Source: Heptranchias perlo
Taxonomy: Eukaryota
Assembly: GCF_035084215.1 (NCBI RefSeq)
Contig: NC_090357.1
Span: 19,034,001 to 19,098,000, forward strand
Direction of reading: 5' to 3'
Length of the DNA: 64,000 nucleotides
Shown here piece after piece: positions 1-64,000 of the stretch. The position numbers and the translations under genes were made by a program. Numbering within the stretch: position 1 is the stretch's first letter; the number at the start of each line of letters is the position of its first letter. The notes below the pieces were generated by a model. That model was not told the DNA's origin, searched no databases, and saw only the letters and a list, made by a program, of their open reading frames with translations.

Positions 1-160
1 ACTAGAAAATGCTGGAAACACTCATCAGGTCAGGCAGCATCAGTGGAGAGAGGAAGGTAGGGTTAATGTTTCAGGTCAATGACTGTTTGCCAGAACCTTC
101 CTCTCTTCACCGATACTGCCTGACCTGCTGAGTGTTTCCATTTCAGATTTCCAGCATTTG
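1..160. mobile_element. Decayed Penelope-associated short foldback repeat
   Basis: aaatgctggaaacactca.caggtcaggcag at the start is inverted at 116-158 (ctgcctgacctgctgagtgtttcca); degenerate hammerhead-like core; related copies near 24350-24465 and 61013-61095. Confidence 0.5.
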
Positions 161-216
161 CATTTTGTCTGATAAAGATGGGCCCATTTTGTATTCCTAT
201 TCCCATCTCTTTAATG

Positions 217-348
217 ATGTGGAGATGCCGGTGATGGACTGGGGTGTACAAATGTAAGGAATCTTACAACACCAGGTTATAGTCCAACAGTTTTATTTGA
301 AAATCACAAGCTTTCGGAGGCTTTCTCCTTCGTCAGGTGAGTCACTTA
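217..348 (-). mobile_element. Penelope-like terminal-repeat mini-element with 13-bp TSD
   Basis: Flanked by exact direct repeats CATCTCTTTAATG (204-216 and 349-361); near-identical to 63852-64000 and related to 62268-62412. Confidence 0.75.
304..340 (-). ncRNA. Minimal type I hammerhead ribozyme motif
   Basis: Minus strand UCAC-CUGACGA-A-GGAG-AAAGC-CUCC-GAAA-GCUU-GUGA: CUGANGA and GAAA cores, stem II GGAG/CUCC, stem I UCAC/GUGA, palindromic AAGCUU for stem III. Confidence 0.7.
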
Positions 349-913
349 CATCTCTTTAATGTGCTTTGCTGTGAGTTTCCTTAGGACAACAATCGAATGT
401 ACAGCCTGGCTGGGGTCCACAGAATTCTCACAACCAGAGGGGGGAAAGAACCTACTCCCCCACCCCCAGTTTCCAGCTACCATAACAGGCCTGAAAGCTT
501 ACAAGACTCATTTCCCTTTGTCTCCTTTTGTAGATAAGGGAGGGAGGAACATGTTTTTGCACCAGCAAAGCGTGCAAATAAGTTGATTTTCAACAAATAT
601 CAAAAGCAGATTGAGTCATTCACTGTTTTGAACTAAATATGATAATAGGCTTAAACCAAGATTGTGAGATTGCAAACTTATATAATTGTGAGAAACAAGG
701 TGTAGCAGAAACATCACTCTCAGATTGTGAAGGCAGAACTTTCCAGCTTTATCTGTGTCACCCACTGCATGCGAGGCCCTGCCAATGATGCTTGGCCTTG
801 GAAGGTTCTGCCCTGGGTCTCAGAATAGGCTACCTTGTAGTAGTAGAAAAATAATCCTCAGTGACATGTAATATATAACACTCTTATATTGAAACAGTTT
901 TATATTTTCTATC

Positions 914-3356
914 TTTTTTTTTATTCGTTCATGGGATGTGGGCATCACGAGCAAGGCCAGCATTTATTGCCCATCCCGAATTGCCCCTGAGAAGGTGGTG
1001 GTGAGCCGCCTTCTTGAACCACTGCAGTCCGTGTGGTGAAGGTTATCCCACAGTGCTGTTAGGTAGGGAGTTCCAGGATTTTGACCCAGCGACGATGAAG
1101 GAACGGCGATATATTTCCAAGTCGGGATGGTGTGTGATTTGGAGGGGAACGTAAGGTGGTGTTGTTCCCATGTGCCGACTGTCCTTGTCCTTCTAGGTGG
1201 TAGAGGTCGCGGGTTTGGGAGGTGCTGTCGAAGAAGCCTTGGCGAGTTGTTGCAGTGCATCCTGTGGATGGTACACACTGCAGCCACTGTGCGCCGGTGG
1301 TGAAGGGAGTGAATGTGTAGGGTGGTCGATGGGGTGCCAATCAAGCAGGCTGCTTTGTCCTGGATGGTGTCGAGCTTCTTGAGTGTTGTTGGAGCTGCAC
1401 TCATCCAGACAAGTGGAGAGTATTCCATCACACTCCTGACCTGTGCCTTGAAGATGGTGGAAAGGCTTTGGGGAGTCAGGAGGTGAGTCACTCACTGCAG
1501 AATACCCAGCCTCTGACCTGCTCTTGTAGGCACAGTATTTATGTGGCTGGTCCAATTAAGTTTCTGGTCAATGGCAACCCCTAGGATGTTGATGGTGGGG
1601 GATTTGGTGATGGTAATGTCGTTGAATGTCAAGGGGAGGTGGTTAGACTCGCTCTTGTTGGAGATGGTCATTGCCTGGCACTTGTCTGGCACGAATGTTA
1701 ATTGCCACTTATCAGCCCATGCCTGGATGCTGTCCTGGATCTTATGATGGAGGGAAGGTCATTCATAAAGCAGCTGAAGATGGTTGGGCCAAGGACACTA
1801 CCCTGAGGAACTCCTGCAGCAATGTCCTGGGGCTTCCTTTGTGGTAGGTATGTCTCCAGCCACTGGAGAGATTTCCCCCTGATTCCCATTGACTTCAATT
1901 TTACTAGGGCTCCTTGGTGCCACACTCGGTCAAATGCTGCCTTGAAGTCAAGGGCAGTCACTCTCACCTCACCTCTGGAATTTAACTCTTCTGTCCATGT
2001 TTGGACCAAGGCTGTAATGAGGTTTGGAGCCGAGTAGTCTTGGTGGAACCCAAACTGATCATTGGTGAGCAGGTTAATGGTGAGTAAGTGCCACTTGATA
2101 GCACTGTCGACGACACCTTCCATCACTTTGCTGATGATTGAGAGTAGACTGATGGGGCGGTAATTGGCTGGAATGGATTTGTCCTGCTTTTTGTGAACAG
2201 GACATACCTGAGCAATTTTCCACATTGTCGGGTAGATGCCAGTGTTGTAGCTGTACTGGAACAGTTTGGCTAGAGGCGCAGCTGGTTCTGGAGCACAGGT
2301 CTTCAGCACTACAGCCGGGATGTTGTCGGGGCCCATAGCCTTTGCTGTATCCAATGCACTCAGCCGTTTCTTGATATCATGTGGAGTGAATCGAATTGGC
2401 CGAAGACTGGCTTCTGTGATGGTGGAGATATCGGGAGGAGGCCGAGATGGATCATCCACTCGGCGCTTCTGGCTGAAGATGGTGGCAAACGCTTCAGCCT
2501 TGTCTTTTGCACTCACGTGCTGGGCTCTGCCATCATTGAGGGTGGGGATGTTTATAGATCCTCCACCTCTCGTAAGTTGTGTAATTCTCCACCAACATTC
2601 ACGACTGGATGTGGCAGGAGTGCAGAGCTTTGATCTGATCCGTTGGTTGTGGAATCACTTAGCTCTGTCTATAGCATGTTGCTTCCACTGTTTAGCATGC
2701 ATGTAGTGCTGTGTTGTAGCTTCACCAGGTTGGCACCTCATTTTTAGGTACTTCTGGTGCTGCTCCTGGCATGCTCTTCTACACTCCTCATTGAACCAGG
2801 GGTTGATCCCCTGGCTTGTTGGTAATGGTAGAGTGAGGAATATGCTGGGCCATGAGGTTACAGATTGTGCTGGAATGCAATTCTGCTGCTGCTGATGGCC
2901 CACAGCGCCTCATGGATGCCCAGTTTTGAGCTGCTAGTTCTGTTCTGAATCTATTCCATTTAGCACGGTGATAGTGCCACACAACACGTTGGATGGTGTC
3001 CTCAGTGTGAAGACGGGACTTCTTCACTCCTACCAATACTGTCATGGACAGATGCATCTGCGACAGGTAGATTGGTGAGGACGAGATCAAGTAGGTTTTT
3101 CCCTCGTGTTGGTTCACTCACCATCTGCCGCAGGCCCAGTCTGGCAGCTATGAACTTCAGGACTCGGCCAGCTCGGTTACAGTAGTGGTGCTACTGAGCC
3201 ACTCTTGGTGATGGACATTGAAATCCCCCACCCAGAGTACGTTCGGTGCCCTTGCTACCCTCAGTGCTTCCTCCAAGTGGTGCTCAACATGGAGGAGGAC
3301 TGATTCATCAGCTGAGGGAGGGTGGTAGGTGGTAATCAGCAGGAGGTTTCCTTGCC
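914..3356 (-). mobile_element. LINE family B (CR1/L2-group non-LTR), 5'-truncated, decayed
   Basis: Partial APE endonuclease (WVGDFNVHH) and RT ([26 protein letters not shown]) in broken ORFs; A-rich tail at 914-922; internal deletions near 1740 and 1832 relative to the 55776-58564 copy. Confidence 0.9.
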
Positions 3357-4543
3357 TTCCTCTGGTTTGAAACAGAATGAGTTTTTTTTCTCTAGAATAA
3401 AGATCAAGCAAATCTAAAAGAAGTGATTCTGGATGTTGGGGATAAAATTCACATTAACCACAGGTTACAAAGTTATTACTAAATTTCAAATATTAGGAAC
3501 GATAAGATGATTTGAGATAATTATGGAGAGTTCTATCCATGTCAGGACAAAATGTTATTGAAAAGTTGACATTTGGTTCTGAAAGCACTAACATTTGATT
3601 CCACCGAAGCTAAAGACTAAATTTGAAAGCTTGCAAGACAAAATGATACTTGATGTTACCAAATTTCTATTGTGTAGGAAAAACTGTTCCATAAAACTGT
3701 AGGGTGATCTACTCTATGCCAAGGAGCATGGGTAAGAATTGTACACATTTGGATATTAGTGGATCTTACCGCAAGCACTACTGATTTAATAGAGTTTATG
3801 AGCTGAGGTTGGACAGGATAGATGTGTCAGTATCACATAGCCATGTAAACCATACTCTAATAAACTATCAGAGTAGGGCAAACACAAACCTATGACAAGA
3901 AGCAAAAGACTAAGGTCTCACAATAACAGACTATCAGACTAAAGGTTTTCCCTCCATGCCACATTCATGCACTTTGAGCATAAAATTTAAAAAACGGTTG
4001 ACTTGCAAATGTCTTGTATTCAATTCCTCTCCTCCCCTATATTCAGTTTCCAGTTGCAGACATACAACTATGAAGAAGCATCAAGTGGAAACAAAGCATC
4101 TCACTATACAGATGGAAGTGAAGTCCTGATCAAGGTCACAATTGGATTAACTCTGGAAGAAATTCAAGAGAACAGCAGCGCCCTTCCCCTACATGACTTT
4201 GAGGTATCAGATAGTATTAGAGCCAGTCACTGTCTACTGATGAGTCATGAACAACCCTATATATTTTCCCTAATCGTACATGAAGATAAGAAGCCTGACT
4301 GATTACAATTTCCTTTACTATCGGAATCTCTCTCTGAATACATTTCTTTCCCTCTCTGCAGGCCCAGTTGTAAAGAGAGACTTTTGGTCAGTGAAGTTGC
4401 ATCCAATGAAGCCATCCCCTCCTCAAGGAAGAGTCTGTGTGGTGAAAGGACTTCTATTCAGCAGAAAAGGGCACAATGCTTCACTGGGTATAGTTTTCCT
4501 GAGGGGACATTGACTTATGACTATCCCATGATGGCTGATGGAC

Positions 4544-7500
4544 TTAATATATGTGAAGGATAGATGAACAAGGAAGTTTGCAGTGGAATAACATTAATAC
4601 CTTGTGCTGTTGGTTGTATAATTGTCGCTTTGGATCATGAATGACAATGTCTGCATAGGACACTTCTTCATCTTCCTCTTCTGCATTGTTGTATTCATTA
4701 ATATAAGCTGATTCTGGGGATAAAAAGAACCATATAAAACAATCATCGCAGTCTTAAGATACGGAAGGGTTTTAAGTCGATGAAGTTTAACTTACTTGCA
4801 GGATTTGGAGTGCTTCGTAGATTCTTTCTCCTGACTTCTGCATATACTGTATCTGCAAATTGTAACAGAGTATCAAAATGAGAGAGGGAGAGAGAGAGAG
4901 ATTAAATTCCAAAACAATTATTTCCCTTCCCCATTTAAGTCTTTTTGCTGCCCTTTTTTAAAATTCATCTGTGCCATAGACAATTCGTCAAATGTTAGAA
5001 ATCAGCTGTTCCCATTCATCTGTCATTGCTGCTTTTCAGCTGGTTGATAAATTGGTAAATGCCACTCACAATCTCAGCAAATGCAAGTTACTCAAACTTC
5101 GCCAAGCTGGAACAAAAACTTGTAGGAGCAATGTTTTCATATAAGTAACACGATAAAAGGATTTGAAATAAGACAAAAGGACAAGACAGAAGGGGAGAAT
5201 TTTCCTCTGTGATCCTGCCCCAAAAATGGATGGGATTGTGGCAGAAATGGTGGGAAAAATGGTTTGTTGAGACTTACTGCTGCCTGATCGTGCCAACCAT
5301 GACCACTGCCTGCTCCTACCCTGTCCTTCGTGTGCAAATGGTGGTGGAGATGGTGGGAAGGGCAAGGACTAGGTCCTGGTCAATTTTCCATCTTTCCTCC
5401 TGTGTTACTGCTGCTTCTCAGGCCAGAAAATAACAGAGCTCTGGAAAGCGATGGTAACTGTCCTGAGGTGCTCCCATGAAGGGAGAGGGCCTTGTAGTGG
5501 CCTCCTCTCCCTCCATTCAGTCCCTAGTGACTTACCTGTTGAAGGCCCTGGTCTCTGCCGAGACCTTCAGAGGGTCTTTGTTTCAGATCTTCGGGGCGTT
5601 CATGCCCCCTTTGACGTCCCTCGTTGGATCTTCTAGTGCGGCAGCTGGAATTGCCTCCTTTGCACTGGAGGGTTCCCTCTTAATGGCGGGAATCTGCTGG
5701 GAGCCGGCCATGCATATTTAAATAGGTCATGGCTGGGATGGATACAGAGTGATGGGGAGATGTCCCACCTCATCAGAACTCCGCCCCAAAGTGGAGAACT
5801 CTTCCCAAAAAGAAAAAGATAACGACCCATGCTGAGGTATTGTTTCATAGGCAGTGGCAGGACTGGTAATTCCTCTAGTGCTCATTCTTAACCATCCTGA
5901 TATTTACAGATTACTCGTCATGTGTTCAACTGGATTTTCAAGTTAAAGGTTCACAGCTGAACCTGAACATTAAGTCAAGGGTAATTGCTCTATTGTTGGG
6001 CTCATAAAAGCTGAGCATGCATTTCTAGCAGTGGTCACTGGATAGTGCTTAGGAGCAGACACCTTGCTGATTCATTTCCTCTCCTTAGTGCAGTAAAGCT
6101 AACACCAGTTGTACATAAGAACATAAGAAATAGGAGCAGGAGTAGGCCATACGGCCCCTCGAGCCTGCTCCACCATTCAATTAAGATCATGGCTTATCTT
6201 TTAACTCAACTCCACTTTCCTGCCCTATCCCCATTTCCCTTGATTCCCTTAGAGTCCAAAAATTTATCGATCCGAGTCTTGAATATATCAACAACTGAGG
6301 GGTAGCATATTCCAAAGATTCACAACCCTCTGAGTAAAGACATTTTTCCTAATCTTGGTGCTAAGTGGCTGACCCCTTATCTTGAGATTATGTGCCCTAG
6401 TTCTAGACTCTCCAGCCAGGGGAAACAGCCTCTCAGCATCCACCCTGTCAAGCCCTCTAAGAATTTTACTTGTTTCAAAGAGATCACCTCTCATTCTTCT
6501 AAACTCCAGAGAAAATAGGCCCATTCTACTCAATTTTTCCTCATAGGACAACCCTCTCATCCCAGGAACCTTCGTTGCACCACCTCTAAGGCAAGTATGC
6601 CTTCCTCAAGTAAGGAGACCAAAACTGTACACAGTACTCCAGGTGTGGTCTCACCAGAGCCCTATATAATTGCAGCAAGACTTCCTTACTCTTATAATCC
6701 AACCCCCTTGCAATAAAGGCTAACATACCATTTGCCTTCCTAATTACTTGCTGTACCTGCATGTTAATTTTCTGTGATTCATATACAAGGACACCCAAAT
6801 CCCTCTGAATACCAACATTTCTTAGTCTCTCACCTTTAAAAAAATATTCTGCTTTTCTATTCTTCCTACCAAAGTGGATAATTTCACATTTCCCCACATT
6901 ATACTCCATCTGCCATCCTCTTGCCCACTCACTTAACCTGTCTATATCTGTTTGCAACCTTTTTGTGTCCTCCACACAGCTTACTTACTTGGATACATTA
7001 CACTCAGTCCCCTCATCTAAGTCACTGATATATATTGTAAACAACTGAGGCCCAAGCACTGATCCTTGTGGCGCACTACTAGTTACAGCCTGCCAACCCA
7101 AAAGTGACCCATTTATTCCTACTCTCTGTTTTCTGTCTGTTAACCAATCCTCAATCCATGCTAATACATCACCCCCAATCCCATGAGCCCTAATCTTATG
7201 TAACAACCTCTTGTGTGGCACCTTATCAAATATCTTTTGAAAATCCACTGGTTCCCCCTTATCTACCCTGCTAGTTACACTCTCAAAAAATTCTTAATAG
7301 ATTTGTCAAACACGATTTCCCTTTCATAAAACTATGTTGACTCTATCTAATCATATTATGATTTTCTAAGTACCCTGTTACTATGTCCTTAATAATAGAT
7401 TCAAGCATTTTCCCTACTACTGATGTCAGGCTAACTGGCCTATAGTTCCCTTATTTTCATTCCCTCCTTTCTTGAATAGCAGGTTTACATTTGCTACCTT

Positions 7501-10500
7501 CCGATCCATGGGGACCGTTCTAGAATCTAGGGAATTCTGGAAGATCAAAACCAATGCATCCACTATCTCTGCAGCCACCTCTTTAAAACTCTATGATGTA
7601 GGCCATCAGGTCCAGGGGATTTGTCGGCTTTTAATCCCATTAATTTCTCCAGTACTTTTTCTTTACTAATCTTAAATACTTTTAAGTTCTTTACTCTCAT
7701 TAGACCTTTGGTTCCCCACCATTTCCGATATGTTTTTTGTGTCTCCTACTGTGAAGACATATACAAAATATTTGTTTAACGTCTCTGCCATTTCCTTATT
7801 CCTCATTATAATTTCTCTTGTCTCTGCCTCTAAGGGACCCACGTTTACTTTTGCTAATCTCTTCGTTTTCACACACTTGTAGTAGCTCTTACAATCTGTT
7901 TTTGTATTTCTTGCTAGTTTACTCTCATATTCAATTTTCTCACTCTTTATCAATTTCTTGGTCATCCTTTGCTGCTTTCTAAAACCCTCCCAATCCTCAG
8001 GTTTACTATTCTTTTTAGCAACATTGTAAGCCTCTTCTTTTAATCTGATACTATCTTTAACTTCTCTAGTTACCACAGTTGGATCACTTTTCCCGTGGAA
8101 TTTTTATTCCGCATGGGAATGTATATTCATTGAGAATTGTGAATTATCTCTTTAAATGTTCGCCATTGCTTATCTACTGTCATATCTTCTAATCTAATTT
8201 CCCAATCTACCTTCGCCAACTCACCCCTCATACCTACATAATTGGCCTTGTTTAAATTTCAGACCCTAGTTTCGGACTTAACTGCATCACTCTCAAACTC
8301 AATATGAAATTCTATGATATTATGATCACTCTCCCCAGAGGATCCTTTATTATAAGACTACTAATTAACCCTGTCTCCACTGTGCAGCCCAGCTGAGAAC
8401 AGCCAATTCATCAAACGTGGGACTTTCCTGTCATGCTACAAGGTGCATTTAACTATAGATTCATTGAGCGAGAGTTCCAGCAAACAATTTTTGCAGCACT
8501 GACCACAATCAATAAATAGAAACCAAATATTTAGTGACTTAGGAACACATCCTTTTTAGCCTGAGTTTGCATGATTTAGTACAATTGCTTGGCTGTCAAT
8601 TTGCTGTAACATTTTAACCACATATGATTTTGGGAAATGAATGTTGCTCTGAATCCAGTATCAATGACGTACTCAAAACCGCTGTGTCTTAAGGTTGCTG
8701 AGGTTTGCCAATAGACTTAGGGACTTAACTTCCGAATATCTGAGTAATGCATCAGTTGCCCTGTTTTCATTGGTTGAAAGTTTTCAATGGTTGAAAGTCG
8801 AAAAGGCAGGTGGGTGCAATTTTGCTGCCGATAACTTCATGAAATACAAATCTGTCTGTGGGAATGAAAGATAACCACCCAATTACGATGCACAGTGAAA
8901 AGCCCTATTCACGCTTGTCAAGCAAGTATTGACATTTAACCTGAATAAATGTTAAATATTTTGTTCATCCAGCTGTGGAAAGCACAAACATTTTCCACAA
9001 TGACACAATAAAAACTTAGGAACAACCATTTCATTGACCAGGACATGAAAGTCATGATTGACAGTATATTTGGAAAGCATGGTGAACTTTTTGGTGCAGT
9101 GGAAGAGGGGCAGTCCACAAACTTGCATCAGACACAATCCATCACAGACCACTGAACTCAGGATGGAATACTGCAAAGACCTGGGAGGAAACCAGGAAGA
9201 AGTATCACAACTTAAAAAGGAGTATCATGTTATGACAAGGTTAATACTCTGTCTTAACATGAAGAACATATGAAGAAGGATGCAACAAGGTAAACAGTAC
9301 GATTTAAAATCATTGGCTGATGCAATCGTGTTGCACATGCCAGGACGATGAAGAGAATATGCTACTGGAATGAATTCAAATGACTGAAATCGCCCTGTCT
9401 GAATTTCCATTATGCTTAAAGGTCAAAGTTGCACACAATAGGAGACCAAGGAGCGGAATTAGGAAATGGTCTTTATAGCATATGAAGCTTTCATCAGTAT
9501 TTCAAGAAAATTATTCTCACTTTTCAGGTCCTCATGTTTGATGTAGATTTTCTGGTTGAAAAGTGGACAAGCAGGCAGCTAGCTTGCTTGCCTCTGCCAA
9601 TGGGAGCATGCAAACAGTTACTGAGAGATATACCAGAGCAGCCAATTGGTGGCATTCGTTCCAATTCTTTTCTTTCGCATTTATATAGCTTCTGTTCTGC
9701 TTTTTGGTGATGACCTAGTGTAAGAACAAACTCTGTGAAGATACAATCTCACCACATTCCTTGGCAGTGAAGTGGCACACCTGATACTGGAGGTACAACA
9801 TGATCATTCGATTATGGTTGCATTTTCTTAAAGAGCCCTCAGCAGTCCTTAAGTTATTATATTCGATCAACATACTACACCTCCATAGGAACGTAGGAAT
9901 TGCTAGACGAAAAAAGACCAAGGTCCATCTAGTTCGCCTTCTACCATCCTGGAATTGCATGATACAATGATAATGGAGTTGATGACTAATCATAGCAATC
10001 AACCTCTATCAATTAGTTGACAACAGGCCCAGATATGACACGACAAAAAACCCAGTGGTGGAGAGCATTGGGAACCAAAGTCACCTTTTTCCTCCCAAGC
10101 AATGCTGCACTTACCACAGGTCATGTCTCAAATTACTCATATACTGTAACCCAAAATGTTATTCTCTGAAAGAAATCTATCTAATTTGCATTTGAATGAA
10201 TCAATACTAACTGCTTCCACTGTCTCCCTGGGGAGCCTGTTCCTTGGACTGACCACTTGCTCACTGAAATATTGTTTCCCCAGATTAGTTTTGAATTTAC
10301 CCCCCTTCAAGCGCAGGCCACGTCCCTTGGTTCTACTGTCCTGGACAAGTTGAAATAGTTTGTCATGGTCCACCATTCTTTATAAACCCTTGTATTTATT
10401 GCTGTTTTGTCCCATGCATAAGTTCTGTTACAATGCCCACCTAACAGCTAGAATACACCAATATTTACAAATGGGGCCGTTTCTCTTGTTCCAATATTTT

Positions 10501-13500
10501 CTTTGGAAGATAACCTATGTAATTGAATAGATGGACATTGCAGAGCTTCCACATGGCATTTCCATAGTTTTGAGAATATATAGCATTATACCATTTTGTT
10601 GCATAGATGCTCCCTTACTGTACTTAATACACAAATATATACAATGTACCTACCCGGCTCACTGTTGCAATTTGCACTCCTGTCCATGGTTTCTGGACTT
10701 GAACAGACAAAATAAAACAAAATTAATGTGATACAAGATCCTAGAGTATTTCAGAACAGAACACTATCAGTTTCGTTCCAGTATCACTGGGTATAAGAAC
10801 TGGACACAGTTGTGGCCAATTTTAGCATATTAATATAACTTACATGATGGTGCATCGCAGCTTCAAGGGCATTTGTAAATCAGATGTTGTGTGGCTTGTA
10901 TTATCTAACCTACTATTGTAATGATGTGACTGGGTAGACTGTGTCGCAAATAAAGGGGACAGCCCTTCCAAGTTCACCTGTGTCTACTTTTTCCACTTAG
11001 ATTAGGTCAAAGCACAGTCATCCGTTTTTGCAAACAAGCATTTAAATATGTAGCATTTTATCATGACTGTGTCACTCCATTTCTGGTTCTATAAATGCAT
11101 CTATATCAAAAACATTTGGAAATAAAATCTCTTCTGAGGGGCTTGGAGCATAAGCGTGATTCCTATTTGTGTCAAGGTGGTACAGGTTATAATTTTAACA
11201 TATCAGCATTGTCAAAATAGAAACCTTTCCACCAGTGTTGAAAAAAATATAATCCTATAGGTCAACCCAGTGGATGATAACAGGGGAGGGGGAATACATT
11301 TAGTCCAATAAAAGATTACTGTTTACACGAGACACGTTTTTAGTTATAATTTCTCTATTAGTGAGTGTATAAAGCATCAGATGTCCTGATGTGTCAGTAC
11401 ATGATAAGAGGCTTGTTAGAGTGTTTATGTGGTTTCTCTATTAGTGAAGGAGTGATAGAAACTGCATGCAATGTAAAGATTGTGGTATATTGTAATGTGC
11501 CATAGTCAATTATCATGACATAGTTGGAATTTCTACAGTTGGAAACAGAGCGGCAAAAGAAGGCACATTAGAGGACATGTGCTTGAAATTTATAGATCTT
11601 TTGGGGAGGCCAGGATCCAGGATACAGTTCCTGCAAAGATGGGTTAAGAAGTGGTAGTATTTGAAGTATGCGAGGCCAAGCTCTCACTTTAGCCCAAAGG
11701 CACCCAGAACCACATTTCTGTCCGACACACCACTCTCATGTCATGTCGGTAGACTCCACAGAAGGCTTGAAGGAAGCAAAGAGAGACAGGTGGACTACCA
11801 GCGAACAGAAAAGAGAGGGAAGTTCAGAGACATATCCTCCAAATTACCAAATGCAGTAATAAGTGGGAAAGTGACCACAAAATCTTTCTTCATCTCTAAC
11901 AATGGTCATCAGTTCCATCCTATCTTGTCAGAATGGAGTGGCTGCAGCAAGACAGGGACAGTTCTACACACTTTCTGGACAGTGATCTGAGGCGCCACAA
12001 AAGCCAACACCTGAATCTCTCAGACTCAGTCACCTGCTTGTTGGCTATCTTTGAAGGCATTGAGGATGCTGTGCAAGATAGTTTTCACTGCAAGCAGCAA
12101 GAAGATGCAACCACACTGTGGTGAAGTACTACACCACAAAAATGCAGGTAAAGGAACTACAGGACATATACCGGTCATAGCAAGTGATATCTGGCTTCCT
12201 CCTAAGACTGAAAAACTATCACATTCCTACGCCTTCCCCCACCCCCGCCCCCCATAAATACTACAGCAGTTCCCTACAGGAGAATTTCCAAGTTGACATG
12301 AGGAGGTGGGAGTGTTTATTCTGACAATCCCAACCACCACAAATCTGGCAAACCAGCCCAACTGCACTGGCAGACAGGATTGGGCAATCCCAGCTACCAC
12401 CACTAACAAAGCACCTTGGCCCTGAAATTCCATGGGCGTTCTCCCACTGTCTCATTGTGACTCTGGCAAGAAACCAATGGAACCCTCAGGGTAATGGCGT
12501 AAATCACCATTTGCAGCCACTTCCCTGGGAGTTGCGCCAGTCTCCTCTCGGAGGTAGGGCAGGAAACCAGGAGAACCTCGACAGAATGTCAGGCCCCTGA
12601 TCCTTAAGCATGTAGCGCTTCTATACTATTCCATCCAGCTTTGCTATACTAATCTATTTAGCACTTATTTTGTGTGTGCCCAAGGCATTTGTGCAACCAT
12701 GCCAGCAGTGTGGGGGCCGGCCTGGGCAAATTTCCAATCTAGGCCCCTCCCCATAATTTGTATGGGCTCCCATGCATGGAAAATGTGCACAGGGAGTCAA
12801 GCTTGGAAAGATGGTTGGAAAAGATCTGCTGCTCACCTTTCGGACGAGTTGAGAAGTGTTGCAGCTGGATGAAGGTGGTGGTACAGCAGACATTCTGAGA
12901 TATATGCAATGATGGTTATGATAATGACTTCTTAGAGTCCTATTGCAGGAGGCACAGAAAAGGAAAGTGGCTTTCTGTGGAGCATTGGTGAGGGTGAATT
13001 TGAAGTTGTGTTGCTGCCACCCAGCAAGTATTTGCTATGATCTTCATAGTGTGACTCCGTTTCAAAATCCTGGTAGCAGAGACTAAGTTTGTTAGTCAGC
13101 TGAATGATGCACTAAAGTTCTATGATCTAACTTGTCTTACAGGCCATTGCTAGGGGGTATGTACATACTGCTTTTATTTTCTTATAGGCTTTTCCTAAGC
13201 TGAGGAGGCCATAGGATGTGGCCATTCAGCCCCAAGCACTGCACTCCCTTTAATACTAGCACTCCAGTGCTTACAATTCATAATTTTGAGGAACATGTCC
13301 CAAGTAAAGCACAATTCACAAGTGAGGAGCAATTAGAAGTGGCAGGAGAGGAAGCTGAAAGATTTTGTAAGGCTGTGAGCAATTTTCCAACCACAAGGGC
13401 AAGGGATTCATATTTGCCGCCTCCTTTGAATCCATCTTGAGCAATCTGCAGCAGCTGTCAGAGAATATGCAACTGTGCACCTCTGACATGATTGTAGTGC

Positions 13501-16500
13501 GATAGTAGGGATATATTGGCATTCGGAGGACCATGGAGTGAGTGGCATTCTTGCAGTCCTCTGTAGGGAAGCCCCAAAGCAGTGAAGGAGCAAACACAAT
13601 ACATAGATTTGTCATGAATGCTGTGACTGGCACCATTGAGACTTTTAGCACTCAGTTACTGGAGGCTGCCATTGTTAGATTTGATAGACTGGGTGATCAT
13701 TTGGACAGAACAGTGACAGCAGGCTTTACCCACATTGGGGACAGTCTATAGGCAGCTCTCATGCAGGTCACAGGGGGTCAGCACAGCGGGTACCAAGGTC
13801 ATGGCAGGAGAAGGGTTTTTATTTCTCATTTGTCTGGCACCGTTTGTTGTTTTCAGTCATGACAAGGTTATATTGCTGGTACTGGCCAGGAAGAGGGCAA
13901 TGCAGGCTGAGGGTAAGAATAAAGAGAGAAAGAAAAAAATAACTTGCATTAATATAGTGCTTTTCATAACCTCAGGACATTGTAAAGCACTTTGCAGCCG
14001 ATGGGTTGCTGTGTCTGTCATGTTTGTGGGGACTACAATTTGTTTGCTGGACAGCTGGACAGGGGCAGGAGGGATCCATTATTGAAAATAGTTATTGACC
14101 AGTGCATTGGGCTCTCCTCTGCCGGCCTGCACAAACAGCTCCTCCATGTGGGCCTCCTCCTATTCTCAGGGGTTGCCGCTGATGTGTGGTCATTCCCTTC
14201 TGGGGGCTAAGCTGTGAAGGATGCAGCACATGTTGATGATCTTGTTCACCTTGCCTGGATTATACAACAGCAACCTTTCTTGTGCTGTCCAAAAAACAGA
14301 AGCGTTTTTTGAGCTATAATATAGTAATTGAGGTGGTAGCAAGGTCTTCATTGTATCAATGCGTTGCTGGTATGTTGGGGGGCTCCTGATGGGCATCAGT
14401 CAGGGTTGCCCTGGTGTCCCGAAAGCTCGGTGATCCCCTCAAATAGTTGCAGCGTTGTCAGTAATTTCCTGTTTATATCAACATTGTGGGTTCTTCTGTG
14501 GAGCCCTGATGGTCATCTGAATTCCACCCGCAGTGCCCTGCACTCTTGGAAAATTTGCCAATCAGATAAAGGTTCTGTGCCCTCTCCAATTGTTAGATGC
14601 TTTCCACTGGGAAAGTCATGAAGGTTGTCACAGCAAAATGGTAAAACTCTGTAGGTACACTTTTCATGTGCCAATAAGCCTATTCAAGTTAGAAGGAGGA
14701 TTCCTGTCACAAAATTTGGCATGGCATGATATGGCATGGTATGGCCTAGCCCCAAAGCTGATGATGCAGATGACCAGCACAACACCATTTTTGTCATTCA
14801 TGCAAAATAAGAGCTTATAAGTTTATCACAGATGAGTTATGACAAACTAGTCCAAGATTCCTCTCTTATCCCAATCAATATAACATTCTGGAAAAAAATA
14901 CATTGTTAAAAAAAGGCAAATTAAAGAATGGAAGATGTGGAATGTGGGAATCCATTCCCATTGGGTTGCTGTGGTACTCCAGCCAATCAAATGATAATCA
15001 TAGAGCAACTCTCTGTAAGTGCATCAAGGTCAGTATATAGCGAGAAACCAAGACGAAGCAGGGCACCACTAGACAAACCACAAGTTATATAAGCCCTAGA
15101 TATAATAGTGGATGACAAATAAACATTTCATTATCACTAAGCAAAGATCTGTATTTTATGCAACCCACTGTTGCTTGCTAGCACACTTGTCATCTTAACT
15201 GGTAAAGGACTAGCTGTTTCAATCTGCAGGACTGTGACATCAATTTACTTTGGTTAGCAAATACAGTCTGCCATGCATCAGGTGTGGTTTTGTCAATGGT
15301 TCTGAGTCGAATCAGGCTCCCAAATGTCATGAGATTAATACAGCATACCAGCTCTACTCTGAAATGCTTAACCATTTGAGGTCAGTGTAGCATCCTGCAT
15401 CTCAGTCAAAAACATATCAAGATTACAGCTCATTCTTGAACGCTATTAATTAAAGAGTTCCAGGATTCTGCAGAATTCTCTAGTTCTGCATTTCAATTTT
15501 CACTATAGGAAATGAACACATCAACTCTAAAATTATACCATGTGAGACTAGCATACGATTGCTTAACATATTTGTCCATAATTCCCATGTCTGCAATCAT
15601 AGCAAAAGTATTATCACATTTAAAATAAACATATTTTTAGATATTATCGTATCAGCAAAGACTATCCCACAGAAGTTTTTGCACAAAAGGAGGCCTTTCA
15701 GCCCATTTTGACTGTGCCAGCTCTTTGCTAGAGCAATCTAAAACTAATCCCTCCGCTCTGCTCTCTCCATCACCCTGTATCTTCCTCTGCTTCAAAAATG
15801 TATCCTCTTTTTCCTTAAAAGGTACAATTCTCTCTGCCTCAACTATTCCTTGTAGCAAAGTATTTCATGCTCTAACAACCCTCTGCACACAGAAATTTCT
15901 AACCTTTCTTCTCACTCTCTTGGTGAATATTTTAAGTTGATGATCCTATGTCGCTGATTTCCCCCTTCAGAGAAAATAGTCTTTCCCTATTCCCCCCAAC
16001 ATAATCCTTCATAGCTTTAATAACCTTCATGTAAGCTCCTCTTATCCTTCTCTGCTCTGGTGGAACTAGTCCCAATATCTGAAATAGCCCATTGCCTCTT
16101 TACTAAGACTAAAAATATAACTGGCATTTGAATACTGAGCAGCAGAACTCTGTGCATGCCTCTAAGCACTTGCATTCAAAGCTCTGTCTGACCAAAAGAT
16201 ATTGCTGAGCCTATTGTACAATTCTGTTCTGCTGTGCACAGCACTTTAAGGCAGGCACTTTATGTCAAACTGTTACCTGCAAAGCAGTACAGGGTCATTA
16301 AAAGAATCTGTAGATGTGCAAAATAGCGACATTGACCTAACATTATATCGTCAAATTGAATCCCCTTCCAAAATAATGAGCTAGAAGATTTGTGCTTTTA
16401 AATTATTTTTAAAGATACCAAATTGAAATTTAAAGGAAAGCAAAATCAGAGGAGGGAGACCTGTACCTTAAAATATATTTCAAAGGACTGACATAGAGTG

Positions 16501-19500
16501 GCAATTTTGTCATAAACTAAAAAACATTCATCTCACTATCATACACATGGAAAACTGGGGACACTGTTCTTTTTAAGAGTTGGGCACTAGATGGGCAACA
16601 TTTGTACCCTAAATCCAAATTTCCTCAATCTTTTATGCCAATTCTGTGAAACATGTGCTGAAACCCTCTGCTGCACATTAAATAACTCTGCCCAAATGAA
16701 TTTCCTGAGGTTATGTCAGTTTTGAATGGCTTAAAATTTACGCCTAAAATATATTTTCTGTATCTATGAATGCATTTTCGTGGCATCAGAGTGGTTTGCA
16801 CTAAAAATTGAAAAACATTCACTTTTGCATTTACTTGCATTTTCTGTGCCTAATGTGCATAAAGGAAGGTTTGACACCTTCAAACATTAACTTTCATGCA
16901 TAAAGAGGGACTTGAAGAAGGAATATGGTTTACGTTTGGTGCTTTCCTCTGGCCCCGATCATTTACGCTGATTTCCACTTGTTTTATGCTGGTTTTTACA
17001 TTCTGGCGTATGCTAATTAGATTCTCAAGCACTTTTGCTTGCCGACAGGAAGATCGGCATAACTTCCCGATTATTCAGGAAATTCCATGTCACTGTGATT
17101 AATCCATCTGGTGGCATGACCAGAATGAGAGAATCATGAGATCTGGTAATAGGACATTGGACACTGCAAATTATATAAGATACTTTCAGATAAGCTGGTA
17201 TTTGCATGGTCTGACCGAATATGAAATAAATGTATCCAATTAAATATATATTATACATTAAGTTGAAACATTCTTTTCCAACATAATTTCCTGTCATGTT
17301 GAAAGCACTAGTCAGCATGAAACTGGCTGCAAAAATGATTAATGACCAAAGTTAACAATGGTTCTCACCTCAGCTCGATGGATACATTAACTGGATCTGG
17401 AGAAAGAAAGAAAAAATACTTTAGAATCAAATGTTTTCTGGTAGGCCCTAACTTCCATATAAGCCTTCTCAGTTCTGATGATGGGATGGTCCACTCCACA
17501 GGTATCAGCAAAAATGGTCTTTTGTTGTTCCAATAAAGTGTATGCTTCATCAGATAGAACAGACATCTTGCCCCTGCCAGTTTTCTATTCCACCCACTGA
17601 TGGTCTGGCCGAGACATATAAAACTCACCAGATAAAACATAGATGAGGAAGACTATTGGTTTATCACAGCCCAATCTACAGTCCTGCATCACAACATCCA
17701 ACCGTTTCTTAAAAGATTCCACTTTCTACCGAAAGACAAAGCATGAATTCAAACTCCCTTCAGTCTCAAGTCTCCCAGATGGGAATACAGCAATAAAACT
17801 CTGTAGGTGTGAGATTGCTCTAGCAATACACTGACCTGCAGTTTCAGAAGAAGCCACAATTTGGTTTCAGTGATGATGAAAGGAGAAACAAAGTGCACAA
17901 AGGATTGGGACAGACAGATAGCACTAGAGTAAGAAATAGTATTGTGTTAGGTGGGATCAGACTAAGAGAGAATACAAGAAGGTCTACGATAGGTTTTCAA
18001 TGCATGTGTGTAAACACACGAAGTAGTAAACAAGTTTGGTGAGCTGCAGGCACAAATAGCCACATGGGAATATGATGTTGTGGCGATAACACAGACCTGG
18101 CTCAAAAAAGGGCAGGATTTGGTACTAAATATTCCTAGATACAAGATGTTCAGGAAAGATAAAGAAGGAAAGAAAGGAGGGGGATGGCAGTATTGATTAA
18201 GGAGAATATTGCAGTGCTGGAGAGAGAGGATGTCCTGTCAAGGACAGAATCTATTTGGTTAGAGTTAAGAAACAATAGGGGTGCCATTACACTACTGGGT
18301 GTATTCTATAGGCCACCAACTAATGGGAAGGATATAGAAGAGCAAATTTGCAGGGAAATTAGAGAGAGGTGCAAGGGCCGTAGAGTAGTGATAATGGGGG
18401 ACTTCAGCTCACCACCACCGTCTCAAGGGCAATTAGGGATGGGCAATAAATGCCGGCGTCGCCAGTGACGCACACATCCCATCAACGAATTAAAAAAACT
18501 TCAACTATCCTAATGTAGACTAGGATAGTAATAATACAAAGGGCAAAGAGGGGCAGGAATTTTTGAAGTGTGTTCCGGAGAACTTTCTTGACCAGTACGT
18601 TTCCAGCCCAACGAGGAAGGAGGCAATGCTGGATCTGGTTCTGGGGAATGAGGTGGGCCAGGTGCAGCAAGTGTCAGTGGGGGATTATTTAGGGAACAGC
18701 GATCAAAAAAGGGTGTAAGGATAAACCTAGCAACTGCAGGCCAGTCAATTTAACCTCAGTGGTGGGGAAACTTTTAGAAACGATAAGCCAGGACAAAGTT
18801 AATAATCACTTGGACAAGTGTGGATTAATTAAGGAAAGCCAGCATGGATTTGTTAAAGGCAAATCGTGTTTAACTAACTTGATTGAGTTTTTTGATGAGC
18901 TAACAGAGAGGGTCGATGAGAGCAATGCAGTTGATGTAGTGTACATGGACTTCCAAAAGGCATGTGATAAAGTCCGGCGTAATAGGCTTGTAATCAAAGT
19001 TGAAGCCCATGGAGTAAAAGAAGCAGTGGCAGCATGGATACAAAACTAGCTAAGTGACCATAAACAGAGAGTAATAGTGAAGGGTTGTTTTTCAGACTGG
19101 AGGGAGGTGTGCAGTCGTATTCCCCAGGGGTCGTTACTAGGACCACTGCTTTTCTTGATATACATTAATGACTTGGACTTGGGTATACAGGGCACTAATT
19201 CCAAATTTGCTGATGACACAAAACTTGGAAGTGTAGTGAACAGTGAGGAGAATAATGATAGGCTTCAAGAAGACATAGACAGGCTGATGGAATGGGCAGA
19301 CACGTGGCAGATGAAATTTAACGCAGAAAAGTGCAAAGTGATGCATTTTGGTAGGAAGAATGAGGAGAGGAAATAAAGGTTACAATTCTAAAAGGGGTGC
19401 AGGAACAGAGCGATCTGGGGGTATATGTGCACAAATCTTTGAAGGTGGCAGGGCAGGTTGAGAAAGCAGTTACAAAAGCATACGGGGTCCTGGGCTTTAT

Positions 19501-22500
19501 AAATAGAGGCATAGAGTACAAAAGCAAGGAAGTTATGATAAACCTTTATAAAACACTGGTTCAGCCACAGCTGGAGTATTGTGTCCAGTTCTAGGCACTG
19601 CACTTTCAGAAGGATGTGAAGGCCTTAGAGAAGGTGCAGAAAAGATTTACTAGAATGGTTCCAGGGATGAGGGACTTCAGTTACATGGATAGATTGGAGA
19701 AGCTGGGGTTGTTCTCCTTAGAGCAGAGAAGGTTGAGAGGAGATTTGATAGAGGTATTCAAAACCATGAAGGGTCTAGACAGAGTAGATAGAGAGAACTG
19801 TTCCCATTGGTGGAAGGGTCAAGAACCAGAGGTCACGGATTTAAGGTGATTGGCAAAAGAACCAAAGGTGACATGAAGAAAAACTTTTTTACACAGCGAG
19901 TGGTTATGATCTGGAATGCACTGCCTGAGGGGGTGGAGGAGGCAAATTCAATCGTGGCTTTCAAAAGGGAATTGGATAAGTACTTGAAGGGAAAACATTT
20001 GCAGGGCTACGGGGAATGGATGGGTGGGTGGTACTAACTGGATTCCTCTTGCAGAGAGCCGGGATGGACTTGACAGGTTGAATGACCTCCTTCTGTGCTG
20101 TAATTATTCTATGATTCTATCGTTCTATGATATCCTTTAATAAAACCTGTCCACTTGTTTGGAAAACATCGCTCCCAACAATAAACTTAGTGACTAAAAC
20201 GAAGTTTGTTTATATATAAAAAGCATCTCAAGGCAACCCCAAAGCTAGTCATCATGGAAAGGTTTCAAAGTATTAAAGGGACTGGACTTCCAACAAGCAT
20301 TTAATTCCTGTGGACACAACATTTAGCTGTTCCTTTCATAACTGGTGAAAGGAACTTGTTGAGGGTTTGAGCACAGCCACCTTAAAAACAAATTTACTTG
20401 GAAAAATGATGAATCAATGAATAAAAATGGTGTCACTGACACTAACATCATACCACAATGGCTGTCATTTAGTCTTGAAGCAATGGGAATGTGTGCTGTA
20501 CATGTAACAATTGTCTTTCTGCAGATCAGTTATCAGTAAAATAAATCCTCAATATAACTGCATGTGTTAGATCTCTAATGGGTCCTGTTAGAACTAGAAT
20601 TTTGAAAGTACCATCCCAAAACAGTTTTAGAGTCCAATAGTTCAAGGAACCAATATGAACATTTCAGTAATAGATAGTACTGCTGACCACACTCCCACAG
20701 CACTGCACAGCTTTCATGTCAAGCTTCGCTCAGTTGGTAGAACTTTTGACACCGATCAGAAGTTTGTGGGTTCAAAGCTACATTCCACTGCTTTAGCACA
20801 TCTAGGCTAACATTTCACTGCAGTACTGAAAACAAACTCAGTACTTGTGGGCGGTTTCGTACCATGGATGAGAAATGAAATCAAGGTCCTGGGGATGTTA
20901 AAGATCCCATGGCACTATTTAAAGAAGAGATTGGGAGTTTGAGTTCTCTCAGTGTCCTGACCAATAATCCCCCCACAACTAACACCACCAAATCACGAAT
21001 TAGCTGATTATTCATCTCGTTGCTGTTAGTGGAATCTTGCTGTGCACCATATGTTTGCCAGATAACGATAGTCATTGTACTTCAAAAGTAATCAATTGTA
21101 TGTGAAGCATTTTGCGACGTTTCTGAGAGCTGTGAAGAGCTGCTCATATGAATACAAGTTTTTATTTAAATTTTAACTGCCTTGGAAATGACAGGCAGAA
21201 ACAAAGTAACCGGCTGAATTTAATTTTGCATGATCTGTACTGAGGTAAGCTTTTGAGAAAATACTTAAAGAGTGGATTTCACCAACACTGAGGCTCTGAA
21301 GTTCACAGACTTTCTCCTGTTGCACTGCCAGAAAAGCGGTGGATACCCCATTTACGTACATATACAGACTTTCTGCCGCACTTCCGACGAACTTACGGCG
21401 ACCCATCAGGAGAAGACAACAAGATATAATTGTGATTAACTTTAACATGTTTATTGTTTTCCTTCCTTGTCTTGTTAAGTACTGATAATATCATTGTCAG
21501 AAGTAGTTGGGTGGACTTAGTAAGTCTGACAGTGTGAATTAGTTTCAGTAGATAGAATCAATAACATAGGTGCGTTGATGATCTTATCTCTTTAGTTGCC
21601 GTGTTATTTAGATCTCTTGCATCGTCATTCTCAGTTACTCTTACCGGTCATTTCCCAGATGGTGCCATCAGCATTAACAGTTCAAACAGATGTTCAAAAA
21701 TGTAATTTTTAATTCATTTTTAAATAATTAAAAAATAATAATAAATAATTAATAATTAAATAACTTCCAAAAGGGAATTGGATAAATATTTGAAGGGGAC
21801 AAATTGCAGGGCTATGGGGAAAGAGCAGGGGAGTAGGACTAATTGGAAAGCTCTTTCAAAGAGCCAGCATAGGCACAGTGGACTGAACGGCCTCCTTCTG
21901 TGCTATATGATTCCATGATTCTATGATTCTATGATTTTAATTGCACTGAAAACTCCAAAGAAAGGTCATATCTGGGTTGGAATAAAAGGATAACAATTTG
22001 TGCTCCCAGCACTGAGCCATGCTAAACAGGAGCATGGAATGGGAGAATCGTGGCAGTGGTATTAAAGTGCCATCTCCAATCTGCATTCCTGTCCAGCTTG
22101 GCTTAGCATTGGAAGCGCAGAATCACTAAAACATAAATGAAACCAGAAAAGTAGAATGCTGAGCAATAATGCTATTTAGGAGGTACCTGTTTTCCACCTA
22201 CCCATTCCACATTTTAGACTTTTAAGTGCTATTAATACAAACCTTGGGTTTAGTCTTCCACAGTGCACTTTCATTTATAATGACAACTACATACTTGCTG
22301 CACAGCCCATGGTTTGTTACAGTCCAACCTATAGGTTTTGTTTATTGCAGGACTGCACTCTTCAACAGAACATCTCCTAGTGTTGTTACACCTCCAAATG
22401 GTGGCCATATTGTATTTGACTGACCACACTGTTATTCTCTTTTTAAAACTTTTCCTCCTACAATTTACTTCTCTCTTATCCTGACTGATACGAGTTCCAC

Positions 22501-25500
22501 AGTTGTCTTTTGGTGGCGTACCCAAGTAGCCAATCCTCATGTCTGAGCCGAGACAGTGAATAGCAGGTTACTTGACTCATTGCGGGAGATATCACCCTCA
22601 TCTGACTCACATTCACGCGTGTCCAGCCTACTAGTTTGAATGCAAATGAGTAGGGCTTGACATGCACTGAGCAAGCGCAGGCTCCCACATGCATTGCCCT
22701 TGCTCCCCCTAATTCTTTCTGCAACTCAGTGCTCAAGAGTGTTCAGTGGCATAAGGAAGAACTGTGACAGGCAACAGATGGTCAGGTGCATCAACAAAGT
22801 TAAGAAGGAAACAGTGAAGGATATTTAGATAGAAGAGAATCATGTGTTTGTTATTTGCAAGCTGATGAATTACTTTGGGGCCGAAATTCCTTGGGGCTTC
22901 TCCTGCTGCACTCCGTATCTTCACTGGAAGTCCAGCAAAGTTACGGTGGTGCAGTAGCAGAGTCCGAGGAAATTCAGGACCTTTTTTTTTAACTGTCAAA
23001 CGAAGATCTATAACATGCTGCGGCCAATTCTCAAGTAAGATTGTTTGGCCCAGCATTATAAATAAATCCTTGTATGGATTTTGAAGCAAATGGAAGAAAC
23101 AATTCTACATTATTGTACTACACAGATTAGTTAAAATGTGGAGAACCTAATGCAGGAAATGGGTAATAATGAATGTAATACAGGCTTAACTTTACTCATA
23201 GTGCATTGAAAGGCTGTCCAGTGAGAGTTAATTTTTTTTCAATGCACTAATAGGAATGCAAAGGTTCACTCAGTGTCTCATAGAAAGTTGAAGTGCCCTT
23301 CACAATGTCAGTAAGCAATCGGTCCAACATGCATGGGAAGTGATTGTTTAGAGCATCAGTGTGGTGTCCACTACCTGAAGCAACGGCAATGACTGTCAGC
23401 CGTGGCTCAGAGGCAGCACTCTCGCCTCTGAGTTATGAAGGTTGTGGGTTCAAGTTCCACTCCAGAGACTTGAGCATAAAACTTAGGCTGACACTCCAGG
23501 ACACTGACACTGAGAGTGCTGCACTGTTGGAGGTGCTGTCTTTCAGATGAAATGTTAAACAGAAGCCATGTCTGTCCTCTCAGGTGGATGTAAAAGAATC
23601 GCATGCCACTATCTTGAAGAAGAGCAGGGGAATTCTCTCTGGTGTCCCGGCCAATATTTGTCCCTTAACCAACACCTAAAAATCATATTATCTGATCATT
23701 ATCACGTTGCTGTTTGGGAGACCTTGCTGTGCACAAATTAGCTGCCAAGTTTCCTACATTTCAACAGTACTTCATTGGCTGTAAAGCGTTTTGGGACATC
23801 CTGAGGTCACGAAACCCATGTCTTTCTTTTCATATAGGTATGATTGAAAATGATCTTACATTGCTTTGAACCTCTCTTGACGGAAGTTGTGGCTGTCACC
23901 TGTGTTTGCCCAAATACTTTCACAAAAGGCTACTGCAAGCCCAAACTTATGCAGTAACATGCTGGACGTACAACACAAAAGATAGACAGTAAGGATATCT
24001 CATAAATATTACAACAGACTACAAAAAGTATACGTGCAACTTGGCAGCTGATACATATTATTCACTAATATCCTTATAATGAGATAGACCTATAAATATT
24101 AATGTAATCACTCTGTTTTTCTAACTACAGCTTACACGGTATTTTATTCTAATTTGCCTAACATGGGGAAAATTCAAGATATACACAGTTGTGCAGTCTT
24201 CCCCTTTTTTCAATACTAGTTATCAGATAATAGTTGACAAGGCTGGTTTCACATCACCTTCTACTCATGCGATTAATTTGTATGCTGATTTATGGTAGTG
24301 TTTATAGCTTTGTTTTAATAACAGAATAATAGTGCTTGCATTTCTAAAAAAAAACTGCAAATGCTGGATATCAGAAATAAAATGAAAAATGCTGGATACA
24401 CATCTGCATCAATAAAGAGAAAAGACAAGTTAATGTTTTGGGTATGACCCTTCATCTGAACTGAACCTAATAGCTAAGCAAGAATTTTAGAAGGGTTGGA
24501 AAGGAGAAAGGGAAGAAACAAAAAATACTTCAAATCACGGAGAGGACATTTGTGCGTTAAATGCAAACTGCTTAGTAGAAAACTATCCAATGATGTAAAA
24601 GATTACCTCAGTGAGGCAATGGAAAGGCATTAACAGAACAAAATGGTAATTGCATCCATGTGATTTATATCAATTCATGTTAATTGTATTCAGGTGGTGT
24701 GTATCAATTGGGACTCTCGTATCCATGTATGAGAGAGCTTATCTAGGGTGTGGTGCTTGTAATGTGGAGCTCTGTGAATAAAGGCTTGGAAGCAACTGAA
24801 GACCAGGCTCTAGTATTCTATCCTTCACCACCAGGCTAGCCAACTTGTAACACAAAGGCACGTGCAAATAAACAAGTTGGTGAAAAGACATAGTAAAAGC
24901 CCACCACAAAGAAAAAGACAAGAAAATGGGGGCAATGGAGAAACAAAAATCTACAGATGCAGAAGGTATGAAATGAAAATCAAAAAAATTGCTGGAAGCA
25001 CATAGTACTGCATCCTGACATAGAAACTATGTCTGAATTTCCCCTTTAAACCCAAAAGACTTTTTATTTATTTAGTTTCTTATAATGCTGAATTGTTTCT
25101 GAAGTGCAGCAACCATTCTGTGTCAGCAGTGTCCCACAAATGGCGAAAGATGAATGAACACTTACACGGGCTGCAATCCCAGCAGTGAAGCCCCCACCCC
25201 ACAGCGCTGAATCCTACTGGGGTTTGCTGGGTCACTGAGAGGGCACCTCATTTGCACGAGGCCGGCAGCTGTCCATCCCATCTCAGGCGCCTACCAGCTC
25301 TGTACTACGAGAAACACGGGTGTCAGCTGTCACCCGGGGCGGTGCAAAGGGTGCCCAATATCCCTCCCAAGGAGAGATGATTTACTATCATCTTTGGCCC
25401 CATGGTAATGTACGGAAGCATCAACCGAGTGCCAGATTGGCTCAGTTGGTAGTATTCTCACCTCCAAATGAAAGGGTTGTGAGGTAAAGTCCTACTACAG

Positions 25501-28500
25501 ACTTGAGCACCTAATCTAGACTGACACTTCAGTGCAGCCCTGAGGGAATGCTGCATCGCTGGAGGAAACATTAAATCAAGAGCTTGTGAGTCCTCTTCGG
25601 AGGACATGAAAGGTCCTATGGCACTACTTGAATAAAAACAGTGAGTCTTTCCATAGCCTTGATCAAAATTCCTCATTCAACCAATACCAGCAAAAATAAG
25701 ATTATCTGGTCATTCATTCTTTTATTGTTTGTGACATCTTGCCATGTGCAAATTAGCTGCCATGTATGCATACACAACAATAGTGACAGCAATTCAGAAG
25801 AAATCCATCAATTGTACTTTGGAATATTCTGAGGACATGAGGAAGTGCTATATAAATGAAGTTCTTCATGTGCTCAAGTCCTGAAGTGGGTCTTCAACCC
25901 AAAAATATCTGGCTAAGGCAGGTCTGCTATCAACAGATTCAAACTGACATCTATATAGTTGGAAATGAAACTGTTTCCGTTTTGCTTGCTGCTCTGTGTA
26001 AGGGCAGGTTCTTGGGCCAGTGTAAACTGCAGCATTTTACGTATTGTAAATCTAGGGAAATTGTTCTTTCTGCACAAAATGTTGTACCTAGAAAATGTAG
26101 CCGAAGAACCTCTGAGTTTGAAAGTAAGACCACAGCCCATCTTTGCCCAATCATCCTTTTCATGTCACTGCTCAGGTATAAGTTACTAACTCTGTTGTTG
26201 GGCCAAGATCTTACCAGCACAACAGAAGGAATGGGCAAGATTAATTCCCTTTCTGGATGTTGTAAGTGTCTATCATTCCCCTTTCATTTTATGCCTCATT
26301 TAATGGTTTGACTGATTTCCACCTAAGATTTCATTTTCTAAATTTGACATGTGGGTGCATATACTGTCATTTGGAGCAAATGATTTGGCATGGTACAGCA
26401 CGACATCCCATAAATTTATATATTTACAGTATGTAGACTTGCTGCCTGAGCACTGCAATCAGACATAAAAAGTCCCAGAGATAGTGAAAATGCTGGTTTC
26501 TCAGTAGATTGGAGTGGAAACAAATAATTTGCCCTTATTCTGTTAGTTATTCAACTCTTTCCACAAATGCACCAAGGTAAATTCAGCATTTCAGATTTTG
26601 CACATCAAATCCTCCTCAACATTAGCATTTGGAATAACTGATCAGATGAAGTGTTCCACTGAAAGCTATCTTGCAATCTTTATTTCACATGTATATTTTG
26701 TAAATATATTTGTACTGAAAGTTCCTTTTCCAAACATTTGACATTTCTTCTTTCAATCAATCTGTTAAATTGTATTACACCACAGTAACTTTTTCGTAAC
26801 CACTTTGGAACTCTATAGAACGGACACGAACACATTCAGTTGTTACCACCAGCTCAGTAGAAATACAAATTAATTGCCTGTAAAAGCTGTGGTGTTACTA
26901 ATTTGTAAGATGGAGCTTAAATACCAATAACCACAGGATCAAAACACCCAGGCCCTGTGCAAGCTGCAGAAAACACAAATGATGTGGTCATCGTAGAACA
27001 CTACAAGAATAAATAGCATTGTAAAATTTGAAATATAATTCAATATCCTTTAATAATAGTTTATCAGAGATGAAAAATAATGTTTAATAAAATGCTGACT
27101 TGCTTTGCCTTTCAGATGGATTGTTGCAACTTTCTCAAAATCGATAATGGATTGTATTTGATTTCTCTCTTATCTGTGTTTGTTTCTCTCTTACATTTAC
27201 TGACATTGCAACAGTCAATGCACTTCAAAGTAATTTATCGCAGGAGACATTTCGGAGAAAAGTTATAAGTAACTATATAAAATGGACATTTTCTTTCTAA
27301 TTAAATTGAGTTGATGCTGGTGTTGTTGCTTTATTAGTTCCGTTAATTTCTTTTTGATAAATATTTACTATTTAGAAACTGGAAGGCATGCTTTAAATTC
27401 TTCGGCTGTGGTACTTTAGAACATGGAAATCTTCTCAAAATGAATGTATTTAGAACTTGAAGCACTGGAAGCAAATGACAGAGGTCAGCCCAATTCTCAC
27501 AATGGAAATAATTCAATTTCTAACTGTTGTAATAGTTGTATAATTATTTTCCCTCATTTAGAAAAAGTTATATCAAAGGATGCCTACTGTTAGACAACAA
27601 AATTTTTCCTTGTCTTATCCTTTTTGAAAGTATTCAGGGTTAAAATTATGCCATGCAATATTTGCAATAGAACGTGTAAATGCACTTGTATGAAGTTCCT
27701 CTAACCACTATTTTAAGGAAGGTGTTGTTTGGATTAATGTCTAGGGCAAAATATAAACAACTGAACATATTCAAAATTAATACCACATAGCGAAAGTCAT
27801 CCGCTTCAAGGTTTTACTATGAAAGTTATTTTTAGTAGAGCAGTTTTTATCATGATTTTATGGTCTCAACCTTTTGCTTCTGGCTTGGTTGTTGTGAGAA
27901 AGTGCATTACAATGCATCAGGGAGGAATAACTTACTTCTGTGAGGCCTGTAGCTTTTAACGAAATAGGGACTTACTAATGTCACAAGATTACAACTGGGT
28001 CATGTAAAGACTGTTGTTAATATAACTAATTGTAGCAAGCTTCACTCTCAATATGCCTTCATAAAAATAATCAGTTGCAAAGAATTGTGATCAACTTCAA
28101 TATAATTTTGTTTTTTGTCTATCTATTTCTGTGTATTCTTGGATTTTTAAAAAAATAGTTAGTGCTGACAACATAATTGGGGAGCTTGCTTAGAGGAGGT
28201 GCTGAGACTGAAAGTGTGATGGAGGCGAATCAATATCAAAAGATATACAGCCATTAACGACTGCTTCAGCCACTGTGCAGTAATTCAGCTCATTCATAAT
28301 AATGGGTTTAGTAATTCCACCGAAATAGTTTCCTCAATAATATTATAGGTCACCATTAAAAAGAAAATATGAAGACTACCAACAGAAAAAGGATGTTAAT
28401 CAGAATTCTATGAAATTGATTTATTGAAATCTGCTCGGAGAGTTCCTCACTATTGATGCACTGGGTATGTGACTATATCAATTGAGTCCGTGCATTGTTT

Positions 28501-31500
28501 CAAAGGTTCTACATTTATTGCATTTTTAAATCTGTCTTTCACTGCGCTGAATACACTTAAAAAACAACTTAGAGATGCACAATGTAAAGCAGCCTTGCCA
28601 GTGTCCACATGTCAAGAACAAAAAAAACAAGATTATTCCACTGAAAGATCTGATACAAAATTAAGAAAAATAACAGTCAAAGAGAGAGTTTTTAGGATTT
28701 TTAACAAGTACGATTCAAAAAAGCAAATGGTAAAATATATTTGCTGCATTTAAAAATTAATTGTGTTGTATACATTTTCATGCTAACTCAATTTTACCAG
28801 CACATTTTTATATTTGTTTGATATAATATATCAATATTAATATAAAATCAATAATAAAAGCATTATTGCTTAATTTGATTCACATACTTCCATTTTCTTT
28901 ATGCTTTCATTCATTTTTTGTACTGAGAAAAGCAGGTTAGGCACACAAATTGTTTTAACAGAAGGTCAGACTAGGTAAGGTTAAAGAAGGAGGGAGGCCA
29001 AAAGGCAAGGGAGTAGAAATGAAGAGGAAAGGAAATCGGTAGCTCACAAATAAAATGCTGATCTGACTTGTGGATATGAAGAGACTGTCAGAATCAAGGG
29101 GGAAGGTATCAATTCAGAGATAAATCAATAGTGTAGAGTAAAAAAAAGGAACAAGTGAATCATAAGAGAGGCTCACAGAAACACAGCGGAACTGGGGAAA
29201 ACATGAAAAGAGAGGCAGAATCAGCACTCAGACTGATAGAAGAGACTGCTGCACTGAAACCAGCTACATATCAACGTTTGTCGCACCCTGAATACTGCCT
29301 TTCATATATAGCTCCAGCCTTTAAAAATAAGTAGATTACATTGTCTTTAAATGTGCAAAAACTGCTTGCTCTGTGACAGTCTGTTATTAAAAAAAAGATA
29401 AAATATCATATATACCTCATAAAAATCAAAACTGCCTAGCAAAGGATCCATTGTATTAGTGATGTACAATGAACGATCTGCAAGATTTTTATTAAAAATT
29501 ATTTTGTTGTACTGATTTCAGTCACTGTTGATTATTCAACAAGAATAAAGATTAAAGCTGCTCCATTAGCTTGGTGGGCAAGTGTGCCAAGCAGCGTGAC
29601 ACTGAGTCATATGGGTCAACTTCGATCTCGAGTCTGACCAAATGTAGCTGATCTCAACTGCTGCAGCAGTTGAGGTTTTGCAACCTGCCTCGGATTTCTG
29701 GGCTGAGGGGACGGGATGGTGCCGGGGTTGGGGAGTGGAGATCAGCCATGTTCCTATCTTAGTTGCTGTGCAGTAACCGTTGTTGGAAAGTGCACTTGTG
29801 TGGGCATTGTATAAGGGCAGGATTGGGGTTAGCTGTGATGCCGTCTATAAGAGAGAAAGTTTTGCATTTTATATTTTAGCGCCTTTCAAGACCTCAGGAC
29901 GTCCCAAAGCGCTTTACAGCCATTGAATTACTTTTGAAGTGTGGTCACTTTGCAATGTAGGAAATATTATCATCACATAGTATGTAAACACTCACAATCC
30001 TGGCTCACACCTGAGGAACGGTCACTTGAACCAGGTTCAGAGAGATACTAGCACCTCCAGAATCCCAGAAAAAAATAGACATTGATGTCATCCTACGAGG
30101 TGCATGGTGGAATAATGGGTTGGCACTGGACGAGCAACCCGGAGGCTGAGAGATTAAATCCCAGTATGGCAAGTTGTGGAAATGAATGCAACTAATCTAA
30201 TAATTTGTTGGCTGGCACCAGGAAAAATGTCCTTGAAAGGTTTTTTTTTGTGTTATAAAAACCCAACTGGTTCCCTAATGTCCTTCAGGGAAGGGAACCT
30301 GCCACCTCTACCTGGCCTGGACTACACATCACTCTAACCCACTGTATGTGCTTGATTCTGAAGTAGCTTAGCAAACCATTCAAGATTTGCAATAAATCTG
30401 GTCTTGCCAGCATTGTCCATATCCCAAGAATAAATCATAAAAAGTGCTCAATGTGTTAATAGCAAATTTCTCTCTCTCTGCTTTAATAGAGACATTAACC
30501 TGTTTATTTTAAATATATTAAATTGTCTGTTGGTCTGGCAGAGGGAAATTTGATACAAATGTGTTCAACACTAACATCGCAAACTATTTCCCTGAAAGAA
30601 GCAAGCAATGCTGTTAATATCTGTTTGTCCCTGGTACTTCTTCTCAACATATTTTGTCCATTCGTTACTGAATCCTGAGAAAACCTCTTTGCCTTGCATC
30701 CGTTTCATTCACAGACCACTTTGCCTTGCATCCGTTTCATTCACAGACTAGTCAACAGGTTGTAAAATGTTATTGTTTAACCAGAGATGAAGACAGCCAC
30801 AGAAACAGAAATATTGGTTTATGCTGCCTAAACTGCAGTTTATTCAAACCAAATATAGGTCTGTGTGAGTGACTAGGCCACAAAGTAATAGATCCTGACA
30901 GATTAATAACTTCCAACAGCCACTTTATTTTGGTGACTTTTGGGGGTGTTATGAGTCATATTCTTTCTGTTCAGCTTCAATATCTACTCAAGAAGGGTAA
31001 ACTGTTAACCTTTTATAATTTTGTATTAATAAAGTGACGTAAATTAACTGTTTACAGGAAGGCAGAAACAACTGTGCCCATGGCTTATCTGAAATCATTA
31101 CAGAGTCAGCAACTAAGCAGGAAGGACAGGGAGGAGCCAGATGGTGATTTGCATTATTGAAACTGAGGGAGATATTTTCCTTTCAGTGTTAAGTTTAAAG
31201 GGAAAAAAAGGTGTGAGTAAATAGGTAAGACTGTTTGAAAGTGGCAATGTCTCACTCCCATCCTAAACGGTGATAGGAACATAGCAGAAACAAAACATCA
31301 TTTGAATAAGTAGACCATGCATTTTATTTTCATGGGAAAATAATAAAATGTCACTATTTAAAAAAAGATCTTGGTGCAGCAGACACAGTTCAAAAGAGGT
31401 TTTCTCAGGATTCTGATTCTGATATTGTTTGCTAGTCAGTGCAGACCACGCTTAGAAAAGACAGAAATAAAACCTGCAAATCAAATGGCCTATTTGTAAA

Positions 31501-34500
31501 GGCCTTGTTAAAGGCGAGACACGAGAAGCATGTGCAGAATTGCACAGGGGGAACAGAAGCAGAACAGCGGTTAGTCAGCTAAACTGATGTTAGTCAGTTT
31601 GAGAAGGCACAGTTTTAAGTATTACCACAGTCTTTCTTAAAATCTTATCTTGAGGTCTGCAACATAATTTACCATTTTATTTAGAATGAGAAAATATTAA
31701 TCAGTGCTTTACTCAATTAACCCATAATATTTGCATCGACATATAAAATCTTGAATATCAATTTAACGATTGATTACAGAAGTCTCTAACAATATTATCC
31801 AAGAGTTGATGTGCAGAAATCTGTTCAGATGATTAGATAGTTCTAGTTTAGCCTTTGGATTGGCTTTGATATAAGTTAGTTAGTAAAGATGGACTAAAAT
31901 TAAATATACATTGGGCTAGGAATAGAAAATCTAATGCACTTCAATTGGAAAAGTAAATGAGAAACTGGGGAGGGAGCAACCAGGAGAAGCATTAAATGGA
32001 GAATAAGAAAATCAGAGGGTGAATAGCTGTGAACAGAAGGTCAGGTATCAAGAAATAAAACTGGTTTACCAAGGGCCTAAGAGTGGACATTTAGAAAAAC
32101 TAGACAAACTTAAGTATGACTGAAGGATAAGAAAAAAGTTAGAGAAGCTTGAGGTTATGTGCAAGAAAAGTAAGATAATATCAATGTATCATAGTAGATA
32201 CTGCATAGGAGGAGGCCATTCGGCCCATCATGCCTGTGCCGGCTCTTTGAAAGAGCTATCCATAGAAACATAGAAACATAGAAAATAGGAGCAAGAGAAG
32301 GCCATTCGGCCCTTCGGACCTGCTCCGCCATTCAAAATGATCATGGCTGATTGTCTAACTCAGTACCCTGTTCCTGCTTTTTCTCCATATCCCTTAATCC
32401 CTTTACCTTTAAGAAATATATCTATCTCCTTTTTGAATACATCTAATGACTTGGCCTCCACTGCCTGCTGTGGTAGAGAATTCCACAGGTTCACCACCCT
32501 CTGAGTGAAGAAATTTCTCCTCATCTCGGTTCGAAATGGCATGCCCCGTATCCTGAGACTGTGAACCCTGGTTCTGGACTCTCCAGCCATCAGGAACATC
32601 CTCCCTGCATCTAAACTGTCTAGTCTTGTTAGAATTTTATATGTTTCAATGAGATCACCTCTCATTCTTCTAAACTCTAGTGAAATAGGCCTAGTCGACC
32701 CAATCTCTCCTCATACATCAGTCCATCCCAGGAATCAGTCTGGTGAACCTTCATTGCACTCCCTCCATGGCAAGGACATCCTTCCTCAGATACGGAGACC
32801 AAAACTGCACACAATACTCCAGATGTTGTCTCACCAAGGCCCTGTTTAACTGCAGTAAGACATCCCTGCTCCTGTACTCAAATCCTCTTGCAATGAAGAC
32901 CAACATACCAACATCCAATTAGTCCCATTCCCCTGCTCTTTTCCCATAGCCCTGGAAATGTTTTCCTTTCAAGTATTTATCCAATTCCCTTTTGAAAGTT
33001 ACCATTGAATTTGCTTCCACCACCCTTTCAAGCAGTGCATCCCAGAAGATTACAACTCGCTGCATAAAAAAATGTTTCCTCATGCCACCTCTGGCTCTTT
33101 TGCTGATCATCTTAAATCTGTGTCCTCTGGTTACCAACATCTGCCACAGATAACTGTTTCTACTTATTTACTCTGTCAAAACCGTTCATGATTTTGAACA
33201 CATCTATCAAATCTCCCCTTAACCTTCTCTGTTCTAAGGAGAACAACCCCAGCTTCTCCAGTCTCTCCACATAACTGAAGTCCCTCATCCCTGGCACCAT
33301 TCCAGTAAATTTCTGAGTTTCGTATCATCCGCATGCTTTGAAATTATACCCTCTATACCCAAGTCCAGGTCATTAATAGATATCAAAAAGAGCAGTGGTC
33401 CTAATAGTGACCCCTGGGGCACACCATTGTATACTTCCCCTCCAGTCTGAAAAACAACCTTTCACCACTACTCTCTGCTTTCTGTCCCCTAGCCAATTTT
33501 GTATCCATGCTGCCACTCTCCTTTAACCCCATGGGCTTCAATTTTGATAAAAAATCTATGATGTGATACTTTATCGAATGCCTTTTGAAAGTCCATATAC
33601 ACAATATCAACCGCAGTACCCTCATCAGCCCTCTCCATTACTTCATCAAAGAACTCGATCGAGTTAGTCAAACACGGTTTTCCTTTAACAAATGCTGACT
33701 TTTATTTACTTTTCCAAGTGCCAATTAATTTTATCCCGGATTAGTGTCTCTAAAAGTTTCCCCACCACCAACATTAGGCTGACTGGCCTGTGATTGATGG
33801 GTTTATCCCTCTCCCCTTTTTTGAATAGGGATGTAACATTTACAATCCTCCAGTCTACCAGCACCATCCTCATATCTAAGGAGGATTGGAAGATAGTGGC
33901 CAGAGCTTCAGCAATTTCCACCCTTATTTCCCTCAGTGACCTAGAATGCATCTCATTTGGACTGGGTGACTTTTGTACTTTGAGTTACTGCCAATCTTAT
34001 AAGTACATCCTCTTTCTCTATTTTTATCCTATCCAATATCACTGCTATTTCCTCCTTTACTGCTTCAATGGAAGCATCCTCTTCGCTAGTGAAGACGGAG
34101 GTGAAGTATTCATTTAGTACCTCAGCCATGGCTTCTGCCTCCACAAAAAGATCTGTTTTTTGTCCCTAATTGATCCCACGCTTCCTTTGACTACCCTTTT
34201 ACTATTTATATGTTCATAAAAGACTTCTGGTTCCCTTTTATGTTCACCACTAATCTATTCTCATACTCTCTCTTTACCCATCTTATTCCCCTTTATAGAT
34301 CTCCTCTGTACTTTCTGTATTCAGACTGGTTCTCTACTGTATTAAGAACCTCACATTCGTCATAAGCCTCCTTTTTCTGTTTCACTTTAATCTCTATATT
34401 TTTAGTTATCCAGGGAGCTCTAACTTTGGATGCCCTTCCTTTCCCTCTCGTAGAGATGTGTCTACTCTGTTCCCGAACCAACTCCTCCTTGAAGGCCTTC

Positions 34501-37500
34501 CATTGTTCAATTACTGTTTTACCTAACATTTTTGATTCTAATCCGCCTGGGTTAGATCCCTTTTTAACTCATTGAAATTTGCCCAGCTCCAGTATTTTCA
34601 CATTTGATTGTTCCTTGTTCTTTTCCACAATTATTCTAAACCTAATATTATGATCACAGTTCCCCATATGCTCCCCCACTGAAACATGCTCCACCTGCCC
34701 CACCTCATTCCCCAAAATAGACCCAGCACTGTTTCCTTCCTGGTTGGGCTAGAAACACACTGTTCCAGAAAGTTCTCTTGAACACATTTCTCCCCATCTT
34801 TGCCCTTTACACCGTTACTGTCCCAGTCTATATCGGGATAATGATGGTTAAAAGCTAAGGATAGACATGAGTTTCATATGGTCAGTTTGATATGTTTATA
34901 AGGGACGAGAGTTTGGTAGTACTCATAATGAGAAACTGTGTGTAGTTAAAATAAAATATTTAATCTGAGATGTGAGGAAAAGGGAATATATATGTGGATG
35001 GAAACCTGAGAACTTACCAAAAAAGATGAGTATTAAGGTAAACAACAGAAAAAACATAAGGATAAAAAGGCACAACGATGGGGAAGATACCAACATAATG
35101 AAGGTCAATGCATCCTGGAGAAGCCTGCGAATGCCTTATAGATGTGATGGCATGATTAATATTGAAGGGTCAAAAAATAGAAAATATGCAAATACTGAAA
35201 TTTCAATGACCTCAAATCTGTTTTTAATTTAAATATTTGAAACCATCTGTGAATACAAACATAGACGATTTTATTTTCAGGCAGAAAATCTCCAACTAGA
35301 AAACTACAAGGGGGTGAAATTGGACATGGGTGGAGACACAAAACAGGCAGAATCAATTAAACTGAATATGAGGCGGAGCGTGTAACAGGTGACCGATGCG
35401 ATTACACCTGTTTTGTGTCTCTGCCCATGTCCAATTTCACACCCTCAAGTGTTGAAGTTTCTTAATTTCATCGCTGGCCAGTACTGAAGTTTTCAAAATA
35501 AAAATGTTGCTGTTCATTTATTTATCTCTTTCCTCCTGTGTTCAATTATTTGCCCTGTAATTTAATTACATTCCTACTCTCAGTGTGTCTGGGGCATGCA
35601 GAATGCAAAAATGTCTTTAGTTTACAATATATGTCAGAGCAGACAGTCAGTTATACAAACAGTACAAGAAGTCACAAGTGTTTTTATGTAATGTATGAGA
35701 CATACTTCATCAAGTTCCTTCCTTCGTCATACAATTGCTTCGACTAATTGGTTCTTCTGCAGTCAGACGTGCTTTACCATCAGATATTTTTGCTGGCAGC
35801 CTTTAGCTATGTTTATATGTGCAGGGCCTTGTGAGCAAACAAGGGATTTTATCAATTTTCATGGAAATCATTAGGCACAAGTATCCATATCAGGATTCAC
35901 AAACTTTGTATCAGTCAAACCTTTTTAGCAATTTAGTTGCTTGAGAAATGTGAAAGGAGTATTATTACAGGTGCATATAGTCAGCCACTTTTCTAGCTAA
36001 TGAATTAATATTGCATGAAATTCCCTGTCCTAAATGGTATGGCTTCACTATTTTGATATCTGACCCTTAAAATCTATGAAAGTAGGGAATTTAACCAGTC
36101 ATTTCTGTACAGGTGGCCAGCATGCTCTGTAATGCTCTTGTAGTGATACTTTATGTTTGTCATTATTTTGAGATTAGCAAGAATTAACCAACTATATTAT
36201 AAGTGGTTCAAATGGAACCCAACCATAGTGTGATAATTAACTTTTGTTAATATGAACCACCTTTAAAGTTCTTTTTCATAGAATTACAGATTTTATGTCG
36301 CTTTTAATCCTTACTAAAAAGATACAGGCTTCATTTCCGTAGATGTTTCCCTCACTGGGTCAGCTCATTAAAACAGACAGGAACTCAGCCATATAGAAGA
36401 GGAAATTCTCAGATTTAATCCTCAGTCTGTGCTGAGTTAGCTGATCTGAAGCAGGGTGGTAGCATTGGGTCTCAGTGGCCCTGGTTATGGAGGAGAAAAT
36501 CAGTCAGGGCCACCTCTGATTACTACCCAGTAACAACTCCAGGAAGCGCATGTACAGTGGTATCGGGCAATGATAGGAGCAGACTTAGCTGTGGTGCTCT
36601 CAACTGTCCAATAGTCTGTTGACACTCACTATCTATGCTCACACATGAAGAACAGTCACTCCTGTTCAGGAGTCCTATCAGGCCCTTATTCTAGCCATAA
36701 GTCAAAGTTTCAGGAGAGGAGAGGAGCGAGGCACTAAATATTGGCAAAAATAATAGCTTTTATTTACACGACAGGCTTCTTGAGTTCAACATTGGCCACT
36801 GTGAAATAATTTATAAGTGTTAATTAATGGCTATAAAAACTATTGCCTGCAGTCAACTATCTCCATTAATAAAGTATTGGTGGGGTGGTGATATTTTTAC
36901 TATTACATATATCCTGATCTGAGGATTTCTTTATAATTATTGGTTAGTTTTAAACAATTTTGATCATGGAACATTTTAGTAACATGTTACTGAGCTGTGA
37001 TAAGAGACAGACGTGATCATATAAAAATATTGACATACACAGAGGCCTGGCAACTCTTAATCATTAGGTGTGAAACTCACTCATTTTAATTTCGTATGTC
37101 GTCCATTTTAATTTACCTAATTCTGCAAAATAACTGCCATGCCGTGAGTCAACGGATATACAGCCTGTGTTACTTTCTGATAATAAATTCTAACTCCAAA
37201 CACTTCCCTGATGTAAACAGGTCTATATACAGAAGGATGCTGAACTTATAAAAAGTAGAACATATTCATGTTTAACTGAGTCAACACTGAAATAAAAATG
37301 ATTAAAATATAAAGATTTGCAGCTTGATAGTTCACTGATGGAGGTCTGCAGATTTCTACTGTGGGCACCCAGGACTATGCTGAAGGTAACGCCAGCCTCG
37401 TACTAAAAGCTGCTTCTCAATTACAAAGTAAACCACATAGTATTGTTGCTCCAAACTTAACAAGCAAAATAATGCAAGAGCAAAACAACTGACCTTTTGA

Positions 37501-40500
37501 ATCTTTGCAGAGTTCATTTTCAGTGGTTTCATCTAACTGCTCATCGCAAGGGACCACAAATGTGACAATGTACGGATGGCAATACTGTAATCTGTGCTGT
37601 CTATCTTCACCGTGCTTTGGAAACGAGGGGTATTTTATTGCGTGCAACACCACAAATTTTCAAATATGCCCCCATTTTACCTTTCTAAAGCATTTTAGAT
37701 GAAAGAAAATTCATATTGGAGAAATAATTAAATACGTTCTGTGATTAAAAATGTTCTTTGTTTGCCCCAGTAATTACGGATGGGGGACAGAAAGCCATTT
37801 GGCTTTGGGTGCCCATAAAGTTTGAATATCTGAATTTGCTGTTATGGGATTTTTTTGTCATAAATGAATGTAGTAGGTTACAGTATAATATATTTTTATT
37901 TTGAAGGAGTCCTTCCAAATTCTAACAGCAAAATATTAAATTGTATGTTTCACTTCTTTTATAAATATTATATAAATTCCTTTGATAGCAAATAAGAGAT
38001 TTGAACTCTGTGCATTATTATATATGGGGTTTTAATCCCCATCTCAATTTTATAATTTATTTTCCTTGAGCAGCACAGCAGGAAGTTATTGGGGTAGAAA
38101 TTCGTTGTGGTTAGTAGCGCAAAGGCCGCCTGTTATACGCCCCACGCGATATTCGGTATTGGGCGGGGTGTCTACGATCCCACCCCAGACAGATTCCTAC
38201 CCCATTTTGTTTCTCCCCACTTTGTTGCCACTGGATTCCAGTCATCAGAGGTTTAAACAAACAGGCCTAGCAGGGTGAAGAAGGGAGCACCTTGGCAGCC
38301 AGAAACTCTTCAGGATAGCAGTAAAATGGGAGGGCAGTAGGGCAGTCGGGCAGAGAGACTCATCTAGAAAGGAATGACGCCAGAGAGATTATAATCAGGA
38401 GGCAGGAGATCCATGGAATTTTTGGAGGGAGGCTCGGAGAGCTCGAGGTATCACATTTCAAAACTCTGGAATACTCCTCCGCAATTGGGACAGTGGGTCA
38501 GGATAAAACTGATCCTCAAAATTGGAATGTCCCATTGAATAAGAACAGTTTAGACCCAGGAATAACACAGGAATTCCATTGACTTCTTTCAAAAAAAAAC
38601 ACAAAGTTTTATAAAATGAGCTTCTACTCCCTTTGTGGCAGGAGTGCAGCAAGCAAGCAGTGAATTTTTTTAAAAACACACTGTAAATGAATATTAAATT
38701 TGGAACTTAAAAAAAAATCCCCAATATATTCCAAACAACCTCTCGTGAGCTGCACATCGGTGCCCATATCTGATAGCATTAATACAGTTTCCCCCTACGT
38801 CCGTGTAACTCAGGCACAATTTCCTCTGACCTTGGCCTTGTTTTGTATACTGAACAGAGGAGGATCCCCGGTCTTCAGAAATTACTGTTAAAACAACTTC
38901 CTCAAGTTTTAAAAGTTTATGGAGTAAAATTGATAATATTTTAATTACAATAGACCTCGCACTTTGAGTCAAGATAAATAATTACTGATAGCTATCCAGG
39001 AACTGTTGTGAAATGACCGTCTGTTTGACACTATCACTCACCCAAGGAGTCACACTAATCTAAAACTCTTTACTGAAAGTTTCAATTTACATTGAGAAGA
39101 AACTGTATTTTCTGATTGAGTACATTTCATGAGGAAGCACATCACCATTCAAAATTAAATAATCTTAAAAACATCCTAATGTCATTTCATTACATTAGGA
39201 AATGAGTGTTCTCAATGGGAATCAATAGCATTTAACTGTAATTTTTATACTTAATTTATTAGCTTTTACTGAAGAAACACCAAACTTGACATTTCTGAAT
39301 TAATAAAGACATAAAGATGCGGCCAAAGAAGCCTTGGTGAGTTGCTGCAGTGCATCCTGTGGATAGTACACACTGCACTCCTCGAACAATATGTCATGGA
39401 ACCAACCAGGGAACAGGTTATTGTAGATCTTTTACTGTGTAATGAGACAGGATTAATTAGTAATCTCACAGTAAAGGATCCCCTGGGGAAAAGTGATCAT
39501 AATATGATAGAATTTCAAATGGAGTTTGAGAGTGACATACTTAAGTCAGAAACTGAAGTCTGAAACTTAAATCAAGTTATGAGGGGTGAGTTGACAAAGG
39601 TAGATTGTGAAATTAGATTAAAGGGTATGACGGTGGATAAGCAATGGCAAACATTTAAAGAAATATTTCAATATTCTCAATGAATATACATTCGATTGAG
39701 AAATAAAAACTTCATGGGAAAAGTGATTCATCAGTGGCTAACTAAAGAAGTTAAGCATGGTATTAGATCAAAAGAAGAAGCCTGTAATGTTGCCAAGAAG
39801 AGTAGTAAGCCTAATGATTGGGAGAGTTTTAGAAACCAGCAAAAGATGAGCAAAAAATTGATAAAAAGGGAGAAAATAGAATATGAGAGAAAACGAGCAA
39901 GAAATAGAAAAATGGATTGTAAGAGCTTCTACAAGTGTGTAAAAAGGAAGAGAGTAACAAAAGTAAATATTGGTCCCTCAGAAGCTGAGACAGGAGAAAT
40001 TATAATGGGGAATAAGGAAATGGTAGAGACGATAAACAAATATTTTGTGTCTGTCTTCAAAATAGAAGGCAGAAAAAGCATACCAGAAATAATGGAGAAC
40101 CAACGGGCTGATAAGAGTGAGGAACTTAAAGTAATTAACATCGGTAGAGAAAAAGTACTGGAGAGACTAATGGGACTGAAAGCCAATAAATCCCCTGGAC
40201 CGCATGGCTTACATCCTAGGGTTTTAAAGGAGGTGGATGCAGAGATGGTGGATGCATTGGTTGTGATCTTCCAAAATTCCCTAGATTCTAGAACAGTCCC
40301 AGCGAATTGGAAGGTAGCAAATGTAACCCCGTTATTCAAGAAAGGAGGGAGAGAGAAAACAGGGAGCTACAGAAAAATATATCCCTGTGAGGAGGAAAGA
40401 CTCCACAAAAAGGGTGAACCAACCATGGCTAACTAAGGAAGTAAAAGATGGTGTCAGGTTAAAAGAAAAAGCATACAACATGGCAAAGATTACTGGTAAG

Positions 40501-43500
40501 CCCGAAGATTGGGAAAACTTTAAAAACCAGCAAAGGATGACTAAAAGAATAATAAAGAGGAGAAAATAAATTATGAGAGTCAACTAGCAAGAAATATAAA
40601 AACTGACAGTAAAAGCTTCTACAAATATATAAAAAGGAAGAGGGTAGCTAAAGTAAACATTGGTCCCTTAGAGTATGAGACTGGGGAAATAATAATAGAA
40701 AACAAGGAAATGGCAGAGGAATTGAACAGATATTTTGTATCTGTCTTCACAGTAGAAGACACTAATAATATACCAATAATAGTAGAAAATCAAGGGGCAA
40801 AGGGGAGGGAGGAACTAAAAACAATCACTATCACTAGAGAAAAAGTACTAGGTAAACTAATGGGTCTAAAGGCTGACAAGTCCCCTGGACCTGATGGCTT
40901 GCATCCGAGGGTCTTAAAGGAAGTGGCTTCAGAGATAGTGGATGCATTGGTTGTAATCTTCCAGAATTCACTAGATTCTGGAAAGGTCCCAGCGGATTGG
41001 AAAACCGCAAACATAACACCCCTATTCAAGAAAGGAGTGAGACAGAAAGCAGGTAACTATAGACTAGTTAGCCTAACATCAGTCATTGGAAAAATGCTAG
41101 AATCCATTATTAAGGAAGTAGTAGCAGAACATTTGGAGACTCATAATACAATCAAGGAGAGTCAACATGGTTTTATGAAGGGGAAATCGTGTCTGACAAA
41201 TTTATTAGAATTCTTTGAGGAAGTAATGGGCAGGGTGGATAAAGGGGAACCAATGGATGCAGTATATTTGGATTTACAAAAGGCATTTGATAAGGTGCCA
41301 CATAAAAGATTACTGCACAAGAGCTCATGGTGTTGGGGGTAATATACTGGCATGGATAGAGGATTGGCTAACTAACAGAAAACAAAGAGTCGGGATAAAA
41401 GAGTAATTTTCAAAATGGCAATCTCTAACTAGTGGGGTGCCACAGGGCTCAGTGCTGGGGCCTCAACTATTGACAATATATATCAATGACTTGGATGAAG
41501 GAACAGAGTGTCTTGTGGCCAAATTTGCTGATGATACAAAGATAGGTAGAAAAGCAAGTTGTGATGAGGACACAAAGGGCCCGATATTAGGAGGGCGGCG
41601 GGTTCTCAGTGGGGGATCGACTGGCCGCGTGGGTAACGTGCCCGGTGAAATCAGTGTGCTCCGCACGGAATCGCAGGCTAATTGGAGCCACTTACCTGTG
41701 CTTCCGGGTTTCGCGCTGGAGAGCTGCGCAGCGGGCGGACTGCGCATGCGCAGCAAAGTCTGTCAGCAGGAGGGGCAGTCCACCAATGCTCCTCCTGCAG
41801 CAAACAACCAATTCTGAACCATGGAGCAGGCCAGAGGAAAGGCTGCCCCAAGGTTTTCGGACTCCTCACTCCAGGTGCTGCTCGATGGGGTGAGGAGAAG
41901 GAAGAAATCCTTTTCCCATCCGATGGGAGGAAGTGCCCTCCCTCCACCACCAAGAAGGTCTGGCTGGAGGTGGCCGAGGAGGTCACCTGCTGTGGCAATG
42001 TGCCACGAACTAGGGTCCAGTGCAGGAAGAGATTTAATGACCTAACCAGGTCAGCCAAAGTGAGTATACTTACGCATTCTCCCACACTCCGTCTTCCACA
42101 TCACCTCCACCACCACACAACCCCTTCTGTACTGCCACCACAACGCTCTCGCATCACTCCTCACATCCACTCAACTATCATCCTCATCTTGCCGACATGT
42201 ACTCAACGCCCCTGTCCCCATTCGAACACTACCAATCCTCATACAATCTCATGGCTATGTTGCACACGCACCCTTCCATGCATCTCCCTCACGCTCAACC
42301 AATGCATGCAGCGGGTCACCATGCAATCATCACTCAATCATGCCTCTGTTAGAAGAGATGCCAGAACGCCCGGGAGAGGGCAAGGACCGGAGGGGGCCCG
42401 CCACACCAGGTGGCACTAACAGACGCAGAGCAGCAGGCATTGGAGATCAGCCGCACGCTGGAGTGCCTGTCCGTGGCGGATGCCGACATTGGGATTGCAC
42501 AAGCGGCCGGTGACAGAAAGCTAACACTCAGCACTCATGATAGCGAATGATCTTAGCATCACTTGGCATCTGCAGCACCTCAACATCTGTCCACATGCCT
42601 AATATTGCTTTCTGTTCTCTTGCAGGCCCATCTGCGAGCGCCATGACCATGGAGGGCGATTCCTCAGAGGACTTGCCGGCCTCTGAGGATCCATCGTCAC
42701 ATCTGAGCCATCCACCCACCAGCGCAGAGACACACACCTTGGTGGGTCCCCATCCTCACTTAGTTGGGCTTGCACATGGTGAGTCACCACGCACATGTGA
42801 GCACGAGCAGACCCTGGTGGCAGGGGCAGCCGTGGAGAGTCCGCGTCGGTGGGAGCACTCTTCTCTAGGCTCTGCTCAGCTGGACCCAGATGCTGAACCC
42901 TGGGGGCCAGCCATGAAAAAGAGAGTCATCGAGGGGCAGCAGCATATTGCCGAGATGCTGGAACAGGTGCCACGCACACCCTCCACAATCGCGCAGAGGA
43001 TGGAGGAGTCCAAGTCCTGCATGAGGGGAAGGGTGGCACAGGTACAGGAGGGTATCTCCGAGATAGTGTCGCAGGTAGGTGCGGGAATGTCTGCGATGGA
43101 GGAAAGGCGAGCCTCCATCGAGCGTCAAGCACAGCTCAACAATGGGTCCATTCAGGACCTGACAATGGCATTCGGATTCAGGGTGAGCAACATTCTGCTG
43201 CCTTAAACAGGCTGACAGATACTTTAAAAGTGGCCTTCCAAGGCCTCACACAAGCCCTCCAAACTGCCATCCAGCAGGGTGGAAGGAGTGATGTGGGCCT
43301 GGGCCAGGAGAGGAATGATGGTGAAAGGGGACATGGAAGTGGGGACGCCACTCAAAGCGCTCCCACGTCTCACCCGTTGCCTCCCTCTCAACCAGTACCC
43401 GCACTGCTGCCCCCTCTCCAGATGGCCGAGTCTGCTCCTGCACAGGTGCAGGTGGAGCAGTCTTTGGAGCGGCTCTCACGGACACCGAAACCCAGAGGGC

Positions 43501-46500
43501 GTCGGCCCAAAGCATCTAATCAGTCAGCGTATGGACAAGAGCAACCTGCCACTACCTCTGCTGAAGCCACAGGGGTAGCACCACGTAAGGGCTCCCGTAA
43601 ACGCAAGGCAAAGGTTTTGTGAGCACAAAGGGAATGCACAAGGGTGTTTGACGATTTGTCATGGTTTTTATTTATAGTTGTTTTCTGCCACATGCACAAT
43701 AAATCCTATTATTATCACCACTACTGCCACGTCTTGCCCATTCTTGACTGGCTTGTGGAATAGGTCCCTTTCATGGGGTTCACCATGAACACGCACACTT
43801 GATGCCACCCACTGGGTCACTGCAGAGTGGGTATAGGTGTATTTGCAGGGCTCTTTTGTGCAGAAGACTGAGAGACGTCGGCGATGTCCCCGGTGGCACC
43901 CTGGAAGGATGCGAAGGAGAAGTTGTTGAGGGCAGTTGTGACTTTGAGAGCGACAGGTAGGAAGCTGAGCCTCGGTCTGTAGACCCTGTGGCGAGGGTAG
44001 TGCCTTCTGCGACGCATCTCTCTCTGCCGTTGCTCTCCCTCCTGCTGTGCAGGTGGTTGTGTCACAGCACTGTGTTGTAGAGCTCCACGTGTCAAGTGGA
44101 CGGCGTGGCCGGCGAGGCTGGTGATGCTGTTCGTCCTCCGAGGAGGTCATGACTGCAGCTCTGGCGGCCCCCATCCGGAAGATGTACGTTTGAGGGGGTC
44201 CACAAGGTAGGTAAATGTGTCTGGACACCGGGGTAAGTGTGCAAGTTTGTGAACTTTATTGTTAGGAGGAGGGTGGTGGAGGCCAAACTTTGTCCAAAGT
44301 GACAGAGTGGCCTCCTGCAATGAGTGAGGGTCACCCCCCAACCTGTCAAATGGACCTTTGCATCTGCCGCAGGCTGATGGCTGCAACACATCCATTCAAA
44401 CTGGGAGTGTTTCCCCCAGTACGGGAAACAGTCTTAGTTCATTTCAAAATCCCACCCCTCGTAAAATATCAGGTCAATCAGGTCTGTAAATGACCTGAAG
44501 TACCTGTTTAAGTACTTCAACTGGCACCCTGCTGGCTTTAATTGCCGGCGGGAGTCCCACATGCGGGGGCTGCGCGCGCATGTCAGCGCGTCATTATGGA
44601 ACCCGGAAGTGGGCGGGTTGGAGCCGGGCTCCAGACCCGCCCCGGGAATCTCCGATTTTCGCAGCCCCCCCGCCACGAACGCACCCGCTCGGGGGTGCGA
44701 AAATCAAGCCCAAAGTGTCTGCAATGAGATAATGACAGGTTAAGCGAATGGCCCAAAATTTGGCAGATGGAATATAATGTGGGAAAATGTGAAGTCATCC
44801 ACTTTGGGAGGAAAAATAAAAAAGCAAAAAAATATTTGAATGGAGAAATACTATAAAATGCTGTGGAACAGAGGGATCTGGGTGTCCTCGTACATGAAAC
44901 ACAAAAAGTCAACATACAGGTGCAGCAGGTAATTCGGAAGGCAAATGGAATTTTGGCCTTTATTTCTAGGGAGATGGAGTATAAAAGCAGGGAAGTCACG
45001 CTACAACTGTATAGGGTGCTGGTGAGACACACCTACAGTTCTGGTGCCCTTATTTAAGGAAGGACATACTAGCATTGGAGACAGTTCAGAGAAGGTTCAC
45101 CACGTTGATTCCGGGTATGGAAGGGTTGTCTTATGAGGAAAGATTGAACAGGTTGGGTCTATACTCATTGGAGTTTAGAAGAACGAGATGAGATCTTATT
45201 GAAACATACAAGATTCTGAGGGGACTCGACAGGGTAAATGCTGAGAGGATGTTACCACTCATAGTGGAATCTAAAACTAGGGGCATAATCTCAGAATAAG
45301 GGGTCGCCCGTTTAAGATGGAAATGAGGAGGAATTTCTTCTCCCATAGGGTCGTGAATCTTTGGAATTCTTGACCCCAAAAAGCTGTGGAGGCTGAGTCA
45401 TTGAATACATTCAAGGCTGAGTTCGACAAATTTTTGATCAGCAAGGCAAAAGGCGGGAAAGTGGAGTTGAGGTAAAAATCAGATCAGCCATGATCTCATT
45501 GAATGGCGGAGCAGGCTCGAGGGGCCAAATGGCCTACTCCTGCTCCTATCTCTTATGGTCTTATGGACCAGTTAGCCTGACATCAGTTGTCAAGAAATGC
45601 TGGAATCCATTATTAAGGAAGTGGTAACAGGGCACTTAGAATATCATAATATGATTAGACACAGTCAACATGGTTTTATGAAAGGGAAATCGTGTTTAAC
45701 AAATTTATTATGCGTTTTATGAGGATGTAACTAACAAGGTAGATAAAGGGATGTAGTATATTTGGATTTTCAAAAGACATTCGATGAGATGCCACATAAA
45801 AGGTTGTTACGCAAGATAAGGGCTCATGGAGTTGGGGATAAAATATCACCGTGGATTGAGGATTGATTAACGGACAGATAACAGAGTAGGGATAAACAGG
45901 TCATTTTCAGGATGGCAGGCTGTAACTAGTGCAGTGCCACAAGGATTGGTGCTTGGGTCTCAGCTATTTACAATCTATATTAATGACTTAGATGAAGGGA
46001 CCGAGTGTAACGTATCCAAGTTTGCTGACGATACAAAGCTAGGTGGGAAAGTAAGCTGTGAGGAGGACACAATGAGTCGGCAAAGGGATATAAACAGGTT
46101 AATTCAGTGGGCAAGTAGGTGGCAGATGGGGTATATTGTGGGGAAATGTGAGGTTATACACTTTGGTAGGAAGAACAGAAAAACAGAATATTTTTTAAAT
46201 GGTGAGAAACTATTAATTTTTGTGTTCAGATCAATTTGGGTGTCCTCATGCAAGAAACACAAAAAGTTAGCATGCAGGTCCAGCAAGCAATTAGGAAGGC
46301 AAATGGCATGTTGGCCTTTATTGCAAGGGGGTTGGAGTACAAGAGCAAGGAAGTGTTGCTGCAATTGCAGGGCTTTGGTGAGACCTCACCTAGAGTACTG
46401 CGTACAGTTTTGGTCTCCTTATCTAAAGAAGGATATAGTTGCCTTGGAGGCGATGCAACAGAATGTAAATAGTTTTTGATGCACAGCAACAAAAATGTTC

Positions 46501-49500
46501 CGACAGCATCTGCATAATTTAAGTTTTAATTCCACTGCATGGATTTATTATTCTGACAGATAAAGCTGATTATATGAAGGATCATATGTTACAATACAGA
46601 ACAGGTCATTTGCCCAATCAAGTCTAGGCCAGTGTTTTTCTCCACATGAGCCACTTAATCCATTCCCACTCTTTTGTTCACTTCCCATATTCTTTTCAAA
46701 CAACTATCTCATTCCTTTTAAGAACTAGGGGGCATAATCTCAGGAAAAGGGGTCGGCTATTTAAGACTCTGCCTCAACAATGGTTTGTGGCAGAGAACTC
46801 CACATTCGAAACAACCTCTGTGCGAAGATGTACCATTACATATCGAAAAACAAAGATCTTACAGGACAGAATTTAGATTTAGGGTTGTTGTAACATCTGT
46901 GCCATCAGACACCCTTAGCTCTGTTTCATCCACAAAAACTCACAGCTCTATGCCATCAAATATTCCCAGCTCTGTGCCATCAAATATTCCCAGCTTTGTT
47001 ACACAAATCACATTTCTTCCCACAATACTTCACAACATCTACTCCGAACCTTCGTGAAATATAAAAACCACTGAACTCATATAATGCCACAGCAGTTAGA
47101 GGTGTAGCAATAAAACATTTCCAGCAAGAAAAATCTACCAATGAATAGTTAATACCACATGATTTCCATTGATGTTTCACTTTGAGCCGATAAGTGAATG
47201 TGTACAGTTAATGAATGCATCAACATTTTCTGTTAACCCCGACCAACACCCAGCTAACTTTCAGTAAACGTGAGTCACAAATCCTTTCATATTTTCAACT
47301 GTTTACAATATTTTTATATTCTGTTTAATGCACATTATGCTGATGATACGTTACGTAGCACAAGCTGAAAAGAATAGAAATTAACTCAAGAGCTTTCGAA
47401 CAGTTGAGATGATTTATTTTTATTAATACAATCACTGGTCTCTCATCAGAGCAGGTGCTTCCCATTCCCATACATACTTAACTGAGATAAGTTTAGATAT
47501 TACTATTCACAATATTAGTGAACAAACACTTTACACATTATTGTGACATTCCTTTGTCTATTATTTTCACACTGCCATTATGCCGCTTAAAATACAAAAG
47601 TTAATGCCTGCCAACAGACACTCCCAGCTCCGTGAAATCCACAAACACTCTCAGCTCTGTGCCATCAGACACTCCCAGCTCTGTGCCATCAGACACTCCC
47701 AGCTCTGTGCCATGAGACACTCCCAGCTCTGTGCCATGAGACACTCCCAGCTCTGTGCCATCAGACATTCCCAGCTCTGTGCCATCAGACACTCCCAGCT
47801 CTGTGCCATCAGACACTCCCAGCTCTGTGCCATCAGACACTCCAGCTCTGTGCCATCAGACACTCCAGCTCTGTGCCATCAGACACTCCCAGTTCTGTGC
47901 CATCAGACACTCCCAGCTCTGTGCCATGAGACACTCCCAGCTCTGTGCCATCAGACACTCCCAGCTCTGTGCCATCAGACACTCCCAGCTCTGTGCCATC
48001 AGACACTCCAGCTCTGTGCCATCAGACACTCCCAGCTCTGTGCCATCAGACACTCCCAGCTCTGGGACATCAGACACTCCAGCTCTGTGCCATCAGAAAC
48101 TGCCAGTTCTGTGCCATCAGAAACTGCCAGTTCTGTGCCATCAGACACTCCCAGCTCTGTGCCATCAGACACTCCCAACTCTGTGCCATCAGACACTCCC
48201 AGCTCTGTGCCATCAGACACTCCCAGCTCTGTGCCATCAGACACTCCCAGCTCTGGGACATCAGACACTCCCAGCTCTGGGACATCAGACACTCCCAGCT
48301 CTGGGACATCAGACACTCCCAGCTCTGGGACATCAGACACTCCAGCTCTGTGCCATCAGACACTCCCAGCTCTGTGCCATGAGACACTCCCAGCTCTGTG
48401 CCATGAGACACTCCCAGCTCTGTGCCATCAGACACTCCCAGCTCTGTGCCATGAGACACTCCCAGCTCTGTGCCATCAGACACGCCCAGCTCTGTGCCAT
48501 CAGACACTCCCAGCTCTGTGCCATCAGACGTTTTCTTTGAAGTGATGGATATTAAGATTGAAAAAGGTTGAAGAGATGATGAGAAATATCAAGAATTACT
48601 GGTTAGATGATATCACGTTTTGGTTATAAAAGCCTGTGAATTGTAGGAGAAAGGTAACAATGAGGGAGGTAAGGCATTCCACAGTTATGAGGTTTTGAGG
48701 TGACAAGTTTTGATTTCAATACACTGTTGGTGCAGAGAACAGGAAGTGCATGTAGGACAGTGTATCTGGAACTTCAGAGGAGCAAGAGAGGAAAGTTGAG
48801 AGCAGCACCAATGATAATACAAAGAACAATTGCAACAGAATGTAAACAGTTTTTGATGCACATCAACAAAATGTTCCAACAGCATCTGCGTAATTTAAGT
48901 TTTAATTCCACTGCATGGATTTATTATTCTGACAGACAGATAAAGCTGATTATACAAAGGATCATATGTTACAATACAGAACAGGTCATTTGCCCAATTA
49001 AGTCTAGGCCAGTGTTTTTCTCCACATGAGCCACTTAATCCATTCCCACACTTTTGTTCACTCTCCATATTCTTTAATATTCCTCTTTTCAAACAACTAT
49101 CTCATTCCTTTTTAGAACTAGGGGGCATTGTCTCAGGATAAGGGGTTGGCCATTTAAGACTCTGCCTCAACAACAGTTTGTGGCAGAGAACTCCACATTC
49201 GAAACAATCTCTGTGTGAAGATTTTTTTTTCCAATTTTCCCTTCAATTTCTTTGCGATTATCTTATATTTGTGCCCACTCGTTACTGTCTCACTGAACAG
49301 TTTCACTATTTACCTTATCATAGCCTTCTTTCAGGACACCTTTAACCTTCTCAGCTGTAGTCAAAAAAAGCCCTATCTTTTTAAATGTCTTCATAACAGT
49401 AACTCCTCATCCCCGATAACATCCTGATAATTCTTTGCTGTACCTTTTCCACTGTTCTTATAAGAACATAAGAACATAAGAAATAGAAGCAGGAATAGGC

Positions 49501-52500
49501 CATACGGCCCCTCGAGCCTGCTCTGCCATTCAATAAGATCATGGCTCATCTTCAACCTCTACTCCACTTTCCCAACCGATCCCCATATCCCTTGATACCC
49601 CTAGAGTCCAAAAATCTATCTATCTCAGCCTTGAACATATTCAACAACTCAGCATCCGCAGTCCTCTGGGGTAGAGAATTCCAAAGATTCACAACCCTCT
49701 GAGTGAAGAAATTCCTCCTCATCTCAGTCTTAAATGGCTGACCCCTTATCGTGAGACTATGCCCCCTAGTTCTAAACTCTCCAGCCAGGGGAAACAACTT
49801 CTCAGCATCTACCCTGTCAAGCCCCCTCAGAATCTTGTATGTTTCAATGAGATCACCTCTCATTCTTCTAAACACCAGAGAGTACAGGCCCATTCTACTC
49901 AATCTCTCCTCATAGGACAACCCTCTCATCCCAGGAATCAATTTAGTGAACCTTTGTTGCACCACCTCTAATACCCTTCCTATAATTGAGTGCCCAAATA
50001 TGCACATAATACTCCAACTTCAGCCTAACCCAGATAATGAAGCAGTCCGTGCCCGCATGCAGCACGACCTGGACAACATCCAGGCTTGGGCTGATAAGTG
50101 GCAAGTAACATTCGTGCCCCACAAGTGCCAGGCAATGACCATCTCCAACAAGAGAGCATCTAACCACCTCCCCTTGATATTCAACAGCATTACCATCGCC
50201 AAATCCCCACCATCGACATCCTGGGGGTCACTATTGACCACTTAACTGGACCAGCCACATAAATACTGTGGCTACAAGAGCAGGTCAGAGGCTGGGTATT
50301 CTATGGCGAATGACTCACCTCTTTTTCTAATCTATTCCTCCAGATCTAAAACCAAGGATTCTGTTTACAGTTCTTTGGCCTTATCTACTTGCAGTTTAAA
50401 TTACTGTATCTGCACACCAAGGTCGCTCTGCTCCTTTAATTTAAAATATTACCATAGAAAGACTCTATTTTCAATTCCAAATGTACTAACTCATATTTTT
50501 CTGCATTGCATCTGCCAACTATGCGCCAATCCTATTAGTCTACTTTTGTCTTCTGCAGTGTTTCACAATCCTCATCACAATTTCCCATATCTTCCAATTT
50601 CATGTCATCAGCCAATTTTGATATTGTTTCCTCAATTCCTAAGTCCAGGTCTTCTACGTAATTCGTAAATAATAGTGACTCTGTACAGATCACTATGGAA
50701 CACCATTCACCAAACCTTTCCATTCCAAGAAACTGCCTTTTACCACTACTCTTTGCTTTCTGCTCTCCAACCATCTTTCTATTCCTGTAGCCAATTATAT
50801 GTGCCATTGCCTTTACCATAAAGCTCTATATAGCAGCTTAACAAATGCTTTTTGAAAATCCACATAACCTGCACCCACTGCAATTTATTTTATCTATCCT
50901 CTCCGTTATTTGTCAAAGAATTCTATTAGCTGGGTCAAGCACAACCTGCCTTTAAAAAATCTGTGTTGACTGGCCCTGTAATCCAGTGTTATAGTTTCTA
51001 GTAGTTTATTAACAACTGAAATAAGAGTAACTGGCCTCTAATTTCCTGGTTTGTCTCCTTTTTCGAAGAGGGGTATCACATTTTTCACCTTCCAGTCAGC
51101 TGGCACAATTTTCTTTACCAATGAGTTTTAATAAATTATATTCAGAGCCTTTGCTATTTCTTCCCCAGGTGTAAACCACCAGGTCCCTGTGATTTGTTTC
51201 CCTTTAGTTTGAGTATGTTCTTCAGTACCATTTCTAGTTGAATACTGGAGAGTATTAGAGATAGAAATATTGGAGTACAGTTACTTTTAACTCCTGTATC
51301 CTAATCTATCCATGACTGTTAAACATTTGAAAGGATGCCATTCAGTAACTAATAGAAAATGTTGATCACATATTTGCTGCAAAAATAATATTATAATTTT
51401 GTCTTTATCAAAAACCCAATATATTAGTTAATTTTCTGGTATAGCATACCTAGTATGACATCCAGAACACAAGTGATAAAATTCAAAATGTTTAAAACGA
51501 TCTCATATAATGCCCTGGCTTGGTATGAACAGCCTCTATAACAGAAAACGAGATTGGGACATGAAAATAAGCCAACATACAAGAAAACTTACAAATACAT
51601 TATTGCAAAGGACTGTATAATCACACCAGCAAGTGAAAACCACATCATTTTACAGCTCGCTATTGATGTCAATGGCAAGATTAACACCTACAACCAATGA
51701 TTTATTTTAGGTTTTACCTTTCAACTGCTTCTTCCAGATCAGACAAAAGTGTATTGTCACCACAGCAATGAATCCACAGACAGCAATGAGTGGAGCTAGA
51801 ACAAAAGGCCACCAATGATCTGTGAAAGAGATAATAAACAATAATAAAATCACAATTAATGACAACAGTTACCATACCTCAACAATTGGTAATGCTTGGA
51901 GATATTTCTAAGAGATGTGAAAAGTTGCTATATTTTTTAATTTTTCTTTGACAACTGTAAAACTATTTTCTTCAGATTCCAAAGAAAGTTTTATGCCTGA
52001 TGTACACTGCAGTTAATAGATAAAATTCCAGCATTTTTATTTCCCATTTTCTTTACTCAACATTATAAAGCACTGGCGTTATGGTTAAAAACAAGTGGTG
52101 TCAAATCATGGACAAATGTGCTATAAGTTGTAAGTGGCTAAACACTGGCAATGTTTTGGGAACTGTATATGTTATTTACTACACAAGTTTATTTTAAAAT
52201 AGAACAAATATTACCATCCATTTACGTCTGAGACCAGGAGAGAAGATGATTGAAACAATTAATCTATGCTCCCATCTTGTAGAAGTGATTCTACTGCAAC
52301 AGACATTGTGATCTTTACACATGCATTATTACATTTCTATTTACCTTTCTGTTCAACTTTTATCCAAACACTTGCGTTTCCCCAGCCGTAGCTGTTGTTT
52401 GCCGTACACCAGTAGACTCCTCCGTCTTCAGACTGGAAATTTATTAACTTTACTTTTGAACTATTCAACCCAGCTGCACTTGGTAACACCTGAGTGTGGT

Positions 52501-55500
52501 TTCTCCCGTCCTTCACCCAGATCACAGAGGATGCTGGATTACTTTCCACAGTGCATCTCAGTTCCAGGGATGAATCAGGAGGGACAGTGATAGAGTTACT
52601 GGTCACAGGATGGTAACTGCCTGTATTGTTGAACCTGTACATTATTGTGGGATCTTGTGGCCCATCTATCAGTAAAGATAATGTATACTTAATTTTACAT
52701 AGAAACAATATGAAAATACACAAGTAGATACGGTCTAGCTAGTCAACAACAACAACAACTTGCATTTATATGGCGCCTTTAACATAGAAAAACATCCCAA
52801 AGCACTTCACAGGAGTGTAATCAGACAAAAATTGACTCTGAGCCAAAGAAGGAGATATTAGGGCAGGCGACTAAAAGCTTACTCAAAGAGGTATGTTTTT
52901 AGGAGCATCTTAAAGGAGGAGAGAGAGGTGGACAGGTGGAGATGTTTAGGGAATTCCAGAGCTTAGGGCCTAGATGGCTGAAAGCAATGAAGATGGGTGC
53001 TGTACCTAATGGAACAACCAGAGTGGGAAAGAGTACTGGGGGCAAGGGCATCAAAGTTGAAGGTGAGGGTGTGACTGAGCAGATCTATAACTGCAGAAGT
53101 ATTGTGGCAAAAGGACAGTCAAAGGCAAGACAGTTGGGAGTTTGAAATTGCCGTTGTAAATGTCTTGGGGGAAAGTTTTTTCAAGGAGTGGATGCAGAAG
53201 GAAATGGGGATGGAAGGGGGAAGGAGGATGTGAGTGGTGAGGGGTACAAGGAAGTGATCAGAGATGGCCTTGTCTGTAATTGAGATTGGGAATAGAGAAG
53301 CCACATGAGGTGGCAAGGTTGAGAGGGTGGCAGTAAATATGGGTAGATTGAGAGGGCAACAGTGAACTCAGGAGAGAGGGCAGGGTGAGTTGAGATGGAG
53401 GTTGAAATCACCGAGGATGAGAAGTCGCTCGGTGCAAAGGCTGAGGGAGGAAATCTCTGTGAGAAACTTAGGGTGGGGCTTTGGTGGGTGATAGAGATTG
53501 ATGATTTTAAAGGAGAGGCAAGAGGGGTGGTACAAGTTGAGGTGCTAAAGGAGGAGAAGGTACCAAAGGTGTATGGTGAGATATGGTGATAGGGGCCACA
53601 GTTTGAGCAAGGCGGTTGGTGGAAGGTATAGCCAGGCGGGGAGGCTTCAATAAAGTGTCATCACCTGTGAACCAAGTTTCCATCAAGGCCATAAGGTCCA
53701 TGCAATCATCCACAATAAGGTCATGGATGGCAAGGGCTGTGTTTGCAACTGAACAGACATTTTGGAGGGAGATGTGGAGAGGGGCAGTGATTATTGATCT
53801 GCTAGCACAGTCCACAAGGTCAGTGGTGGGAGGGGTGAGTAGGTCAGGAAGGAAGTTGGCAGAATTAGCCCCCAATGGGTGCGCTGGGTGGGAAGGTCGT
53901 CAAGAGAGGAGGGTGGGGCAGTTGGGATTGCTGCTGATATGGAGGCAGTGACAAGTGCTTTGATGGGCCCTCCACAGAATGGCAAGAGAGGCACAGAGGA
54001 AAGCTGTGGGCTTATCTAAGAAGGAGTCAAGCCTGGGAGAGCAGCAGATGAGTAGCAAGGTAGAGGAATAGTGAAGGGTTGGTGTAGAGATTTGGACGGA
54101 CAAAGTACCCAAGAAGAGGTATGACTAAGTAATCAGAGGGGGAGGAGACAGAAGAGAAGACCCCAAGAGGGGTAAAGAGATGAGAAAGAACATGAGAGAT
54201 AGAAGTAATGGGCTCGGGTCCGGAATGGCAGCCCAAATGGACACAGAGGAAATTCAGGTTTCAAAGGCATGGCAAAGATTAAGATAGATATGTTCTGATT
54301 GTAAACGGAGAATAGGAAAGAAACAATAAGATAGAGTCCAAAGTCAGAATCTTTAGCATTACAGAGAATAGTACTAAGTATTTAAAATGTTACAGAGAAT
54401 ACTCACACATAACATGTAGTATGATCTCGTTTATTACTGGCTGTCTGAAAGTCACATGATTGATCTGACATCTACAGACAGATCCATGATTTCTCACTTT
54501 AGGGACGATCTCAAGTTGGTTGGTGACAACAGATGTACCATCACCAGTTCTTTTTATGGACAGTGTAGTGACGTTTGTGGAGATGTTTGTTCCACGGCAT
54601 GCCCAGGTAAAGGAAATATTCTCAAAGGACAACCCCTTGGCAGAGCAGGTCAGCTTGGACTTACGTCCAGCAATCAAAGCACCATCTACAATAGAAACAT
54701 CAGGAGGTTCTGCGGGAGAGGACAAAATACAATATATGAAACTATAAAGAACATCTACTCTGTGAATGAGATTTATTAACATCATCTCATTGAATTTAAT
54801 GACAACCTTATTAGAGATTCTAATTGCCACTGTTCTGAAATGTATTGAGTATCATAATGTAAAATCATTTATAGCTGAACGAATAGTTAATTCTAAATTT
54901 AAGTATACTTTGCCATACTTCCATGCAGAACCCTTTAGTTTGGTAAAATAGAGACATATTGGTAGTTAAAGTAGCCTTTCTAGTAGATCAAAAGAATCGA
55001 GAAACAAAAAATACTGAGTGTACCAGTATCACTCTGGATCGCTGCTCAATCAGGATCTTCTATTGGGATTTCTCAATCATCTGATCAAAGTGACTCATGT
55101 ACAATACTCTTACATCTACATTACCTACAAGGTGGCATCAATGTCACACTAAGACAGTTTAATAGTGGATGAATGGTAGCAGAAGCTGGTCCTATATGAG
55201 TGTATGTTGATCAGTATATATTGGGATTTTTCTCTGTGACTAAAAATGAGAGAAGCCAAGTCCATATAAGGTACTTTACCATTGAGTGTGCTGAATACTG
55301 CAGATGGTGAATTTCTGTCACCTTTTGTTACAATGCTTCATGTTTACCCTGGGAACAGTTATTTTGTATTACATTCCCTCAGATGTGACATCCTGTAGTT
55401 CTGCTCCAGTGACATCAACAACGGGCACAGACGGTGGAATTTCTAAAGCCTTGAGCAAAAAACGGAGCCTGTTGCAGTGAGCAGCTTATCGAGAAACTGC

Positions 55501-58500
55501 CACCTGTTTTGCACTCATTAATATCAATGGATGGGAAATCAAGGGTAGCATACCTGCAATTTTCCAATAAAAAGCCTGCTACATGTGAGACTGCACCAAT
55601 ACTGCTTGGCCTTGGAAAATTCTACCCTTCCAGTTCTTGGCAGCATTCAACAGGAAATTCAGTGGCAGACACCTCCTATTAATAGGATTGTTACGATAAA
55701 CTAAATTTACCATCTTTACTGCATTTAAATAGGATTGTTTGGTATCTTGTATCTTAAAGCTGCAGAGCCCATCTATTTTTTTTTGTTCGGTCATGGGACG
55801 TGGACGTCGCTGGCGAGGCCGGCATTTATTGCCCATCCCGAATTGCCCTTGAGAAAGTGGTGGTGAGCCGCCTTCTTGAACCGCTGCAGTCCGTGTGGTG
55901 AAGGTTCTCCCACAGTGCTGTTCGGAAGGGAGTTCCAGGATTTAGTTCCAGTTAGGTTTCTGGTCAATGGTGACCCCCAGGGTGTTGATGGTGGGGGATT
56001 CGGCGATGGTAATGCCGTTGAATGTCAAGGGGAGGTAGTTGGACTCTCTCTTGTTGGAGATGGTCATTGCCTGGCACTTGTCTGGCGCGAATGTTACTTG
56101 CCACTTATCAGCCCAAGCCTGGATGTTGTCCAGATCTTGCTGCATGCGGGCATGGACTGCATCATTATCTGAGGGGTTGCTAAAGCAACTGAACACTGGG
56201 CAATCATCAGCGAACATCACCATTTCTGAACTTATGATGGGGGGAAGGTCATTGATGAAGCAGCTGAAGATGGTTGGGCCAAGGACACTGCCCTGAGGAA
56301 TGCCTGCAGTAATGTCCTGGGGCTGAGATGATTGGCCTCCAACAACCACTACCATCTTCCTTTGTGCTAGGTATGACTCCAGCCACTGGAGAGTTTTCCC
56401 CCTGATTCCCATTGACTTCAATTTTACTAGGGCTACTAGGTGCCACACTCGGTCAAATGCTGACTTGATGTCAAGGACAGTCACTCTCACCTCACCTCTG
56501 GAATTCAGTTCCTTTGTCCATGTTTGGACCAAGGCTGTAATGAGGTCTGGAGCCGAGTGGTCCTGGCGGAACCCAAACTGAGCATCGGTGAGCAGGTTAT
56601 TGGTGAGTAAGTGCCGCTTGATAGCTCTGTCAATGACACCTTCCATCACTTTGTTGACGATTGAGAGTAGGCTGATGGGGCACTAATTGGCCGGATTGGA
56701 TTTGTCCTGCTTTCTGTGGACAGGACATACCTGGGCAATTTTCCACATTGTCGGGTAGATACCAGTGTTGTAGCTGTACTGGAACAGTTTGGCTAGAGGC
56801 GCGGCTAGTTCTGGAGCACAAGTCTTCATCACTTCAGTCGGGGTGCTGTCGGGGCCCATAGCCTTTGCTGTATCCAGTGCATGCAGCCGTTTCTTGATAT
56901 CACGTGGAGTGAATCAAATTGGCCGAAGACTGGCTTCTGTGATGGTGGGGATATCGGGAGGAGGCTGAGATGGATCATCCACTCGGCACTTTTGGCTGAA
57001 GATGGTTGCAAACACTTCAGCTTTGTCTTTTGCACTCACGTGCTGGACTCCGCCATCATTGAGGATGGGGATGTTTACAGAGCCTCCTCCTCCCGTTAGT
57101 CGCTTAATTGTCCACCACCATTCACGACTGGATGTGGCAGAACTGCAGAGCTTTGATCTGATCCGTTGGTTGCGGAATCGCTTAGCTCTGTCTATAGCAT
57201 GTTGCTTCCACTGTTTAGTATGCATGTAGTCCTGAGTTGTAGCTTCACCAGGTTGGCACCTCATTTTTAGGTATGCCTGGTGCTGCTCCTGGCATGCTCT
57301 TCTACACTCCTCACTGAACCAGGGTTGATCCCCTGGTTTGTTGGTAATGGTAGAGTGAGAAATATGCCGGGCCATGAGGTTACAGATTGTGCTGGAATAC
57401 AATTCTGCTGTTGCTGATGGCCCAGTTTTGAGCTGCTAGATCTGTTCTGACGGTGATAGTGCCACACAACATGTTGGATGGTATCCTCAGTGCAAAGACG
57501 GGACCTCATCTCCATGAGGACTGTGCGGTGGTCACTCCTACCAACACTGTCATGGACAGATGCAGCTGCGACAGGTAGATTGGTGAGGACGAGGTCAAGT
57601 AAGTTTTTCCCTCGTGTTGGTTCGCTCACCACCTGCCACAGGCCCAGTCTGGCAGCTAGGTCCTTCAGGACTCGGCCAGCTCGGTCAGTAGTGGTGCTAC
57701 CGAGCCATTCTTGGTGATGGACATTAAAGTCCCTCACCCAGGGTACATTCTGTGCCCTTGCTACCCTCAGTGCTTCCTCCAAGTGGTGCTCAACATGGAG
57801 GAGGACTGATTCATCAGCTGTGGGAAGGCGGTAGGTGGTAATCAGCAGGAGGTTTCCTTGCCCATGTTTGACCTGATGCCATGAGATTTCATGGGGTCCA
57901 GAGTCAATGTTGAGGACTCCCAGGGCCACTCCCTCCTGACTGTATATCACTGTACCACCACCTCTGGTCGGTCTGTCCTGCCAGTGGGACAGGATATATC
58001 CAGGGATGGTGATGGAAGAGTCTGGGACGTTGGCTGAAAGATATGATTCTGTGAGTATAGCGATGTCAGGCTGTTGCTTGACTAGTCTGTGGGACAGCTC
58101 TCCCAATTTTGGCACCAGTCCCCAGATGTTAGCGAGGAGGACTTTGCAGGGTCGACTGGGCTTGGTTTGCCTTTGTCGTATCCGGTGCCTGGTGGTACGA
58201 TGCTGGGTGGTCCGTCCGGTTTTATTCTTACTATGACTTTTTTTTAGCAAGATTTTACAACTGAGTGGCTTGCTTGGCCATTTCAGAGGGCAATTAAGAA
58301 TCAGCCACATTGCTGTGGGTCTGGAGTCACATATAGGCCAGACCGGGTAAGGACGGCAGGTTTCCTTCCCTGAAGGACATTAGTGAACCAGATGGTTTTT
58401 TATGACAATCTGGTAGTTTCATGGTCACCATTACTGATACTAGTATTTTAATTCCAGATTTTATTTAATTAATTGAATTTAAATTCCCTAGCTGCCATGG

Positions 58501-61500
58501 CGGTATTTGAACTCATGACTCCGGATTACTAGTCCAGTAACATAACCACTATGCTACCGTACCCTAAAATATTTGTCATAAAATATTTATGATGGATGGG
58601 TAGAGTATCGGTTGAAATATTTTCTTTTAGTACCAATCCTTATAAACACGATGGAGATCAACTTCATATATACATGATGTTATGCCGTTGTCCCCTGCCC
58701 TTTTTCCCTTCGTTCCTGTGATTATGGAGCCAGAACTCGGGGCAAAGAGCAGAACTCATTTCAATCTCTTATCAGCTGAGATAGCATGCTGTAGTTTCTA
58801 GGCTACTTTAGCTGCTACCTATCAATACTTAAAATAGAAGTCTTGCATCTAGCATATCTGCCTCTACTTGTACCTAGTTGGCTGAAATATAATTCATGGA
58901 GTGGTGGAAGAGAGCTGATGCTTTCAATAGCTCAAACCACAGAGTCCCTAATCTAAACTACAAGGCTGAACAGAGACCGGGCACTATCACCCAGGGAGAC
59001 AGGGTGGGAAAATTAGAGTGAAAATCATTGTGGAGCTCCTGTTATGCATTCTCATGAAGGCCTTGTTACTGATGGACTGGCCAAGTTCTGGGAGCTGGTC
59101 ATCCAGTCCCCTTCTTGGCAATGGGTCAAACACGGTGTAGGAACTCCAATTGGGAATGAAGTGAAACGTTATTATCAAAATGTAAATTTTTTTAAAAGGT
59201 TGAATTTGGAATTACCACTTAGTGCCAATCATCAATGATATTATTCTACTTTTACACAATATGAGTTAAAATCTCCGGGCCCTTGGCCATGCCACAAGCA
59301 TGCATTGTACATTGTGGGCCCAGTGCCAGCAATTTTTCATTCATTCATTTCAATAGATCAATTTTCTGATGTACAACAACAACTTATATACCGCCTTTAA
59401 CATAGTAAAACATCCCGAGGCGCTTCACAGGAGTGTTTTCAGGCAAAATTTGACACTGAGCCACATAATGAGATATTAGGATAGGTGGTCAAAGAGATAG
59501 GTTTTAAGGAGCATCTTAAAGGAGGTAGCGAGGCAGAGAGGTTTAGGGAGGGAATTCCAGAGCTTAGGGCTTAGGCAGCTGAAGGCACGGCTCAAGAATT
59601 GGAGGAACATAGAGAACTCGCAGAGTTGTAGGGTTGGAGGAGGTCATAGAGGTGAGGAGAGGCAAGGCCACAGAGGGATTTGAAAACAAGGATGAGAATT
59701 TTAAAATTGAGACGTTGCCGGACCAGCAGCCAATATAGGTCAGCAAGTACAGGGGTGGCGGGTGAACAGGACTTGGTGCAAGTTAGGATACTGACAGCAG
59801 AGTTTTGGATGAGCTCAAGCTTATGGATGATGGGAGATGGGAGGCCAGACAGGAGAGCATTGGAATAGTCATGTCTTGAGGTAACAAAGGCATGGGTGAG
59901 GGCTCAGCAGCAGATGAGCTGAGGCAGCGGCGGAGACGGGCAATGTTACAGAGGTGGAAGTAGGTGGTTTTGGTGTGGTCGAAAGCTCATCTCAGGGTCT
60001 AATAGGACACCAAGGTTGCAAATGGTCTGGTTCAGCCTCAGACAGCAGCCAGGGAGAGGGTTGTTGTCGGTGGCTGGGAAATGTGTTTATGGCGGGGACC
60101 GAAGACGATGGCTTCAGTCTTCCCAATATTTAGTTGAAGGAAATTTCTGCTCATCCAGTCGGACAAGAAGTGTGACAAATCAGAGACAGTGGAGAGAGGT
60201 GGTGTTGGGTGCGGAACCAGCCGTTTTGTTTTCTGATGATGTCGCCGAGAGGCAGCGCATAGATGAGAAATAGGAGGGGACCAAGGATAGATACTTGGGG
60301 GCTCCAGAGTTAACGATGCGGGAGCTGAAAGAGAAGCCATTGCAGGTGATTCTCAGGCTACAACTAGATGGATAAGAATGGAACCAAGCGAGGGGAGTCC
60401 CACCCAGCTGGACGACAGAGGAGAGGCATTGGAGCAGGATGGTGTGGTCAACCAATAAAATAAAAAATTTTCTCACCGATTCGATGGATAACTAGTAGAA
60501 AATTACATGTAATCCAAATAGTACACAGCACAAAACTCAAAATGAAATCATTAGCCTAAACAATTAAATAAATCTTTGAATAACTACCATTTACCATCAA
60601 CACAGCTATTTTGATCAACTGCATTAGATTATCACCAGTGCTCTTAAAATTTGTTGCTTTCTCTGACAACTGAGTTTCTCATGATGTCAATACATCAGTG
60701 TATGTAACACAATAAAACACCTTGACTGCATCCATTGGTTATCATTCATTATTGTATCACTCCTCCTGTATCAGGGGCAGCATTTAATGATGTCAGGAGG
60801 CACTGCCAACAGGTTGTGATGCGTGGCATGTACCCTCTCATCCTGAACCTTTACTCTTTGCATGGCAACTCTCAGATCTGTTTCCAACATTGAAAAGCAT
60901 TTTTCTGAAATCTCCTGTTGGATATATTCATTGGAATTTCTTTACAACTAACTGTTTAGCACACTTTTTGTTCAGTTTAGTTGTAATTTGTTGATCATAC
61001 GACTTAGTTTTGAGTTCTGATGAAGGTTTCAAACCAAAACATTAACCTGGCTTTTCTCTTCACAAATGCTGACCTGCTGTGTATTTTCAACATTGCAAAT
61101 TGTTTTCGTTTCATTGGATTATTCATTTTACCTTATTGGTCATATAATGGAATAATGGGACACCTCTAAGTATTTAGAATACTAACTGGAACTGGACAAA
61201 GTCTCAAAAAGGTAACTGAGCATGAAGGTAACATAAACAAGCATGAAACTATAACCAATCCAGTAATCTTAAAGAGTAATGTTTTAACAATTGTAAAACT
61301 GACTTATATCTTGTGGTCTGCATGGAACAGACAATGAGAGTGAAAGAGATACAAAATCCATTTCAGTGATGCCCTTCATACCTCACTCATGATCCCCTCA
61401 CTATTGACTCTACAACAGCAAGTCATCCCTAACCAGGTACATAGAACATAATTCAAAACACGAGTGCTGATTTACCTCTTGCATTCTTCTAGGCAGCAAT

Positions 61501-62896
61501 ACAATTAGCTTAAATAAGCTGGTTCTATATTGGATGTGCTTGTTAATAGTGTATGTTTCCGTAAATGGTTTGGTACAAAAGTTGTTGCGTCCATAATTAA
61601 TACACACTCAGTCCGTATACTGTAGATCTATAAAAAGTCACTGTCGTTCTACTTATTACAAGATATGCAAATACTTTACCATAAATCTGTATCCGTGTTC
61701 CTTGTCCTTTTCTCTCTAACGGCGGGTAGACTATCGGTACCTTCACCACACAGACCGAACTATAATTAGAGTGACCATAAGAAACATTTTCAATCTTCAG
61801 TGATGCAACACAGCGGCTAAAGCCACCCTGAGCAACGTCAGGAATGCAAGTCGGTTTATTCTCTTCATAGTGAATAGTAGGGAATCCTGGAGATCTCGTG
61901 TACCAGGCTGTACGGACCCAGTCACTATCATTTCCACGATAATTAAATGTACAGTTTATAATGACTGACTCTCCTCTCAGGACACTGACCAGACACGGCT
62001 GCAACACAGTCTCAACAAGCGGGAAACCTGATGGAATAAAATAAGTTTGTCATTTTCAGTTTGGGTCCAGTTAGTAATTCTTTTAACATAAATGGGAAAC
62101 GTCAAAAACTAAATTTAAACAATGCTGAATTTTAAATATTGTTTCTATTGGATCTGATATAAATAACTGTTAAAATATTTGTATTCTTTTCCAGCTTTAA
62201 TTCTAAACTATGTGACAGTTTGAGATCTGATATTCTGCAGTAATGTTCTTTTACTATGTTGAATTTGGAGATGCCGGTGATGGACTGGGGTTGACAATTG
62301 TAAACAATTTTACAACACCAAGTTATAGTCCAGCAATTTTATTTTATTTTTAGCTTGTGAATTTAAAATAAAATTGCTGGACTATAACTTGGTGTTGTAA
62401 AATTGTTTACAATATGTTGAATTTGTTGTTTTCTATATAAACCGTCCCAGACTGATCAGGATGTTGCCACAAGATCTTGTTTCCAGTTCTGTGAACTCGA
62501 TGGTATCATTGAGCACTGTTCAATGAATGACCCACTTTTACTCAAGCTCCACACAACTTTAAATAATCCGACCCTTGTCGCAGTGTAAAGATTCACAATC
62601 AATAAATACTCAAATTATTACCTCAACCTAAATGTAAGTTATGGAGAGGAGACTGAACCCAACCAACGTGATGTGGGGCTTTGAACAATAATCTTAAAGT
62701 GTCCAAATGACACGGCTCTTTCTAACTTAGACTCTCTCTGCAGTTACACAGTCACAGAAAAATGCTGAAGTATTTTAAAAGGGGAATAGGATGCCTCTAA
62801 AATCCATATCCTAGCTCTACGTTAATTTACCGATCAGAGTGACTTACCTCGAACTCCTGTTTGTAAAATCAAAAACAGCTTCAGCAAGAGTTGCAT
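4544..62896 (-). CDS. Multi-exon gene: type I IgSF receptor (SP-V-C1/C2-I-TM-ITSM/ITIM tail), putative inhibitory immune receptor; 3' end uncertain
   Basis: Nine exons joined by GT..AG introns with consistent phases (62848-62896, 61680-62027, 54407-54709, 52345-52665, 51718-51819, 17369-17396, 10654-10697, 4796-4852, 4601-4713) give a stop-free 455-codon frame; read-through of the last donor adds 18 aa to TAA at 4544-4546. One Ig domain per phase-1 exon is the standard IgSF layout. Confidence 0.85.
4601..4713 (-). CDS. Exon 9: cytoplasmic exon with YxN sites and ITIM-like VSYADI
   Basis: 82-nt intron, acceptor ttctttttatccccag; [38 protein letters not shown]; then either donor AAG|GTATTA to an unseen exon or read-through to TAA at 4544. 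Confidence 0.78.
4796..4852 (-). CDS. Exon 8: cytoplasmic exon with ITSM ([19 protein letters not shown])
   Basis: (CT)n upstream, acceptor tttgcag, donor A|GTAAGT, 57 nt, phase 1-1; TVYAEV fits ITSM consensus TxYxx(V/I). Confidence 0.8.
5860..8480 (-). mobile_element. Old LF-SINE-like element split by a CR1 insertion (halves about 5860-6112 and 8374-8480)
   Basis: cccagctgagaacagccaattca at 8387 is the degenerate reverse complement of tgagttagctgatct seen at 36433; boundaries approximate. Confidence 0.4.
6113..8373 (-). mobile_element. CR1 LINE (family A), 5'-truncated, decayed
   Basis: RT fragments [46 protein letters not shown]; (CATAAGAA)n tail at 6113. Confidence 0.92.
9885..10378 (-). 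mobile_element. CR1 3' fragment (distinct subfamily)
   Basis: ORF2 C-terminus [27 protein letters not shown]; cataggaacgtaggaa tail. Confidence 0.75.
10654..10697 (-). CDS. Exon 7 (putative 44-nt cytoplasmic exon, [15 protein letters not shown])
   Basis: T-rich tract ttttgttttattttgtctgttcaag (AAG acceptor, less common), donor CGG|GTAGGT; phase 2 to 1 restores frame into the ITSM exon. Confidence 0.6.
12415..14800. mobile_element. Highly decayed PIF/Harbinger transposon
   Basis: Minus-strand [22 protein letters not shown] (14190-14396) resembles the Harbinger transposase C-terminal CxxLHN motif; plus-strand remnant near 12825-12880 resembles the Myb/SANT gene start; ggccctgaaattcc terminus-like sequence at 12418. 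Boundaries approximate. Confidence 0.5.
15650..16080 (-). mobile_element. Old CR1 3' fragment
   Basis: Degenerate ORF2 end and 3'UTR ([24 protein letters not shown]). Confidence 0.7.
17369..17396 (-). CDS. Exon 6 (putative 28-nt cytoplasmic micro-exon, DPVNVSIEL)
   Basis: Very strong acceptor tttttctttctttctccag and donor GAG|GTGAGA; phase 1 to 2, complemented exactly by the 44-nt exon at 10654-10697. Confidence 0.65.
17880..20130 (+). mobile_element. CR1 LINE (family C), internally deleted
   Basis: Endonuclease remnant ([14 protein letters not shown]), jump near 18705, RT ([30 protein letters not shown]), (TTCTATGA)n tail. Confidence 0.92.
18407..18497 (+). mobile_element. LINE family B 3' tail inserted in CR1
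   Basis: Reverse complement of the family B 3' end with A-tail; 6-bp direct repeat ACTTCA at 18401-18406 and 18498-18503; removal restores CR1 GDFNYP. Confidence 0.8.
20718..21160 (+). mobile_element. tRNA-headed Deu-domain SINE (SacSINE1-like), decayed
   Basis: gctcagttggtag..gggttcaa head, gtta aagatcccatggcactattt..aagaagag core, L2-like tail; homologous to 23394-23830. Confidence 0.7.
21765..21935 (+). mobile_element. CR1 family C 3' end fragment
   Basis: Matches 19960-20130 including (ATTCTATG)n tail. Confidence 0.8.
22877..22981. mobile_element. Foldback MITE (Harbinger-like termini)
   Basis: Imperfect palindrome over its whole 105 bp (GGGGCCGAAATTCCTTGG versus reverse complement GGTCCTGAATTTCCTCGG); TTT on both flanks. 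Confidence 0.65.
23394..23830 (+). mobile_element. tRNA-headed Deu-domain SINE (SacSINE1-like)
   Basis: A box tggctcagagg, B box ggttcaagttc, core ctgtctttcagatgaaatgttaaac..caggtggatgtaaaaga, tail ggctgtaaagcgttttgggacatcctgaggtc. Confidence 0.8.
25435..25865 (+). mobile_element. tRNA-headed Deu-domain SINE, decayed
   Basis: Collinear similarity to 23394-23830. Confidence 0.7.
29560..30060 (+). mobile_element. LF-SINE-like element interrupted by a Deu-SINE/L2 tail (about 29850-29965, minus)
   Basis: tagctgatctc motif and body similar to 36350-36725; insert matches 63600-63710. Confidence 0.45.
30098..30443 (+). mobile_element. tRNA-headed SINE sharing head and tail with LINE family B
   Basis: aaaaacccaactggttccctaatgtccttcagggaagggaacctgcc matches the reverse complement of 58355-58402; tail gcaataaatctggtcttgccagcattgtccatatccca matches the family B 3' end. 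Confidence 0.75.
30687..30748. repeat. Two-copy tandem duplication (30-bp unit, period 32)
   Basis: CTTTGCCTTGCATCCGTTTCATTCACAGAC at 30687-30716 and 30719-30748. Confidence 0.9.
32187..34845 (-). mobile_element. CR1 LINE (family C), decayed, hosting a nested CR1
   Basis: RT fragments [30 protein letters not shown]; 3'UTR split at 32262/32913. Confidence 0.9.
32263..32912 (-). mobile_element. CR1 family A 3' fragment nested in family C 3'UTR
   Basis: (CATAGAAA)n tail; [29 protein letters not shown]; ATCCA repeated at both junctions (32258-32262, 32913-32917). Confidence 0.88.
35310..35445. mobile_element. MITE with about 40-bp TIRs
   Basis: GTGAAATTGGACATGGG(TG/CA)GAGACACAAAACAGG inverted at the two ends; CAA on both flanks. 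Confidence 0.8.
36350..36725 (+). mobile_element. LF-SINE-like element
   Basis: tctgtgctgagttagctgatct motif, recalled from LF-SINE consensus; needs RepeatMasker confirmation. Confidence 0.5.
38091..38203. mobile_element. Harbinger-type MITE
   Basis: TIRs GGGGTAGAAAT / ATTCCTACCCC, 3-bp flanking duplication ATT, CpG-rich interior. Confidence 0.7.
41821..43622 (+). pseudogene. Harbinger Myb/SANT-like DNA-binding protein gene, 3 exons, frameshifted
   Basis: [24 protein letters not shown] / [29 protein letters not shown] (frameshift near 41900), donor GTGAGT at 42060, exon 2 with RTGGGPP (about 42352-42508), acceptor ttctcttgcag at 42625, second frameshift near 43175, basic C-terminus [10 protein letters not shown]. 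Confidence 0.8.
43810..44175 (-). pseudogene. Harbinger transposase N-terminal remnant, catalytic DDE region absent
   Basis: [18 protein letters not shown] joined to [33 protein letters not shown] (HARBI1-type helix-turn-helix region); no DGT/GDxGY motifs follow. Confidence 0.75.
46454..46829 (+). repeat. Local duplication copy 1 (of 48831-49222)
   Basis: About 375 bp collinear with 48831-49222, roughly 90% identical by eye. Confidence 0.92.
47612..48529. repeat. 24-bp minisatellite (CAGACACTCCCAGCTCTGTGCCAT)n, about 38 copies
   Basis: Head-to-tail units with 23-bp and substitution variants; degenerate units also at 46897-46995; explains the 8-aa repeat ORFs. Confidence 0.97.
48831..49222 (+). 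repeat. Local duplication copy 2 (of 46454-46829)
   Basis: Same sequence; here it continues into an old CR1 3' remnant to about 49460. Confidence 0.92.
49461..49975 (-). mobile_element. CR1 family A 3' fragment
   Basis: (CATAAGAA)n tail; [34 protein letters not shown]. Confidence 0.92.
50025..50322 (+). mobile_element. LINE family B internal fragment
   Basis: [27 protein letters not shown], as in ORF 55942..56649. Confidence 0.88.
50325..51240 (-). mobile_element. Old CR1 RT remnant
   Basis: [19 protein letters not shown]; degenerate VDFQKAF region near 50850. Confidence 0.7.
51718..51819 (-). CDS. Exon 5: transmembrane segment [34 protein letters not shown]
   Basis: Acceptor ctctttcacag, donor G|GTAAAA, 102 nt, phase 1-1; long hydrophobic run then WKK stop-transfer. 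Too short for the ORF track. Confidence 0.9.
52345..52665 (-). CDS. Exon 4: Ig I/C2-set domain
   Basis: Acceptor tctttactgatag, donor G|GTAAAT, 321 nt, phase 1-1. (Y)GP start, [29 protein letters not shown]. Confidence 0.93.
52745..54240 (-). mobile_element. L2-type LINE, internally deleted
   Basis: (CAA)n tail with L2-like 3' end, endonuclease remnant [27 protein letters not shown]; purine-rich plus strand. Confidence 0.75.
54407..54709 (-). CDS. Exon 3: Ig constant-type (C1/C2-like) domain
   Basis: Acceptor tcctctcccgcag, donor T|GTGAGT, 303 nt, phase 1-1. [21 protein letters not shown] (C-x-x-x-H of C1-like domains). Confidence 0.92.
55433..55627. mobile_element. Decayed MITE
   Basis: GGTGGAATTTCTAAAGCC versus reverse complement GGGTAGAATTTTCCAAGGCC; central CATTAATATCAATG near-palindrome. 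Confidence 0.5.
55776..58564 (-). mobile_element. LINE family B with intact 5' end (tRNA-like head, single EN-RT ORF, decayed)
   Basis: Head 58564-58495 with A box TAGCATAGTGG and B box GTTCAAATAC; ORF from 58310 runs into APE endonuclease ([20 protein letters not shown]) then RT (MFADD); about 470 bp missing at 55941; A-tail at 55776. Confidence 0.9.
59372..60453 (-). mobile_element. L2-type LINE 3' part
   Basis: [37 protein letters not shown]; 3' end matches 52745-52980. Confidence 0.85.
61680..62027 (-). CDS. Exon 2: Ig V-set domain with J-like GQGT motif
   Basis: Acceptor ttttattccatcag, donor G|GTAAAG, 348 nt, phase 1-1. VIINCTF (B-strand Cys), AWY (C-strand Trp), SLKIENV (E strand), [24 protein letters not shown] (F-G); overlaps track ORF 61597..62007. 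Confidence 0.92.
62268..62412. mobile_element. Penelope-derived inverted-repeat insertion with 13-bp TSD
   Basis: 50-bp perfect inverted repeat (62297-62346 / 62364-62413); flanking direct repeat TATGTTGAATTTG (62255-62267, 62413-62425). Confidence 0.85.
62848..62896 (-). CDS. Exon 1: signal peptide [16 protein letters not shown](G)
   Basis: ATG at 62896, 49 nt, hydrophobic core, strong phase-1 donor GAG|GTAAGT; joins the V exon in frame (G+GT=Gly). Confidence 0.85.
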
Positions 62897-62899
62897 ATT

Positions 62900-63160
62900 T
62901 CACTGTTTCTGAACTTTCCTAAAGCTGTTTAAACTCTTGACTTGTAACCAGTTACCGTGTTGCTCCCGTCGTATTTTAGACATACGTGCGGGTGCTCCGC
63001 CCAGTAAATAATCCGCATTTCACCCCCGGACCGGCATAAACTGCGAAATGCCATGAGTTTTGCCACAGTAAGGGAGGAAGTTACGTGGGAAGCGAAGAAA
63101 GGTTTTTTTTCTGAGTAATGGTTCAGCCGAGTTCTACCAGATGACGAGGATCCGTGTGAA
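62900..63160 (-). promoter_or_regulatory. Likely 5'UTR/proximal promoter of the IgSF gene
   Basis: Non-repetitive, locally CpG-enriched stretch directly upstream of the ATG, with an ETS-type GAGGAAGT at about 63074-63081. TSS not determinable. Confidence 0.4.
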
Positions 63161-63599
63161 GAAAGTTAAGATCTGACAGTGTCTGTCAAATAAATCGGAA
63201 TCCCACCACAGTATGCAAGATAGTTTCTGCTTCATGGAAACTGTATATCTGACCTGGAGTTCTGAATGCTACTTGGAATGACTTCGCTGCCACATTATCA
63301 CTTCAATTAGAATGCTGTGGACGTGCTACGAGTTTTACAACCACGGGTTTTTATTGCTTCAAATGATTATTTATTCCAGTTGATATTTTCTACCTGTAAA
63401 TACTTTTACAGAACAAATTCCTCACTTCCTAGAATTGCATCAGTTAAATTGATCAGAAGAATGTGTTTCTTTCTTTGCTGAAGTTACAAATACATGACAC
63501 TCCCCTGCCCAAGCAAAGCACAAAGGCTGCAGTGATCCTGCAGATAACAGTCTGCAGATTGGAGTTATACCACCTCAGTGCACCCCTCCAGCTCTTAGT

Positions 63600-63850
63600 A
63601 AAGAAAGAACTTGCATTTATATTGTGCCTTTCATGACCTCAGGACATCCCAAAGCGTTTTACAGCCAATAAAGTACTTTTGAAGTGTAGTCACTGTTGTA
63701 ATGTAGGAAATGCAGCTGCCAATTTGTGCACAGTAAAGTCCCACAAACAGCAACGTGATAATGACCAGATAATCTGTTTTTTTGGGGTGTTGGTTGAGGG
63801 ATAAATAATGTCCAGTGCACCTGGGTGAACACCCCTGATCTTCAAATAAT
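63600..63850 (-). mobile_element. Deu-domain SINE 3' half
   Basis: Reverse complement of about 23610-23830; interrupted at 63852 by the Penelope-like repeat. Confidence 0.8.
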
Positions 63851-63851
63851 G

Positions 63852-64000
63852 ATGTGGAGATGCTGGTGATGGACTGGGGTGGACAAATGTAAGGAATCTT
63901 ACAACACCAGGTTATAGTCCAACAATTTTATTTTTTTTTAAACCACAAGCTTTCGGAGATTATCCCCTTCGTCAGGTGAATGAGTGAAAGATTCTCAAAT
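63852..64000 (-). mobile_element. Penelope-like terminal repeat running off the window end
   Basis: Near-identical to 217-340. Confidence 0.75.
63943..63979 (-). ncRNA. Minimal type I hammerhead ribozyme motif (second copy)
   Basis: UCAC-CUGACGA-A-GGGG-AUAAU-CUCC-GAAA-GCUU-GUGG; cores identical to 304-340, stem changes become G-U pairs, loop II differs. Confidence 0.7.

What the first reader, a model, noticed from the sequence alone, without database searches (positions are those of the whole stretch)
4544..62896. Unassigned three-Ig-domain immune receptor with ITSM plus ITIM tail
Seen: nine phase-compatible exons spell an uninterrupted SP-V-C1/C2-I-TM-tail protein, with 12 N-x-S/T sequons in the ectodomain and no Lys/Arg in the TM core. 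Established: ITSM/ITIM pairs recruit SHP-1/SHP-2 (PD-1, BTLA, Siglecs, SIRP-alpha), and ITSMs can bind SAP-family adaptors. Inference: a checkpoint-like receptor of cartilaginous fish whose domain mix matches no family I recognise (CD28 family has one V; SIRP is V-C1-C1; nectins lack such a tail). Six of the nine exons are not represented as their own ORFs in the track.
Basis: partly seen in the sequence, partly recalled or inferred. Interest (0 to 1): 0.85.

Follow-up and report, generated by a model that had tools for sequence, protein, structure and literature searches.

The report
Shark inhibitory VJ-C1-I immune receptor
This is a real, transcribed sevengill-shark gene for a cell-surface receptor with three antibody-like domains and an inhibitory-type tail; databases call it a "Siglec", which its sequence does not support, and it belongs to an old, unstudied receptor family.

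Summary
Nine minus-strand exons (62896 to 4601) encode signal peptide, a one-exon VJ-type V domain, a C1-set domain, an I-set domain, a TM segment and a tyrosine-motif tail. Their translations occur, 100% and in order, in a public 498-aa protein of Heptranchias perlo, auto-named "sialic acid-binding Ig-like lectin 14". Spliced RNA contigs show V>C1>I>TM>exon 6>exon 7, so the distant tail exons are joined to the TM exon.

One correction: exon 9 most likely ends at 4601. A tenth coding exon, outside the window, adds a third motif (SEYSVV).

Relatives were found in 17 elasmobranch species, with weaker ones in coelacanth, paddlefish and sturgeon. No tetrapod orthologue turned up. A short-tailed paralogue with Arg in its TM lies on the same contig, which suggests a paired inhibitory/activating system.

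The Siglec name fails: no conserved Arg in V, a canonical V with a J motif, and a C1-set second domain. SIRP fails on domain 3.

Seven full-text searches found no paper describing the family. The scan earlier noted other VJ-C1 paired-receptor clusters on other pieces of this genome; I did not test whether they are kin.

Signalling is inferred, and the ligand is unknown.

The parts
62848..62896 (-). Exon 1, coding part: ATG at 62896-62894, signal peptide [16 protein letters not shown], donor G|GTAAGT, phase 1
   Evidence: Sequence read. Translation equals P0034 residues 1-16.
61680..62027 (-). Exon 2: single-exon VJ-type V domain (348 nt, phase 1/1). It has the Cys-Trp-Cys core, an extra invariant Cys pair, a YPP loop and the J-like GQGTRIQIY.
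   Evidence: V-set 22.3 bits, below the cut-off of 26; the best PDB matches listed are antibody V domains, mostly lambda light chains; P0034 18-132; the loose end at 54710 equals the 3' end of this exon.
54407..54709 (-). Exon 3: C1-set domain (303 nt, phase 1/1), with the CRCQINH motif
   Evidence: C1-set 33.6 bits against a cut-off of 21; IgM C-mu and UrIg2 are the top matches; contig piece 54407-54710, 0 mismatches; joint to 52665 in X1, X2 and X3.
52345..52665 (-). Exon 4: I-set domain (321 nt, phase 1/1)
   Evidence: Ig_3 49.7 bits, I-set 41.5 bits; joint 52345>51819 in all 4 runs.
51718..51819 (-). Exon 5: transmembrane segment plus KKQLK stop-transfer (102 nt, phase 1/1). No K or R in the core.
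   Evidence: contig piece 51718-51819; the loose end beyond 51718 runs into exon 6.
17369..17396 (-). Exon 6: 28 nt encoding PVNVSIEL (phase 1 in, phase 2 out)
   Evidence: The reverse complement of the X1 loose end at 51718 equals these 28 nt plus the first two letters of exon 7.
10654..10697 (-). Exon 7: 44 nt encoding (S)[14 protein letters not shown] (phase 2 in, phase 1 out)
   Evidence: (100% to P0034 384-398).
4796..4852 (-). Exon 8: 57 nt encoding [18 protein letters not shown], the ITSM-form motif (Tyr 402 of P0034)
   Evidence: (P0034 400-417).
4601..4713 (-). Exon 9: 113 nt encoding [37 protein letters not shown]. It carries two YxN sites and the ITIM VSYADI (Tyr 437), and ends in phase 0 at the donor AAG|GTATTA.
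   Evidence: (P0034 419-455).
4544..4600 (-). It is most likely the start of intron 9, not coding.
   Evidence: P0034 continues after residue 455 with 43 residues that are not encoded anywhere in the window. The same C-terminal exon is conserved in 16 of 18 long-tailed relatives. No RNA was laid on this stretch.

Best explanation
The window holds the first nine of ten coding exons of an expressed Heptranchias perlo gene. It encodes a type I membrane glycoprotein with this layout: signal peptide, a non-rearranging one-exon VJ-type V domain, a C1-set domain, an I-set domain, an uncharged TM segment, and a roughly 120-residue tail. The tail has three conserved tyrosine motifs: T/I-x-Y-A-x-V, V-S-Y-A-D-I and S-E-Y-S-x-V.

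Most likely it is the inhibitory member of a paired receptor family. Its partner on the same contig has the same three domains, an Arg in the TM and no tail.

Inferred mechanism: the V domain, probably through its conserved YPP-containing FG loop, binds an unknown ligand. Src-type kinases then phosphorylate the tail tyrosines. The ITIM-type motifs recruit SHP-1/SHP-2-type phosphatases, and the TxYxxV form perhaps recruits SAP-type adaptors, which damps activating signals. The Arg-TM partner would couple to an ITAM adaptor.

Shown here: the gene structure, its transcription and splicing, the domain types, and motif conservation. Inferred: the ligand, phosphorylation, phosphatase recruitment and the cell type.

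The family is its own lineage. It is antigen-receptor/SIRP-like in V-C1 and Siglec/MAG-like in the membrane-proximal domain and in tail style. It is not a Siglec, and it is not SIRP as those families are defined.
For: Gene and transcript:
- Seven exons occur as exact substrings of P0034, in order; exon 7 matches at 100% by tblastn and exon 6 by tblastn and by eye.
- A 2800-nt RNA contig of run X1 carries C1, I and TM with 0 mismatches, joined at GT..AG borders. Its loose ends run into the V exon and into exon 6 plus exon 7.
- The same joints appear in X2 and X3. The I>TM joint also appears in a roughly 4% divergent contig of another organism, X4.

Domains:
- Pfam gives C1-set and I-set/Ig_3 above their cut-offs.
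- The V exon matches lambda light-chain V domains through the J motif. The C1 exon matches IgM C-mu and UrIg2.
- The family profile aligns V-C1 contiguously with a light-chain-like V-C chain (49.5 bits). Whole-chain scores are UrIg2 97 bits and SIRP-alpha 82 bits.

Tail (25 family proteins examined, some of them isoforms of one gene):
- 18 have long tails.
- Motif 2 (VS/PYADI) is in 18 of 18.
- Motif 1 is in 17 of 18, with T at -2 in 12 and I in 5.
- Motif 3 is in 16 of 18.
- The coelacanth protein keeps motifs 2 and 3.

Pairing:
- P0042 is from the same species and the same 33.7-Mb contig. It has Arg in its TM and no tail, and is 60/85/75% identical in V/C1/I.
- Arg-TM short forms also exist in Pristiophorus, coelacanth and paddlefish.

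Family range: 17 elasmobranch proteins at E<=1e-88, and a 16-row elasmobranch clade with 100/99 support.
Against: - There is no functional, ligand or tissue information. The run records are coded and only guessed to be RNA, although the splicing shows they are.
- The junctions 7>8, 8>9 and 9>10 rest on the public model and on conservation, not on RNA I laid.
- The ITSM threonine is not conserved: it is Ile in 5 of 17.
- The two Heptranchias genes are only 60% identical in V. This is much less than I recall for classical pairs such as SIRP-alpha/beta, so they need not share a ligand.
- I could not verify the partner's position.
- A language-model feature search of the whale-shark orthologue puts MAG-like, Siglec and CD22 clusters nearest, at 0.96-0.97.
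- The C1+I part of the profile aligns with MAG domains 2-3 at 54.5 bits.
Confidence: 0.7

Rival explanations
1. It is a true Siglec: a sialic-acid-binding lectin homologous to the CD33-related Siglecs or MAG, as the database names say.
For: - Automatic names of the gene and its relatives are Siglec-5/8/12/13/14, MAG-like and sialoadhesin-like.
- The nearest named clusters in the Atlas feature search are MAG-like, Siglec and CD22, at 0.96-0.97.
- The C1+I part of the profile aligns with MAG domains 2-3 (54.5 bits, E 6e-14), and Siglec-8 scores 83 bits.
- The tail style, a proximal ITIM plus a distal S/TEYSxV, and Arg-TM partners resemble my recollection of the Siglec-5/14 pair.
Against: - Reviews define a Siglec by a conserved V-domain Arg that ligates sialic acid (PMC8161119, passages read). 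No Arg column in the V region is invariant in the 16-sequence alignment. The best is 13 of 16 at an N-terminal position; near the F-G loop the best are 9 and 8 of 16.
- The V part of the profile aligns with the MAG V domain at only 8.4 bits, i-Evalue 5.5.
- None of the best 60 PDB matches listed for the V exon is a Siglec. All are antibody V domains, and the match runs through the J motif.
- Domain 2 is C1-set (33.6 bits, above cut-off). C2-set_2 falls below its cut-off.
- The V domain keeps the canonical NCTF...Y.C cysteines.
Confidence: 0.1
2. It is the fish orthologue, or a co-orthologue, of the SIRP family, with SIRP-alpha-like inhibitory and SIRP-beta-like activating members. The third domain would have drifted or been replaced.
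For: - SIRP-alpha (2wng) aligns over profile positions 21-221, the V-C1 part, and scores 82 bits as a whole chain. SIRP-gamma scores 72 bits.
- V has a J motif and domain 2 is C1-set, as in SIRP (PMC12975943, passages read).
- The family pairs ITIM-tailed and positively charged-TM members.
- The paddlefish relative is auto-named SIRP-alpha-like.
- The xxYADI and SEYSxV motifs resemble SIRP-alpha tail motifs as I recall them.
Against: - SIRP is defined as V plus two C1-set domains. Here domain 3 is I-set/Ig_3, and C1-set is not among its 9 Pfam matches at E<=1.
- Antibody chains and UrIg2 score as high as SIRP-alpha or higher on V-C1.
- No tetrapod member was found in three word-limited searches or in one exhaustive V-exon search.
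Confidence: 0.12
3. It is mainly a cell-adhesion molecule of the nectin/CADM/MAG kind rather than an immune receptor. The tyrosine motifs would serve adhesion signalling.
For: - Nectins and CADMs, as I recall, share the V, C1-like and I/C2 layout.
- The sturgeon relative is auto-named cell adhesion molecule 2-like.
- The I-set exon matches neural adhesion molecules best: DSCAM, contactins, neurofascin and MAG.
Against: - No nectin, PVR or CADM chain is among the best 60 PDB matches listed for any exon or for the profile.
- The family has Arg-TM, tail-less partners and three ITIM/ITSM-type motifs. That is the signature of paired immune receptors.
- The sturgeon protein is only 26% identical and sits on a long branch.
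Confidence: 0.06
4. The model is an artefact: the exons at 4.6-17 kb belong to another transcript and are not joined to the Ig and TM exons.
For: The intron between the TM exon and exon 6 is 34 kb and full of repeats. All-phase-1 exons can be joined by chance.
Against: - The X1 contig runs from the TM exon straight into the 28 nt of exon 6 and on into exon 7.
- The tblastn of the three Ig, the TM and two tail exon translations found no second copy of any of them in the window.
- The same exon order is seen in the public protein models of relatives listed.
Confidence: 0.02

Closest known systems
SIRP family (SIRP-alpha inhibitory, SIRP-beta activating)
   Same: It has an N-terminal V domain with a J-like motif followed by a C1-set domain. 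The inhibitory member has an ITIM-type tail. A partner has a positive charge in its TM. SIRP-alpha aligns across the V-C1 part and scores 82 bits as a whole chain. The SIRP features come from PMC12975943, passages read.
   Different: The third domain is I-set, not C1-set. The tail has three motifs in the order ITSM-like, ITIM, ITIM. The two Heptranchias genes are only 60% identical in V. No orthology or synteny was shown, and the ligand is unknown.
CD33-related Siglecs and MAG (for example the Siglec-5/Siglec-14 pair, recalled)
   Same: The database names point here. The membrane-proximal I/C2-type domain and the VxY(G/P)P domain border align with MAG domains 2-3. The family also has an ITIM plus a distal S/T-E-Y-S-x-V motif and Arg-TM partners.
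   Different: There is no conserved sialic-acid-ligating Arg. V is a canonical VJ domain that matches antibody V domains rather than Siglec V. Domain 2 is C1-set.
Non-rearranging antigen-receptor-like genes UrIg and UrIg2 of elasmobranchs, and Ig/TCR chains
   Same: A one-exon VJ domain is followed directly by a C1 domain. UrIg2 (9dmx) is the third-best PDB match of the C1 exon and scores 97 bits against the family profile.
   Different: UrIg2 is a VJ domain plus nine C1 domains plus TM, and UrIg has no TM (PMC12227049: abstract and passages; the UrIg feature is partly recalled). Those passages mention no I-set domain, ITIM tail or paired partner. The paper does not contain the words SIRP, siglec or inhibitory.
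Teleost NITRs and the PRARP genes (features recalled; PRARP seen only as a name in PMC10751288 and PMC11599192)
   Same: Both are non-rearranging VJ-type V domains on membrane receptors with ITIM tails or charged TMs. They are viewed as relatives of the antigen-receptor precursor.
   Different: As I recall, NITRs are V or V-I, and PRARPs are V-C2 or V only. Neither has the C1-set second domain. No sequence comparison was made here.

Membership tests
Siglec | [quoted passage not shown] | tested here: not met
   In the 16-sequence alignment no V-region column is invariant Arg. The best is 13 of 16 near the N-terminus; the F-G region has 9 and 8 of 16. The MAG V domain aligns at only 8.4 bits, i-Evalue 5.5.
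Siglec | All domains after V are C2-set (recalled) | tested here: not met
   Exon 3 scores C1-set 33.6 bits (cut-off 21) and C2-set_2 19.5 bits (cut-off 21). Its best PDB matches are IgM C-mu, UrIg2 and IgG/IgE constant domains.
Siglec | Unusual V-domain cysteines: a B-E disulphide, no F-strand Cys, and an inter-domain disulphide (recalled) | tested here: inconclusive
   The family has invariant Cys at NCTF and at Y.C, plus an invariant extra pair.
Siglec | Binds sialylated glycans | not testable with these tools
   This needs a glycan array with recombinant protein.
SIRP | Ectodomain of one V-set and two C1-set domains (PMC12975943, passages) | tested here: not met
   Domains 1 and 2 fit. Domain 3 is Ig_3/I-set, and C1-set is not among its 9 Pfam matches at E<=1.
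SIRP | An ITIM tail on the inhibitory member, and a positively charged TM on the activating member | tested here: met
   VSYADI and SEYSVV are in P0034. P0042 and P0043 have Arg in the TM and no tail. This is at motif level only; binding was not tested.
SIRP | Orthology by synteny, and CD47 binding | not tested
Non-rearranging VJ-C1 antigen-receptor-like genes (the UrIg kind) | V and J encoded in one uninterrupted exon, followed by a C1 domain | tested here: met
   Exon 62027-61680 runs from the A strand through GQGTRIQIY without interruption. The match to lambda V domains runs through the J motif. The next exon is C1-set.
Non-rearranging VJ-C1 antigen-receptor-like genes (the UrIg kind) | UrIg/UrIg2 architecture: C1 domains only after V, either secreted or VJ plus nine C1 plus TM | tested here: not met
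   Here the layout is V-C1-I-TM with a tyrosine-motif tail. The UrIg2 description comes from PMC12227049.
   There are three Ig exons. Only the YPP-containing FG loop is reminiscent, with P119/P120 nearly invariant or invariant.
Nectin/PVR/CADM | Sequence kinship of the V-C1-like-C2 ectodomain | tested here: inconclusive
   None is among the best 60 PDB matches listed for any exon or the profile. Lower ranks were not seen.
ITIM-bearing inhibitory IgSF receptors (functional class) | A type I membrane protein with (I/V/L/S)xYxx(I/V/L) in the cytoplasmic tail | tested here: met
   It has a signal peptide, a TM segment, and the motifs at Tyr 402, 437 and 488 of P0034. The motifs are conserved across relatives.

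The most novel reading that the evidence does not exclude
The family is a surviving membrane-bound branch of the pre-RAG antigen-receptor stock. On this reading, a one-exon VJ-C1 unit of the same kind that gave rise to Ig, TCR and UrIg was already working as a paired inhibitory/activating signalling receptor in the first jawed vertebrates. It would then have been kept in elasmobranchs, coelacanth and chondrosteans and lost, or changed beyond recognition, in teleosts and tetrapods. The Siglec/CEACAM-style tail and membrane-proximal domain would be ancestral features shared with those families, not convergence.
Probability: 0.15. Interest if true: 0.8.

Novelty: new variant of a known kind. Interest (0 to 1): 0.55.

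Why it matters
One-exon VJ genes are sought as relics of the gene that the RAG transposon split to create rearranging antigen receptors (PMC12227049, introduction passage). This gene joins such a VJ-C1 unit to a signalling receptor with a conserved three-tyrosine tail and an Arg-TM partner. It is conserved from sharks and rays to coelacanth.

If studied, it could show what a VJ-C1 receptor did before or beside rearrangement. It would also add an inhibitory/activating receptor pair to the few known in cartilaginous fish.

Practically, it shows that the names Siglec-5/8/12/13/14 and MAG-like on these shark and ray proteins should not be read as evidence for CD33-type Siglecs in these animals.

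Tried and rejected
- Other gene copies in the window. A tblastn of the three Ig, the TM and two tail exon translations against the window found only the exons themselves, so the tail cannot belong to a second copy here.
- The tenth exon in the window. The last 43 residues of P0034 gave no credible match (best E 0.36, 27.6% over 29 residues). It therefore lies beyond the window start.
- My first TM scan, with strict criteria, missed the TM exon. A hydropathy scan found it.
- CEACAM. I considered it because of the ITIM/ITSM tail and the VxYGP domain border. A paper says CEACAMs exist in cartilaginous fish (PMC5112662, passages). No CEACAM is among the best 60 PDB matches listed, and the V domain here keeps the canonical cysteines. 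I rejected it as a family, without a direct comparison.
- Tetrapod orthologues. The exhaustive V-exon search gave 27 hits. Beyond the family these are weak (E 5e-8 to 8e-4) and go to reptile lambda chains, a turtle CD22-like protein and teleost MAG-like or FcR-like proteins. Searches with P0001, with profile A1 and with coelacanth P0030 found none. These three are word-limited and length-limited, so absence is not proven.
- Literature. Seven full-text searches (and, within papers) found no description of a V-C1-I ITIM receptor family of sharks. UrIg 2023 (J Immunol) is not held. I searched for the Ohta 2019 paper only by a title phrase and it was not among the results. PRARP (Fu 2019) I never looked up. 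I saw none of the three, and supplements are closed, so the family could be mentioned there.
- Synteny and structure could not be done. The look-up of encoding contigs and structure prediction were closed, so no fold search was run.
- The tree used 21 rows. I left out P0001, P0003 and P0039 (isoforms or older models of genes already included), P0005, P0046, P0009 and P0014 (fragments), and P0047-P0053 (weak hits). Three rows have long branches, so the deep order is unsure.
Full report
WHAT IS THERE

The window (64,000 bases, no N) carries one multi-exon gene on the minus strand. ORF listing and Pfam showed three Ig exons:
- A V-set exon, 22.3 bits, below the cut-off of 26.
- A C1-set exon, 33.6 bits against a cut-off of 21.
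- An Ig_3/I-set exon, 49.7 and 41.5 bits.

A hydropathy scan found a TM exon just downstream of the I-set exon, at 51.8 kb. A motif scan found TVYAEV and VSYADI at 4.6-4.9 kb.

Reading the DNA gave AG/GT borders and phases:
- exon 1: 62896-62848
- V: 62027-61680
- C1: 54709-54407
- I: 52665-52345
- TM: 51819-51718
- exon 6: 17396-17369
- exon 7: 10697-10654
- exon 8: 4852-4796
- exon 9: 4713-4601

All junctions are phase 1 except 6>7, which is phase 2, and the end of exon 9, which is phase 0. The total is 1365 nt, or 455 codons. The three Ig exons hold 12 N-x-S/T sequons, and the TM core has no Lys or Arg.

IDENTITY

I searched exon by exon. I left out the joined step, meaning any search or fold with a spliced model of my own.

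The V exon (115 aa) was scored against 1.84 billion representative proteins. It gave only 27 hits at E<=1e-3, six of them close at 49-59% identity. All six are elasmobranch proteins.

A search with the closest hit, P0001, returned 16 proteins. One is P0034, 498 aa, "sialic acid-binding Ig-like lectin 14 [Heptranchias perlo]". The whole-codon translation of seven of my exons (1-5, 8 and 9) is an exact substring of P0034, in order, with one residue between neighbours for each split codon. Exon 7 matched at 100% by tblastn, and exon 6 by tblastn and by eye. The window is therefore sevengill-shark DNA, and the gene is already a public predicted protein.

P0034 goes on after residue 455 with 43 residues ending in TSEYSVVRQDLKTA. 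Nothing in the window encodes them (best tblastn E 0.36). The tenth coding exon lies beyond the window start.

RNA

Four public runs held 6-21% of the sampled words of 51700-54720, a stretch that is 24% exon. Laid on 50800-54800, their contigs cover the exons and skip the introns exactly at my borders.

- A 2800-nt contig of X1 carries C1 (54407-54710), I (52345-52665) and TM (51718-51819) with no mismatch.
- The joint 54407>52665 is in X1, X2 and X3. The joint 52345>51819 is in all four runs.
- The 30-letter loose end beyond 51718 is, in reverse complement, the 28 nt of exon 6 followed by the first two letters of exon 7.
- The loose end beyond 54710 is the 3' end of the V exon.

X4 comes from another organism and differs at 14 of 327 laid letters, but it shows the same I>TM joint. 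They rest on P0034 and on conservation.

THE FAMILY

A profile of 16 relatives (alignment A1, without P0034) found 24 proteins at E<=1e-8:
- 17 are elasmobranch proteins at E<=1e-88.
- One is a coelacanth protein at 7e-32.
- Six are weak hits: five teleost proteins and one unnamed run-assembly protein.

Over, relatives come from 17 shark and ray species. More distant members with the same V-C1-I layout exist in coelacanth, paddlefish and sturgeon. No chimaera or tetrapod member was seen, but three of the four searches are word- and length-limited.

In a tree of 21 rows, the elasmobranch proteins form one clade (100/99) whose subclades follow taxonomy. This looks like one conserved gene per species, plus local duplicates.

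I examined 25 family proteins, some of which are isoforms of one gene:
- 18 have long tails.
- VS/PYADI is in 18 of those 18.
- The first motif is in 17, as TxYAxV in 12 and IxYAxV in 5.
- The C-terminal SEYSxV-type motif is in 16. The two Heterodontus isoforms have another end.
- The other seven are short. Four or five have an Arg in or at the edge of the TM: Heptranchias P0042, Pristiophorus P0043, coelacanth P0007, paddlefish P0032 and perhaps P0002.

P0042 is on the same 33.7-Mb contig as P0034. It is 60%, 85% and 75% identical to the window's V, C1 and I exons. An earlier, unchecked scan note places such a gene about 8 kb beyond the window end. The two squalomorph Arg-TM forms group together (90/90). 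The coelacanth long and short forms are 92% identical.

WHAT IT IS LIKE

By sequence the ectodomain is a mosaic.

- The V exon matches antibody V domains, mostly lambda light chains, through the J motif. All 60 best PDB matches listed are antibody V domains.
- The C1 exon matches IgM C-mu, UrIg2, IgE and IgG constant domains and IgNAR.
- The profile aligns V-C1 contiguously with a light-chain-like V-C chain (49.5 bits). Whole-chain scores are 97 bits for UrIg2 and 82 bits for SIRP-alpha.
- The I-set exon matches DSCAM, titin, contactins and MAG.
- The C1+I part aligns with MAG domains 2-3, including the VxY(G/P)P border (54.5 bits).
- A language-model feature search of the whale-shark orthologue lists MAG-like, Siglec and CD22 clusters first, at 0.96-0.97.

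The Siglec name fails on the defining feature. No Arg is conserved in the V domain (the feature is from PMC8161119). The V domain does not align with the MAG V domain (8.4 bits). Domain 2 is C1-set.

SIRP, defined as V-C1-C1 (PMC12975943), fails on domain 3. UrIg2 is a VJ domain plus nine C1 domains plus TM (PMC12227049). CD28-family members have one V domain. I therefore file the gene under no named family. I describe it as a non-rearranging VJ-C1-I paired receptor.

HOW IT PROBABLY WORKS

This part is inferred from established knowledge of ITIM and ITSM receptors. Ligand binding by the V domain would lead to phosphorylation of Tyr 402, 437 and 488. The spacing between them is 35 and 51 residues. 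The ITIM-type motifs would recruit SHP-1/SHP-2-type phosphatases, and the TxYxxV form perhaps SAP-type adaptors. The two YxN sites of this species could bind Grb2.

The Arg-TM partner would signal through an ITAM adaptor. The invariant PP in the FG loop just before the GxG bulge is a candidate ligand-contact loop. None of this was tested.

NOVELTY

The sequence is public, but I found no paper on the family in seven full-text searches and five in-paper searches. Three relevant papers were not seen: UrIg 2023 is not held, Ohta 2019 was sought only by a title phrase, and Fu 2019 was never looked up. Supplements are closed. The scan has noted other VJ-C1 paired-receptor clusters on other pieces of this genome; I did not test whether they are kin.

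It is a new domain arrangement of a known kind of system, paired ITIM/charged-TM IgSF receptors. Its particular interest is that it carries a one-exon VJ-C1 unit.

Noticed in passing
window 47609-48529: A 24-nt tandem array of 38.5 copies with 94% matches. It is open in several frames on both strands and lies inside the 34-kb intron between the TM exon and exon 6.
   Followed up: partly
window 52676-53077: An intronic repeat between the C1 and I exons. RNA-contig word depth there is about 800 to 18,800 in all four runs, against 7-115 on the gene's exons, and there are many loose ends. It looks like an expressed repeat family.
   Followed up: no
window 55942-58310 (-), 40710-41342 (+), 1698-2516 (-): LINE fragments fill the introns. 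Pfam gives RVT_1 at 4.8e-30 and 6.5e-13, and an endonuclease domain at 6.6e-10. The 1698-2516 ORF looks like reverse transcriptase by eye only.
   Followed up: partly
window 41682-42419 (+): An ORF with a Myb/SANT-like DNA-binding domain (PF13873, 3.4e-5) in the most GC-rich part of the window (0.496). It may be a transposon-derived gene or a remnant.
   Followed up: no
P0030 and P0007 (Latimeria), not in the window: The coelacanth has an ITIM-tailed form and a short form with Arg in the TM that are 92% identical. They are either a very recent pair or isoforms of one gene.
   Followed up: no
P0001 and P0033 (Heterodontus), not in the window: One horn-shark isoform lacks the I-set domain, which corresponds to phase 1/1 exon skipping. 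Both isoforms have a different C-terminal end without the SEYSxV motif.
   Followed up: no
V exon 62027-61680 and C1 exon 54709-54407: Besides the canonical pairs, the family has an invariant extra Cys pair in V (16 of 16 at both positions). It also has a near-invariant extra pair in C1, the WxC and the first Cys of CxCQINH, at 13 and 15 of 16.
   Followed up: partly
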